Shown: one piece after another, positions 1 through 64,000 of the stretch | Position numbering within the stretch: the first letter of the stretch is position 1 | Layout of the letters: every line of letters starts with the position of its first letter | Source: Squalus acanthias | Lineage: Eukaryota | Direction: 5' to 3' | Assembly (NCBI GenBank): GCA_030390025.1 | Contig: CM059432.1 | Coordinates: forward strand, 79,548,001-79,612,000 | DNA length: 64,000 nucleotides | Notes under the pieces: model-generated | Told to the model about the DNA's origin: nothing | What the model saw: only the letters and a program-made list of their open reading frames with translations | The model's database searches: none | Translations under genes and position numbers: made by a program

Positions 1-2740
1 AGGTGTGGTCTCACCAAGGCCCTGTATAACTGTAATAAGACATCCTTGCTCCTGTACTCAAATCCTCTTGCAATGAAGGCCAACATACCATTTGCCTTCC
101 TAACTGCTTGCTGCACATGTATGTTTGCTTTCAGTGACTGATGTACAAGGACACCCAGGTCCATTTGTACATCAACATTTCCCAATCTACCACCATTCAA
201 ATAATACTCTGCCTTTCTGTTTTTCCTACCGAAGTGGATAACTTCACATTTATCCACGTTATACTGCATCTGCCATGTATTTGCCCACTCACTCAACCTG
301 TCCAAATCGCCTTGAAGCCTCTTTACATCCTCCTCACAACTCACAATCCCACCTAGTTTCGTGTCGTCAGCAAACTTGGAAATATTACATTTGGTTCCCT
401 CATCCAAATAATTGATGTATATTGTGAATAGCTGGGGCCCAAGCACTGATCCCTGTGGTACCCCACTAGTCACCGCCTGCCACCCCGAAAAAGACTCATT
501 TATTCCTACTCTCTGTTTCCTGTCTGTTAACCAATTTTCAATCCTTGCCAGTATATTACCCCCAATCCCATGTGCTTTAATTTTGCACACTAACCTCTTA
601 TGTGGGACTTTATCAAAGGCCTTCTGAAAATCCAAAAACACCACATCCACTGGTTCTCCCTTATCTATTCTACCAGTTACATCCTCAAAAAACTCCAGTA
701 GGTTTGTCAAACACGATTTCCCTTTCATAAATCCATGTTGGCTTTGTCTAATCCCATTGATATTTTCTAACTGTCCTGTTATAAAATAGACTCTAGCATT
801 TTCCCTACTACTGATGTTAGGTTAACCGGTCTGTAGTTCCCTGTTTTCCCTCTCCCTCCTTTTTTAAATAGTGGGGTAACATTTGCCACCCTCCAATCTG
901 CAGGAACTGTTCCATAATCTATAGAATTTTGGAAGATGACAACCAATGCATCCACTATTTCCATGGCTACCTCTTTTAGTACTCTGGGATGCAGATTATC
1001 AGGCCCTGGGGATTTATCAGCTTTCAGTCCCATTAATTTCTCCAGCACTATTTTTTTACTAATACTAATTTCCTTTAATTCCTCCTTCTCACTAGACCCT
1101 TGGTTCCCTAGCATTTCCGGGAGGTTATGTGTGTCCTCTTCTGTGAAGACAGAACCAAAGTATTTGTTTAATTGCACTGCCATTTCCTTGTTCCCCATTA
1201 TAAATTCTCCCGTTTCTGACTGTAAGGGACCTACATTTGTCTTCACTAATCTTTTTCTTTTTACATACATGTAGAAGCTTTTACAGTCTGCTTTTATGTT
1301 CCTTGCAAGTTTACTCTCATACGCTATTTTTCCCCTCTTAATCAATCTCTTGGTCCTTTTTAGCTGAACTCTAAACTGCTCCTAATCTTCAGGCTTGCTA
1401 CTTTTTCTGGCAACTTTATATGACTCCTCTTTGGATCTAATACTATCCTTAATTTCTTTTGTTAGCCATGGTTGGGCCGCTTTTCCTTTTGTGTTTTTGC
1501 GCCAGAAAGGAATGTATAACTGTTGCAATTCGTGCATTCATTCCTTAAATGTTAGCCTTTGTCTATCCACCGTCATGCCTTTTAATGAAGCTCCCCAATC
1601 TATCATAGGAAACTACAAAGGTATGAGGAGTGAGTTGGCTTTGTTTAGATTTAGAACCCTAGTTTCGGATTGGACTTCTTCACTTTTCATCTTAATGAAG
1701 AATTCTATCATGTTATGGTCACTCTTCCCTAAAGGACCCCGCACAACAAGATTATTAATTAACCCCTTCTCATTGCACAATACCCAATCTAGGATAGCCT
1801 GTTCCCTAGTTGGCTCCTCAACGTACTGGTCTAAAAAAAGATCTCGTACACACTCCAGGAATTCATCCTCCACAGTATTATTGCTAATTTGGTTTGGCCA
1901 GTCTATATGTCGATTAAAGTCACCCATGATTACTGTAGTACCCTTGTTACATGCATCTCTAATTTCCTGTTTAATGCCATCCCCTACATTACTACTACTG
2001 TTTGGAGGCCTATAGACAACTCCCACCAATGTTTTCTGCCCCTTGGTGCTTCTTAGCTCCACCCAGACTGATTCTACATCTTGATTTTCTGAGCCAATAT
2101 CCTTTCTCACTATTGCTCTGATTTCATCCTTTACTAACAACGCCACCCCGCCTCCTTTTCCTTTTTGCCTGTCCTTCCTAAATAATGAATATCCTTGGAT
2201 ATTCAGCTCCCAGCCTTGGTCACCGTGCAGCCATGTCTCCGTAATCGCAATTATATCGTATTCCTTTACATCTATTTGTGCTGTTAATTCATCTACCTTA
2301 TTACGAATGCTTCGTGCATTCAGATTTGTCTTTTTAACATTTTTAGCCATCTTAAACATTTTTTTGTACTATGGCCCTATTTGTCTTATTACCATTTTTT
2401 CTTACCCAGACCCTATTGGTTAGTGCACTCCTTTGTTTGTATGCTCTGTCCCTTCCTGACACAATCTGGTTATCCTTACCCCAATCACTTTCCTACGCTG
2501 CTTCCTTGTCTTTTCTTTTTAGCATTCTCCACTGGGACACTCCCCCCCCTTATTTAGTTTAAAGCCCTATCTACCTCCCTAGTTATTCGATTCGCTAGAA
2601 CTCTGGTCCCAGCATGGTTCAGGTGTAGTCCGTCCCAACGGAACAGCTCTCTTTCCCCAGTACTGGTGCCAGTGTCCCACGAATCGAAACCCACTTCTCC
2701 CACACCAATCTTTGAGCCACGCATTCATCTCCCTGATCCT
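1..2740 (-). mobile_element. CR1-clade LINE (HER1-like), decayed: ORF1 3' end, APE endonuclease and RT; runs off the left edge
   Basis: ORF 1613..2359 has NARSIRNK..IAITETWL..GDFN..DWVL..SDHN (APE endonuclease). ORF 779..1345 has KSPGPD..WRVANVTPLFKKG..NYRPV. Antisense [10 protein letters not shown] at about 430-470. Confidence 0.92.
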
Positions 2741-4324
2741 GCAGTAGCCAGTCTTCAGCCAATTCGATTCACTCCACCTGATATCAAGAAACAGCTGAGC
2801 GCACTGGATACAGCAAAGGCTGTGGGCCCCGACAATATCCCGGTTGTCGTGCTGAAGACTTGTGCTCCAGAACTAGCCACGCCTCTAGCCAAGCTGTTCC
2901 AGTACAGCTATAGCACTGGCATCTATCGACAATGTGGAAAACTGCCCAGATATATCCTGTCCACAAAATGCAGGACAAATCCAATCCGGTCAATTACCGC
3001 CCCATCAGTCTACTCTCAATCATCAACAAAGTGATGGAAGGTGTCGCCGACAGTGCTATCAAGCAGCACTTACTCACCAATAACCTGCTCACTCATGTCC
3101 AGTTTGGGTTCCACCAGGACCACTCGGCTCCAGACCTCATTACAGCCTTGGTCCAAACATGGACAAAAGAGCTGAATTCCAGAGGTGAGTTGAGAGTGAC
3201 TGCCCTTGACATCAAGGCAGCATTTGACCGAGTGTGGCATCAAGGAGCCCTAGTAAAACAGAAGTCAATGGGAATCGGGGGGAAAACTTTCCACTGTTTG
3301 GAGTCATACCTTGCACAAAGGAAGATGGTTGTGGTGGTTGGAGGTCAATCATCACAACCCCAGGACATCGCTGCAGTAGTTCCTCAAGGCAGTGTCCTAA
3401 GCCCAACCATCTCCAGCTACTTCATCAATGACCTTCCCTCCATCAAAAGGTCAGAAATGGGGATGTTCGTTGATGACTGCTGTGTTCAGTGCCATTTGCA
3501 TCTCCTCAGATAATGAATCAGTCCATGCCCGCATGCAGCAAGACCTGGACGGCATTCAGGCTTGGGCTGATAAGTGGCAGGTAACATTCACGCCACAGAA
3601 GTGCCAGGCAATGACTATCTCCAACAAGCGAGCATCTAACCACCGCCCCTTGACATTCAACGGCATTACCATCGCGAATCCCCCACCAACAATATCCTGG
3701 GGGTCACCATTGACCAGAAACTTAACTGGACCAGCCACACCCAGCACGGACTCTATGGGCCGAATGGCCTCCTTCTGTGCCGTTATGACTCTATGGGCTC
3801 GAATTTCATCGGGCCGTTGAGGCGGGATTGGAGGCGTGTGGGTGGTTAAAATTGCAAAAACTGGCGGGCGGGCCCAACCCCGCCTCCATCCCGCCTCCAA
3901 GCAATTTTCATTAAATCGTGTCTACTGGTCCCGTCTCCGTCCCGCCTCCAAGAGGCGGGATAGGCCGTTAAGGCCCTTAACAAGCACTAAATTGCCTCTA
4001 TAATGCCATTTTGATAGGCCTTTGTGATTTTAACCCTTTTCTCACGTGAAGCACACCTGTTCTGAAACACGACGGTGAAACCTGGCGGTAGCACAATTGG
4101 ATTGCTGACTATCAGCTGCAGCTCAACCATTAAATAGGAGATTTGATCAGCCATCATTTGCAGGTGGCAGGACTTTTCTGTCTCAGGTCTGGGGGAACTT
4201 TTAGATGGCATAACCACAGCTGTGGAAGTTTGGAGCCTGACACCCATCTCCAGTGTGACCTCCTGGGAAACACCTCTCGCCATCTTGACTGAGCGCTTCC
4301 TCAACTGAGGCATATACCAGAAGC

Positions 4325-5179
4325 ATGGGAACCATTTATTTTCTTCCCTTCTGGACATCAGATGAGGACGAAGACCAGCCGCGGCACCAGCAGAACCATG
4401 AACAACAGCAGCACCAACAGCAACAGCAGCAGCAACAACAGGAGCGCCAAGTTGATGCTCACCCACACGAAGCTGCACAGGCCAGAAGGGGCCAGCGCAT
4501 GGAAGCCCGTTGGCGCAGGAGATACCCCCCAAACAGGGTCTACAGATACAGGGTCAGCTACCTCAATATGTCTGAGCAGCAGTGCCAAAGGTGGCTCCGA
4601 CTTCCACGAGAGGTAGTGGGTGAGATCTGCGCAATGCTGCAACAAGACCTGGAGCCCAGAGGACCAGGTGGACAACCCTTACCAGTGGCCGTCAAAGTCA
4701 CCACCACACTCAACTTTTTTGCCTCAGGCTCATTCCAGGGATCAGCAGCAGACATCAGCGGCATCTCCCAGGCGGCCACACACACTTGCATCATGCAGGT
4801 AACCGATACCCTCTTTGCCATCGCGCACAATCACATCCATTTCACCAAGGATCAAGCAAGTGTCACGGCGCGTGCGGTTGGGTTAGCTAATCTGGCAGGC
4901 TTTCCAAGGGTGCAGGGCGTCGTTGATTGCACACATGTGGCCCTTAAGGCACCCATCGCCACCCAGGTATTTTTGTCAACCGCAAAGGCTTCCACTCCCT
5001 TAACATTCAGCTGGTGTGTGACCACAAGAAGGAAATTTTGCATGTTTGTGCCAAGTACCCTGGCAGTTGCCATGACTCCTTCATACTGCGCCAGTCTAGT
5101 GTGCCTCCGCTCTTCAGTCCACCAGACCAACTTAACGGATGGCTACTTGGAGACGTGGCTAATGACACCGTTGACATAA
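4325..5179 (+). pseudogene. Harbinger (HARBI1-like) DDE transposase, frameshifted and C-terminally deleted
   Basis: LNFFASGSFQ, GFPRVQGVVDCTHV, then [16 protein letters not shown] and GWLLGD in another frame. KGYP and the EQTIG region are missing. N-terminal poly-Q. Confidence 0.9.
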
Positions 5180-5202
5180 AACATCAGAATTCACCCAAGT
5201 GA

Positions 5203-7180
5203 CTACTTGTGCACTATCTTTCTCTTACGCATGCTCCTACGTGGTGCTTCCCCTGTGGCTTCAGCAGATGTGGAGGCCCCTTGCTCACTTTCTTGCTGCT
5301 CCTGTCTTGACACCTTTGGCGGGCGTCCTCTGGGGTTGCGAACCTGTGAGGGCTCACCAACAGTCTGCTGCTCCTGCGGCTGTGCAGGGGTTGAGACGCC
5401 GATCTCAGTTGGGTGCGGACTCTGGTGGGGCTTTGACCGTGGACTTGTCAGTGGCATGGAAGTGTGAGCGCTTGGAGAGGAGCCCCCACTTCCTTGTTCT
5501 CTGCAAACAACATCCCTCTCATGGGTCAGGTCCACCTCAGCGCTTGCAAGTGGATTGAGAGCACCTTGCTGCACATCAGGGGGGCCATGGGGACCCGTAT
5601 CTGCACTGGAAGTCCTACTCAGAAGGACTTCCATGAAGGTCTGGTTTCTGTGTTCAATAGATGACCATCGCTCCTCCAGAGATGTCATCCTATTCTGAAC
5701 ACTCACCATGTTTTCTGCACTCTGGCGACTTATCTCCTCCATGGCCACAGCCATCCTCTCGTCTACTGTAGCCATCCTTTCGACGGAGGTTGCCATCATT
5801 TGCACAGAGGTTGCCATCCTTTCCGTGGTGATGCGTTCATGCGCCAATGACTCCACAAAGGCTCTGCTCATGTTCGCAATGGACTCCTCCATTCGCTCCA
5901 CACTCGCAGCGACCCTGGAGACAAAACCTGCCAGAGACTCCTGCATCTGTTCCTGGAGTTCCAGCACCGCTGATCTTATGGATGGACCCAGAGGCAGAGG
6001 GTCAACATGCAGCTGAGCCGAGCTGGGAGAGTCCTGCGCCCTCCGACTAGGACTCTCCACTGCTGTCCCTGTCTCCACTATCTGCTGATGCTCACTTGTG
6101 AGCTGTGATACACCAGGTGACAACACTACTCTATCTCGCGATGTTCCCTCCGAGGTGTGAGTGTCTGCGCTGGGGCTGGGTGAGCTGAATTCTGCTGACG
6201 CTGTGCCCTCAGAGGTTGCAGCTTCCTCTGAGGAGTCTTGAGGCTCATGCTCTTCCTCCTGGATAGTGGGGATGGGTGCTTACGATGGTCCTGGGGGGGA
6301 GTAAAGGAAAGAGTCAGAGATGTGAGGACAAGGTTACATGCACATTGCATATTGCAGATATGTCCATCTGTTAGAGCTTCAGAATCATTATCAGCGACTC
6401 ATGCAATGTCATTGAGAGAGATGGAAAACTATTCTGTCACCAGCTTGCTGTGATGCGCCCGTCTGTCCGTCCCCCACTTGGGAATCTTCCTCCACTCCCA
6501 CCATCTCCAGGACCGCCTCCTCCCAGGTGGTGAGCTGGGCTACTGAGGGTGGCTCTCCTCCTGTCCTCGCTCTTTCCCTCTTATTGTGAGCTCCCTTTTC
6601 CTGCAATGAGGGAGACAAGTGGAGTTTGAGTGAGAATGAAGGAGCGCGTGTAGAGAATCCATAGCATAGATGCTTAGAAGGAGACAAAGATGGAGTGAGG
6701 TGGCAAGACCAAGGGCCCTCCCTGTGTGTTGTAAGTTGTAATTGCATCACAGTGATAGGGAGTGTGAGGGCTGCATAGTCGAATAGTTAGGTGAATGTGA
6801 CCATAGAGAGAGAGGGAATGGGTAAGGGTGCATGGATGTCAGTGTCAAGTGGGATGTGGAGGAAGAGATTGCTAAAGCTGAGTGCTGGTGAGGAGAGGCA
6901 ATGGGGATCAGATTGAGGGTGATGGGAAATTCATACTAATTTTTCCAGTGCGCAGAAGGTCATGAAGCCTCTTCCTGCACTGAAGCCAGGTTCTGCGGGT
7001 TATTGACAAAGAGTTGACCTCCTCTGCCACCTGGATCCACACAGCCTTGGTTTGCTGGGGAGGCTTCTTCCTCCCTGAAGAAGGGAAGAGCACCTCTTTG
7101 TTTGCTCTTGCTCCCTCTACTAAAGCCTGCAGGGCAACGTCATCAAAGCGGGGTGCAGACCTAGGTCTCTGGCTGGCCAT
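5203..7180 (-). pseudogene. Harbinger Myb/SANT (trihelix) protein gene, 3 exons (about 7180-6941, 6600-6441, 6290-5203)
   Basis: Exon 1 APRFDDVALQALVE..VLFP..W..VAEEVN..RTWLQCRKRLHDL. AG acceptors at 6602-6601 and 6292-6291, GT donor at 6440-6439, and phases join into ORF 5203..6126. First donor degenerate; in-frame TAA at 6282-6280. Confidence 0.8.
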
Positions 7181-8324
7181 TCTTCCTGCAGGTGCCTCTA
7201 ACATGCAAGGGCAAAAGCTTGGCAGTCTGCAGAAGAAACAAGGCTTGTTGCAGACCTTAAATGCAGCAGCAATGATGACGTCATCGGAGGCGACTTTCAG
7301 ACTGGAAAAACTCACTGGCCATGGGTTCCCACACGTTGGAACTCAATTGGCCAATTAGGTTAAAATGGCATCATTCTCCCACATCAATTTAGAATCGGGT
7401 GGCGAACACGAAATGTGGATTACACGACCCCAGCCCGCCCCAGTATCAAAATCCAGCCCTATGACTCTATGACATAAATACTGTGGCAACAAGAGCAGGT
7501 CAGAGGCTGGGTATTCTGTGGCGAGTGTCTTACCTCCTGACTCCCCAAAGCCTTTTCACCATCTACAAGGCACAAGTCAGGAGTGTGATAGAATAGTCTC
7601 CACTTGCCTGGATGAGTGCAGCTCCAACAATACTCAAGAAGCTCGACACCATCCAGGACAAAGCAGCCCGCTTGTTTGCCACCCCATCCACCACCATAAA
7701 CATTTACTCCCTCCACCACCGGCGTACCGTGGCTGCAGTGTGTACCATCTACAAGATGCACTGCAGCAACTCGCCAAGGCTTCTTCGACAGCACCTCCCA
7801 AACCCGCGACCTCTTCCACTTAGAAGGACAAGGGCAGCAGGCGCATGGGAACACCACCACCTCCAAGTTCCCCCCCCAAGTCACACACCATCCTGTCTTG
7901 GAAGTATATCGTCGTTCCTTCATTGTCGCTGGGTCAAAATCCTGGAACTCCCTCCCTAACAGCACTGTGGGAGTACCTTCACCACAAGGACTGCAGCGGT
8001 TCAAGAAGGCGGCTCACCACCACCTTCTCAAGGGCAACTAGGGATGGGCAATAAATGCTGGCCTTGCCAGCGATGCCTACATCCCATGAATGAATTTTTA
8101 AAAAAACGCCCACCGCTGCAGGTGGCACTATGATAGGGCATCTCAAGGTCAAAATATAACAATAAATAATTTCAAAATACTGTACTTACAAAACTGAGCC
8201 AAAAAGCAACTCCCTTTCACTATGGCCAGTATTTACATCAACCCAGAGAAGATCGGGTCTGGAGAACAGATGGTTTTCCCCTCCTCAAAATAGAGAGCAG
8301 AATTGGGCCACAGAGAACAGAAGT

Positions 8325-8660
8325 TTTTTTTTTATTTGTTTATGGGATCTGGGCGTCGCTGGCAAGGCCAGCATTTATTGCCCATCCCTAATTGCCCTTG
8401 AGAAGGTGGTGGTGAGCCGCCTTCTTGAACCGCTGCAGTCCATGTGGTGAAGGTACTCCCACAGTGCTGTTAGGGAGAGAGTTCCAGGATTTTGACCCAG
8501 TGACGATGAAGGATCGGCAATATACTTCTAAGTCAGAATGGTGTATGACTTGGAGGGGAACTTGGAGGTGGTGGTGTTCCCATGCGTCTGCTGCCCTTGT
8601 CCTTCTAGGTGGAAGAGGTCGCGGGTTTGGGAGGTGCTGCCGAAGAAGCCTTGGCGAGTC
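8325..8660 (-). mobile_element. LINE family B 3' end fragment
   Basis: Reverse translation ..KSWNSLPNSTVGVPSPHGLQRFKKAAHHHLLKGN* followed by the family tail. Confidence 0.85.
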
Positions 8661-9029
8661 TGCCCCCCCAGAAACCACCACCCACCAACTGAGGGCAAAA
8701 TCAGTTCTTGTAAGCCAGAAGTCCAATCCCCAGACCCCTCCACCCACTGAGATGAGAATCAGGACACTATGCTGCCCCTGCCTCCACTGAGGAAAGAAGG
8801 GGAGTTCAGTAGACCCCATCCCCGATTAAATGAATTTTCGCCACCACCCCACCCCCCAGGAAAGACAAAGCTTACCCTATGGCCCCCCTGCCCCCACGTG
8901 AGGTGATATCCGGACCATCTCCACCGAATAGGTTTGCCAACCTCCTATCCCCAATTAGGTAGTTTCCCAGCCTTTGCTTCCCCCCACCCCCATTTCCCCT
9001 CTCTTGCTGCTACCCCGTCCCCTTCTCTT

Positions 9030-9120
9030 TTTTTTATTCGTTTATGGGATGTGAGCGTCGCTGGCAAGGCCAGCATTTATTGCCCATCCCTAATTGCCCT
9101 TGAGAAGAGGGTGGTGAAGG
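9030..9120 (-). mobile_element. LINE family B extreme 3' end fragment
   Basis: gtcgctggcaaggccagcatttattgcccatccctaattgcccttgagaag, same as 8355-8405. Confidence 0.8.
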
Positions 9121-10299
9121 TGGCAGTCTGTCTTTCCACTCCCCTCCCTCCCCATCCCCTTTCCCGCATTCTATTTCTCACCCACCTCCCATCTTCACTC
9201 TAATCTTCTATCGCTCTTCCCTACTCCCCATTCACCTCCCCTACCTTTAACCCTGCTACACCTGAATATTCCAGGCAATGCCATTGACTAGTTAAACTGT
9301 AAATAGAATACTTAAAAAGCTTGTATCCTAGTTACCTATTGCTGAACTGAAACTCAGAACCCATCACACAATGTATTGTAACCTCAAATCTACAGGACTA
9401 ATCTTTCCCTTTCACCTACATGATTCTGTTTGTACTCACTCAATGATTCTTACACACTGAGAGTTAAAAAAATACTTATTTATCAGCAAATAAAATAGAT
9501 TTACTTATTTCTCAGCAAGATCTTTTTGAAAATAGGTAGGAGACAAAGTAACTAAGGAATTTGGAATTGGGAACACAGTAAAATATAACCACAGCTGACT
9601 GAACACTGACATTTTATTGATTTTCTTCTTCTGCTTTTTACTGCAACAATTTCAATGTATTTCATGTGTTGGCATTCAGTCTTGAATGTGAACAGGCTTT
9701 TACCTTACTCATTGGCAGGGTGTCCAGAAGCAATTTTTTTCTTAGTTACTATTTCTGGTTAACCAGAGAATAACTCAGTTAATACTTTAGAGATTAAACA
9801 GAATAAAATTGCCCATAAATTAGTAAAATCTGTAATAGGAGAACCCTGGTCAGTTTTCCCTTCCTTAACTAAACGGTAGTGAGGGCAATTACAGCATTTG
9901 TACAGTTACTCCATCTGAGATCAGCTAACACAGCAGACAGGGAATCAAACCCATGGACCTTCCTCATCTGTATTACCGGTTACTCAATGGATAAACTCAC
10001 TGAGCCCTCTGCAGAGCAACATGGACTACATTTTACTGCTATAAAAGCAAGTCTTTAGACACAACAGAATCTTGATGCACAAATCGTATTGCAGATTTTC
10101 GATTATTTCAATTGTGAAAATGGGCTGATTTTTTTATTTTACACAGAGTAAAAATGAATGAAAGACATAAATTTAGAAATCAATGAAACTGCAAATACAG
10201 TGCTAGGATACAGATTTATGACCACTATTCCTCTACTATTTCTCGTGGCAAAGTAGAGAAAAAAAGGAGATCAGGATGAAGCACTTTACTATGAGGCTT

Positions 10300-10422
10300 G
10301 GTGGTCTTGTGTCTGAAAAGACAGATGACAGCCTGTACTTTGTTGACACAGGAGATAAAAAGAAAGATCTGCTTCAAAATAAAGGAAAATTGAAGTCTCT
10401 GCGGATCAACCTAATTCTACAG
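10300..10422 (+). pseudogene. NOP53 (GLTSCR2/PICT1)-like retro-fragment
   Basis: GGLVSEKTDDSLYFVDTGDKKK...KSLRINLILQ resembles the remembered NOP53 N-terminal segment GGLLSEAPNEKLFFVDTG..KPLRVDLIL. No flanking NOP53 sequence seen. Confidence 0.6.
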
Positions 10423-10522
10423 TCAGTACAGAGCGGCAATGGCAATAAGTACCAACATCTTGTTCCCAATAATTTATGCCTCTCTGTAGCACTATCAGAC
10501 ATCTTTCTACATTAAAGCTATA

Positions 10523-11256
10523 GGGCCATAATTTGCTGCCCCTATGGGTGCGTACATGCCCGTAGGGGCCGTGCAAATTCCAGGTTTAGGCATGCGACGC
10601 GCATGCACTAAAACCCGGAACTTGCGATCTGTCAAGAATCTTCTTGACAGATCATCTGCATCCCCAGGAAAAGGGCATCCACGGGCGGAGAGTTCTGCCC
10701 AGCGAATGCCCGTGAAATTCTTACGCCTGGTAAAAGCAGGCCATACGCTTTTACCAGCGTAAGACTTTTAAAGAACAGAAAAATACACTTTTTTCAATAA
10801 TTTATACATTTAAAAACCTGTGAAATAAGGTAAGGTTATTTTTAGCCCCTTTAAAATATGTAAATTTATTTTTCAAAAAATTAAATTTTTGTTTTAAATA
10901 TTTAATTAAAATGCCAGTTTGATTAATTTTAAATGTGTTTTTTTTTTAATTTATTTGAAGTGTACGTGTATTTTTGGGGGTATTCCCATTCATGCTTATG
11001 GAGGTTCCGTACATACGGAATCCTCATAAGTATGAATGGAGATCCCTTTCTTTCATTGGTTGGGTTGGCCCACGTGATCCCAGGGCGCTTGCAAACTGCA
11101 TGCGCCCCTGGGATATGTGGGCCTCTACGCAGGCCTACGCATAGAGGCCCAGGAGCGCAAGTATCCGAACCTCCAGGATCATCAGGTAAGTTCGTAGATT
11201 TTTTGCTGGTCGGAGGCATCCTCCCACGGGAAGCATCCGACCGCAAATTCAGGGCC
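10523..11256. mobile_element. Harbinger-type MITE
   Basis: TIRs GGGCCATAATTTGC / GCAAATTCAGGGCC, flanks ATA/ATT, GC-rich arms and AT-rich core, no coding capacity. Confidence 0.7.
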
Positions 11257-11359
11257 ATTATATAAACGTACGTTGTTGTTGTAATCGTCCCACCGTAGGA
11301 ATGATGCTGAGCATGCATTAGCTGCATGCCCACAGTGAGGAAGAGAGTCATTCTGTTCT

Positions 11360-11700
11360 GATACAGTAGTGTAGTGCTTTGGTACTGGACTACCATAGGT
11401 AGTTCAAATCCCACCATTGGAAGTTGTGAAACTAAATTAAATAAAATTAGTAATTTGTTGGCTGACACCAGAAATAAAATAACAATAAAAGCTATGGGAT
11501 TGCCAGAAAAACCCAACTGATTCACTAATGTCCTCCTTCAGGGAAGCAAACCTGCAACCCTTACCTAGTCTGACCTATAAGTGACTTTCGTCAAAATGGT
11601 TGACTCAATCCTCTCTGAAATGGCCTAGCAAACCACTTTGCTGTACAAGCAAGGTAACTAGGAATTAACAATAAAAGTGCCCTATCAGCAACACCTACAT
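11360..11700 (+). mobile_element. tRNA-derived SINE-like element sharing 5' UTR and 3' tail with LINE family B
   Basis: B-box-like agttcaaatccc; body aactgattcactaatgtcc..ctgaaatggcctagcaaaccact matches the family B 5' UTR; tail aaggtaactagg..aataaa. Confidence 0.65.
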
Positions 11701-12168
11701 ACCAGGAACATATTGGGGTGGACATGGGGCCACGCATTTATACTATGCAAGAGAAGGAATAGACTGGATGTTAGGTGGCTCTTCTTTTCCCAGAGAGTAG
11801 CGAGCCTCTGGAATGCGTTGCCGGCTGGTGCAGGTGCTGACTCCCTGCATGCCTTCAAGAGGGAGCTGGGCCGGTTCTTGACTGGAACAAAGATCGCATC
11901 ATATAGAAGGTTAAGTGGTTTTACAGATAACACATGGTCCATGCGATCTCCTGGACTGGTTTTGATGTCCAGAGATCTTGGGTTTTTCTCTGGCTTTTTT
12001 GCCTCTCTCAGGAGATTACATGGCTGTGAGGAGGTGGGGTGGGGGGGGTGGTGTTTGGGCGAGGAGATTAGTAAGTATTTGGTCCTGATGCTACAGCCAT
12101 AATGAGTGTGGGGTAGTCTTGATGGACTAGCTGTTCTTTTCCTGCCCATCATTTTCGTATGTTCGTAA
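11701..12168 (+). mobile_element. CR1 LINE 3' fragment (different subfamily)
   Basis: GH..RLDVR..FFSQRVASLWNALP..SLHAFKRELGRFL, tail tttcgtatgttcgta. Confidence 0.75.
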
Positions 12169-12221
12169 CAGATTTTTTAAAAGGTGCACGCAATCACTTT
12201 CATTCGCAAAGAATAGAAAAA

Positions 12222-12540
12222 AAAGAAAGCCTTGCATTTATATAGCGCCTTTCACAACCTCAAGACGTCCAACAAATTGGACTTTACAACCAATGAAGTA
12301 CTTTTGAAATGTAGTCACTATGATAATGTAGGAAATGCAGCAGCCAATTTGCGTACAGCAAAGCCACACAAACAGCAATGAGGTAATGACCAGATAATCT
12401 GTTTTAGTGATATTGGTTGAGAGATAAATGTTGGCCAGAATACCAGGAAGAACTCCCCTCCTTTTCTTCGAAAAGTGTCATGGGATCTTTTATGTCTACA
12501 GATGGAGCCTCAGTTTAATGTCTCATTTGAAAGACGGAAA
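12222..12540 (-). mobile_element. DeuSINE (SacSINE1-like), head missing
   Basis: Deu-domain-like ccgtctttcaaatgagacattaaactgagg..aaagatcccatg on the minus strand; L2-type tail aggcgctatataaatgcaag. Confidence 0.8.
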
Positions 12541-12658
12541 GGCAATAGTATTAGCAGAGGTCTGATGGCAGGTTGCCTGCCCACCTCTGCAGCTGTGAAC
12601 GAAGCATGGCATATGGAGACTTGCTTTAAGAATTTTCTTGTTTTTAAATTAAGATTAC

Positions 12659-12775
12659 CTTTATATCTCGAATCTGATTGTCTTCTGCCATAAACTGATT
12701 CAGGTTCCCAAGACAAGCCAATTCTTTAATCTCATCAATATTATTCTTCTTGATGTTCAAAACACACAAGGATTT
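12659..12775 (-). CDS. PPP1R42: Protein phosphatase 1 regulatory subunit 42, 4th coding exon (117 nt)
   Basis: tacag|KSLCVLNIKKNNIDEIKELACLGNLNQFMAEDNQIRDIK|gtaat, phase 0/0, leucine-rich repeats. Confidence 0.92.
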
Positions 12776-14857
12776 CTGTATAAATAAAAATAATTATGCT
12801 GTAGATTCATTTATTTTTTATAAAAGTTCCCCATTTACTCTTATTTTTCTCCTATTTTCTATATTTAATGCTGCATAAGTCAAGCCAATAGGACTTCCAC
12901 AGTTAGTATCCTACTTCAATTTGCAATAATTGTCATAGTACTTGTCAATGTAGGTCAGTACAATAAAATCAATATTAATGATTTTATGACAAGCATTTCA
13001 TAGAGAATAATGGATAACCGAGAGTGATTACAAGTATACAGGTCATATAGTAGACTATGAGAGTGAAGCCTAAAAAATGTATAAATATTGCTGGTAACTC
13101 CTAAAAAAAAAGTCAGGAAATCACTCCCATTTATCAATTTAAAAAAATTATATATAAATGAATATATTTACAAAATCACACGCCCACTGTGCAGTATTGC
13201 CCAATGGGTTCTCCATCAGATCTTAATCTATTAATCTCAATGGACAGAAAATTATGTGAAGCGCACACATGAAGTCCCAATATTCACTCCTGGCAGGTGA
13301 GGCTTCATCAGGGGAGCGTAATTTCATATAATTATCCCTATATTCTCTGGCATTGGTAAAGGCAATTTTAATCAATCTTCGTTCATCAATGGTGGGTGTT
13401 GTGGCTGATATTGATGTAATTACAAGCAATAATTCACACAGAAATTCCAGAAAATAATGCAATTAATATATGTCATAATCCAATAATTGTTCCTTTTCAT
13501 TAAAAAAAATATACAAGGTGGCTCAATGGTAAACCATGTTGGTGCGCCAATACAGAATAGTAGGACATGGAACGCTCCATCATGATATCCCCCATCTCAA
13601 TTGCTCCTTATGATGACACCATGACTGCAGTGTCAGTTTGAGTGATACACTTCCTCAGATTGAGAAATACAAAACTGGAAATGGAGTCAACCCATGCTGC
13701 TTTCACATAATTCCTAAAGATTAAAGTGGAACAATTAGAGATGTGGCAACAGGTCACCTGCAGGATTTTCATTTGGGGAATGGTATCCTGCATGGAATGA
13801 CAAAAGGTACTGGGGGGAAATAACATACAAAAATAGCAGGACAAGAATTTATTTTTCTCAAATGTCGATATTTCCTAGAGGAGTTACCAGCAAATTATGA
13901 CATTATCATCTCTCTGATTTATCCATGACATAAGTTTTACAAGCAAAAGTTCAGAGCAGCAGGAACAAATCAAAACTTGTGGCAGGCCTATAAAGACCAG
14001 TGGTCACCTGGAAATGTCAGAGCAATACACTCGGGAATCCAATTTGCAGCTACTCATTCCAGCATCACAAACACCTCTGACCAAAAGTTACAAACTTTTT
14101 GACACTCCCATATTAAAAATCTCGAACCCAAATATCACATGAAACTATAAGGAGTATCTCTCCAAAGAAGTTGCTGTAATTTAACAGTGATTGTCTTCCC
14201 AAATTATATGTTTACGCAAACCAAGCAAATCATGAAGACAAGTACTCCATACCTCAACATGGCCTTCTCAGCAGAAGAAAATGCAATAATGTTAGACAAA
14301 TTATTTGCACAGGACATCTTGAGTAAGCAATACTTTAGTGATAATTATCACTGTATATAGATAAAAGGGGGAAAAAATTACTGAAAGATTGCCCTGAAAT
14401 GTTAACTCGTTCTCACGCCATAGATACTGCCTGACCTGCTGTGTTTCCAGCATTTCTTGTTTTTATTTTAGAAATAAGTGTTTCCTTTCAACTAAATTCA
14501 CTTTTTCCTTTAACATGTGAAAATTTGATATCACAATTTTAGTTTGGCAGCTCTATGCACCACACCATGGTAAGACTTGGGTTTGCATTCAATATTCACC
14601 ACATAAGCATATTCCTGATATCATGAGTGCCACTATGGAGATAGGTTGACTATCTGGCAGAGCTGTGAGAACAGTTCCACAGCTTGCTCTCTTGATTCTG
14701 GATGGTGCATGAAGATTATTTGACCAGAAAGAGGAGAACAGATATCATATTTTTTATGAGTTTTTATTTTGATTTCTACCACGTGAAAAGATATTCTTTA
14801 AACCACATAGTCCCACAATATCAGAGATTTGTATCAAACCTAAGAAAGCTAAAATCA

Positions 14858-15076
<219 letters not shown>

Positions 15077-15179
15077 TCAGCTGTCCCAGTAGATAGTGCC
15101 TCGTCTCTATGCAGCACTCTGGTGTCAGAGAGACAATTATCCACAGATAAACTTTAAGTTTTCAGCCCCCACATCATAA

Positions 15180-17430
15180 TCTCTGTAGTCCCCCAAGGAT
15201 CTATCTTTGACCCCCTCCTATTTCTCATCTTCATGCTGCCCCTCAGGTAAATCATGCTTGACTAATCTACTGGAATTTTTTGAGGATGTAACTGGTAGAA
15301 TAGATAAGGGAGAACAAGATGATGTGGCGTATTTGGACTTTCAGAAGGCTTTCGATAAGGTCCCGCATAAGAGATTAGCGTGCAAAGTTAAAGCACATGG
15401 GATTGGGGGTAAGGTACTGACTTGGATAGAGAACTGGTTGGCAGACAGGAAGCAAAGAGTTGGAATAAATGGGTCTTTTTCCGAGTGGCAGGCAGTGACT
15501 AGTGGGGTACCGCAGGGATCGGTGCTAGGACCCCAGCTATTCACAATATATATTAATGATCTAGACGAGGGAACTAGATGTAATATCTCCAAGTTTGCAG
15601 ACGACACAAAGCTGGGTGGGCGTGTGTGCTGTGAGGAGGATGCAGAGAAACTCCAGTATGATTTGGACAGGTTGGGTGATTGGGCAGATGCATTGAAACT
15701 TATAAAATTCTAACAGGACTAGACAGACTAGATGCAGGAAGGATGTTCCCGATGGCGGGTGAGTCCAGAACCAGGAGTCACAGTCTAAGGGGTAAGCCAT
15801 TTAGGACTGAGATGAGGAGGAATTTCTTCACCCAGAGAGTGGTGAACCTGTGGAATTCTCTACCATAGAAGACAGTTGAGTCCAATTCATTAAATATATT
15901 CAAGAAGGAATTAGATATATTTCTTAAGGCTAAGGGGATCAAGGGATATGGGGAGAAAGCAGGGACAGGGTACTGAATTTGGATGATCAGCCATGATCTC
16001 ATTGAATGGCGGAGCAGGCTCGAGGGGCCGAATGGCCTACTCCTGCTCCTATCTTCTATGTTTCTATGGCAGATGCAGTATAATGTGGATAAATGCGAGG
16101 TTATCCACTTTGGTGGCAAAAACAGGAAGACAGATTATTATCTGAACGGCAATAGATTGGGAAAAGGGGAAGTGCAACGAGACCTGGGTGTCCTTGTGCA
16201 CCAGTCGCTGAAAGTAAGCATGCAGGTGCAGCAGGCGGTTAAGGCGGCAAATGGTATGTTGGCCTTCATAGCAAGAGGATTCAAGTACAGGAGCAAGGAT
16301 GTCTTGCTGCAGTTGTACAGGGCCTCGGTGAGACCACACCTTGAGTATTGTGTGCAGTTTTGGTCGCCTTATCTGAGGAAGGATGTTCTTGCCATGGAGG
16401 GAGTGCAGCGAAGATTCACCAGACTGATACCTGGGATGGCAGGAATGACTTATGAAGAGAGATTGGGTCAATTAGGCTTATATTCGCTAGAGTGTAGAAG
16501 AATGAGAGGGGATCTCATTGAAACTTATAAAATTCTAACAGGACTAGACAGACTAGATGCAGGAAGGATGTTCCCGATGGCGGGGGAGTCCAGAACCAGG
16601 GGTCACAGTCTAAGGATAAGGGGTAAGCCATTTAGGACTGAGATGAGGAGGAATTTCTTCACCCAGAGAGTAGTGAACCTGTGGAATTCTCTACCACAGA
16701 AGGCAGTTGAGGCCAATTCATTAAATATGTTTAAGAAGGAGTTAGATATATTTCTTAAGGCTAAAGGGATCAAGGGATATGGGGAGAAAGCAGGGACAGG
16801 GTACTGAATTTGGATGATCAGCCATGATCTCATTAAATGGCGGAACAGGCTCGAGGGGCCGAATGGCCTACTCCTGCTCCTATCTTCTATGTTTCTATGT
16901 TATCAGACTGCCTGCCCGACATCCAGCCTTGGATTCCAGCCAAAATCTCCTCCAAATATACATTGTGAAGACCGAAGCCATTGTCTTTGGCCTCCACCAT
17001 AATCTCCGTTCTCTAGCCACTGATTCCATCTCCCTCCCTGGCCACTGTCTCAGGCTGAACCAGACTGTTGGCAACCTCGGGATCCTATTTGACCCAGAGC
17101 TGAGCTTCCGACACCATATCCTCTCCATCACAAAGACCGTCTACTTCCGCCTAATATCGACTGTCTCTGCCCCTGCCTCAGTCTCAGCCCATCTGCTGCT
17201 GAAACCCTCATCCATGCTTTCGTTACCTCCAAACTCAACTATTCCAACGCTCTCTTGGCTGGCCTCCCACCCTCCTTAAACTTGAGCTCATCCCAAACTC
17301 TGCAGCCCATATCCTAACTTGCACCAAGCCCCATTCACAAATCGCCTCTGTGCTCACTGACCTACATTGGCTCCCAATAAAACAACGGCACAAATTAAAA
17401 ATGATCATCCTTGTGTTCAAATCCCTCCAT
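15180..17430 (+). mobile_element. L2 LINE remnant interrupted by CR1 copies (15247-16900)
   Basis: ccccctcctatttctcatcttcatgctgccc before the insert; after it KTEAIVFG..NLGILFDPELSF..LHWLP. Confidence 0.75.
15247..16900 (+). mobile_element. HER1-like CR1 LINE (RT to 3' end) containing a second near-identical 3'-end copy at about 15693-16066
   Basis: [39 protein letters not shown]; tail ctcctatcttctatgtttctatg occurs twice. Confidence 0.92.
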
Positions 17431-17469
17431 GAAATATTTAAATATTCATTGTGCAGATGCCAATAATCC

Positions 17470-17835
17470 AGGACCTGAGCACATAATCTCAGTTGACACT
17501 CCAGTGCAATACTGAGGGAGTGCTACACTGTTGGAGGTACCGTATTTCGAATGAAACATTAAACTGAGGTCCCTTTTGTCCTTTCAGGTGGAGGTAAAAG
17601 ATCCTATTGCACTATTCAAAGAAGACGAGCGGAGTTCTTCCGGTGTCCTGGCAAACATTTATCCCTCAACAAACACCACTAAAACAGTTCAATTGGTCAT
17701 TTATTTCATTGCTGTTTCTGAGAACTTGCTGTGGCTTCAACGTTTCCCGACATTACAACAGTGACTGTACTTCAAAAGTAATTAATCGGGACATCCCGAG
17801 GTCATAAAAGGCGCTATATAAATGCAAATTCTTTC
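17470..17835 (+). mobile_element. DeuSINE (SacSINE1-like)
   Basis: gtgctacactgttggaggtaccgtatttcgaatgaaacattaaactgagg..aaagatcc..ggcgctatataaatgcaaa. Confidence 0.8.
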
Positions 17836-17930
17836 ATTCTTCCTGAATTTGGCTTAACAGTGCATACCATTTGTCTCATATTTTTTCTTTCAACAGTCTT
17901 TTCAAAGAAACAAATGTTAGAATTGGCTTA

Positions 17931-18125
<195 letters not shown>

Positions 18126-18284
18126 TTACAAAAACACAACATAAAAAACTGTAATTTTTTTTAATGCAGTTTTAAAAACGTTTCAGCTTTAAATATCTGC
18201 ATGTGCACACTTTTGTTACATTAAAACTGCAGAAATATGTATTCCTGTATGTTATACTTAAATTACTGAGAATATTAATACATT

Positions 18285-19029
18285 GGGCCAAAAATTCATC
18301 CCGCGACGCGAGAGTACGCACTGCGTACTCTCGCGTATTCCCACTCCAATTGCTGGTTTTCTGCATGCCCTGCGCATGCGCTGAAAACCGGCAATTGGTC
18401 TTTTGAAAAGGGGGCGGTTCCTCAGTGCATCGCGTGTGCGCTACAGGCTGTGCGCACGCTGTGCACTTCATGCTTTGGACGCGCAGGTAAGTACAGAAGA
18501 TTTTAGAAATGGAAAAAGGAGGAGTAAGACCCACTTTTAACAAGGTAAGTAGTGAATTAAGTATTTTTTTGAATTTTTTTTAACAGGTATATCTTTTTTA
18601 GAGACTTTAAAGACAGGTAAGTTTATTTTTATAACTTTTTAAAAAGATTTTAAATTTTTTCAAAAATTTAATTTTTTATTTAAAATGGTTAATTTATTTA
18701 ACTATACTTATTTTATTAATGTGATGGGTTTTTTTTTTTATTTAATTGAGGTTTAGCTGTTATTTTGGGGGGGTGTAAGATTCATAGATTTCACAGCACG
18801 TATGTGAAACTTATGAATGGAAGATGGTGTGCTGCCATTGGCTCTAACTGAGTCACGTGATCCCACAGCTCGCACGAATTCACTACGCCGGTGGGATACG
18901 CAAGCACTGCCCAGCTGATGTCTGGAACATCAAGTTCGTGCGAGCTGGATCTGAAAAAGCACAAGCGGAGTGAGAGATCGCGGGGAAGCCTTATCCCCGC
19001 GGGAACAGAGCGAGATCAATTTCTGGGCC
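18285..19029. mobile_element. Harbinger-type MITE
   Basis: TIRs GGGCCAAAAATTCATC / GATCAATTTCTGGGCC, same GC-AT-GC architecture as 10523-11256. Confidence 0.7.
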
Positions 19030-19085
19030 TATATATGTACTATTATTATTTATTTTAGTGCTTTAAAACTAAATCATTGCAGCTT

Positions 19086-19305
19086 GGCCTTCCAACAAGT
19101 TGTGCTATGGTAAGGTTATCAGCGCTCACCATTATTAGGGAGTAAATTGGACAGCAACTTCCGGCGTCCACACATGCACAGTTAAATACGGAAATTAGGA
19201 CATTGCTGTCCAAGTTGCCCTGCTCCTCCACAAGCTTGGCTACACCGGTACCTCACCGAGAGATTCGGCATTAAAATACATGAAGGGCATGAAGTTGTGG
19301 TACTT
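19086..19305. mobile_element. Fragment of MITE family M
   Basis: gacagcaacttccggcgtccacacatgcacagttaaa..gccctgctcctccaca, homologous to the reverse complement of 62520-62660 and to 20740-20840. Confidence 0.65.
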
Positions 19306-20655
19306 GAAGGATAAACCTGCAATTATAGGCCAGTCAGTTTAATGTCAGTAGTGGGGAAGCTTTTTGAAACAGTATTCCAGAAGAAAATTAACAGCCACTT
19401 GGACACGCATGGAATAATAAAGGAGACCCGGCATGGATTTGTTAAGGGCAAATCGTGTTTGACAAATTTGATTGAGTTTTTTGATGAGGTAGCAGAGAGG
19501 GTGGATGAGGGCAGTGCAGTTGATGTTGTGTATATGGACTTTCAAAAGGCATTTGTTAAAGTACCACATAACAGGCTAGTTAGTAAAATTGAAGTTCATG
19601 GGATAAAAGGGGCAGTAGCAGCATGCATATAAAATTGGCTAAGGGATAGAAAACAGAGAGTTGTGGTCAATGGCTGTTTTTCAGACTGGTATACAGTGAT
19701 GTTCCCCGGGTTCAGTACTAGGATCACTGCTGTTTTTGATATACATTAATGACTTGGACTTGGGGGTGCAGAGCACAATTTTGAAATTTGCAGATGACAC
19801 AAAACTTGGAAGTGTAGTAAACAGTGAGGAATATAGTAACAGACTTCAAGAGGACATAGAAAAGCTGATTGAATGGGCGGACACGTGGCAGATGAAATTC
19901 ACCGCAGTGTGAGGTGATACATTTTGGTAGGAAGAATGAGGAGAGCTAAATGGTACAATTTTAAAGGGGGTGCAAGAACAGAGAGACCTGGGGTTGTTTG
20001 TGCACAAATATTTTAAGGTGGCAGGACAGACTAACAAAGCAGTTAATAAAGCATATGGGATCCTGGACTTTATAAATAGAGGCACAGAGTACAAAAGCCA
20101 GGAGGTTAGGCTAAACCTATATAAAACACTTGTTTGGCTCCAGATAGAGTATTGTGTCCAATTCTGGGCACCTCACATTAGAAGGACATGTGAAGACTTT
20201 GGAGAGGGTACAGAAGAGATTTACTAGAATGGTTCCAGGGATGAGAGATTACAGTTATATGAATAGACTGGAGAAGCTGGGGTTGTTCTCCTTAGAGCAG
20301 AGAAGGTTAAGATAGAGTAGATGTAGAGAAACTGTTTCCAATGGCTGAAGGGTCGATAATCAGAGGGCATAGATTTAAGGTGATTGACAAAAAGAACCAG
20401 AGGAGACATGACAAAAAACTTTTTTTTAATGCAACAAGTGGTTAGGATTTGGAATGCAATGCCTGATAGGGTGGTGGAAACAGATTCAATAGTAGCTTTC
20501 AAACGGGAATTGGATAAATACTAGAAGGAGAAAAAATAGCAGGGATATGGGGAAACAGCGCAGGAGTAGGACTAACTAGATTGCTCTTCGAAAGACCCGG
20601 TACAGACTCGATGGGTCGAATGGCCTCCTTCAGTGCTGTAACATTCTATGATTCT
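19306..20655 (+). mobile_element. CR1 LINE 3' half, decayed
   Basis: [34 protein letters not shown]; tail cattctatgattct. Confidence 0.88.
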
Positions 20656-20704
20656 AAGCACATAGTTAACAGGCTGAATGGCTTCCTTCTATGCTGTAAA
20701 CTCC

Positions 20705-21085
20705 AGGGTTCTTAAATTCCAATTTGTTATTGTTGCATATGCGCAGTAAATGTGTGGAAATCAGGAAGTTGCTGTCCGAAATGCCCTGCTCCTCCACAAG
20801 CTTCGTGACACCGGTACCTCGCTGATAGATTCGGCATTAAAAGTGTAAAAGAATTTTTAACAGCGTGATAATTCTTAATTACTACCAAACAACCTTTCTA
20901 GCACTGAAAATTTAGTTTTACAAGTGCAGAGTCTTGTTCCTGCAGATTTTTAAAAAATGATTTTTTTTAACTTTTTCTTTCTGTTGCTTTTATCTCTCTT
21001 AATCCCATCTTTCTGTCCCTCTCTTTATTTTGCTTTCTGTACATGATTTTACATTGCATTAAAAATTCTAATTCATACGTCCTAC
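20705..21085. mobile_element. Fragment of MITE family M, abutting Harbinger B
   Basis: Homologous to the reverse complement of 62290-62600 (taattactacc..ctgaaaa..tacaagtg..gttcc). Confidence 0.6.
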
Positions 21086-21559
21086 GGGGGAAAAATTCGG
21101 TACCTTAGCGCCTCCTGTTAGCGCCGGCACTAAAGCATTATCGCCGGGCCACACACCAAATCCCAACCCCCCGCCCCCCATGCAGCGCCGCCGCTAACAG
21201 TTATCGCCGGGAGCCTCAACATCAGGTGGATCATGACATCAGTGAGTGTGCAACGCTCACTGAGCGCCCGATCTGCAACATTGATTGTCGCCACCTACCT
21301 TAGTGCCTGGAGGAAACAGGAACAAGGAAAGCTGGCATGAAGCAACAGGAAGCTGGCTCCAGGGGTGTTATTTAAAGGGATCATCAGTAATGAGTCGCAG
21401 CTGTAGGTTAGTGGAGTTTCAGTGCTTCGTTGTCAGTTTCACATAGTGCAGCAGTCTCATTCCGTAATTTCAACATTCAGTATCAGGAGCATTGTGGCAA
21501 CTAAAACGTAGCTACATTTATTCTTAAAAAAAATCAAACTGCTACACTTGGTTACATTA

Positions 21560-22728
21560 ATGGGCGCTGTACTGGCGGTCGGCTTCGCCCTCCAGGATCT
21601 ACAGCGGAGTGAGCGAGAAAGACTGGAACATGTAGCCAGAGGGAGGAGGAGGGCCATCAGGGCTCTCAACAGGCGGCCTTACCCTCCGAGGGTATTCCGA
21701 GAGCGCTTCTCCTACCGCCAATTAAGCGAGGAGCAGTGTATTAGAAAGCTCTGCTTCATCAAGGAGGTGGTCACAGAACTCTGACACCTCCTGCACCCAG
21801 ACCTCAGATCAGGGCGACCACGGCTCTCTCAAAAGCAGTCAAGGTCACTGTCGGTCACAATTTCTTCGCCAGCAGATCCTTCCAGTCTGCAACAGGAGAC
21901 ATAGATAACATCTTGCAGTTTGCCGTCCGTTACTGCATCCAGGAAGTCACAGTGACCCTCTACAGTAGGAGAAGGTACTACATTTCCTTCCCCATCACCA
22001 GAGAGAAGCAGGACGAGCGTGCATGTGGCTTTGCTAGAATAACAGGCTTTCCCATGGTGCAGGGCGCCATTGACTGCACACACGTGGCTTTGCAGGCACC
22101 GCATAACAATCCTAAGATCTTCCGTAACCACAATGGCTACCACTCACTTAATGTGCAGTTGGTGTGCGACCACAGACAGCGAATCCTCAATGTCAATGCC
22201 CGCTATCCTGGCAGCAGCCACGATGCCTTCATCCTGCGCCAAACCGGTGTGCCAGCACTCTTCCAGCCATCCAATCAAGCTCGCGGCTGGCTGGTTAGAG
22301 ACAAGGGCTATCCGCTGTCCACCTGGCTCATGACTCCCCTCCACAACCCCAACACTCCTGCCCAGCACTCATATAATGAGAGCCATACTGCCACCAGGAA
22401 CATCATCGAGCAGACCATCGGGGTGCTCAAGCAACGGTTCCGCTGCCTTGACCGCTCGGGAGGAGCCCTCCAGTACTCGACTGAGCGGGTGTCCCATTTC
22501 GTGGTGGTCTACTGCATGCTCCACAACTTGGCCAGCCCTTGCCACCAGGGATTGCGGGACCACCTCAGGAGTAGGAAGAGTGAGAGGAGGAGGAGGAGGA
22601 GGAGGAGGAGGAAGAGGAAGATGAGGAGGAGACGAGGACGAGGAACAGGAGCGAGGGAGGAGGCAGCCACTCAATCGGCCTTCCGGAAGGGCGGTCCGTG
22701 ACGCCTCATCAGACTGCGGTTCGAATGA
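21560..22728 (+). pseudogene. Harbinger transposase, near full length with stops and frameshifts
   Basis: [78 protein letters not shown], acidic (GAG)n tail. Confidence 0.92.
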
Positions 22729-22893
22729 ATTAAAGCCCAGATCCCCGTTGCTCACCACATCCCCATCATTCCATCCCTGTCATAGGCCATAAAACAGCGC
22801 AAAGCTGAAATGAGACACACCACAAAAGAATCCAAACTCAATTAATACATTTATCAATAATCAGTGAACACATATTTACAACAAAAATATTAA

Positions 22894-25684
22894 CTATTCA
22901 CCCTTAGTGCCTCTCGTTACTGTGCCTTTGCCTACTCTAGTGCTCCTACGAAGTGTTGGCCCAGTGGCTGCAGCAGGGCTGGTGAAAGGCTGCTGAGTGT
23001 CCGTGCAGGAGACTTCAGATGGCCTTGCAGGATGCCCTCGACCTGCTCTGGGCCTGGAAGACCTGGCTGTGGACTGCACCACCTCAGCATGGGCAGCAGC
23101 AGTCTGGGCTGGCTGGATGACAGGCAGCGACAAAGGCAATGGCGGAGTGCCAGTGGTGGGAGCAGGAATGTTGTCATCCTGAGAGAGGACAGCAAGTTCC
23201 TGCTCCACTGACCCACTGCCACTCCCCCGGAACAGCACCTCAGCATCCCCAGCAATCTGTTGGAGCACAGATTGCTTGTCTGCTGCAACACCGTGAAAGC
23301 CCCGGTTGGCAGTGGTAGACCCAGCCACGCTGGCAGCAGTCAGAGCTTGCAGGGCATCAAGCTGAAACTGTATGAGAGCAATCTGAGATTGGATGCCACC
23401 AAGCATAGACTGCATTACAGCACTAAGACGTTGCGTCACATCCGCCTGTGCTGCAATGGAAGCTGCCAGATCGGCCATCATACGCGGCATCAGGTCTGGG
23501 TCGCCACGGTCTACCATCCTTTGCAGACTGGAAATGATGAGCTCCATGGTGTGCGCAGACCCTTGTGGTCTCCTCCATGCTCCTTATCATTGCTGAGAGG
23601 CTCTCGGGCACCCTTGCCATTGCACCTATCATCTCCATGCGCATGCCCATCACCCTTCTTCTAAACACCTCCCCATCAAGGCCCTCATCAGAGTCCTGTG
23701 CAGCAAAACTCACGCGCGAACTTGCCCTTCGGGGAGCTGGCCCCGGAGCTACTCTTTCCCCCTGGCCTTGCTGCAGCCCACTCGTCCCCGGTGCCTTACC
23801 CTATGCGGATCCCGCTACTATACTAGCCTCTAAAGAATGTGTAGTGCCAATATCTGAGCTGGTGCCTGCGGGTGAGACATGCAGTGACGCGGTGTGTTCT
23901 TCCTCCTCCACTTCTCACGCCTCGCTCTCTACGGTGCCCTCAGGGAGAGGCTGCTCAGGTGCTTGCTCATTATCTGAAAGCAGAAAGGCACAAGAGTCGG
24001 GTTATGGTGAGGGCAGGGGGCAGGGAAGCCAGAAATGCATGCATACAGCATGAGTAGCTTGTAAGTGAGAAAAGATTGTGTACTGAGGGGGAAGTGGGAT
24101 GTGAGAAGAAGGATTAAGGAATGAACATACCATTGTTGTCCCCAAGGGGGTCAACATCGCCGGTGACCACGGTGCCGACGATCTGGCACCCAATGATCTC
24201 CAGCACTTGACTCTCCAGCTGGCTCAGCTCTTCAATGCCCGCCTGTCCACTCCTGCTTCCGGCGATTGTAAGCGATCTTAGCCTGCAAGAGCAAGGGAAG
24301 TGTGCCAGTGAGTATGGTGCAATGTGTTTGGGTGATGTGCCTGCCACAGTTGAATAGCTGTCATTGTGTGCAAGGTGCGAGTGTTGATCAGTAGAGATTG
24401 TTGGTGGGAGAGAACAGAAGAAATAGGAGCAGGAGTAGGCCATTTGGCCCCTCGAGCCTGCTCCGCCATTCAATAAGATCATGGCTGATCTTATACCTCA
24501 ACTCCACTTTCCTGCACTATCTCCATATTCCTTAATTCCCTTAATATCCAAAAATCTATCGATCTCTGTCTTGAATATACTCAACGACTGAGCCTCCACA
24601 GCCCTCTGAGGTAGAGAATTCCAAAGATTCACCACCCTCTGAGTGAAGAAATTTCTCCTCATCTCAGTCCTAAATGGCCGACCCCTTATTCTAAGACTGT
24701 GACCCCCTGGTTCTAGACTCCCCAGCCAGGGGAAACATCCTCACTGCATCTACCCTGTCAAGCCCTGTAAGAATTTTGTATGTTTCAATGAGATCACCTC
24801 TCATTCTTCTTACCTCTAGAGAATATAGGCCTAGTCTACTCAATCTCTCCTCATAGGACAATCCCCCCCATCCCAGGAACTAGTCTGGTGAACCTTCGTT
24901 GCACTCCCTCTATGGCAAGTATATCCTTCATTACGTAAGGAGACCAAAACTGTACACAATACTCCAGGGGTGGTCTCACCAGGGCCCTATATAATTGCAG
25001 AAAGACATTTTTACTCTTATACTCAAATTCTCTTGTAATAAAGGCAACATACCATTTGCTTTCTTAATTGCTTGCTGTACCTGCATGTTACTCTGCTTTT
25101 CTATTTTTCCTACCAAAATGGATAACTTCACATTTCTCCACATTCCATTCCATTTGCCATGTTCTTGCCCACTCACTTAGCCTGTCTATATCCCCTTGAA
25201 ACCTCTTTGCATCCTCCTCACAATTTACATTCCCACCTAGCTTTGTATCATCAGCAAACTTGGATATATTACATTTGGTCCCCTCATCCAAATCATTGAT
25301 ATAGATTGTGAATAGCTGAGGCCCAAGCTATTGAGAGTGCTGGGGGTGTGATGCACTGAGCAGTGTGTGAAGCTTGTGGTACAGATGGTGGTATCTGGCA
25401 AATTGCTAAAGCCTTCACTCACCCTGACCACCCGTGTGAGGTCGTTAAAATTTTTTCCTGCACTGGGTGTGGGTCCTGGAGTCCACAGTGCTGCCCTGGG
25501 GACCCCAGTGCTGCCCGTGACGTGATCCGCTATCTCCCTCCAGATAGTGCGGCAAACTTGTGGCGGGGGCCTCCTGCCAGTTGACGGGTATAGGACCGCC
25601 CGCCTCCTCTGCACCACGAACCAAAACCTGAAGAGCTTCATCGGAGAACCTACGGACTCTCTCCCTCTGTCTCCGTTCTGCCAT
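22894..25684 (-). pseudogene. Harbinger Myb/SANT gene, 3 exons, frameshifted, with CR1 in intron 1
   Basis: MAERRQRERVRRFSDEALQVLV..LYP..W.EIA.HV..RTHTQCRKKFNDLTRVVR|gtgagt; exon 2 about 24283-24131; exon 3 to LRRSTRVGK. Confidence 0.8.
24411..25328 (-). mobile_element. HER1-like CR1 3' fragment with internal deletions
   Basis: [29 protein letters not shown]; tail ggcctactcctgctcctatttc on the minus strand. Confidence 0.88.
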
Positions 25685-26440
25685 GGTTGCTACGGATGTC
25701 TTCTGACTGTTGTTTGCTTTGTTGTTGGGGCAGCTGGGGACCCAATAAGAATGACAATGAGGTGCTGCAGCATCAATGAACCTCCCTTTTAAGTAGTGGG
25801 AAAAGCCTGTGGCAATCATGACTTGCAATTAGACTGCCCCCGATATTGGTCCAGCTTTTCAGTATAATGCCAATGAGCTTGAGTTTTTAGACTAGAATCA
25901 TGACTACAAACATTTTAATGAGGAGTTAGCACGAATTTTGCGTAAATCCTTTTTAAAAAATCAATATTTAGGTGGGGCAGCTTGACCTTTTTTAGTCTAA
26001 ACACTGCCCATTTCTTAGCTATAACAAATTTCTAGCCCTTTGGACCACCACTGTTTTTAGCTGTTCACCATTTAGAAAGTACTCTGATCTATCCTTTTTA
26101 GGTCTTGCCTGTATTAAAATCCATTTGCCACAGTTTTTCCCTTTCACTTAATCTATTAATTTCTCTTTGTAATTTTATGCTTCCATCTACACTGCTTACA
26201 ATGCCGCCTATCTTTGCATCATTGGCAAACTTGGATATGTGGCTCTCTATCCCATCATCTAAGTCGTTAGTAAATACAGTGAATAGTTGAGGCCCCAACA
26301 CAGATCCCTGTGGGACGCCACTAGTCACATCCTGTCAATTGGAGTACCTGCCCATTATTCCTACTCTGTGTCTCCTGCCGCTCAGCCAATTCCCTAACCA
26401 GGTCAATAATTTGCCCTCAATTCCATGAGCTTCAACTTTA

Positions 26441-26890
26441 AAGAAAAGAAAAAGACTTGCATTTATAAAGCGCCTTTGACGAACACTGGATGTCCCAAAG
26501 CACTTTACAGCCAACTAAGTACTTTTTGAAGTGTAGTCACTGTTGTAATGTCGGAAACACGGCAGCCAATTAGCACACAGCAAACTCCCACAAACAGCAA
26601 TGTGATAATGACCAGATAATCTGTTTTTAGTGATGTTGATTGAGGGATAAATATTGGCTAGGACACCTGTGATAATTCCCCTGCTCTTCTTCGAAATAGT
26701 GCCATGGGATCTTTTACGTCCACCTGAGAGTGTAGACGGGACCTTGTTTAACGTCTCATTCGAAAGACGGCACCTCCGACAGTGCAGCACTGGAGTGTCA
26801 GCCTAAATTTTTGTGCTCAAGTCTCTGGAATGGGACTTGAACCCACAATCTTCTGACTCAGAGGTGAGAGTACTACCAACTGAGCCACTG
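26441..26890 (-). mobile_element. Full-length DeuSINE (SacSINE1-like)
   Basis: A box TGGCTCAGTTGG, B box GGTTCAAGTCC, Deu-domain-like gaggtgccgtctttcgaatgagacgttaaac..aaagatcccatggcact, L2-type tail. Confidence 0.88.
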
Positions 26891-27261
26891 GCTGACACAC
26901 TCAGAATGATTAGCTAACATTCTCTTATGAGGACTTTATCAAATGCCTTCTGGAAGTCCATATAAACATTCCCCTGTCCACTACTTTAGTCACCTCTTCA
27001 AAAAATTCAATCAGGTTCATCAGGCATGACTTACCCTTTGACAAATTCATGCTGGCTCACTCTGATAAGTTGAAAATTTTTAAGCTGTTCAATCACTCTG
27101 CCCTTAATTATAGACTCTAGTAATTTCCCGACAACAGATATTAGGATAACTGGTCTATAATCCCCTGCTTTCCCTCTGTTACCTTTCTTAAATAGCAGAG
27201 TAAGATATGCAATTTTCCAATCTGAAGGAACGGTCCCTGAATCAAGAGAACTTTCAAAGAT

Positions 27262-30044
27262 TTTTTTAATTAATTCACTGGATGTGGGTGTCGCTGGCAA
27301 GGCCAGCATTTATTACCCATCCCTAATTGCCCTTGAGAAGGTGGTGGTGAGCCGCCTTCTTGAACTGCTGCAGTCGGTGTGGTGAAGGTGCTCTCACAGT
27401 GCTGTTAGGGAGGGAGTTCCAGGATTTTGACCTGACGATGATGAAGGAACGGCAATATACTTCCAAGTCAGGATGGTGTGTGACTTGAAGGGGAACGTGT
27501 TCCCATGCACATGCTGCCCTTTTCCTTCTAGGTGGTAGAGATCACGGGTTTGGGAGGTGCTGTCGAAGAAGTCTTGCCGAGTTGCTGCAGTGCATCTTGT
27601 AGATGGTACACACTGCAGCCCCAGTGCGCCGGTGGTGGAGGGAGTGAATGTTTAAGATGGTGGATGGGATGCCAATCACGCGGGCTGCTTTGTCTTGGAT
27701 GGCGTCGAGCTTCTTGAGTGTTGTTGGAGCTGTACTCATCCAGGCAAGTGGAGAGTATTCCATCACACTCCTGACTTGTGCCTTGTAGATGGTGGAAAGG
27801 CTTTGGGGAGTCAGGAGGTGAGACACTCACAGCAGTATACCCAGCCTCTGACCTGTTCTTGTAGCCATAGTATTTATGTGGCTGGTCCAGTTAAGTTTCT
27901 GGTCAATGGTGACCCCCAGGATGTTAATAGTGAGGGATTCAGCGATGGTAATGCTGTTGAATGTCAAGGGAGGTGGTTGGACTCTCTTTTGTTGGAGATA
28001 GTCATTGCCTGGCACTTGAGTGATGCGAATGTTACTTGCCACGTATCTTCCCAAACCGGAATGTTGTCCAGGTCTTGCTACATACGGGCATTATCTGAGC
28101 AGTTGTAAATGCAACTGAACACTGTGCAATCATCAGCGAACATCCCCTCTTATGACCTTATGATGGAGGGAAGCAGCTAAAGATGGTCGCGCCTAGGACA
28201 CTGCCCTGAGGAACTCCTGCAGCAATGTCCTGGGGCTGAGATGATTGGCCTCCAACAACCACAACCATCTTCCTTTGTGCTACGTATGACTCCAGCCAGT
28301 GGAGAGTTTTCCCCGATTCCCATTGACTTCAATTTTACTAGGGCTCTTTGATGCCACACTCGTTCAAATGCTGCCTTGATGTCAAGGACAGTCACTCTCA
28401 TCTCACCTCTGGAATTCAGTTCTTTTGTCCATGTTTGGACCAAGGCTGTAATGAGGTCGGGGGCTGAGTGGTCTTGGCGGAACCCAAACTAAGCATCAGT
28501 GAGCAGGTTATTGGTGAGTAAGTGCCGCTTGATAGCACTGTCGACAACACGTTCCATCACTTTGCTGATGATTGAGAATAAACTGATGGGGTGCTAATTG
28601 GTCGGATTGGATTTGTCCTGCTTTTTGTGGACAGGACATACCTGGGCAGTTTTACACATTGTCGGGTAGATTCCAATGTTGTAGCTGTACTGGAACAGCT
28701 TGGCTAGAGGCACAGCTAGTTCTGGAGCACAAGTCTTCAGCACGACAACCAGGATGTTGTCAGGGCCCATAGACCTTGCTGTATCCAATGCGCTCAGCCG
28801 TTTCTTGATATCACGTGGAGTGAATCGAATTTGCTGAAGACTGGCTTCTGTGATGCTGGGGACCTCAGGAGGAGGCCGAGATGGATCATCCACTCTGCAC
28901 TTCTGAAGATGGTTGCAAACACTTCAGCCTTGTCTTTTTCACTCACGTGCTGGGCTCCGCCATCATTGACGATGGGATGTTCATGGAGCCTCCTCCTCCC
29001 CCCATTAGTTGTCCACCACCATTCACGACTGGATGTGGCAGGACTGCAGAGCTTTGATCTGATCTGTTGGTTGTGGGATCGCTTAGCTCTGTCCATGCAT
29101 GTAGTCCTGTGTTGCAGCTTCCCCAGGTTGGCACTTCATTTTTAGGTATGCCAGGTGCTGATCCTGGCATGCTCTTCTACACACCTCATTGAACCAGGTA
29201 ATAGTAGAGTGAGGGATATGCCAGGCCATGAGGTGACAGATTGTGGTGGAATACAATTCTGCTGCTGATGTCCACTTTTGAGCTGCTAGATCTGTTCTGA
29301 ATCTATCCCATCTATCCCAGTGCCACACAACACAATGGAGGGTGTCCTGAGTGGGAAGACAGAACTTCGTCTGGATACCACTGTGCGGTGGTCACTGCTA
29401 TGGTCATAGCGCATCTGCGACAGGTAGATTTGTGAGGACGAGGTCAAGTAGGTTTTTCCCCTTGTGTTGGTTCTCACCACCTGCCGCAGGCCCAGTCTGG
29501 CAGCTATGTCCTTCAGGACTTGGCCAGCTTGATCAGTAGTGGTGCTTGAACATTGAAGTCCCTCACCCAGAGTGCATTCTGTGCCCTTGCTACCCTCAGT
29601 GCTTTTTCCAAGTGGTGCTCAGCATGGAGGAGTACTGATTCATCAGCTGAGGGAGGGTGGTAGGTGGTAATCAGCAGGAAGTTTCCTTGCCCATGCTTAA
29701 CCTGAAGCCATGAGACTTCATGGGGTCCAGAGTCAATGTTGAGTATTCCCGACTGTATACCACCACCTCTGGTATACCTCAGGGATGGTGATGGAAGAGT
29801 CTGGGACATTGGGTCTAGAGAAACATATAGGCCAGACCAGGTAAGGACAGCAGATTTCCTTCTCTAAAGGGCATTAGTGAACCAGATGTAGTTTCATGCT
29901 AGCTTTTTATTACAGATTTATTTAATTAACTAAATTTAAATTTCCTGGCTGCCAGTGGTGGGGTTTGAACTCACGTGTCCGGATCAGTAGTCCAGGCCTC
30001 TGGATTACTATGTCCAGTAACATAACTACTATGCTACCGTACCC
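27262..30044 (-). mobile_element. LINE family B, both ends present, internal deletions, tRNA-like 5' head
   Basis: Host CR1 resumes at 30045. Head GGGTACGGTAGCATAGTAG..GAGTTCAAACCCC, followed by endonuclease/RT fragments and the family tail. Confidence 0.85.
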
Positions 30045-32714
30045 AATTATAGCTAGGGCATCTGCAATGTTCTCACCTACATCCTTTAAAACCCTGGGAT
30101 GAAAACCATCTGGTCCTGGGGATTTGTCACCCTTTGGTGCCATTATTTTCTTCATTACTGTTAATTTGATTATGTTAATTATGGTGAGTCCCCATCCCTG
30201 ATTCAATATTTGTTTCCTTGAGATGTCCAGCATGTTATCCTCTTTTTCCACTGTAAATACTGATGCAAAGTAATTATTTAACATGTCCGCCATTTCCTTA
30301 TCATTTATAATATCACCATTATCAGTTTTTAAAGGACCCGCATTGCCCTTAACTATCCCCTTTTACCAAATATAATTGTAATCTTTTTCATGTTGATTTT
30401 GATATCTCTTGCAAGTTTCTTTTCATATTCTGTTTTTGTAGCTCTTACTATCTGTTTTGTCACCCTTGCTGTTCTTTGTATCTTTCCCAGTCACCAGGAT
30501 CTGTGCTATTTTTTGCATTCTTGAATGCTTTTTCTTCTAGTTTTATGTTGTCCCTACCTCTTCAGTCGTCCACAACTTTTTTTTGGCTAGTAGGGCTCTT
30601 GCCCCTTAGGGGTATAAACTGGTTCTGAATCACATTAAATTCTTTTTTGAGAACCTCCCACTGATCTGTCATTTTACCCAGTAACAGATTTGCTTAGTTT
30701 ACTGTGGACAGTCTCTGTCTCATCCCGTTGAAGTCAGCTTTACCCAAATCTAGAAGCTTAGTAGCTATTTCCCGTTTCTCCCTTTCAAACACAACACTGA
30801 ACTCGATCATATTATGATTGCTATTAGATAAATGTTCATGCACCGTTAGGCTGTTAACTAAATCTGGCTCATTATTAAATCTAATATGGCCTGTGCCCTT
30901 GTTGGTTCGAGGACATATTGTTGCATAAAAATGTCCTGAACACACTCAGGAAATTCACTACCTTTCTGGCATGAGCTCATCTGCTTATCCCAATCTATAG
31001 GGGAGTTAAAATCCCCCATTAAAACCACTCTGCCTTTACTACATACTTGTCTAATCTTTGCATTAATACATTCTGCCACTTTACAGTTGCTACCAGGGAA
31101 CCTATACACAACTCCCACTACAGTCTTAAATCCTTTTGTATTTATTAATTCTACCCATAAAGTCTCCACTGCCTGCTTACCTTTCGTTATATCATCTCTT
31201 ATCATAAAAGTGATTTCAGCCTTAATCACTAATGCTACTCCTCCCCCTCTACCAGATTCCCCATCCTTCCTGTGGACCTTATAACCTTGTATATTCAGTT
31301 CCCAGTCCTGACCATCTTATAGCCATGTCTCAGTAATAGCTACCATGTCGTATAACCTAAATTAAATTTGGGCCTGCAGTTCATTCAATTGATTGCTTAT
31401 ACTCCGTGTGTTTGTATAAAGAACGCTTATTGGGCCACAAACCCTAACCTGTCCTTCTGCTCTACTGTTGTTTTTCTCACACATTTCTTATTTCTCTCTT
31501 CTGATTTAATTACTTTACATCTTTTAGTTTTCCCTTTACCTGTAGTGCCTGAAGCACAATTTCTGTCTATTACTCTACTCTCTTCCTTCTCATTTGTTTT
31601 AGCATTATTATTTATGCCACCTTTTCCACCTGAGTCCCCTCCCCCTCCCCCTCCCCCATTTACTAGTTTAAAGTCCTTGTGACCGCCCTATTCATCCTTT
31701 CCCCTCGGACCCTGGTCCTAGCCCGGTTCAGGTGGAGCCCATCCCAACGGTACAGTTCTTTCTGTCCCAGTACTGGTGCCAGTGCCCCATGAAATGGAAC
31801 CTCTCTCCCACTCCTTCAGCCATGTGTTCACCTCCCTAATCTTCTTATCCGTACGCCAATTTGCATATGGCTTGGGTAATAATCCAGAGATTATAACCCT
31901 TGAGGTCCTGTTTTTCATTTTAGCTCCTGGCTCCTGATACTCTCGGAACAGGACCTCTTGCCTACTCTTTCCTATGTTGTTGGTGCCAAATGATTGGATC
32001 CTCCCCCTCCCTCTCCAATATCCTTGCCAGCCAGTTCGAGATATCGCTCACCTTGGTACCATGTAGGGAACATGTCATGATCCTGCTTACAAAGGATGCT
32101 ACACATCCCCCTAATTATTGAATCTCCTACCTGGGGATGAGAGTGTAAGCTCTTGAATCAGACACTAGCGTGTTAGAGTACTGCATCCTGCCAAAGGGAA
32201 TGAAAGCAAGATCCTCACTGCTTATTAATGTAGTAAATTACCTTAGCGTTGCCTACCCATACATATAGCAATTTACCATGTACTATGGTCTATGAAGTCT
32301 CCAGTTCTGACCTGATCACCTTTAGCTCCAGGCAATTGTGGTACCACGTGGAAGATTCTATTGTACACTTGGTTTGAGCTCAATCCCATTTCAGATGAGT
32401 ACCCAATTCTGTCACAGACATATCCATTACAACCATAATCTCGTCCTTACTGGTTGGAAAAAGGGAGTACTATGGGGAAATAACTGGCTGAGAAAGTTCA
32501 ACTGCAGTCATCACAAACAGACAGGGATTGGGGGGGCCAAGAGAATGGCTGTTGTCAACAGACATACTATTTTTAAATAACTTTTTGCCGGGAATCTTGA
32601 TCCTACTCTTGGGAAGGAATATCAGATCCCTTAATATTGTAAAGGAGAGGTAGAGGAAGATGAAGAGGGATGGGGAGGAAGAAAGAGGAGTGAAAGCGAG
32701 AGAGAAACAGATGA

Positions 32715-32826
32715 GAGAGAGAGCGAGGGGGGGACGGGAGAGCGAGGTGGGGGACGGGAGAGCTGGGGGGACGGGAGAGCGAGGTGGGGGACGGGAGAGC
32801 GAGGGGGGAACGGGAGAGCGAGGGGT
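32715..32826. repeat. Purine-rich minisatellite, about 18-19 bp unit GAGAGCGAGG(T)GGGGGACGG
   Basis: About six tandem copies visible. Confidence 0.85.
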
Positions 32827-32970
32827 AAATTGCAGGTCACTATTTGAGCACTGTTTTTCTGCCTTTAACAAAAAAGCACTTTAAAAGAACCCCAGTTTCA
32901 CAACCCTAGACTATATTTTAAATACATAGATAAACTGCGACGAACAGTGAAAAAGGCTTGGTCTCAATCA

Positions 32971-33144
<174 letters not shown>

Positions 33145-34092
33145 TCAAAGCTATTTCACTGTAGATTTGTGTTTGAGCTCTTGGCTATTTCCAAAAAATG
33201 ATCAAACTCGACCCTGTGGAAGTAATTTAAGACACAATTATATCGTACAAATATATGGGAATACAAATACCTCTCTTGAACACAGTAAGGCTGATTTTGG
33301 TTTCCCCAAAGTAAAACCAGTGGGAGGTGCGCAGGGTGAAAGGAGTCAATGGGGAAACTGTCCTATTGCCAGGTTACTTCTCATTTACATGAATTAGGTG
33401 ATCTACCAGTGCAAAACACACTTATCACTGGCAGCTTGTCAGTTAAGGATTGGGAAATCAGGTGCTGTTACAGGTTCTTAAGAGTTTATAGCAGCTTAAA
33501 TGGAGGGTGGCTAAAGCGGAAGGAACATTTTGGAGACACAGAAAGATGTCTGGAGCCCCAAAGTTTTCACATTCTGACGCAAAATTGCTGAGCGAGAGAG
33601 AGGAGGGATAGTTGATTGGGTCCAAGGTAAATTGGTGAATGAGCATGGTACAAGATGTGAATATGAGCAGATTTACACCAGTGCAGAAATAAATTTAATG
33701 ATCTCACTAGTGAGACTCCCTGTCACATCTCTCATTCCTTATGCTCAGCTCCACATGACCCTACTTTCCCCTCTGCAAAAACAATCCTTCCCTTCTCCAC
33801 TTCCCATGGCTGTCCATAGTCAGCAGGGATGACTTCATAGCATCTCCTGTCTGCTTTCATTACACCCTCAAAAGTTGCTACTCCCCTCATGACTACTTCT
33901 TCCACTTGGGCAAACATACTGTTTCTTCCCGTCATAATGCACACTATAGTAAGCAGATTCATACAGAGCAAAGGTTGAAAACCCTTGCTCAGGACACATA
34001 TTTACCCATTTCTGCTCTTCTGGTGTCAGCCATGGCTTAGTGGTAGCACTCTTGCCTCTAAGTCAGAAGGTTGTGTGTTCAAGCCCCACTCC

Positions 34093-34695
34093 TAGGGTCG
34101 CCAACTCTGGTTTGACTTATTCCTGGAGATTTGGCATGTGGCATTTGATCATGTGTCACTGCTCGTGTGATGCAGAACCCTGATGAAGGGTCATCGACAT
34201 AGAAGGTTCTTTCTCCACAGATGCTGCCTGACCTGCTGAGTATTTCCAGCATTTTCTGTTTTTATTTCAGATTTCCAGAATCCGCAGTATTTTGCTTTTG
34301 GCCCTCCCCAGTTTGTTTTTCTCTCTCTCCCTCCCTCCCCAGTTTGTGTTGCTCTCTCTCCCTCCCTCAGTTTATGTTTCTCTTTCTCCCCCAGTTTGTG
34401 CTTCTTTCTCCCTCCCTCTCCCAGTTGCTCTCTCAGGACTCCGTTTCCAGGCAAATATTCGTTGGCCCCGATCTCATCATCCTCACAACCGGCAATGAAG
34501 CAGTGTTTGCGAATAGCAGGGGACCAGCCGGGCTCAGACAATGTGGTTTTGTTGCAAGCCACGACAGCTGGGGCACTGCGCACGCGCAACCGCGCAGACA
34601 AGGACCGTTTCGCCCAAGTCGCCAGCAGCATCGCTCAGGAGACCAATCGCTCATTCCGATAGACTTCTGTCGAAAGCGGGAGGGTTGGGCACCTA
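34093..34695. mobile_element. Putative non-autonomous DNA transposon with an internal Penelope-like fragment and CT-rich repeats
   Basis: Termini TAGGGTCGCCAAC / GTTGGGCACCTA; interrupts the SINE cleanly; superfamily uncertain. Confidence 0.5.
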
Positions 34696-34969
34696 CGACT
34701 TGAGCACATAATGTAGGCTGACACTTCAGCACCGTACTGAGGGAGAGCTGAACTGTCAGAAGCATGACATTTAAACTGAGGCCCTGTCTTTCAGATAGAA
34801 GTAAAAGATCCCATAGCACTATTTAAAAAGCAGGAGAGTTCGCCTGCTGCCTTGGTCAAAATGTATCCCTCAACCAACACCACCAAAAACAGATTATCTG
34901 GTCATTTGATTCATTGATATTTGTGGGGCGTTGCTTTGCACAAAGTGGATGCTGTGTTTCCTTACGTTA

Positions 34970-35074
34970 CAAGCTCCGAAAGCTTGTAATTTTAAATAAA
35001 TCTGTTGGACTATAACCTGGTGTTGTGCGACTTCTCATTTTTGTCCACCCCAGTCCAACGCCGGCATCTCCGCA
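34970..35074 (+). mobile_element. Penelope-like 3' terminal fragment (family P1)
   Basis: TSD tccttacgtta (34959-34969 / 35075-35085); begins with the 3' half of the hammerhead, gctccgaaagcttgta. Confidence 0.75.
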
Positions 35075-35164
35075 TCCTTACGTTATAACAGGGACAACAC
35101 TGTGAAACACTTTGGAATACTTTGAGCCCGTGAAAGGCAGTATATTAATGCAACCTCTTTCTTG

Positions 35165-35880
35165 CAGGGCGATCCTGCCACGCTACAAAAATTCAACCCC
35201 ATGAAAGAGGCCGCCATTGATATTTTGGGATGTGACACATCAGTCAGCATAGAGGATGGCAAAGGTGAAGGCCTACGAAACCGGGTTTATGGACATCTTC
35301 CTTACGTCGTCTTAACTCTTTGACTCAAATCCTCACACACCTCTTGAACATGACAATCTGATGTGGCCTTGTGGTGAGTGATCTGACATACGTATGCTAT
35401 CAAAACATTTTAATCTTTGTCCCTGTCCCATTTTTCTAGGTCCAACAAACAACTCTGACAGACGTGCAAGGTTAAGTGAAGATGAAAGCTTTGATAACAA
35501 GTATCATTCACTCTTACTATATCAAGGTATCGAAATTAGCATCACATATGACTTGCATTCTAATTTTGAAAGGGCCACACTGGGTGATTCACTGAGCACA
35601 ATTGAGCAGGACCAGGTGGAGATGGCAAGAAAGGCCAAGGGTCAAGTTATCTGGAAGGCCAGCTCACATCCTAGAGCTGTTGAAGAGGACAGAGATGCAT
35701 ACTTCATGGAGCCAGCATTTAAAAAAGGATGATTTCTGTGCACCAACAATTGCTGAAAGCATTGGACTGCCTTCCAGGGAGCTTTAGAGGCACATTAGCT
35801 AGTATATTGCAGTCCACTACTCACTTGGGTAGTGGTTTCTGCAGTTGAAACTCTGCAGTCAACCATGGAGAGGCATGTGG
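35165..35880 (+). pseudogene. Old remnant of a Harbinger Myb/SANT gene (exons 2-3)
   Basis: GDPATLQKFNPMKEAAIDILG resembles GEPPSVAQLTTWEEAVLEMVG. Acceptor tttctag|GTCC. FKK-RMISVHQQLLKALDCLPGSF..LQSTT resembles FRRRVMGMRMEMIGAMARVPESL..EETT of element B. Confidence 0.5.
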
Positions 35881-36444
35881 TCATTTAGGGGCTTTTTCAC
35901 GAGCCTGCTCCCTTCCCGGCTTTTTCTAACAAGCCTGCTCCCTTCCCGGCTTCTTAAAACTTTTTTAACGAGCCCGCTCCCGTGATGAACCGGAAGCGCG
36001 CATGTGCAGAATGCTTCCAGTTCGTTGGCAGCAGTCGCGACCTTTTAATAAACTCTCCTGCCTGTATCTGAGGCCCTAGAATTGACCATCTCAGCTACTT
36101 TGGACAGTCTAGAAGATCAAATAGATAGGGCTTCACTTAGATCAGTAATCTCTTCAAGTCTGCTGTGCTGCAGATCAATAGGAGTGCTGAGCTGCAGCTC
36201 AGTAGCTGGAGCAATCATGCAATGGGAATGGAAGATGGTGCTATCTGAGAATTCATCTCAGCCCTCCTTTTCCTCATCAACATGCTGCCCATTGGGACAT
36301 CATCTTACAGACACAGGGTCAGCTTCCATATGTACACCAATGACACCCAGCTTACCTTTCCACCACCTTTCTTGCCTCTTCCACCATGTTTTCTGACTGC
36401 TTATCCAATGTACAGTTTTGTATGAGTCTTACCTTCCTCAAGAT

Positions 36445-36623
36445 GTGGAGATGCCGGTGTTGGACTGGGGTGGACAAATGTGAGAAGTCGCACAACACCA
36501 GGTTATAGTCCAACAGTTTTATTTGAAATCACAAGCTTTCGGAGCGCTGCTCCTTCGTCAGGTGAAGTGATTTCAAATAAAACTGTTGGACTATAACCTG
36601 GTGTTGTGCGACTTCTCACATTT
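36445..36623 (-). mobile_element. Penelope-like inverted terminal fragment (family P1)
   Basis: 57-bp perfect inverted repeat (36476-36532 / 36567-36623); TSD ttaccttcctcaagat (36429-36444 / 36622-36637). Confidence 0.8.
36529..36565 (-). ncRNA. Minimal hammerhead ribozyme (Penelope-type)
   Basis: UCAC CUGACGA A GGAGC AGC GCUCC GAAA GC UU GUGA: conserved core, stems I and II, palindromic AAGCUU at stem III. Confidence 0.8.
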
Positions 36624-37097
36624 ACCTTCCTCAAGATAAGCATTGGGAAAACCAAGGCTGCCATCATGACCTCTGCCACAAACTCGGTTCCCTTGCCACT
36701 GATTCCATCCCTTTCCTTGGCAACAGTCTCAGGCTGAACCAGAATGTTTGCAACCTCGGAGTCCTGTTTGACCCCAAGGTGTATTTTCAACCCTATATCC
36801 TCTCCATTGTAAAGACCACCAACTTCCACCTCCGTAACAGTACCCAACTCTGCCTCTATTTCAGCCTATCTGGCATTGGAACTCTCTCTCATGCCTTTTG
36901 GCACCTCCAGGCTCAATTACTCCAATGTTCTGTTGGCTGGCCTCCATCCTCCACAAACTCCAGCCCATCCAAAACTTTGCTCTCCGTATTCTATCCTTTA
37001 CCAAGTACTGAGCACTCATCATCCCTGTCCTCTCTGACCTACATTGGCTCCCAGTTTCTCAACACCTCAAATTTAAAATTCTTTCTTTCTATTTAAA

Positions 37098-37410
37098 GAA
37101 AGAACTTGCATTTATATGGAGCCTTTCATGACCTCAGGATGGCCCAAAGCACTTTACAGCCAATGAAATACTTTTTGTAGTCATTGTTGCAATGTAGGAA
37201 ATGTGGCAGCCAATTAGTGCACAGCAAAGTCCTACAAACAGCAATGAGATAATGACCAGATAATCTGTTTTAGTGATTTCGGTTGAGGGATAAATATTGG
37301 CCAGGACACTAGGGAGAACTCCTCTGCTCTTCTTCAAATAGTGCCATGGGATCTTTGTGTCCACCTGAGACGGCAGTTAGGACCTCCGTTTAATGTCTCA
37401 TCAAAAATCA
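37098..37410 (-). mobile_element. DeuSINE fragment
   Basis: Homologous to 26450-26765. Confidence 0.8.
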
Positions 37411-37761
37411 CTCCATTGCCTTGTTCTTCATTGTCACTGTAACCTCCTCCAGATAGAGTCCCGCGACATAGGTTCATGAACATGAACCGTTCTGTCCGAA
37501 GTTCAGTTCCAAATCTCATCGTAGAGAGGTGCCAACCACTTGTCCATTGGGAAAAGGAATAGGAATTGAGAATGATCCCTTGGTGCTTTCATGCAACTCT
37601 TAGAAACTTGGGTACAATTGTTGATTAGAAAGGGGAAAAGAGGACGAAAATAACTTGAAAAGGGCAGGTTATATAGGAATTTACTTTTTAGAATCATTTT
37701 AAGTGCAGTAGCACTCACTCACACTGGAGTGACCTTGGCTCAATTCCTGCCTCTGAGTCAG

Positions 37762-37940
37762 AAAAAAGTCTTGCATTTATATAGCGCCTTTCACGACCAC
37801 CGAACGTCTCAAAGTGCTTTACAGCCAATGAAGTACTTTTTGGATTGTAGTCACTGTTGTAATATGGAAAATGCGGCAGCCAAGTTGCGCACAGCAAGCT
37901 CCCACAAACAGCAATATGATAATGTCCAGATAATCTGTTA
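37762..37940 (-). mobile_element. DeuSINE 3' fragment
   Basis: cttgcatttatatagcgcctttcacgacc..cagataatctgtt. Confidence 0.8.
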
Positions 37941-38144
37941 ATAGGTTGGAGCCCCGCTCCAGGCCGTCGCCCCACCCACACATTGCACCCCTTCCACCGG
38001 GCTAACGGGATATTTTTTTACAGAAACGACCCAGGTCACGATCTGCTGGATGTAAAAGCAATGGAACAAATGGGGAGCCTCAGAAGAGAAGTGCTCAGAC
38101 CATCCGGTCAAGGCCATTTTTCAGGCATCACATAAAATAACATA

Positions 38145-38245
38145 AATTCTGACGAAGGGTCATCGACCTGAACCGTTAACTCTGTTTCTCTCTCCACAGA
38201 TGCTGCCTGACCTGCTGAGTATTTCCAGCAGTTTCTGTTTTTATT
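38145..38245 (+). mobile_element. Penelope-like terminal fragment (family P2) with mutated hammerhead
   Basis: ctgacgaagggtcatcgacctgaaccgttaac (GAAA changed to GAAC) followed by cacagatgctgcctgacctgctgag. Confidence 0.7.
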
Positions 38246-38299
38246 ACATAAAATCACTATTACGTTTGTCGCCCCAGTTAATCTGGAGAGGAAAAATGG

Positions 38300-38930
38300 G
38301 GCAGACGAGATCAGGAAGGAGATGGTGTCGACATACACCGCTGCCGGTGCGAAGCTGCTTGAGGCGCTTTCACAGAGTTTGCCTGAAGTCGGCTTAAGTT
38401 CCCGCACACTTTGCACGAATGTGAAGCCGAAACCGGATCGCATTCACTCAAACCACGGCGCATAACCGGCCGGCAGTGTTCACCAGCTGAACTAAGACCG
38501 GGAACCCAAGGTGTGTTGCCGAGCCTCCAGGAGCCCAGCCACTTCCGCCGGGCCCGGCAGCTGGCGATGAACCAACTCCGTGAAACAGCCCAACAACTCT
38601 CCAGGGAAAGGACTCACCACTGACACTGACTTTCACAAAAGATGAAATGATAATAAGTGAGGCCTCCTCTTTGCTAATAACGCCGCCCGCCGCCTTTGCT
38701 TACCAGGGCCCGGCTGCTGCTGGTGAACCGGCCGCACGCCCTGAAGCTGCAAGCGGCCGTTTCGAACGCTGAGCGGTTTGAAAGCTCGCGGCCGACGCTG
38801 CTGCGGTTGCTATGGGAGACGGGTGCCGCCATTGTGTTGCCCGGTATAGCGCCAGACCCTGAGGAAAGAAGACTTCGCTCTTTCCGTTCCGTGCTTTAAC
38901 TGAACTTGCGTTAGAGCGGCAAACAGACCA
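38300..38930 (-). promoter_or_regulatory. CpG-rich putative PPP1R42 promoter and non-coding first exon
   Basis: Non-repetitive CpG-dense island about 5.5 kb upstream of the ATG exon; minus-strand donors CTG|GTAAGC (38704/38703) and GTG|GTGAGT (38618/38617). Confidence 0.65.
38806..38820. promoter_or_regulatory. RFX X-box
   Basis: GTTGCT-ATG-GGAGAC (reverse GTCTCC-CAT-AGCAAC) fits the X-box pattern. Confidence 0.65.
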
Positions 38931-39104
38931 GAAAGAGAATAAAAGGACCAGTTAGGAGGAATTTTCAATACTACCAGGGCAAGGCATCATTTTAGGAATG
39001 AGATCTATGATAATCACAAATAAATAAATTTCAACAACCTCAGCAACCCTTCCCATTCTGCTTACCCCACTCACCACTGATCGAGGACTCTACAGTGAAT
39101 CAAT

Positions 39105-39320
39105 AACAACAATAAATGCATTTATATATATAGCACCCTTAACATAGAAAAACGTCCCAATGCGAATCACAGAAGGTAATCAGACAATAATCGATGACAA
39201 GCCAAGGAAGGAGATATTAGGAGGGATAACTAAAATATTGCTCAAAGGGATGGGTTTTAAGGAGGGCCTTAAAGGAGGAGAGCGAGCTGCAGAAATAGAG
39301 GTGTTTGGGAAATTAATTCA
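39105..39320 (-). mobile_element. L2 3' end fragment
   Basis: aacaacaataaatgcatttata..aaggagatattagga..ggttttaaggaggg, as at 44540-44720 and 62905-63110. Confidence 0.7.
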
Positions 39321-39797
39321 AAACCATTTATTCCTATGTTGTGAATAATGATAATAAGTTACATTTTTAAACCAAGGAGTTAGTTTCAGTTGTAAAGTCG
39401 CTTTGAGTCTTCACTTTTTGGCACTTTGTATCTTAACTATCATCTGATGTAAAAGTAATCATTATTAACATTGTTAAAGTTTACAACTTTTCATAGCATC
39501 TAAGCATGCATAAAATGCCATCCCTGCATTGTCTCAATTCTCTCTTCAGGTTTGGACTTGGCATTCCAAATTGGAGAAATTTGACAAGTCATGCTGCTGA
39601 ATAAGATTAATAAATCTGTAGACAAGAGAACGAATGACAAACACGCTTGGCAAAGAAATGGATTATCACGAAACAATCAAATATTTGTACTACAGAATAT
39701 CACAGAGAAAGTTATGAACAAGGTGCCACCTTCAGAATTACATCAACAATTTTGAAAAAGGCCTCTAATAATCTGGATAGATTTACAATCTGGCAAT

Positions 39798-42700
39798 TTT
39801 TTAATGCATTTATGGAATGTGGGCATCGCTGGCAAGGCCAGCATTTATTGCCCATCCCTAATTGTCCTTGAGAAGCTGGTGGTGAGCCGCCTTCTTGAAC
39901 CACTGCAGTCCATGTGGTGAAGGTACTCCCACAGTGCTGTTAGGGAGGAAGTTCCAGGAATTATACTGAGCGACGACGAAGAAACGGCAATATATTTCCA
40001 AGTCAGGATGATACGTGATTTGGAGGGGAACTTGGAGGTGATCGTGTTCCCATGCACCTGCTGCCCTTGTCCTTCTAGGTGGTAGAGGTCGCGGGTTGGG
40101 GAGGTGCCGTCAAAGAAGCCTTGGCGAGTTGCTACAATGCATCTTGTAGATGCACGGTGCGCCGGTGGTGGAGGATATGAATGTTTAAGGTGGTGGATGG
40201 GGTGCCAATCAAGCGGGCTGCTTTGTCCTGGGTGGTGTCGAGCTTCTTGAGTGTTGTTGGAGCTGCACTCATCCAGACTAGTGGACAGCATTCCAAAACA
40301 CACCTGACTTGTGCCTTGCCCGCAGAATACCCAGCCTCTGACCTGCTCTTGTAGCTACAGTATTTATATGGCTGGTCCAGTTACATTTTTGGTCAATGGT
40401 GACCCCCATGATGGGGGATTCGGCGATGGTAATCCCATTGAATATCAAGAGGAGGTGGTTAGTCTCTCTCTTGTTAGAGATAGTCACTGCCTGGCACTTG
40501 TGTGGCACGAATATTACTTGCCACTTATCAGCCCAAGACTGAATGTTGTCCAGGTCTTGCTGCATGCGGGCAGGACTGCTTCATTGTCGGAGGAGTTGCG
40601 AAAAGAACTGAACACTGTGCAATCATCAGCGAACATCCCCACTTCTGACCCTATGATGGAGGGAAGGTCATTGATGAAGCAGCTGAAGATGGTTGGCCGA
40701 GGACACTACCCTGAGGAACTCCTGCAGCGATGTCCTGGGGCTGAGATGATTGAGTTCCAACAAACACAACCATCTGCCTTCGTGCTACGTATGACTCCAG
40801 CCAGTGGAGAGTTTTCCCCCGATTCCCATTGACTTCAGTTTTACTAGGGCTCCTTAATGCCACACTCTGTCAAATGCTGCCTTGATGTCAAGGGCAGTCA
40901 CTCTCACCTCACCTCTGGAATTCAGCTCTTTTGTCCATATTTGGACTAAGGCTGTAATGAGGTCTGGAGCCGAGTGGTCCTGGCAGAACTCAAATTGAGC
41001 ATTGGTGAGCAGGTTATTGGTGAGTAAGTGCCGCTTGATAACACTGTTGATGACACCTTCCATCACTTTGCTGATGATTGAGAGTAGACTGATGGGGTAT
41101 TAATTGGCCGGATTGGATTTATCCTGCTTTTTGTGGACAGGATACACCTGAGCAATTTTCCATATTGTTGGGTAGATGCCAGTGTTGTAGCTGTACTGGA
41201 ACAGCTTGGCTAGAGGTGCGGCTAGTTCTGGAGGACACATCTTCAGCATGACAGCCAGCATGTTGCCGGGGCCCATAGCCTTTGCTGTATTCAGTGTGCT
41301 CAGCCGTTTCTTGATATCACATGGAGTGAATCGAATTGGCTGAAGACTGGCTTCTGTGCTGGTGGGGACCTCAGGAGGAGGCCAATATGGATCATCCACT
41401 CTGCACTTCCGGCTGAAGATGGTTGCAAACGCTTCAGCCTTGTGTTTTGCGCTCACGTGCTGGGCTCCACCATCATTGAGGATGGAGATGTCCATGGAGC
41501 CTTCTCCTCCCATTAGTTGTTTAATTGTCCACCACCATTCATGACTGGATGTGTCAGGACTGCAGAGCATTGATCTGATCCGTTGGTTGTGGGATCGCTT
41601 AGCTCTGTATATAGCATGGGGTTTGTGCTGTTTAGCATGTATGTAGTCCTGTGTTGTAGCTTCACCAGGTTGGCACTTAATTTTTAGGTATGGCTGGTGC
41701 TGCTCCTGGCATGCTCTTCTACACTCCTCATTGAACCAGGGTTGGTCACCTGGCTTGATGGTAATGGTAGAGTGAGGGATATGCCGGGCCATGAGGTTAC
41801 AGATTGTGGTGGAATACAATTCTGCTGCTGCTGATGGCCCGCAGCGCCTCATGGATGCCCACTTTTGAGCTGCTAGATCTGTTCTGATCTATCCTATTTA
41901 GCACGGTGGTAGTGCCACATAACTCAATGGAGAGTATCCTCAGTGTGAAGACAGGACTTCGTCTCCACAAGGACTGTGTGGTGGTCACTGCTACCAATAC
42001 TGTCATGGACAGATGCATCTGCGACAGGTAGATTGGCAAGAACGAAGTCAAGTAGGTTTTTCCCTCATGTTGGTTCTCTCACCACATGCCGCAGGCCCAG
42101 TCTGGCAACTATGTCCTTCAGGAGTCAGCCAGCTTGCTCAGTAGTGGTGCTACCGAGCCACTCTTGGTGATGGACATTGAAGTCCCCCACCCAGAGTACA
42201 TTCTTGCTACCTCAGTGCTTCTTCCAAGTGGTGTTCAACATGGAGGAGTACTGATTCATCAGCTGAGGAAGGACAGTAGGTGATAATCAGCAGGAGGTTT
42301 CCTTGCCCATGTTTGATTTCATGGGGTCCAGAGTCAATGTTGAGGACTCCCAGGGCCACTCTCTCCCAACTGTACACCACTGTGCCGCTGCCTCTGGTGG
42401 GTCTGTCCTGCCGGTGGGACAGGACATACCCAGGGATGGTGATGGAGGAGTTTGAGACGTTGGCTAAAATGTATGATTCTGTGAGTATGACTGTTAGGCT
42501 GTTGCTTGACTAGTCTGTGGGACAGCTCTCCCAATTTTGGCACAAGTCCCCAGATGTTAGCGAGGAGGACTTTGCAGGGTCGAATGGGCTGGGTTTGCCT
42601 TTGTCATGTCCGGTGCCTAGGTCGATGCCCGGTGGTCCGTCCAGTTTTATTCTTAGTATGCTTCTTTGTAGCGGTTTGGTAGAACTGAGTGGCTTGCTAG

Positions 42701-43970
42701 GCCATTTCAGAAGGCAGTTTCGAATCAATCACATTGCTGTTGGTCTAGAGTCACATATAGGCCAGATGGACGGCAGATCCACTGGCACATGCTAAACTTC
42801 AGGGACAATGTGTTAATCCAGTAATCCAGGGAATACGAGTTCAAATCCCACCATGGAAGATTGAGAACTTGAATTCAATTACGGGGATAGAGTGGGGGAA
42901 TGGGACTGACTGGATTGCTGTACAGAGAGCCAGCACGGACTCGATGGGCCAAATGGCCTCCTTCTGTGCCGTTATGACTCTATGGGGGGAAAATTCAGTT
43001 GGTTGCGCCTCCCGTTAGCGCCTTAAGAGGGCACTAATGGGGCGCAAAGCATCTAGCGCCCAGGCGCGGCGAAGTTTGCGCCGCTCGCGAAATTAACTAG
43101 ACATTTTGCGGCGGCGCTAAACACTACCACCACGATCTCCTGCGCCGGCAGATCGTGACGTCACTCGAGTGCGCAACGCCCCGGTATCGCCCCGGAGCGG
43201 ATATTGAGTGGTGCCCCCTGCCTTACCACCTGACGCTAGCAACGACAGGTTGAGGGGAGCGTTCTGCAGTCATGAAGGGAAAGGGGGAGCGCTATTTAAA
43301 GGTGACCGCTTCCTGCCTTTTATTGTTGGTGCCATTTTTGAACTACGTATTCTGAGAGAGAGAGAGACTTCTGGAGAGATTCAACGTTGTGTGAAGGAGT
43401 TTTGGGTACTGAACAGCACTTTGCAGGTTCATTTTGATTTGCCATTCCTTGTATCGATTTAGAAGAGATTGTGGGGGCTGCACTCTGAGCTCTTTGCCTG
43501 GTACTCTCCATTGTTCTTTCCAGCAGATTTGATGTGCAGGTCTCTCCAGGCCGAGATTCAAGGCTGCAATGAGCAGGATGTGGATGGAAAGCAAGATTAA
43601 CCATCCCCTTTAAGAACTGGCCCGTGCCATTGTGTGTGTGTTCCATTGCTGACTGACATTACATGAGCTTTGCCAGCGCTCTGAGGTAGTGCCTCGCTCA
43701 TCGGCCTTTGCGCCTTAAGACAGGTGTGAAGCGCCTGATTTAGCGCTCCAATCACCTCCAGGGGCGATAAAAGTCAAGTTTGCAGTCGGTGGCGATAATT
43801 AGCGCCAGGCGCTAATCTTTGCGCCCGGCCGATAATTGCGCCCCAAATGGGGCGAAACTGAATTTCTCCCCCTATGACTCTATTTCCTTCCCTGAAGGAC
43901 ATTAGTGAACCAGATGGTTATGACAATCTGGTAGTTTCATGGTCACCATTACTGGTACTAGCTTTATACT
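39798..43970 (-). mobile_element. LINE family B, near full length; 5' UTR split by an insertion at about 42780-43883
   Basis: Endonuclease start (PKLGELSHRLVKQQP), [26 protein letters not shown] and family tail; gacggcagat resumes as ttccttccctgaaggacattagtgaacc. Confidence 0.88.
42984..43872 (+). mobile_element. Non-autonomous Harbinger (internal deletion derivative of the element C family)
   Basis: 17-bp TIRs GGGGGGAAAATTCAGTT / AACTGAATTTCTCCCCC, TSD TAT; arms align to 58153-58665 and about 61895-62279. Confidence 0.9.
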
Positions 43971-44539
43971 ATTACTATTTTCTTCAGAAATACATAAACA
44001 TCATTAAGAAACTCTGTGTGTTAAAGTGGAGGAAAGAACAAGAGTGTTCAAAATAAAGACAAGTGCTCAGCATGGATGTGTCTCGTGACCCTGTTATTAC
44101 AAATAATAGTAGACCTGATAGTGCCCATGTGCAAAGAGGAGAAAAGTGAACTCACAATGGAGGAGACAAAAAAACACCTGGAGATCTAGACATTGCAAAT
44201 CATGTCACAGAACAGAAGCTAGAATTGCATGATTGCCCAGATGTCTCCTTGAATGGGGCATGGATGTCCCGGGCGCTGCTGTCAGCAGGCCAGGAGACCT
44301 TCACACTTCAAATTTCCCACCACAGCCCCACTGTTCAACACAATCCGCCCTACTCCACCATTGCTGGTTACCTGTTCAGCACTATCCTTTTCTTCTTTGG
44401 AATTTCCTTCCTAATTCCTCCCACATTGCCAACTCTCTCCCTGGATTCAAAAATTATGTAGAATGTGTAGAAGGATGTCTGCAAAATTGGAAATATCTGC
44501 ATATCTGACAGGGAGGTAAAGGTTGCAGAATTTAAGATG

Positions 44540-47500
44540 TACAACAACAACATGAATTTATATAGCGCCTTTAACATAGTAAAACATCCCAAGGTGCTTC
44601 ACAGGAGCATAATCCAACAAAATTTGACACCGAGCGACATAAGGAGATATTAGGACAGGTGAAAAGTAGGTTTTAAGGAGCATCTTAAAGGAGGAGAGAG
44701 AGGTGGAGAGGCTTAGGGAGGTAATTCCAGAACCTAGGGCCCAAGCAGCTGAAGCCACTGCCGCCAATGGTGGGCGGATTAAGATAGGGGAAGCGCAAGA
44801 GGCTAGGATTGGAGGAGTGCAGATATCTCAGAGGGTTATAGACCAGGAGCCAATGTAGATCAGCAAGATCAGGTGATGAGTGAACAGGACTTGGTGTACG
44901 TTAGGATATGGGCAGCAGAGTTTTGTATGAGCTCAATCACCACAATCTGTAACCTCATGGCCCAGCATATCCCTCACTCTACCATTACCATCAAGCCAGG
45001 GGACCAACCCTGGTTCAATAAGGAGTGTAGAAGAGCATGCCGGGAGCAGCACCAGGCGTTCCTAAAAATGAGGTGCCAACCTGGGTAAGCTCCAACACAG
45101 GACTACATGCATGCTAAAAAGTGGAAGCAGCATGCTATAGACAGGGTTAAGCGATCCCACAATCAATGGATCAGATCAAAGCTCTGCAGGCCTACCACAT
45201 CCAGTCGTGAATGGTGGTGGACCATTAAACAACTAACAGGAGGAGGAGGCTCCATGAACATCCCCATCTTCAATGATGGTAGAACCCAGCACGTGAGTGC
45301 AAAAGACAAGGTTGAAGCGTTTGCAACCAGCTTCAGCCAGAAGTGCCGAGTGGGTGATCCATATCGGCCTCCTCCTGAGGTCCCCACCATCACAGAAGCC
45401 AGTCTTCAGCCAATCCGATTCACTCCACGTGATATCAAGAAACGGCTGAGCGCACTGGATACGGCAAAGACTATCATGCTGAAGACTTGTGCTCCAGAAC
45501 TAGCCGCGCCTCTAGCCAAGCTGTTCCAGTACAGCTACAACACTGGCATCTATCCGACAATGTGGAAAACTGCCCAGTTGTGTCCTGTCCACAAAAAGCA
45601 GGACAAATCCAATCCGGCCAATTACCGCCCCATCAGTCTACTCTCAATCATCAGCAAAGTGATGGAAGGTGTCATCGACAGTGCTATCAAGCAGCACTTA
45701 CTCACCAATAACCTGCTCACTGATGCTCAGTTTGGGTTCCACCAAGACCACTCAGCTGCTGACCTCATTACAGCCTTGGTCCAAACATGGACAAAGGAGC
45801 TGAATTCCAGAGGTGTGGTGAGTACCCTTGTCATTAAGGTAGCATTTGACCGAGTGTGGCATGAAGGAGCCCTAGTAAAACTGAAGTCAATGGGAATCGG
45901 GGGGAAAACTCTCCACTGGCTGGAGTCATACCGAGCACAAAGGAAGATGGTTGTGGTGATTGAAAGTCAATCATCACAGCCCCAGGACATCGCTGCAGGA
46001 GTTCCTCAGGGCAGTGTCCTAGGCCCAACCATCTTCAGCTGCTTCATCAATAACCTTCCCTCCAACATAAAGTCGTAAATGGGGATGTTCGCTGATGACT
46101 GCAGAGTGTTCAGTGCCATTCACAACTCCTCAGATAATGAAGCAGTCCATGCCCGCATGCAACAAGACCTGGACGACGTTCAGGCTTGGGCTGATAAGTG
46201 GCAGGTAACATTCACGCCACAGAAGTGCCAGGCAATGACTATCTCCAACAAGTGAGAGTCTAAACACCACCCCTTGACATTCAATGGCATTAATATCACC
46301 GAATCCTGCACCAGCAACATCCTGGGGGTCACCATTGACCAGAAACTTAACTGGACCAGCCACATAAATACTGTGGCAACAAGAGCAGGTCAGAGGCTAG
46401 GTATTCTGCAGCGAGTATCTCACCTCCTGACTCCCCAAAGCCTTTCTACCATCTACAAGGCACAAGTAAGGAGTGTGATGGAATACTCTCCACTTGCCTG
46501 GATGAGTGCAGCTCCAACAGCACTCAAGAAGCGCGACACCATCCAGGACAAAGCAGCCCGCTTGATTGGCACCCCCTCTAGCACCTTAAACATTCACTCC
46601 CTCCACCACCGGCGTACTGTGGCTGCAGTGTGTACCATCTACAAGATGCACTGCAGCAACCCGCCAAGGCTTCTTCGGCAGCACCTCCCAAACCCGCGAC
46701 CTCTTCCACCTAGAAGGACAAAGGCAGCAGACGCATGGGAACACCACTACCTCCAAGTTCCCCTCCAAGTCACACATCATCCTGACTTAGAAGTATATCG
46801 CCGATCCTTCATCGTCGTTGGGTCAAAATCCTGGAACTCCCTCCCTAACAGCACTGTGGGAGTACCTTCACCACACGTACCGCAGCGGTTCAAGAAGGCG
46901 GCTCACCACCACCTTCTCAAGGGCAACTAGGGATGGGCAATAAATGCTGGCCTTGCCAGCAATGTCCACATCCCATAAAAATGAATTTAAAAAAATTTAT
47001 GGAGGGTGGAAGATAGGAGGCTGGCCAGGAGAGCGTTGGAATAGTCTAGAGGTAACAAAGGCATTGCTGAGGCTTTCAGCAGCAGGTAAGCTCAGGCATG
47101 GGTAGAATCGCGCGATGTTACGGAGATGGAAGTTGGTGATGGTGTGGATATGTGGTTAGAAGCTCATCTCAGGGTGAAATACGACACCAAGGTTGCAAAC
47201 GGTGTGGTTCCGCCTCAGGCAGTTGCCAGGGAGAGGGATGGAGTTGGTGGCTAGAGAACAGAGTTTGTGGCGGGGACAGAAGACAACGGCTTCGGTCATC
47301 CCAATCTTTAGTTGGAGGAAATTTCTGCTCATCCAGAACTGGATGTTGGACATGCAGCGTGACAAATTAGAGACAGTGGAGGGGTTGAGAAAGGTGGTGG
47401 TGAGGTAGAGCTGGGTGGCGTCAGCCTACATGTGGAACCTAATGTGTTTTCGGATGATGTCGCCATGTAGATCAGAAATAGGAGGGGCCAAGGATAGATC

Positions 47501-49125
47501 CTTGGGGGACTCCAGAGGTAATGGTGTGTGAGCGGGAAGAGAAGCCATTGCAGGTGATTCTCTGGATATGACTGGATAGATAAAAATCGAACCAGGCAAG
47601 GACTGTCCCACCCAGCTGGACGATGGAGGAGTGGTGTTGGAGAAGGATGCTGTGGTCAACCACGTCAAAGGTTGTAGATAGTTCAAGAAGGATGAGGAAG
47701 GATAGTTTACAACAGTCACAGAGGATGTCATTTGTGACATTGTGAAGGACCATTTCAGTGTTGTGGCTGGGGTGGAAACCTGATTGGAGGGGTTCAAACA
47801 TGGACTTGCGGGAAAGATGGGACCGGATTTGGGAGGCAACAACGCATTCAAGGACTTTGGAGAGGAATGACAGGTTGGAGATTGGGCGGTAGTTTGCAAG
47901 GACAGAGGGGTCAAGGGTGGGTTTTTGAGGAGGGGGGTGATAATGACAGATTTGAAGGGAAGGGGGACAGTACCTGAGGAGAAGGAACTGTTAACAATAT
48001 CAGCTAATGTGGGGGCAGGAAGTAAAGTTGACTGGTCAGCAGTTTGGTGGGAATAGGGTCGAGGGACCAGGAGATGGTATCATGGACAAGATGAGCTTGG
48101 AGTAGGCATGAGGGGAGATAGGAGAGAAACTGGAGAAAGATGCAAGCTCAAAGCTAGACAAGGGGAAACCTTAGGGGAAATTTGGCCCAGTGGGCTAGGG
48201 GAAGGGAAAGAAGCAGCAGAGACAGCTGAATGGATGGTCTCAATCTTAGTGACAAAGAAGTCCATGAGCTCCTCGCACTTGTTGTTGGAGGTGAGGGTGG
48301 AGGAGACAGGGGAGAGGGGCTTTGGAAGACGGTTTGTAGTGGAGAAGAGGAGCCGGGTGTTAACTTTGCATTCCAGGATGATCCTGGAATAGTTTTGGCC
48401 AAGGAGAGCAGGACCCAATAGTACTTTATGTGGTCCAGCCAGATCTGGTGATGCATGGCTAAACCAGTTGTCCGCCATAAACGTTCAAGTCTGTGACCCT
48501 TGGACTTAAGGGAGCAGAGATGAGGGCCATACCAGGGGAATGACCAGGGTGAGAGAGAGTAATGGTTTTAGTGGGGACAAGGACATCAAAGCTGGGGGTG
48601 AGTGTGTGAGCAGATCGGTAGCTGCAGAAATGTCATGGTGAATGGAGGGCCAAAGGCTAGACAGTTGGGAATTTGAAAGTGCCATTGTAGGTGACTTGGG
48701 GGAGAGCTTTTTCCAGGGACGGACACAGAAGGAAGTGGAGTTTGAGAGTGGGAACGGGGATGTGGGTGGAGAGCGATACAAGGAAGTGATCAGAGATGGC
48801 CTTATTTTTGATTGAAACAATGGGAGTAGAGAGGTCACGTAAGATGGCAAGGTTGAGGGGGTGGCCGCAAATATTGGTGGGGGAGTTTATATGGAGGGAG
48901 AATTTAAGAGAGAGTAGGAGGGCAGTCAACTCAGAGGAGCGAGAGCATGATGAGTTGAGACGGAGGTGGAATCACCGAGGATGAGAAGTTGCTCAGTGCA
49001 AAGGCTGAGGGAGGAAAGCAGTGAAGATATCTTAGTGAGAAACTTGGCATGATACTTGGGTGGGCGGTAGAGAATGAGGATTTTAAAGGAGAGGCGAGAG
49101 GGGTGGAACAAGGTGAGATGCTCAA
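44540..49125 (-). mobile_element. L2 LINE (endonuclease to 3' end), interrupted by family B LINE
   Basis: ILYRPPK..LLILGD, SDHFLV, FEPLQSGF..SGVPQGSILGP, NLGVVF, (GTT)n tail. Confidence 0.85.
44937..46995 (+). mobile_element. LINE family B, 5'-truncated
   Basis: ORFs 45107..46078 (RT) and 46274..46930 ending HHHLLKGN*. Confidence 0.92.
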
Positions 49126-49977
49126 ATGTATGGCTGTACTAGCCAAATACAGGCAGTTATAAGTATGTCACTTTGATGTACAAGTTTCCCTGAGATCAAG
49201 GGAGGTGAGATTTAAGCCAGCTAGTCCAGATACAGCTACTAGTGCAGAAGGTGAATTTACCCAGAGGCAGAGGATTCAGGAAGACTTGATAGTTCCTCAC
49301 TCTGATAGCTCAGAAGGATAATGCCATCATCCCAGAAGAAGGCAAGGCAACCAGTTCATCCATGGCATAAGGACATGGTCATAGAAATTCTGGAAATATT
49401 GCTAACTACAAGCATAAAGAATTTAATCTGTTCAATCAACTGGCTATGTAATGCTGTTAACTTGTTAGCTATTTAAGGAGTCTAATCATAAATTAATCTC
49501 ACCAATTTATATCAATCCCAGACACTAATCTCAACAGTAAATTTATAAACAGTAATGCTGAATAACAGTGACATAACTGAACTGATTTCATATTATGTAC
49601 ACCAACTATTCATATGTTAAACATATTGCTGGAAAGTACCAACAAATCTCCAAACTGTGAGAAAAGAACAATAAGTCACTACACCAAGTTGTAAAGACCA
49701 GATAGAAATGTTATCCACCGTTGCGTACTTTTTCTCTTTCAAGCTACCTATGCATGTAACTAACGATGCACTAGAAATTAATGCAATGTTGCTGAATTCC
49801 CATAGTTGTCATTATTTCCTGTTTAAATGCCTCATTAACTAAAATCTGGAAATATTTCAAATTATGATTGCAATTAAAGTAAATGGAAAAAATGTTCAGA
49901 TGTTTATGATTATTAAGGTTCCATGACTTCAGATGTATAAATACAAATTTATTTCTGTTCTAAAATGGTAATGCCAT

Positions 49978-50905
49978 TCAAGTTTGCAGATGATACTAAA
50001 ATCGGCTGTGTGGTTGATACTGAAGAAGGAAGCTGCAGACTGCAGGAAGATATCAATAAATTGGTCAGGTGGGCAAAACAGTGGCAAATGGAATTCAATC
50101 CGGAGAAGTGTGAGGTAATGCATTTGGGGAGGGCTAACAAGGAAAGGCAATACCCATTAAATGGTAGGACACTGAGTAGTGTAATGGAACAAAGGGACCT
50201 TGGAGTGCATGTCCACAGATCCCTGAAGGTAGCAGGCCAGGTAGATAAGGTGGTTAAGAAGGCATACGGAATGCTTGCCTTTATTAACCGTGGCATAGAA
50301 TACAAGAGCAGGGGGTTATGCTTCAACTGTATAAAACACTAGTTAGCCCTCAGCTAGAGTACTGCGTGCAGTTCTGGTCACCACATTACAGGAAAGATGT
50401 GATTGAACTAGAGAGGGTACAGAGGAGATTTACAAGGATGTTGCCGGGAGTAGAGAATCTTAGCTATGAGGAAAGACTGGATAGGCTGGGTCTGTTTTCC
50501 CTGGAACAGAGGAGGCTGAGGGGAGACCTTATTGACGTGTATAAAATTATGAGGGGCCTAGATAAAGTGGATAGAAAGGACCTATTTCCCTTAGCAGAGG
50601 GGTCAAAAACCAGGGGGCACAGATTTAAAGTAATTGGTGGAAGGTTTAGAGGGGATTTGAGGGGGAATTTCTTCACCCAGAGGGTTGTGGGGGTCTGGAA
50701 CTCACTACCTGAAAGGGTGGTAGAGTCAGGAACCCTAACCACATTTAAAAGTACTTGGATGTGCACTTGGGATGCTCTAACCTGCAGGGCTACGGACCAA
50801 GAGCTGGGAAGTGGGATTAGGCTAGCTAGCTCTTTGTTGGCCAGCGCGGACACGATGGGCCGAAATGGCCTCCTTCCGTGCTGTAACTTTCTATGATTCT
50901 ATGAT
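49978..50905 (+). mobile_element. CR1 LINE 3' fragment
   Basis: KFADDTK..WQMEFNPEKC..EYCVQFWSP..FFTQRVVGVWNSLP; tail ctatgattctatga. Confidence 0.9.
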
Positions 50906-51595
50906 AAGTTGTACAGGGTATAGGAGGAAATGTTATGATTCAAGCTCTCTCCCAACACTCCTTATTTGCGCACACCATAAAAGGCCGCTGCCACAGGCAG
51001 TTCTGCACCTCCTATGAACTGAACTCAACATTAGGCATTGGGAAACAAAGCCTTAGGGTTAACAAACCATCTTGTACTGCTGGGCATTGTGAGGAAATAG
51101 TGAGGATTACCACTCCGGCCTTCTCTGATAGAATCTAAGGAACAGAAAGCAGAGAGTGGTGGTGAACAGTTGTTTTTCAGACTGGAGAAAAATATACAGT
51201 GGAGTCCCCCAGGTGTCAGTATTAGCACCACTGTTCTTTTTGATATATATTAATGATCTGGACTTGGGTATAGAAGGCATAATTTCAAAGTTTGCAGATG
51301 ACACAAAATTCAGAAATGCAGTAAACAGTGAGGAGGATAGTACCAGACTTCAGGAGGACATAGACAGACTGGTGACATGGGCAGACACATGGCAGATGAA
51401 ATTTAATGTAGAGAAGTGTGAAGTGATGCATTTTGGAAGGAAGAATGAGGAGAGGAGAATGAAAAAATGGTACAAATTTAAAGGGGGTGTAGGAACAGAG
51501 AGATCTGGGGGTTTACGTACACAAATCTTTGAAAGTGGCAGGACAAGTTGAGAAGGTGGTTAAAAAAGTATATGGGATCCTTGGCTTTATAAATA

Positions 51596-51778
51596 GAGAA
51601 GTCGCACAACACCAGGTTATAGTCCAACAGATTTATTTAATTTTACAAGCTTTCGGAGCGGTTCGCTCCTTCCTCAGGTAAGTTAGCAGTGAGAGAATCT
51701 CCCAGAATTCACAATTTAAACACAGACAAAATCTATTCAAATCTTTCCCTACATCAAAGACACACTAAGAGCACAGCA
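51596..51778 (-). mobile_element. Penelope-like terminal fragment (family P1)
   Basis: gagaagtcgcacaacaccaggttatagtccaacag identical to 36482-36516; interrupts the CR1. Confidence 0.75.
51643..51681 (-). ncRNA. Minimal hammerhead ribozyme (Penelope-type)
   Basis: UUAC CUGAGGA A GGAGCG AAC CGCUCC GAAA GC UU GUAA. Confidence 0.8.
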
Positions 51779-52638
51779 TTGAGTACAAAAGCAAGGAAGT
51801 TATGCTAAACCTTTATAAATCACTGGTTAGGCCTCGGCTGGAGCATTGTGTCCAATTCTGGGCACCACGCTTTAGGAAGGATGTCAAAGCCTTGGAGAGG
51901 ATGCAGAGGAAATTTACTAGAATGGTACCAGGGATGAGGGACTTCAGTTATGTGGAGGGATGAGAGAAGCTGTGATTGTTTTCCTTAGAGCAGAAAAGGT
52001 TAAGGGGATATTTAATAGAGGTGTTCAAAATTATGAAGGGTTTTGATAGCTTAGATAGGGAGAAACTTTTTCCACTGGCAGGAGGGTCGGTAACCAGAGA
52101 ATTTTTTACCCAGCAAATTGCTATGATCTGGAATGCACTACCTGCAAAGGTGGTGGAAACAGATTCAAATTTAACTTTCAAAAGAAAATTGGATATATAC
52201 TTGAAAAGGAAATAAATGCAGGACTATGGGGAAAGAGCAGGGGTGTGGGTCTAATTAGATAGCTCTTTCAAAAACCTGACACAGGCACGATGGGCCGAAT
52301 GACCTCCTTCTGTGTTGTATGAGTCTATGAGGGAAAACATTACACTGACAGACCAGATGTTATAAGCAAAAACTAATAACCAAGTTCATTATGAAAAAGA
52401 AATATAAAGAGAAAGAAATGTAGATAAAATAGCGATACAGTATTTAACTTATCTGATAATTGAAACTGCTTTCTGAAACTAAAATAACAAAGCATTTTGA
52501 ATTCTCAAAGTCCTTTAAACTAAGCCTTTTGGTGAGCTTATAAATAGAGTGCACCTATGGAATCTTGTCTCACCGTAGTTGCCTGGAAATATGGATGAAT
52601 TGGTTGAACTTCTTCTTAGGCAGTCCCTTGGAACCGAG

Positions 52639-53333
52639 CGATAGCAAAACACTGCGGATGCTGAAAATCCGAAATAACAACAGAAAACGCTGGAAAAACT
52701 CAGCAGGCCAGGCAGCATCCGTGGAGAGAGAAACAGAGTTAACGTTTCAGGTCGAAGACCTTTCGTCAGAACTGGTAAAAAGCAGGAAATGAAATAGATT
52801 TAAAGCAAGTAAAAAGCTGGGAAAAGGGGGAGGGGATGAAAGAACAAAAGGAGACATTAAGAGATAATCAAGGCAAGAGGAGGTGGTAATGTGACAGGTT
52901 GGGGAACAAAGGATGGCTCTAGATGAAGTGTGAAATGCACTGGCAGAATGAAGGACAGCTGCCAGCTTCTGGGAGGAAAAAAAAAAGGGGGGGCCAAACA
53001 AAAGGGTGGATGAAAAAATAAAATATAAATGTGATAGGGGCCGAGGTTATGATCTAAAATTGTTGAACTCGATGTTGAGTCCAGAGGGCTGTAGGGTGCC
53101 TAAACAAAAGATGAGGTGCTGTTCCTCGAGCTTACGCTGAGCTTCCGTGGAACAGTATAATAGGCCGAGGACGGTGAGGTCAGAGTGGGAGTGGAGCGGA
53201 GAATTAAAGTGACAGGCCACCGGGAGCTCGGGGTCCCCCTTACGGACTGAACGGAGGTGTTCGCAAAGTGGTCACCCAATCTGCGTTTGGTCTCCCCAAT
53301 GTAGAGGAGACCACATCGTGAGCAGCGATGGAA
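52639..53333 (-). mobile_element. Penelope-like element 3' fragment (family P2) with GIY-YIG endonuclease remnant
   Basis: CSRCGLLYIGETKRRLGDHFA; 14-bp TSD cccttggaaccgag (52625-52638 / 53334-53347). Confidence 0.88.
52737..52773 (-). ncRNA. Minimal hammerhead ribozyme (Penelope-type, family P2)
   Basis: AGUU CUGACGA A AGGUC UUC GACCU GAAA CG UU AACU; palindromic AACGUU. Confidence 0.8.
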
Positions 53334-54529
53334 CCCTTGGAACCGAGGATGACTTGCTTCCATGCTAAAAATGAGTTCTCAGGTGACTGATGAGTCCAAT
53401 GCGGGACCTACAGTCTCTGTCACAGGTGGGGCAGACGGTGGTTGAAGGGGTGGGTGGGTGGGGTGCTTGGGTTGACGTGCGTTCCTTCCGCTGTTTGCGC
53501 TTGGCTTCCGCTTGCTCCCGGTGAAGAGACTCGAGGTGTTCGGCGCCTTCCCAGATGCTTCTCCTCCACTTTGAGCTGTCTTGGGCCAGGGATTCCCATG
53601 TGTCGGAGGGGACATTGCACTTTTTGAAGGAGGCTTTGAGGGTGTCCTTGAAGCATTTCCTCTGCCCACCTGGGGCTCTCCTGCCATGTCGGAGCTCCGA
53701 GTAGAGCACTTGTTTTGGGAGTCTCGTATCGGGCATGCAGACGATGTGGCCCGTCCTTCGGAGCTGATCGAGTGTGGGCAAAGCTTCGATGCTGGGGATG
53801 TTGTCCTGAGCGAGAACACTGACGTTGGTGTGCCTATCCTGCCAATGGATTTGCAGGATCTTGCGGAGGCAGCGTTGGTAGTACCTCTCCAGTGCTTTGA
53901 GGTGCCTGCTGTACATGGTCCATGTCTCTGAAGCATACAGGAGGGCGGGAATCACTACTGCTCTGTAGACTATGAGCTTGGTGCCGGGTTTGAGGTCCTG
54001 GTCTTCAAACACTCTCTTCCTCAGGCGACTGAAGGTTGCACTGGCACACTGAAGGCGGTGTTGGACTTCATCATCGACGTCTGCCCTTGTTGACAGGAGG
54101 CTCCCGAGGTATGGAAAGTGGTCCACGTTGTCCAAGGCCTCGTCGTGGATTTTGATAATCGGGGGGCAGTGCTGTGTGGCGGGGGCAGGTTGGTAGAGGA
54201 CCTTTGTCTTATGGCTGTTTAGTGTAAGGCTCATAACAAAGCATTTTGAATTCTCAAAGTCCTTTAAACTAAGCCATTTGGTGAGCTTTTAAATAGAGTG
54301 CACCTATGGAGTCTTGTCTCACCGCAGTTGCCTGGAAATATGGATGAATTGGTTGAACTAAAGACATAGTGAGAGAATTAAGTAATTATATCTGGTCCAA
54401 GCAACTTCATGCACCACATATCAAAAGAGTCTTTTCCTCACTAAACAAGGCTCTTTGAAGAAGCTCCAGATCATTGCTCAACAAACAAATAAGCAAGTTT
54501 TTAATCAATTATATATCTTCCAGGTTTAT

Positions 54530-55010
54530 AGAGTGTGAACTACTCTCACTTCTCCTTTGGCATTTAGCTCTTGCATCCATGTCTGGATCAAGGCTGTGAT
54601 AAGATCTGGAGCTGAATGGTTCTGATGGAACTGAAACGGAACATTGGTGAGCACATTATTGGTGAGTAGGTGTTGCCTGATGGCACTGTTGATGACTCTT
54701 TCTATCACTTTACTGATGATTGGGAAGAGACTGATAGTGTGATAATTGGCTGGGTTAGATTTGTCCTGTGTTTCGTGGATAGGACATAACATTATAATTT
54801 TCTACATTTTCTGGATAGATATCAGTGTCATACCTGTACTGGAACACTTTGGATAGAGGAACACTTACCTCTGGGTGCATAGGTCTTCATCGTTACAGCC
54901 GGGATATTCTAAGTGCCTATAGTCTTTACTGTGTTCAGTGCAGTTATCCATTTCTTAATGTCAAGTGGAGTAAACCAGTTGACTGGACATTGGAATCTAT
55001 GTTAGTGGCG
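54530..55010 (-). mobile_element. Old LINE family B RT fragment
   Basis: QDKSNPANYHTISL..HSAPDLITALIQTW. Confidence 0.75.
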
Positions 55011-56204
55011 ACCTGCTCCCAAAGTCCCCACCTCTGTAGTGTAAATGGTCAAGACTCGAGAACTGTCTGGTTGGAATTTGAAAATTGAATGTGATAAATA
55101 AATATCTGCGCAACATGATTTATATAGTTACAATATACCTGTGGCCTTGTTTATTATCAAAATTTGAGAACTTTTTATTTGGTCTGTTTCTAAAAATCAT
55201 AATACTGAAAATTATATCTAATTTCCATGTCATGTTTTGGAATTTTTGACTATTGGGTAAGTTGTATTAAGATATAGCAATTAAGTTAAATCCAGTTCAG
55301 CAGAGGTTAAATCCACAACATACAGTGTCTGGGGATGCAGATTAGGATTAAGCACATCAGAAATTAGACCCAGTTGAGGGGTCTTTACAAGATGGTATTT
55401 GTCGCCAACCACATTTGTTGGAGACAATGAGATTCAATAACACACCCCAAAGACAAGATCGGATGATATACCGGTATAATTTATACAAGCCCAGCAGAGA
55501 GTGTTGCCAGGGAAGCTCACATTTAGGAGGGTAGTGGTCAATCTAATTGGCATCTCAAATGACCAATCCCCAAGCATGGAGAGCTGGGGAGGGTTATAGG
55601 TCAAGCATTGTATTTCCTGTCCAACTAAGAAAGGACACACAGAAACACACAGTCTACAGAGTATGTTTACATAATACTGGACATTTGCTTGTACTCAACT
55701 GTGGATTATGTCTTGATAAATCTTTGTTAATGCTATCAAATGTGTTAATGCTGCAGTACAGGCACCATCATGTGCCAACCTTTCAGCAAACAGATTATAT
55801 CTGCACTGACAGCAATACTGACACAAAAAGGACTAGATCTGATGAACCTAAAACAGAAGAAATAATAAATTAGGAGATTAATTTTAATCTATAATAAAAA
55901 CGCGCATGTTCTCAGAATGTCAAAGGTACTAGACGTGTAGGTGCCGCTATCAATGTACCATTTTATAATACCTTGAGTATATCCTCAAACGATGCAGAGA
56001 AAGTGGCAGGACAGAGAAAGTAAATAGATGCCCATTTACTTTCTAAAAAGTAGAGAACCAAATCCACTATGGACGGCTGCAGATGGAGGAATACAGTAAA
56101 AGGGAGAACACAAAGGAGATTTAAAGTGAAACGAAAATCCAATGCAGCCCTCAGAAAGAAAAAAATAAAGGATTTAATCTGAAAATAAACACCAGATGTT
56201 GGTA

Positions 56205-56343
56205 AAACAACAGAAAATGCTGGAGACACTCAGCAGGCCAGACAGCATCCATGGAGAGAGGATGCTGCCTGGCTTGCTGAGTGTCTCCAGCATTTTCTGT
56301 TGTTATTTCAGATTTCCAGCATCCGCAGTATTTTGCTATTGTC
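56205..56343. mobile_element. Penelope-like inverted terminal fragment (family P2)
   Basis: About 45-bp inverted arms (56206-56250 / 56259-56303); 13-bp TSD ccagatgttggta (56192-56204 / 56344-56356). Confidence 0.75.
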
Positions 56344-58650
56344 CCAGATGTTGGTATCCTGATAGCGATGAAGAGATCTGAAGAAGAACAATCTTAAAAG
56401 CCGTGCAACTCCAACAGGATGCACCCTTAGAATGGTAGAATTTCCTCCCACCCTCCCCAGATGGTGAGCAAATATTTGGCTGCCAACCCCTACCAAACTC
56501 TTCATCACTCCCCTCCTCATTCTCCATTTCCCCACCCTCTTCCCTCCTTCCTCTCTACTCAATCCTTTACCTTTTCCTCCTCGCCTCTCCTCATCGCACA
56601 TTCCTTTTCCCCTACCAGCCCTGCTCCTTTTTATTTGCCTCCTCCTCTCCTTATTCTCCCCTCCCACATTGATTCCATTATCTCCCTCCCTTTAACCCGG
56701 CTTGAAATAAAAATTTTAATTGGTCTTGACCATCCACGTTCAAAGCCACAGGAGATTGACTGCTAGTATTGTATAACTTACTAACTTGTTATCAAACCCC
56801 CTCTCCCCCAGATATTCAATTTATCTGTTCATTGTTCATCAGAATACACTGAGCCAGAAAACAATAGGCATGTGTGATATTAGACTACATTGGATAGAAG
56901 ATATCCCAAGTATCTGCAAGAGGATAGGATACAGGTTGCAGTTACCACATTTGTTGAGCCAGTTAGCATAAAGATCACTGAAACTGTCACACTACTGCAA
57001 AACAAAATGTGGACACAGAGCATTAAGTAAAAGTATGTAAAGTTTAAAAATCTGGTAAGAAACCAGTGACCTATGAAATGAACATTTAAGAAATGACCTT
57101 CCTGTAAAGGATATTCTTCCTGCATAGTGCGTGCAGTTTTTTGAGCAAAAAGGAAACTTCTGAGTGTAATTAATCAAACATTACCTTTTCAACACAGAGG
57201 GGTTCTGCCAATCATTTAACATGCTTGTTAAAACTGTTTTTAAATCCAAAGTAAACATAAAGTTTACATAAGAACCCCAAGACTACTGTGTATCAGTTTT
57301 GTAATTTAAGCACTATAGGTCACTACATGCTTAAAAATGAAGGAAGCCATTTATCATTAATTTCAGTTATCACCATGGTAATTTGGCCACTTCCATTTAT
57401 CAGCATTCAACTTTCTAAAAATAATATTTAGAGCTCATGATGTTTAGTATTCTATAACCACTGTTGATTTTTTCTAAAGGAAATGAAGTGACCATTTACT
57501 AATTGAAAACATACTGGAGAGTCCCTTGCCAATTTAATGAGGTAGAATGAAACAAAATGTGCTTTAGTACATACTAGCTGGGGGGAAAAATAATTTAACA
57601 AAGGAATTGTTTATTTTCTGTTTTAGTATAGTTCATTGTTATATAGTTTGAACATAAGAATTGGGAACAAGAAAAGGGTGTTAAGCTCAACAAGCTCATC
57701 CTTTTTTCCAGAGGTCAATCTCACCTACTTGTTTTCTCATCATATTGCTCAATCCCTTCTCTCTCCAGAAACACATAGGCCCGGATTTAGCGGATAGCGG
57801 CAAAGGGATGGCGCTCGCTGCTGATCTCGAAAAAAGCTGCCCACAAAGATTTAGCAAGCTCTAGAGCATCAATTTCCCCCATTCTGATGTGACTTTGAAT
57901 CTGGCATCATCCATAGGGAATGTGTGGCGTCCAGCAACAGTGAAGTAATCAAGCAGGCTGATCGGCCAATCAGATTGAAGAATTCTCACAGACAACAAAC
58001 CAGGAAGTAAAAAGCATGGATTGTAATTAATTTTTTAATAATTTTACGGAAAGCATTGGGACGTGGACATGGGTTTAAGGTAGAAGCTGAAATATCATAA
58101 ACAAACTTAAAAAAATTAAAATAAAAAATAATTTTTATTATTTTAAGTCATGGCGGGAAAAATTCGGTTGGCTTGTGCCTCCCATTAGCGCCCTAAGAGG
58201 ACGCAAAGCAACTAGCACCCGGGTGCAGCAATGTTTGTGCCACTCGCAAAATTGACTAGAGTTTTTGCGGCGGCGCAAAAGTTTACCGCCCCGATTTCCT
58301 GCGCCTGCAGATCGTGATGTCAGTCGAGCGTGCAGCGCGCTGGTGGCACCCCGGACCGGATATTGAGTGGCGCCCCCCTCCTTTCCGCCTGGCGCAAGCA
58401 ACGACAGGGAGACTGGAACGTTTCCCCGTCAGTGAGGGAATGGGGGGGCGCTATTTAAAGGCGGCCTCTTCCTGGCTTTTTCTGTGGCAGACATTTTTGC
58501 ACCACTCATTCTGACAGAGAGAGAGATTCTGAGAGAGCGATAGAGAGACTTCTGCATAGAGTCAACGCTGTGTGAAGTAGTTTTGGCTACTGAGCATCAC
58601 TTTGCAGGTACTTTTGGATTTGACCTTCATTACTTCGATTGCCAAGAGAC

Positions 58651-59803
58651 TTGGGGGCTGCACTGATTTGGGGCGTCGTCCTGCACCTGCAGAATTGGAG
58701 GCAACAGAGACACACAGAGAGAATGGCAATCATGGCCAGACCGAGGAGGGCCAACAGGCCTCTGCACAGGAGACATTACCCTCCCAGGGTATTCCGGGAA
58801 CAATTCTCCAACATTAATTTGTCTGAGGAGTAGTGTTTGCGCAGGCTGCGCTTCAGCAAGGAGGTGGTCACTGAGCTCTGCCACCTGCTGCGGCCAGATC
58901 TGCAGCCTCTACTGAGGACCAGGACGTCTCTGTTGGTGGCTGTGAAGGTCACAGTGGCTCTGAACTTTTATGCCACCGGCTCCTTTCAAGCAGCTACTGG
59001 GGACATCGCCAATATCTCCCAGTTCGCGGTCCATTGCTGTATCCGTCAGGACACAAATGCCCTCTATAAAAGGAGACGCCAGTACATCTCTTTCCCGATG
59101 ACCCGGGCCAAACAGCATGAATGCGCATTGGGCTTTGCGAGGATAGCGGGCTTCCCCATGGTGCAGGGCGCCATTGACTGCACGCATGTGGCATTGCGGG
59201 CACCGCATGCGAATGCAGAGGTTTTCCGAAACCGCAAGAGATTCCACTACTTAAACGTCCAGTTGGTCTGTGACCACAGACAGCTGATACTCGGTCAATG
59301 CTCGCTATCCTGGCAGCAGCCACAATGCTTTCATCCTGTGCCAGACTGCTGTGCCAGAACTTTTCCAGGCACCGCATCAGCTAAGTGGTTGGCACCTCGG
59401 GGACAAGGGTTATCCACTGTGCACCTGGCTGATGACACCGCTCCGTAACCCCAACACCCCTGCTGAGCTGCGGTACAATAAGAGCCATCTCACCACCAGG
59501 AACATCGTTGAGCAGACGATCGGCGTGCTCAAGCAACGGTTCCGCTGTCTGAACCACTCAGGAGGAGTCCTGCAGTACTCGCCTGATCGAGTCTCCCTCT
59601 TCATAGTTGTGTGCTGCATGCTTCATAACCTGGCAATCCTCAGGACCCAGCCAATGCCACCAGGCCTTGGAGCACCACCGGAGGAGGAGGAGGAGGAGGA
59701 AGAGGAGGAGGATGATCAGCAGCAGCACCAAGGCGGGAGGGAGGCCCACAATGTTGAAACTGCAAGGGCCGTCCGTCAACGACTGATAACAAGCCGCTTT
59801 TAG
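58651..59803 (+). pseudogene. Harbinger transposase with stop and frameshift
   Basis: [58 protein letters not shown], poly-E. Confidence 0.92.
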
Positions 59804-60114
59804 GCCCCTACTGAGGAAATGGCTTCTGGCATGGAGAACAACATGAATGAAAGCAACCCGCAACCCCTAAGCCGGCCAAGGCAGCAATGATTCCAAAGGC
59901 CAAACCTGTACATTTTGAATACAAAAACTTTTTTATTTTACAAACTCTGTGTGTGTCATTTCTTCATGACATACTAATAGAAACAAACACAAAAAATCAT
60001 TCATTAACATTACTGGTTCTCACAACCTGGAGATAATATCCAAAACACTAAACAAAAGTTTGAACACGAACCTCGGCCTTTAATAAAAAATGTAACAACA
60101 TTTCGTCACACCTC

Positions 60115-61923
60115 CTACTTTTTGTCCTTCGAGAGTGATCTCCTTCCCTTGCGCACTTCCCCCCTTCCCACCCTACTGCTCCTCCGTAATGGGGCCCCAG
60201 TGGCTGCAGCAAGGCTGGTGGAAGGCTGCTGATTGTCAGAACCTGAGACTACAGATGCCCTTGAAAGATGGCCTCGACCAGCTCTGGGCCTGGAGGGCCC
60301 GGCTGCAGACTGCACCAACTCTGCATGGGCGGCAGCAGTTTGGGCTACAGGCAGTGGCAAGTGCAATGGGGAAGTGACAGTGGTGGCAGCAGGAATGCTG
60401 TCATCTTGAGAGAGGACAGCAACTCCCTGCTCGACCAACACACTGGCACTCCCACGGGGCAGCACCACAGCATCCGGAACAATCTGCTGGAGCACAGATT
60501 GCTGGCCTGCTGTGGCGCGGTGAGAGCCCGGGTGAAATGTGTCCGAACCAGCGACAATGGCAGCAGTCAGTGCTTGCGTGACCTCAATCTGAGTCTGCAT
60601 GAGACCAGTCTGAGATTGGATCATGGCAGCCAGTGACTGAATTGCAGCACTAAGCATTAGCGTGGCATCCGCCTGTGCTACAGCGTAGTGCTCCACACTC
60701 CTTGCCAGTGCATCAATGCAATCGGGCACCCTTCCCACTGCACCCATGAGCTGAGTGTGCATGGGTGTTCATTTCAGCGATGAGCCACTCCTCCTCTGCG
60801 TCCAGTGCAGCAGGACTCGCTGGCCTACTCTCCCTCCAGGGAGAAGGCCCCCAAGCTTCCCTAGCCACATCGCGTTGCTGCAGCCCGCTGGGTCCCGGAG
60901 TTTCACCCTCATCAGACCCTTCCCCCCTGCTCCCCTCCAGCGAAGGCGTGTTCCCAGTGTGGGCATGGGCGTCCTCGGGAGAGGGTGGCGCTGATGCTCT
61001 GGCTTCCTCTTCCTCCTCGCCTGCGACTTCATTCCCACTGGCAGCTTCAGGGCCCGTCTCCTCAGCTGGTGAATCACCATCTGAAAGCAGAGAGGTACAA
61101 GAGTGGCTTTAGCGTGAGGACAGGGGGGCAGTAAGGGAGGAAGGAGTGGAGCGATTTAGTAACTTGGATTGAAAGTGTCAAAGGCAGGTGTTGTGAGGGA
61201 CAAGTGGAATGAGAGAGGAGAGAAAGCTGATGACCTTACCAATGCTGTCCCGAATGAGGTCGGCCTCTCCAGGGGCGACGGGACCGATCACCTGGCTTGC
61301 CACAATCCTGTGGACGCGCGCCTCAAGATCACTGAGGGGTTGCAGCTGAGGCCGCCCTCTACCTGTCCGTTGCTGCTGTCTCCTATTATGAGATAGCTTG
61401 GCCTGCAAGAAAAAGGATGGCGTCTGAGTAAATATACAGCCATGGTCTTGCCTGATGTGCCTCCCATAATTGAATAGCCCTTAATGTATGCAGCCATGGT
61501 CTTGCCTGATGTGCCTCCCATAGTTGAATAGCCCTTACTGTATGCAAGGTGTGGAATGTGCGTGTGTGTTTCATGAGAGGGCCATAGGTGTTGGATGAGT
61601 GTTGGGCATTGAGGTTTTAAGACCCGCTGGCCATAGAGTGAGGTTGAAATGGAGGGATGGAGAGGTATTGAAAAAAAGCCACTCACCCTGACAACCCGAG
61701 TGAGGTCGTTGAACTTTTTGTGACATTGAGTATGGGTCCTGGGCACCATGCTCCTGGAGGAGACATGCTGAGCCACCTCCCTCCACACTCTTCTGTAGCC
61801 GCGCGGCAAAGGCCTCCTGCCACTCTCAGGGAAGAGTATAGATCTTCTGCACTCCACCGCGCCAACCAGAGCCTCCAAGGGCCGCTCGCTGAAGTGCTGA
61901 GCTAGTTCTCTCACCCTCTCCAT
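60115..61923 (-). pseudogene. Harbinger Myb/SANT gene, 3 exons (approximately 61923-61687, 61402-61240, 61080-60115)
   Basis: MERVRELAQHFSERPLEALV..ILFP..WREVAQHV..RTHTQCHKKFNDLTRVVR|gtgagt; cag|AKLSHNRRQQQRTG..|gtaag; exon 3 homologous to element B. Confidence 0.82.
61437..61544. repeat. 54-bp tandem duplication in Myb-gene intron 1
   Basis: cagccatggtcttgcctgatgtgcctcccata(a/g)ttgaatagccctta(a/c)tgtatg x2. Confidence 0.9.
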
Positions 61924-62904
61924 AGTCCTTGGCTGAAAAATGTAATCACAGGTCTCTCCAGGTCGAGATTCAAGGCTCCAATGAGCAGGGTGTGGCTGGA
62001 AAGCAAGATCGACCCTCCCCCTTAAGAACTGGCCAGCGCCAGTGTGTCTGTGTTCCATCGCTAACTGACATCACCTGCGCCCACGCTCTGAGTTAACGCC
62101 TCGCTCCTCGGCCTTTGCACCTTAAGACAGGTGTGCAGCGCCTGATTTAGTGCTCCAATCACCTCCAGGGGCGATAGAAGCCAAGTTTGCAGTTGGAGGC
62201 GATAATTACCGCCAGGTGCTAAACATTGCACCCGGCCGATAATTGGGCCCCAAATGGGGCGATACCGAATTTCTCCCCCATGGAATTTTGAAATGTTATT
62301 CTGAGGGAACAACACTCCACACTTGTAACATTAGTTTTTCAGGGCCAGAGAGGATGTTCCGCAGTAATTATGACTTAGTATGCCATTAAAAACTCAGTTA
62401 CACCTCATTCAACAAGACTCAACTTTTTCAATGTTTTTTACAGCGAGAATAGTGCGTAGAAAGTTGAAGTTCACGTCAAATCACTGGTTCTGTGTTGATT
62501 GCATCTGTGGAGACAGCAACAGCTGTGGAGGAGCAGGGTATCACTGACGGCAACTTCTGGATATACGTGTTTAACTGTGCAAGTGTGGACACCAGAAGTT
62601 GCTGTCAATTTTACACAGTAACAACGCTAACAGTTTCGCCGTCATTACAATCGCAAAATCCAGGCCATAATTTTGTCTCTGGAATCCATTTATACTTTCC
62701 AACTCAATGGCCTTCTCGATCATTAGTTCCAGAAGTTTATAGCTCTTTCGATGAAAATGTATTGCCTGACTTCCTTTCTTAATTCCAAATAGTAATCATT
62801 CTAACAAATAATAGATTTATTTCAGTATATGGAGGAATCTATTTATCTAAAAGTTTTGAGGGACTGTCACACGCTAGGGGAACAATTTTCATGTGGCTCC
62901 ACTT

Positions 62905-64000
62905 CAACAACAACAACAACTTGCATTTATACAGCGCCTTTAATGTGGTAAAACGCCCAAAGACCCTTCACAGGAGCGTTATCAAACAAAATTTGCCACC
63001 GAGCCACATAAGGAGATATTAAGGCAGATGGCTTGGTCAAAGAGGTTGGTTTTAAGGAGCATCTTAAAGGAGAAGTGAGAGGTAGAGAGGTGGAGAAGCT
63101 TAGGGAGGGAATTCCAGAGCTTAGGACCTAGGCAGCTGAAAGCACGGCCGGCAATAGTGGAGTGAATACAATCGGGGTGCACAAGAGGCCAGAACTGGAG
63201 GAGCACAGAGATCTCGGAAGGTTGTAGGGCTGGAAGAGGTTGCAGAGATAGGGAGAGGCAAGGCCATGGAGGGATTTGAAATCAAGGATGAGAATTTTTA
63301 AATCGAGGCGTTGAAGGTCCGGGAGCCAATGTAGGTCAGCGAGCACAGGGGTGATGAGTGAACAGGACTTGGTACAAGTCACGAGACAGGCAGCAGAGAT
63401 TTGGATAAGCTCAAGTTTATAGAGGGTGGAAGATGGGAGGCCGGACAGGAGAGCATTGGAATAGTCGAGTCTAGAGGTTACAAAGGCTTGAATGAGGGTT
63501 TCAGCAGCAGATGAGCTGAGGCAGGGTGGAGACGGGCGATGTTACAGAGGTGAAAGTAGGCTGTCTTGGTGATGGAGCAGATATGTGGTCAGAAGCTCAT
63601 CTCAGGGTCAAATACATCACCATCAAATTATTTCATGGTTTCCAATTTAGCTTGTTATTTTATTGTTTGGTTCAGCCTTGAACAGTTGCCAGGGAATGGG
63701 ATGGAGTTGGTGGTGGGGACCGAAGAGAATGGCTTTGGTCTTCCCAACATTAGTTGGATGAAATTTTTGTTCATCCAGTATTGGATGTCAGACAAGCAGT
63801 CTGACAAATCAGAGACAGTAGAGGGGTCAAGAGAGGTGGTGGTGAGCTAGAGCTGGGTGTCATCAGCGAACATGGTTGTGTTTTTGGATGATGTTGCCGT
63901 GTAGATGAGAAATAGGTGGGGGTCAAGGATAGATCATTGAGGTTTCCAGAGGTAACATTGTGGGAGTGGGAAGAGAAGCCATTGCAGGTGATACCCTGGC
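62905..64000 (-). mobile_element. L2 LINE 3' part; runs off the right edge
   Basis: ITPVLADLHWLP..LKILIL..GRAFSCLGPKLWNSLP, (GTT)n tail. Confidence 0.88.

What the first reader, a model, noticed from the sequence alone, without database searches (positions are those of the whole stretch)
3740..43883. Two different Harbinger families inserted at the same nucleotide of a CR1 3'-tail repeat
Seen: element A (3795-7459, GGGCTCGAATTT termini) and the non-autonomous element 42984-43872 (GGGGGGAAAATTCAG termini, different subterminal repeats) both follow ...ccttctgtgccgttatgactcTAT. Both are followed by TATgactctat. The two host tails match at 52 of 54 nt, and each is a short CR1 3' end sitting inside a family B LINE. 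The site of element C (AGTC-ATG-GA) resembles the reverse complement of this target (AGTC-ATA-GA). Known: Harbingers make 3-bp TSDs, typically TWA-like, with extended target preference. Inference: these Harbingers preferentially hit the (TATGACTC)n tail of an abundant LINE, a DNA transposon using retrotransposon tails as a self-renewing landing pad. Only two events are visible here.
Basis: partly seen in the sequence, partly recalled or inferred. Interest (0 to 1): 0.75.

Follow-up and report, generated by a model that had tools for sequence, protein, structure and literature searches.

The report
Harbinger transposons fill CR1 LINE tails
Cut-and-paste Harbinger transposons of many families fill about three quarters of the sampled complete landing sites in the short repeated tail of one young LINE retrotransposon in this genome, likely because that tail happens to spell the target sequence they prefer everywhere, not because they seek out LINEs.

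Summary
Observation confirmed, and it holds genome-wide. A and B sit at the same TAT of a (GACTCTAT)n CR1-type tail (52/54 nt) and are independent insertions. Of the first 100 such tails, 41 are followed directly by a Harbinger end. Filling depends on the downstream half-site: 0 of 37 with ≤3 matching bases, 21 of 28 with ≥6. 17 of 91 family-B copies lie in tails; 74 lie elsewhere, at a palindromic target resembling zebrafish Harbinger3_DR's. One-base tail variants are hit far less (AACTC 16/100, GATTC 1/100), and an internal site of the same LINE only 2/100. Best reading: sequence match to a known extended target preference, resupplied by CR1 copying; multi-unit tails collect stacks of two or three elements. 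The tail is hit about 15-40 times more than an additive matrix predicts; half-site word counts roughly close that gap. Adaptation to the tail is not excluded. No report in print was found (7 searches). The scan has noted this about ten times already, in this genome and another one.

The parts
3741..3794 (+). 5'-truncated CR1-type 3' end, left part of tail, ending in the TAT target duplication (3792-3794)
3795..7459 (+). Harbinger element A, GGGCT(C/G)GA(A/T)TTT termini, internally deleted
4301..5199 (+). A transposase remnant, frameshifted and cut short; DDE_Tnp_4 at 4948-5199 (E 1.5e-11)
6911..7249 (-). A Myb/SANT-like ORF exon (Myb_DNA-bind_5, E 3.5e-9)
7460..7473 (+). second TAT copy and rest of tail (GACTCTATGAC)
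2742..8106 (+). host LINE ('family B') interrupted at 3739/7472 by the CR1 end plus element A
42768..42878 (+). about 110 nt of non-CR1 sequence joined 5' of the CR1 end, with a B-box-like word (label recalled)
42879..42983 (+). 5'-truncated CR1-type 3' end with left part of tail and TAT
42984..43872 (+). non-autonomous Harbinger element B (family length about 893 bp; 11,257 exact left-end 25-mers in G000)
43873..43883 (+). second TAT copy and rest of tail (GACTCTAT)
58153..62279 (+). element C, autonomous-type relative of B (DDE_Tnp_4, Myb), TSD ATG, not in a tail; nested in TIR element 57778-62666

Best explanation
Many Harbinger families in this genome insert at the same TAT of the GACTCTAT tail of young CR1-type LINEs, likely because their transposases read an extended, roughly 15-19 bp palindromic target and this 8-bp repeat happens to place two strongly preferred half-sites (GACTC and its near mirror GACTCT) around a TAT. 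Shown: the consensus of non-tail sites is T-W-A-R-A-N-W-C | WWW | G-W-N-T-Y-T-W-A; a tail is filled only if it runs on at least four bases past the second TAT; single-base tail variants are filled much less; tails with more units take two or three elements 11 bp apart. Inferred: the transposase (with its Myb partner) reads the target directly; CR1 retrotransposition keeps supplying fresh sites, which become nearly saturated over successive Harbinger waves; each insertion uses its site up.
For: 41/100 tails filled, 26 clusters among 40 fillers by terminal sequence, left and right ends counted apart. Filled/empty by matching bases right of TAT: ≤3 0/37; 4-5 7/14; ≥6 21/7 (Fisher p 2e-11). Matrix from 61 non-tail B sites ranks the tail site in the top 3e-5 of background and first in the last 1.5 kb of the LINE. 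It matches the flanks of Harbinger3_DR's AAACAC-CWG-GTCTTT (PMC3016246, passage). The matrix's second-best LINE site is a real but weaker hot spot (63 B-type junctions; 2/100 filled), about 2,000-fold over average against about 1,000 predicted. Outside tails, half-sites GACTC (5/122, 49x) and AGA[CG]TC (6/122, 81x) are enriched; AACTC and GATTC are 0/122; the same order as tail filling: AACTC unit 16/100, next GACTC unit in the same copies 9 filled against about 3 empty exact sites (counted by eye), GATTC 1/100. Stacks: 323 junction matches, about 85 of the first 100 with ends on both sides; triples in L261 and L219; second sites lack CR1 sequence on the left, so 8 bp suffice.
Against: The additive matrix predicts about 1,700-2,000-fold for the tail; observed is about 25,000-45,000-fold before correcting for competition (denominators estimated). 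Matrix difference tail minus internal site is 1.2 bits (bootstrap -1.5 to 4.4) against 3.1-4.5 bits observed, at the upper edge. The half-site word counts that close the gap rest on 5-6 events, and the zero counts are not significant alone (upper limits 32-41x). The tail has T/A at the ±3 positions where non-tail sites and Harbinger3_DR prefer A/T. Filling is lower in the first 30 rows (6/30) than in the next 70 (35/70; p 0.007), so region matters too. All samples come from one contig (C1).
Confidence: 0.8

Rival explanations
1. Adapted targeting: these Harbinger lineages sharpened their target preference on the tail of the co-active CR1 family (a safe, renewed landing pad), and hits on source CR1 copies in turn favour shorter or altered tails.
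For: 15-40-fold excess over the additive matrix; the tail departs from the Harbinger3_DR consensus at ±3; the preferred tails belong to young families (about 95% best-pair identity) while GATTC tails are older (86%); LINE and B are of similar age (2.8-3.7% and 2.9% non-CpG divergence); short-tailed empty copies are younger than filled ones (2.8 vs 3.7%, p 0.024).
Against: 74 of 91 B copies are outside tails; the framework of the target is shared with a zebrafish element; both major TIR groups (GGGGG and GGGCT) share the preference, which points to an old trait; another young tail type (GTTTC, 97% identity) scores low and holds about 1 of 91 B copies; no subfamily-diagnostic site separates filled from empty hosts.
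Confidence: 0.13
2. Insertion is coupled to retrotransposition: Harbinger transpososomes capture the nicked or flexible 3' junction of a CR1 copy as it integrates, or its open chromatin.
For: Same nucleotide near the LINE's 3' junction; similar ages; regional variation in filling.
Against: Stacks of two or three different elements in one tail; strict dependence on tail sequence and length; the site 160 bp upstream in the same copies is filled only 2/100; filled hosts are older than empty ones, as expected from exposure time (p 0.01).
Confidence: 0.04
3. Artefact: one ancestral CR1+Harbinger composite was copied, or an 11-bp duplication mimics a tail.
For: TATGACTCTAT stands on both sides at both window sites.
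Against: Different families, both orientations in similar numbers, hosts truncated at many lengths, right flanks of every length from 4 to 12 matching bases, and 3-bp duplications at non-tail sites (61 of 76 perfect).
Confidence: 0.01

Closest known systems
Harbinger3_DR / Harbinger3N_DR of zebrafish (Sinzelle et al. 2008; seen only as passages in PMC3016246, and PMC2836001)
   Same: Transposase plus Myb-like ORF, 3-bp duplication, extended palindromic target of about 15 bp with flanks A-R-A-N-W-C and G-W-N-T-Y-T.
   Different: Duplication here is mostly W-rich (TAT, TAA, ATA, CAT, AAA, TTG, TTA; CAG 3 of 61), not CWG; the best-used site is supplied by a LINE tail and is nearly saturated.
PIF/mPIF of maize and mPing of rice (PMC2836001, passages)
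   Same: Target preference extending beyond the 3-bp duplication.
   Different: 9 bp in plants; here information reaches ±9 from the centre.
P-element tandem dimers in Drosophila (PMC5932611, abstract and section 10)
   Same: Target preference makes elements pile up at the best-matching sites.
   Different: There one site is reused with an 8-bp duplication between copies; here different families occupy successive units of another element's tail, 11 bp apart.
Dada and Pokey, DNA transposons of multicopy RNA genes (PMC3706591, passages)
   Same: DNA transposons concentrated at one position of a multicopy sequence; Pokey also inserts elsewhere, as here.
   Different: Target is a retrotransposon tail, not a host RNA gene; specificity is not strict (about 19% of B copies).

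Membership tests
PIF/Harbinger (broad) | DDE_Tnp_4 transposase | tested here: met
   element A E 1.5e-11; element C (relative of B) E 4.5e-22
PIF/Harbinger (broad) | second ORF with Myb/SANT domain | tested here: met
   A E 3.5e-9, C E 3.1e-7, opposite strand
PIF/Harbinger (broad) | short TIRs and 3-bp target duplication | tested here: met
   61 of 76 B copies with both ends found have a perfect 3-bp duplication
PIF/Harbinger (broad) | extended palindromic target preference | tested here: met
   8 bits over about 19 bp from 61 non-tail sites (symmetrised)
PIF/Harbinger group of Han et al. 2015 (PMC4482050) | TWA duplication | tested here: not met
   TAA+TTA 11 of 61 non-tail sites
NuwaI group (PMC4482050, passages) | TIRs starting GGG, two ORFs | tested here: met
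NuwaI group (PMC4482050) | CWG duplication | tested here: not met
   CAG 3 of 61, CTG 0
NuwaI group (PMC4482050) | placement in the Nuwa clade by transposase tree | not tested
   no reference transposases fetched
Strictly target-specific transposons (Dada type) | nearly all copies at one position of one multicopy target | tested here: not met
   17 of 91 B copies in tails; 2 of 29 other A right ends clearly in tails, one more possible
CR1 LINE (host) | reverse transcriptase, 5' truncation, 8-bp tandem tail | tested here: met
   RVT_1 E 1e-23 in L157; shared 3' stretch 54 to >1,500 nt; tail
CR1 LINE (host) | CR1 clade by phylogeny | not tested
   the label CR1 rests on recalled ORF2 and tail features

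The most novel reading that the evidence does not exclude
A transposon-on-transposon arms race: Harbinger transposases have tuned their target to the replication-critical 3' repeat of the co-active CR1 family, fill about 80% of complete tails, disable hit source copies, and so push CR1 toward shorter or altered tails (AACTC first unit, GATTC, GTTTC).
Probability: 0.13. Interest if true: 0.78.

Novelty: new variant of a known kind. Interest (0 to 1): 0.46.

Why it matters
Even as a coincidence it is an unusually strong, measurable interaction between two transposon classes: a fifth of one family's insertions go into another element's tail and complete tails are nearly saturated. Thousands of tails that differ by single bases or in length form a natural titration of vertebrate Harbinger target specificity, relevant to sequence-specific integration tools and to annotating and dating repeats. 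In the eel LINE UnaL2 the 3' repeat is needed for retrotransposition (PMC1636434, passages); if that holds for these CR1s, Harbingers could cap LINE activity, which makes TE-TE antagonism directly testable.

Tried and rejected
De novo TIR-pair finder on 400 kb of background found only 4 elements: too strict for occupancy estimates, dropped. A fixed 11-bp duplication: rejected, right flanks vary in length. A copied composite: rejected. Host B as a tRNA-type SINE: not supported, only the last ~105 nt match the LINE family and the ~110 nt upstream had no listed match among the top hits. Subfamily difference between filled and empty hosts: none. First age comparison used a consensus biased to empty copies and unmatched regions; redone region-matched. 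The 200 half-sites were used only for copy-number estimates and to find stacks, not for the matrix. Rows dropped: 12 of 40 filled tails without a resolved right end; 1 of 59 empties (L289, fetched on the wrong side); 15 of 91 B copies without a right end; L027-L029 as tandem duplicates and L004 as self. Literature: 7 searches showed no report of Harbingers in CR1 tails; the library lacks most subscription papers and Repbase notes, and no supplements were read.

Full report
Observation. Element A (3795-7459) and element B (42984-43872) both follow ...CCTTCTGTGCCGTTATGACTC-TAT and are followed by TAT-GACTCTAT. The 54 nt upstream agree at 52 positions and similarity stops at about 55 nt, so these are two insertions into two copies of one LINE end. 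A carries a broken DDE_Tnp_4 transposase and an opposite-strand Myb/SANT ORF; element C (58153-62279), which shares B's ends (75-88% identity), carries both as well. C is not in a tail: its ATG duplication lies inside another TIR element. The host is a 5'-truncated LINE family with a reverse transcriptase; the name CR1 and the impression of a cartilaginous-fish genome are recalled, not tested. The window is G000:C8:79548001-79612000.

From the transposon side. B's left 25-mer has 11,257 exact matches. I examined the first 91 junctions on contig C1. 17 lie in LINE tails or in tail units next to another Harbinger: 15 by rule, L053 by BLAST, L043 by eye. Both orientations and several tail types occur. 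Tail-type sites numbered at most 31 in 400 kb of background, against about 11,800 TAT/ATA triplets. For family A, 2 of 29 other right ends are clearly in tails and one possibly. So the enrichment is large, but 74 of 91 B copies are elsewhere.

From the LINE side. The tail 19-mer has 5,008 matches (with one distal base constrained); in 41 of the first 100 rows the next bases are a Harbinger-type end, judged by eye. I fetched 40 of the 41 (the other was L099) and found the far end in 28; all 28 resume the tail. The fillers fall into 26 clusters by terminal sequence, left and right ends counted apart, and include both short and 4-kb elements. Allowing one substitution, filled versus empty by bases matching right of TAT is 0/37 for ≤3, 7/14 for 4-5 and 21/7 for ≥6 (58 of 59 empties examined). 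That is 75% for complete sites, about 80% if the unresolved ones are shared out. Right flanks of all lengths exclude an 11-bp duplication.

The target. 61 non-tail B sites with perfect duplications (49 from C1, 12) give, symmetrised, T-W-A-R-A-N-W-C | WWW | G-W-N-T-Y-T-W-A, 8 bits. The flanks match AAACAC-CWG-GTCTTT of zebrafish Harbinger3_DR (PMC3016246, passage); extended preferences of 9 bp in plants and 15 bp in vertebrates are stated in PMC2836001 (passages). The tail site scores 11 bits, the top 3e-5 of background and the best site in the last 1.5 kb of the LINE.

Controls. The second-best site of the same LINE, 160 bp upstream (10.5 bits; 9.9 without its own example), is filled in 2 of 100 and 3 tail-anchored loci. 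Genome-wide B-type junctions: 417 at the tail of 5,000-6,500 sites, 63 at the internal site of about 8,400. With about 25,000-30,000 B-type ends (estimated) the internal site is about 2,000-fold over average, near the prediction; complete tails are about 25,000-45,000-fold, 15-40 times above it once competition is allowed for. GATTCTAT tails (43,592 matches) are filled in 1 of 100 rows, with about 10 complete empty sites among them. A second family begins its tail with AACTC: 16 of 100 filled at that unit, while the next unit (GACTC on the left) has 9 filled against about 3 empty exact sites (by eye). So a LINE end as such is not the target; the exact sequence is.

The excess. The additive matrix is noisy (tail minus internal 1.2 bits, bootstrap -1.5 to 4.4; observed 3.1-4.5). 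Half-site words outside tails are not additive: GACTC 5/122 (49x, CI 16-111), AGA[CG]TC 6/122 (81x, CI 30-172), AACTC and GATTC 0/122. With TAT/ATA at 11 of 61 the product is about 24,000-fold, the right size, but on few events. I take passive sequence match as most likely (0.8) and leave the excess as the open point.

Stacks and renewal. Two Harbinger ends separated by TATGACTCTAT match 323 times, an undercount because the pattern excludes some ends; about 85 of the first 100 have ends on both sides. L261 and L219 hold three elements in one tail. This parallels P-element dimers at best-matching sites (PMC5932611, abstract and section 10).

Age. Region-matched filled hosts diverge 3.7% (n=30), empty 2.8% (n=29, p 0.01), short-tailed empty 2.8% (n=19, p 0.024); B 2.9%. 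Older hosts being filled fits exposure time. That short-tailed copies are younger too is not predicted by the passive model and is the one hint of LINE escape; it is weak and no subfamily marker backs it. Filling also differs by region (6/30 vs 35/70).

Known and new. The elements work like Harbinger3_DR and belong to PIF/Harbinger broadly, but fit neither the TWA nor the CWG group of PMC4482050 (passages). They are not strictly target-specific like Dada (PMC3706591, passages). PMC9179366 (passages) found no Harbingers in elephant shark and no regional preference in medaka; PMC13343379 (passages) does not mention Harbingers; PMC8437027 (passages) does not mention CR1. Seven searches found no report of this hot spot. 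The scan's own notes record the same phenomenon about ten times, here and in another genome; they are not independent support. Verdict: real, strong, most likely a coincidence of two known habits; interest 0.46.

Noticed in passing
window 21086-~25500: A fourth Harbinger (DDE_Tnp_4 E 1.4e-35 at 21745-22698), left junction TAC|GGGGG, with a LINE fragment inserted; right end not found.
   Followed up: partly
window 57778-62666, 18286-19028, 19123-~20800: Further non-coding TIR elements with Harbinger-like ends; the first (TSD ATA) contains element C, the last appears to contain a CR1-type copy.
   Followed up: partly
L031, L096, L069, L072; L035, L071, L105, L107; L025, L091; L100, L118: Recurrent Harbinger hot spots inside LINE bodies (GACTC-TTT-ATGTC, GACAC-AAA-GTATT/GCCTT, GACCC-TTG-GTTCC, AGAA-CAG-GAGTC), hit by both A and B families in some cases.
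   Followed up: partly
G000:C9:140.42-140.44 Mb (L026-L029): Four identical B copies inside a tandemly repeated unit.
   Followed up: no
rows: AACTC-unit fillers are nearly all GGGG-type ends (15 of 16), whereas GACTC tails take many GGGCT-type ends: families differ in fine preference.
   Followed up: no
L096: A 325-bp B derivative with a LINE-body hot spot on the left and a tail on the right, probably a deletion between two elements.
   Followed up: no
window 42768-42878: About 110 nt of other sequence fused 5' of the CR1 end and inserted with it, a possible template-switch chimera.
   Followed up: partly
L152, L154: Two CR1 copies inserted at the same position of another LINE (same sequence after the tail), suggesting CR1 has its own microhomology-driven hot spots.
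   Followed up: no
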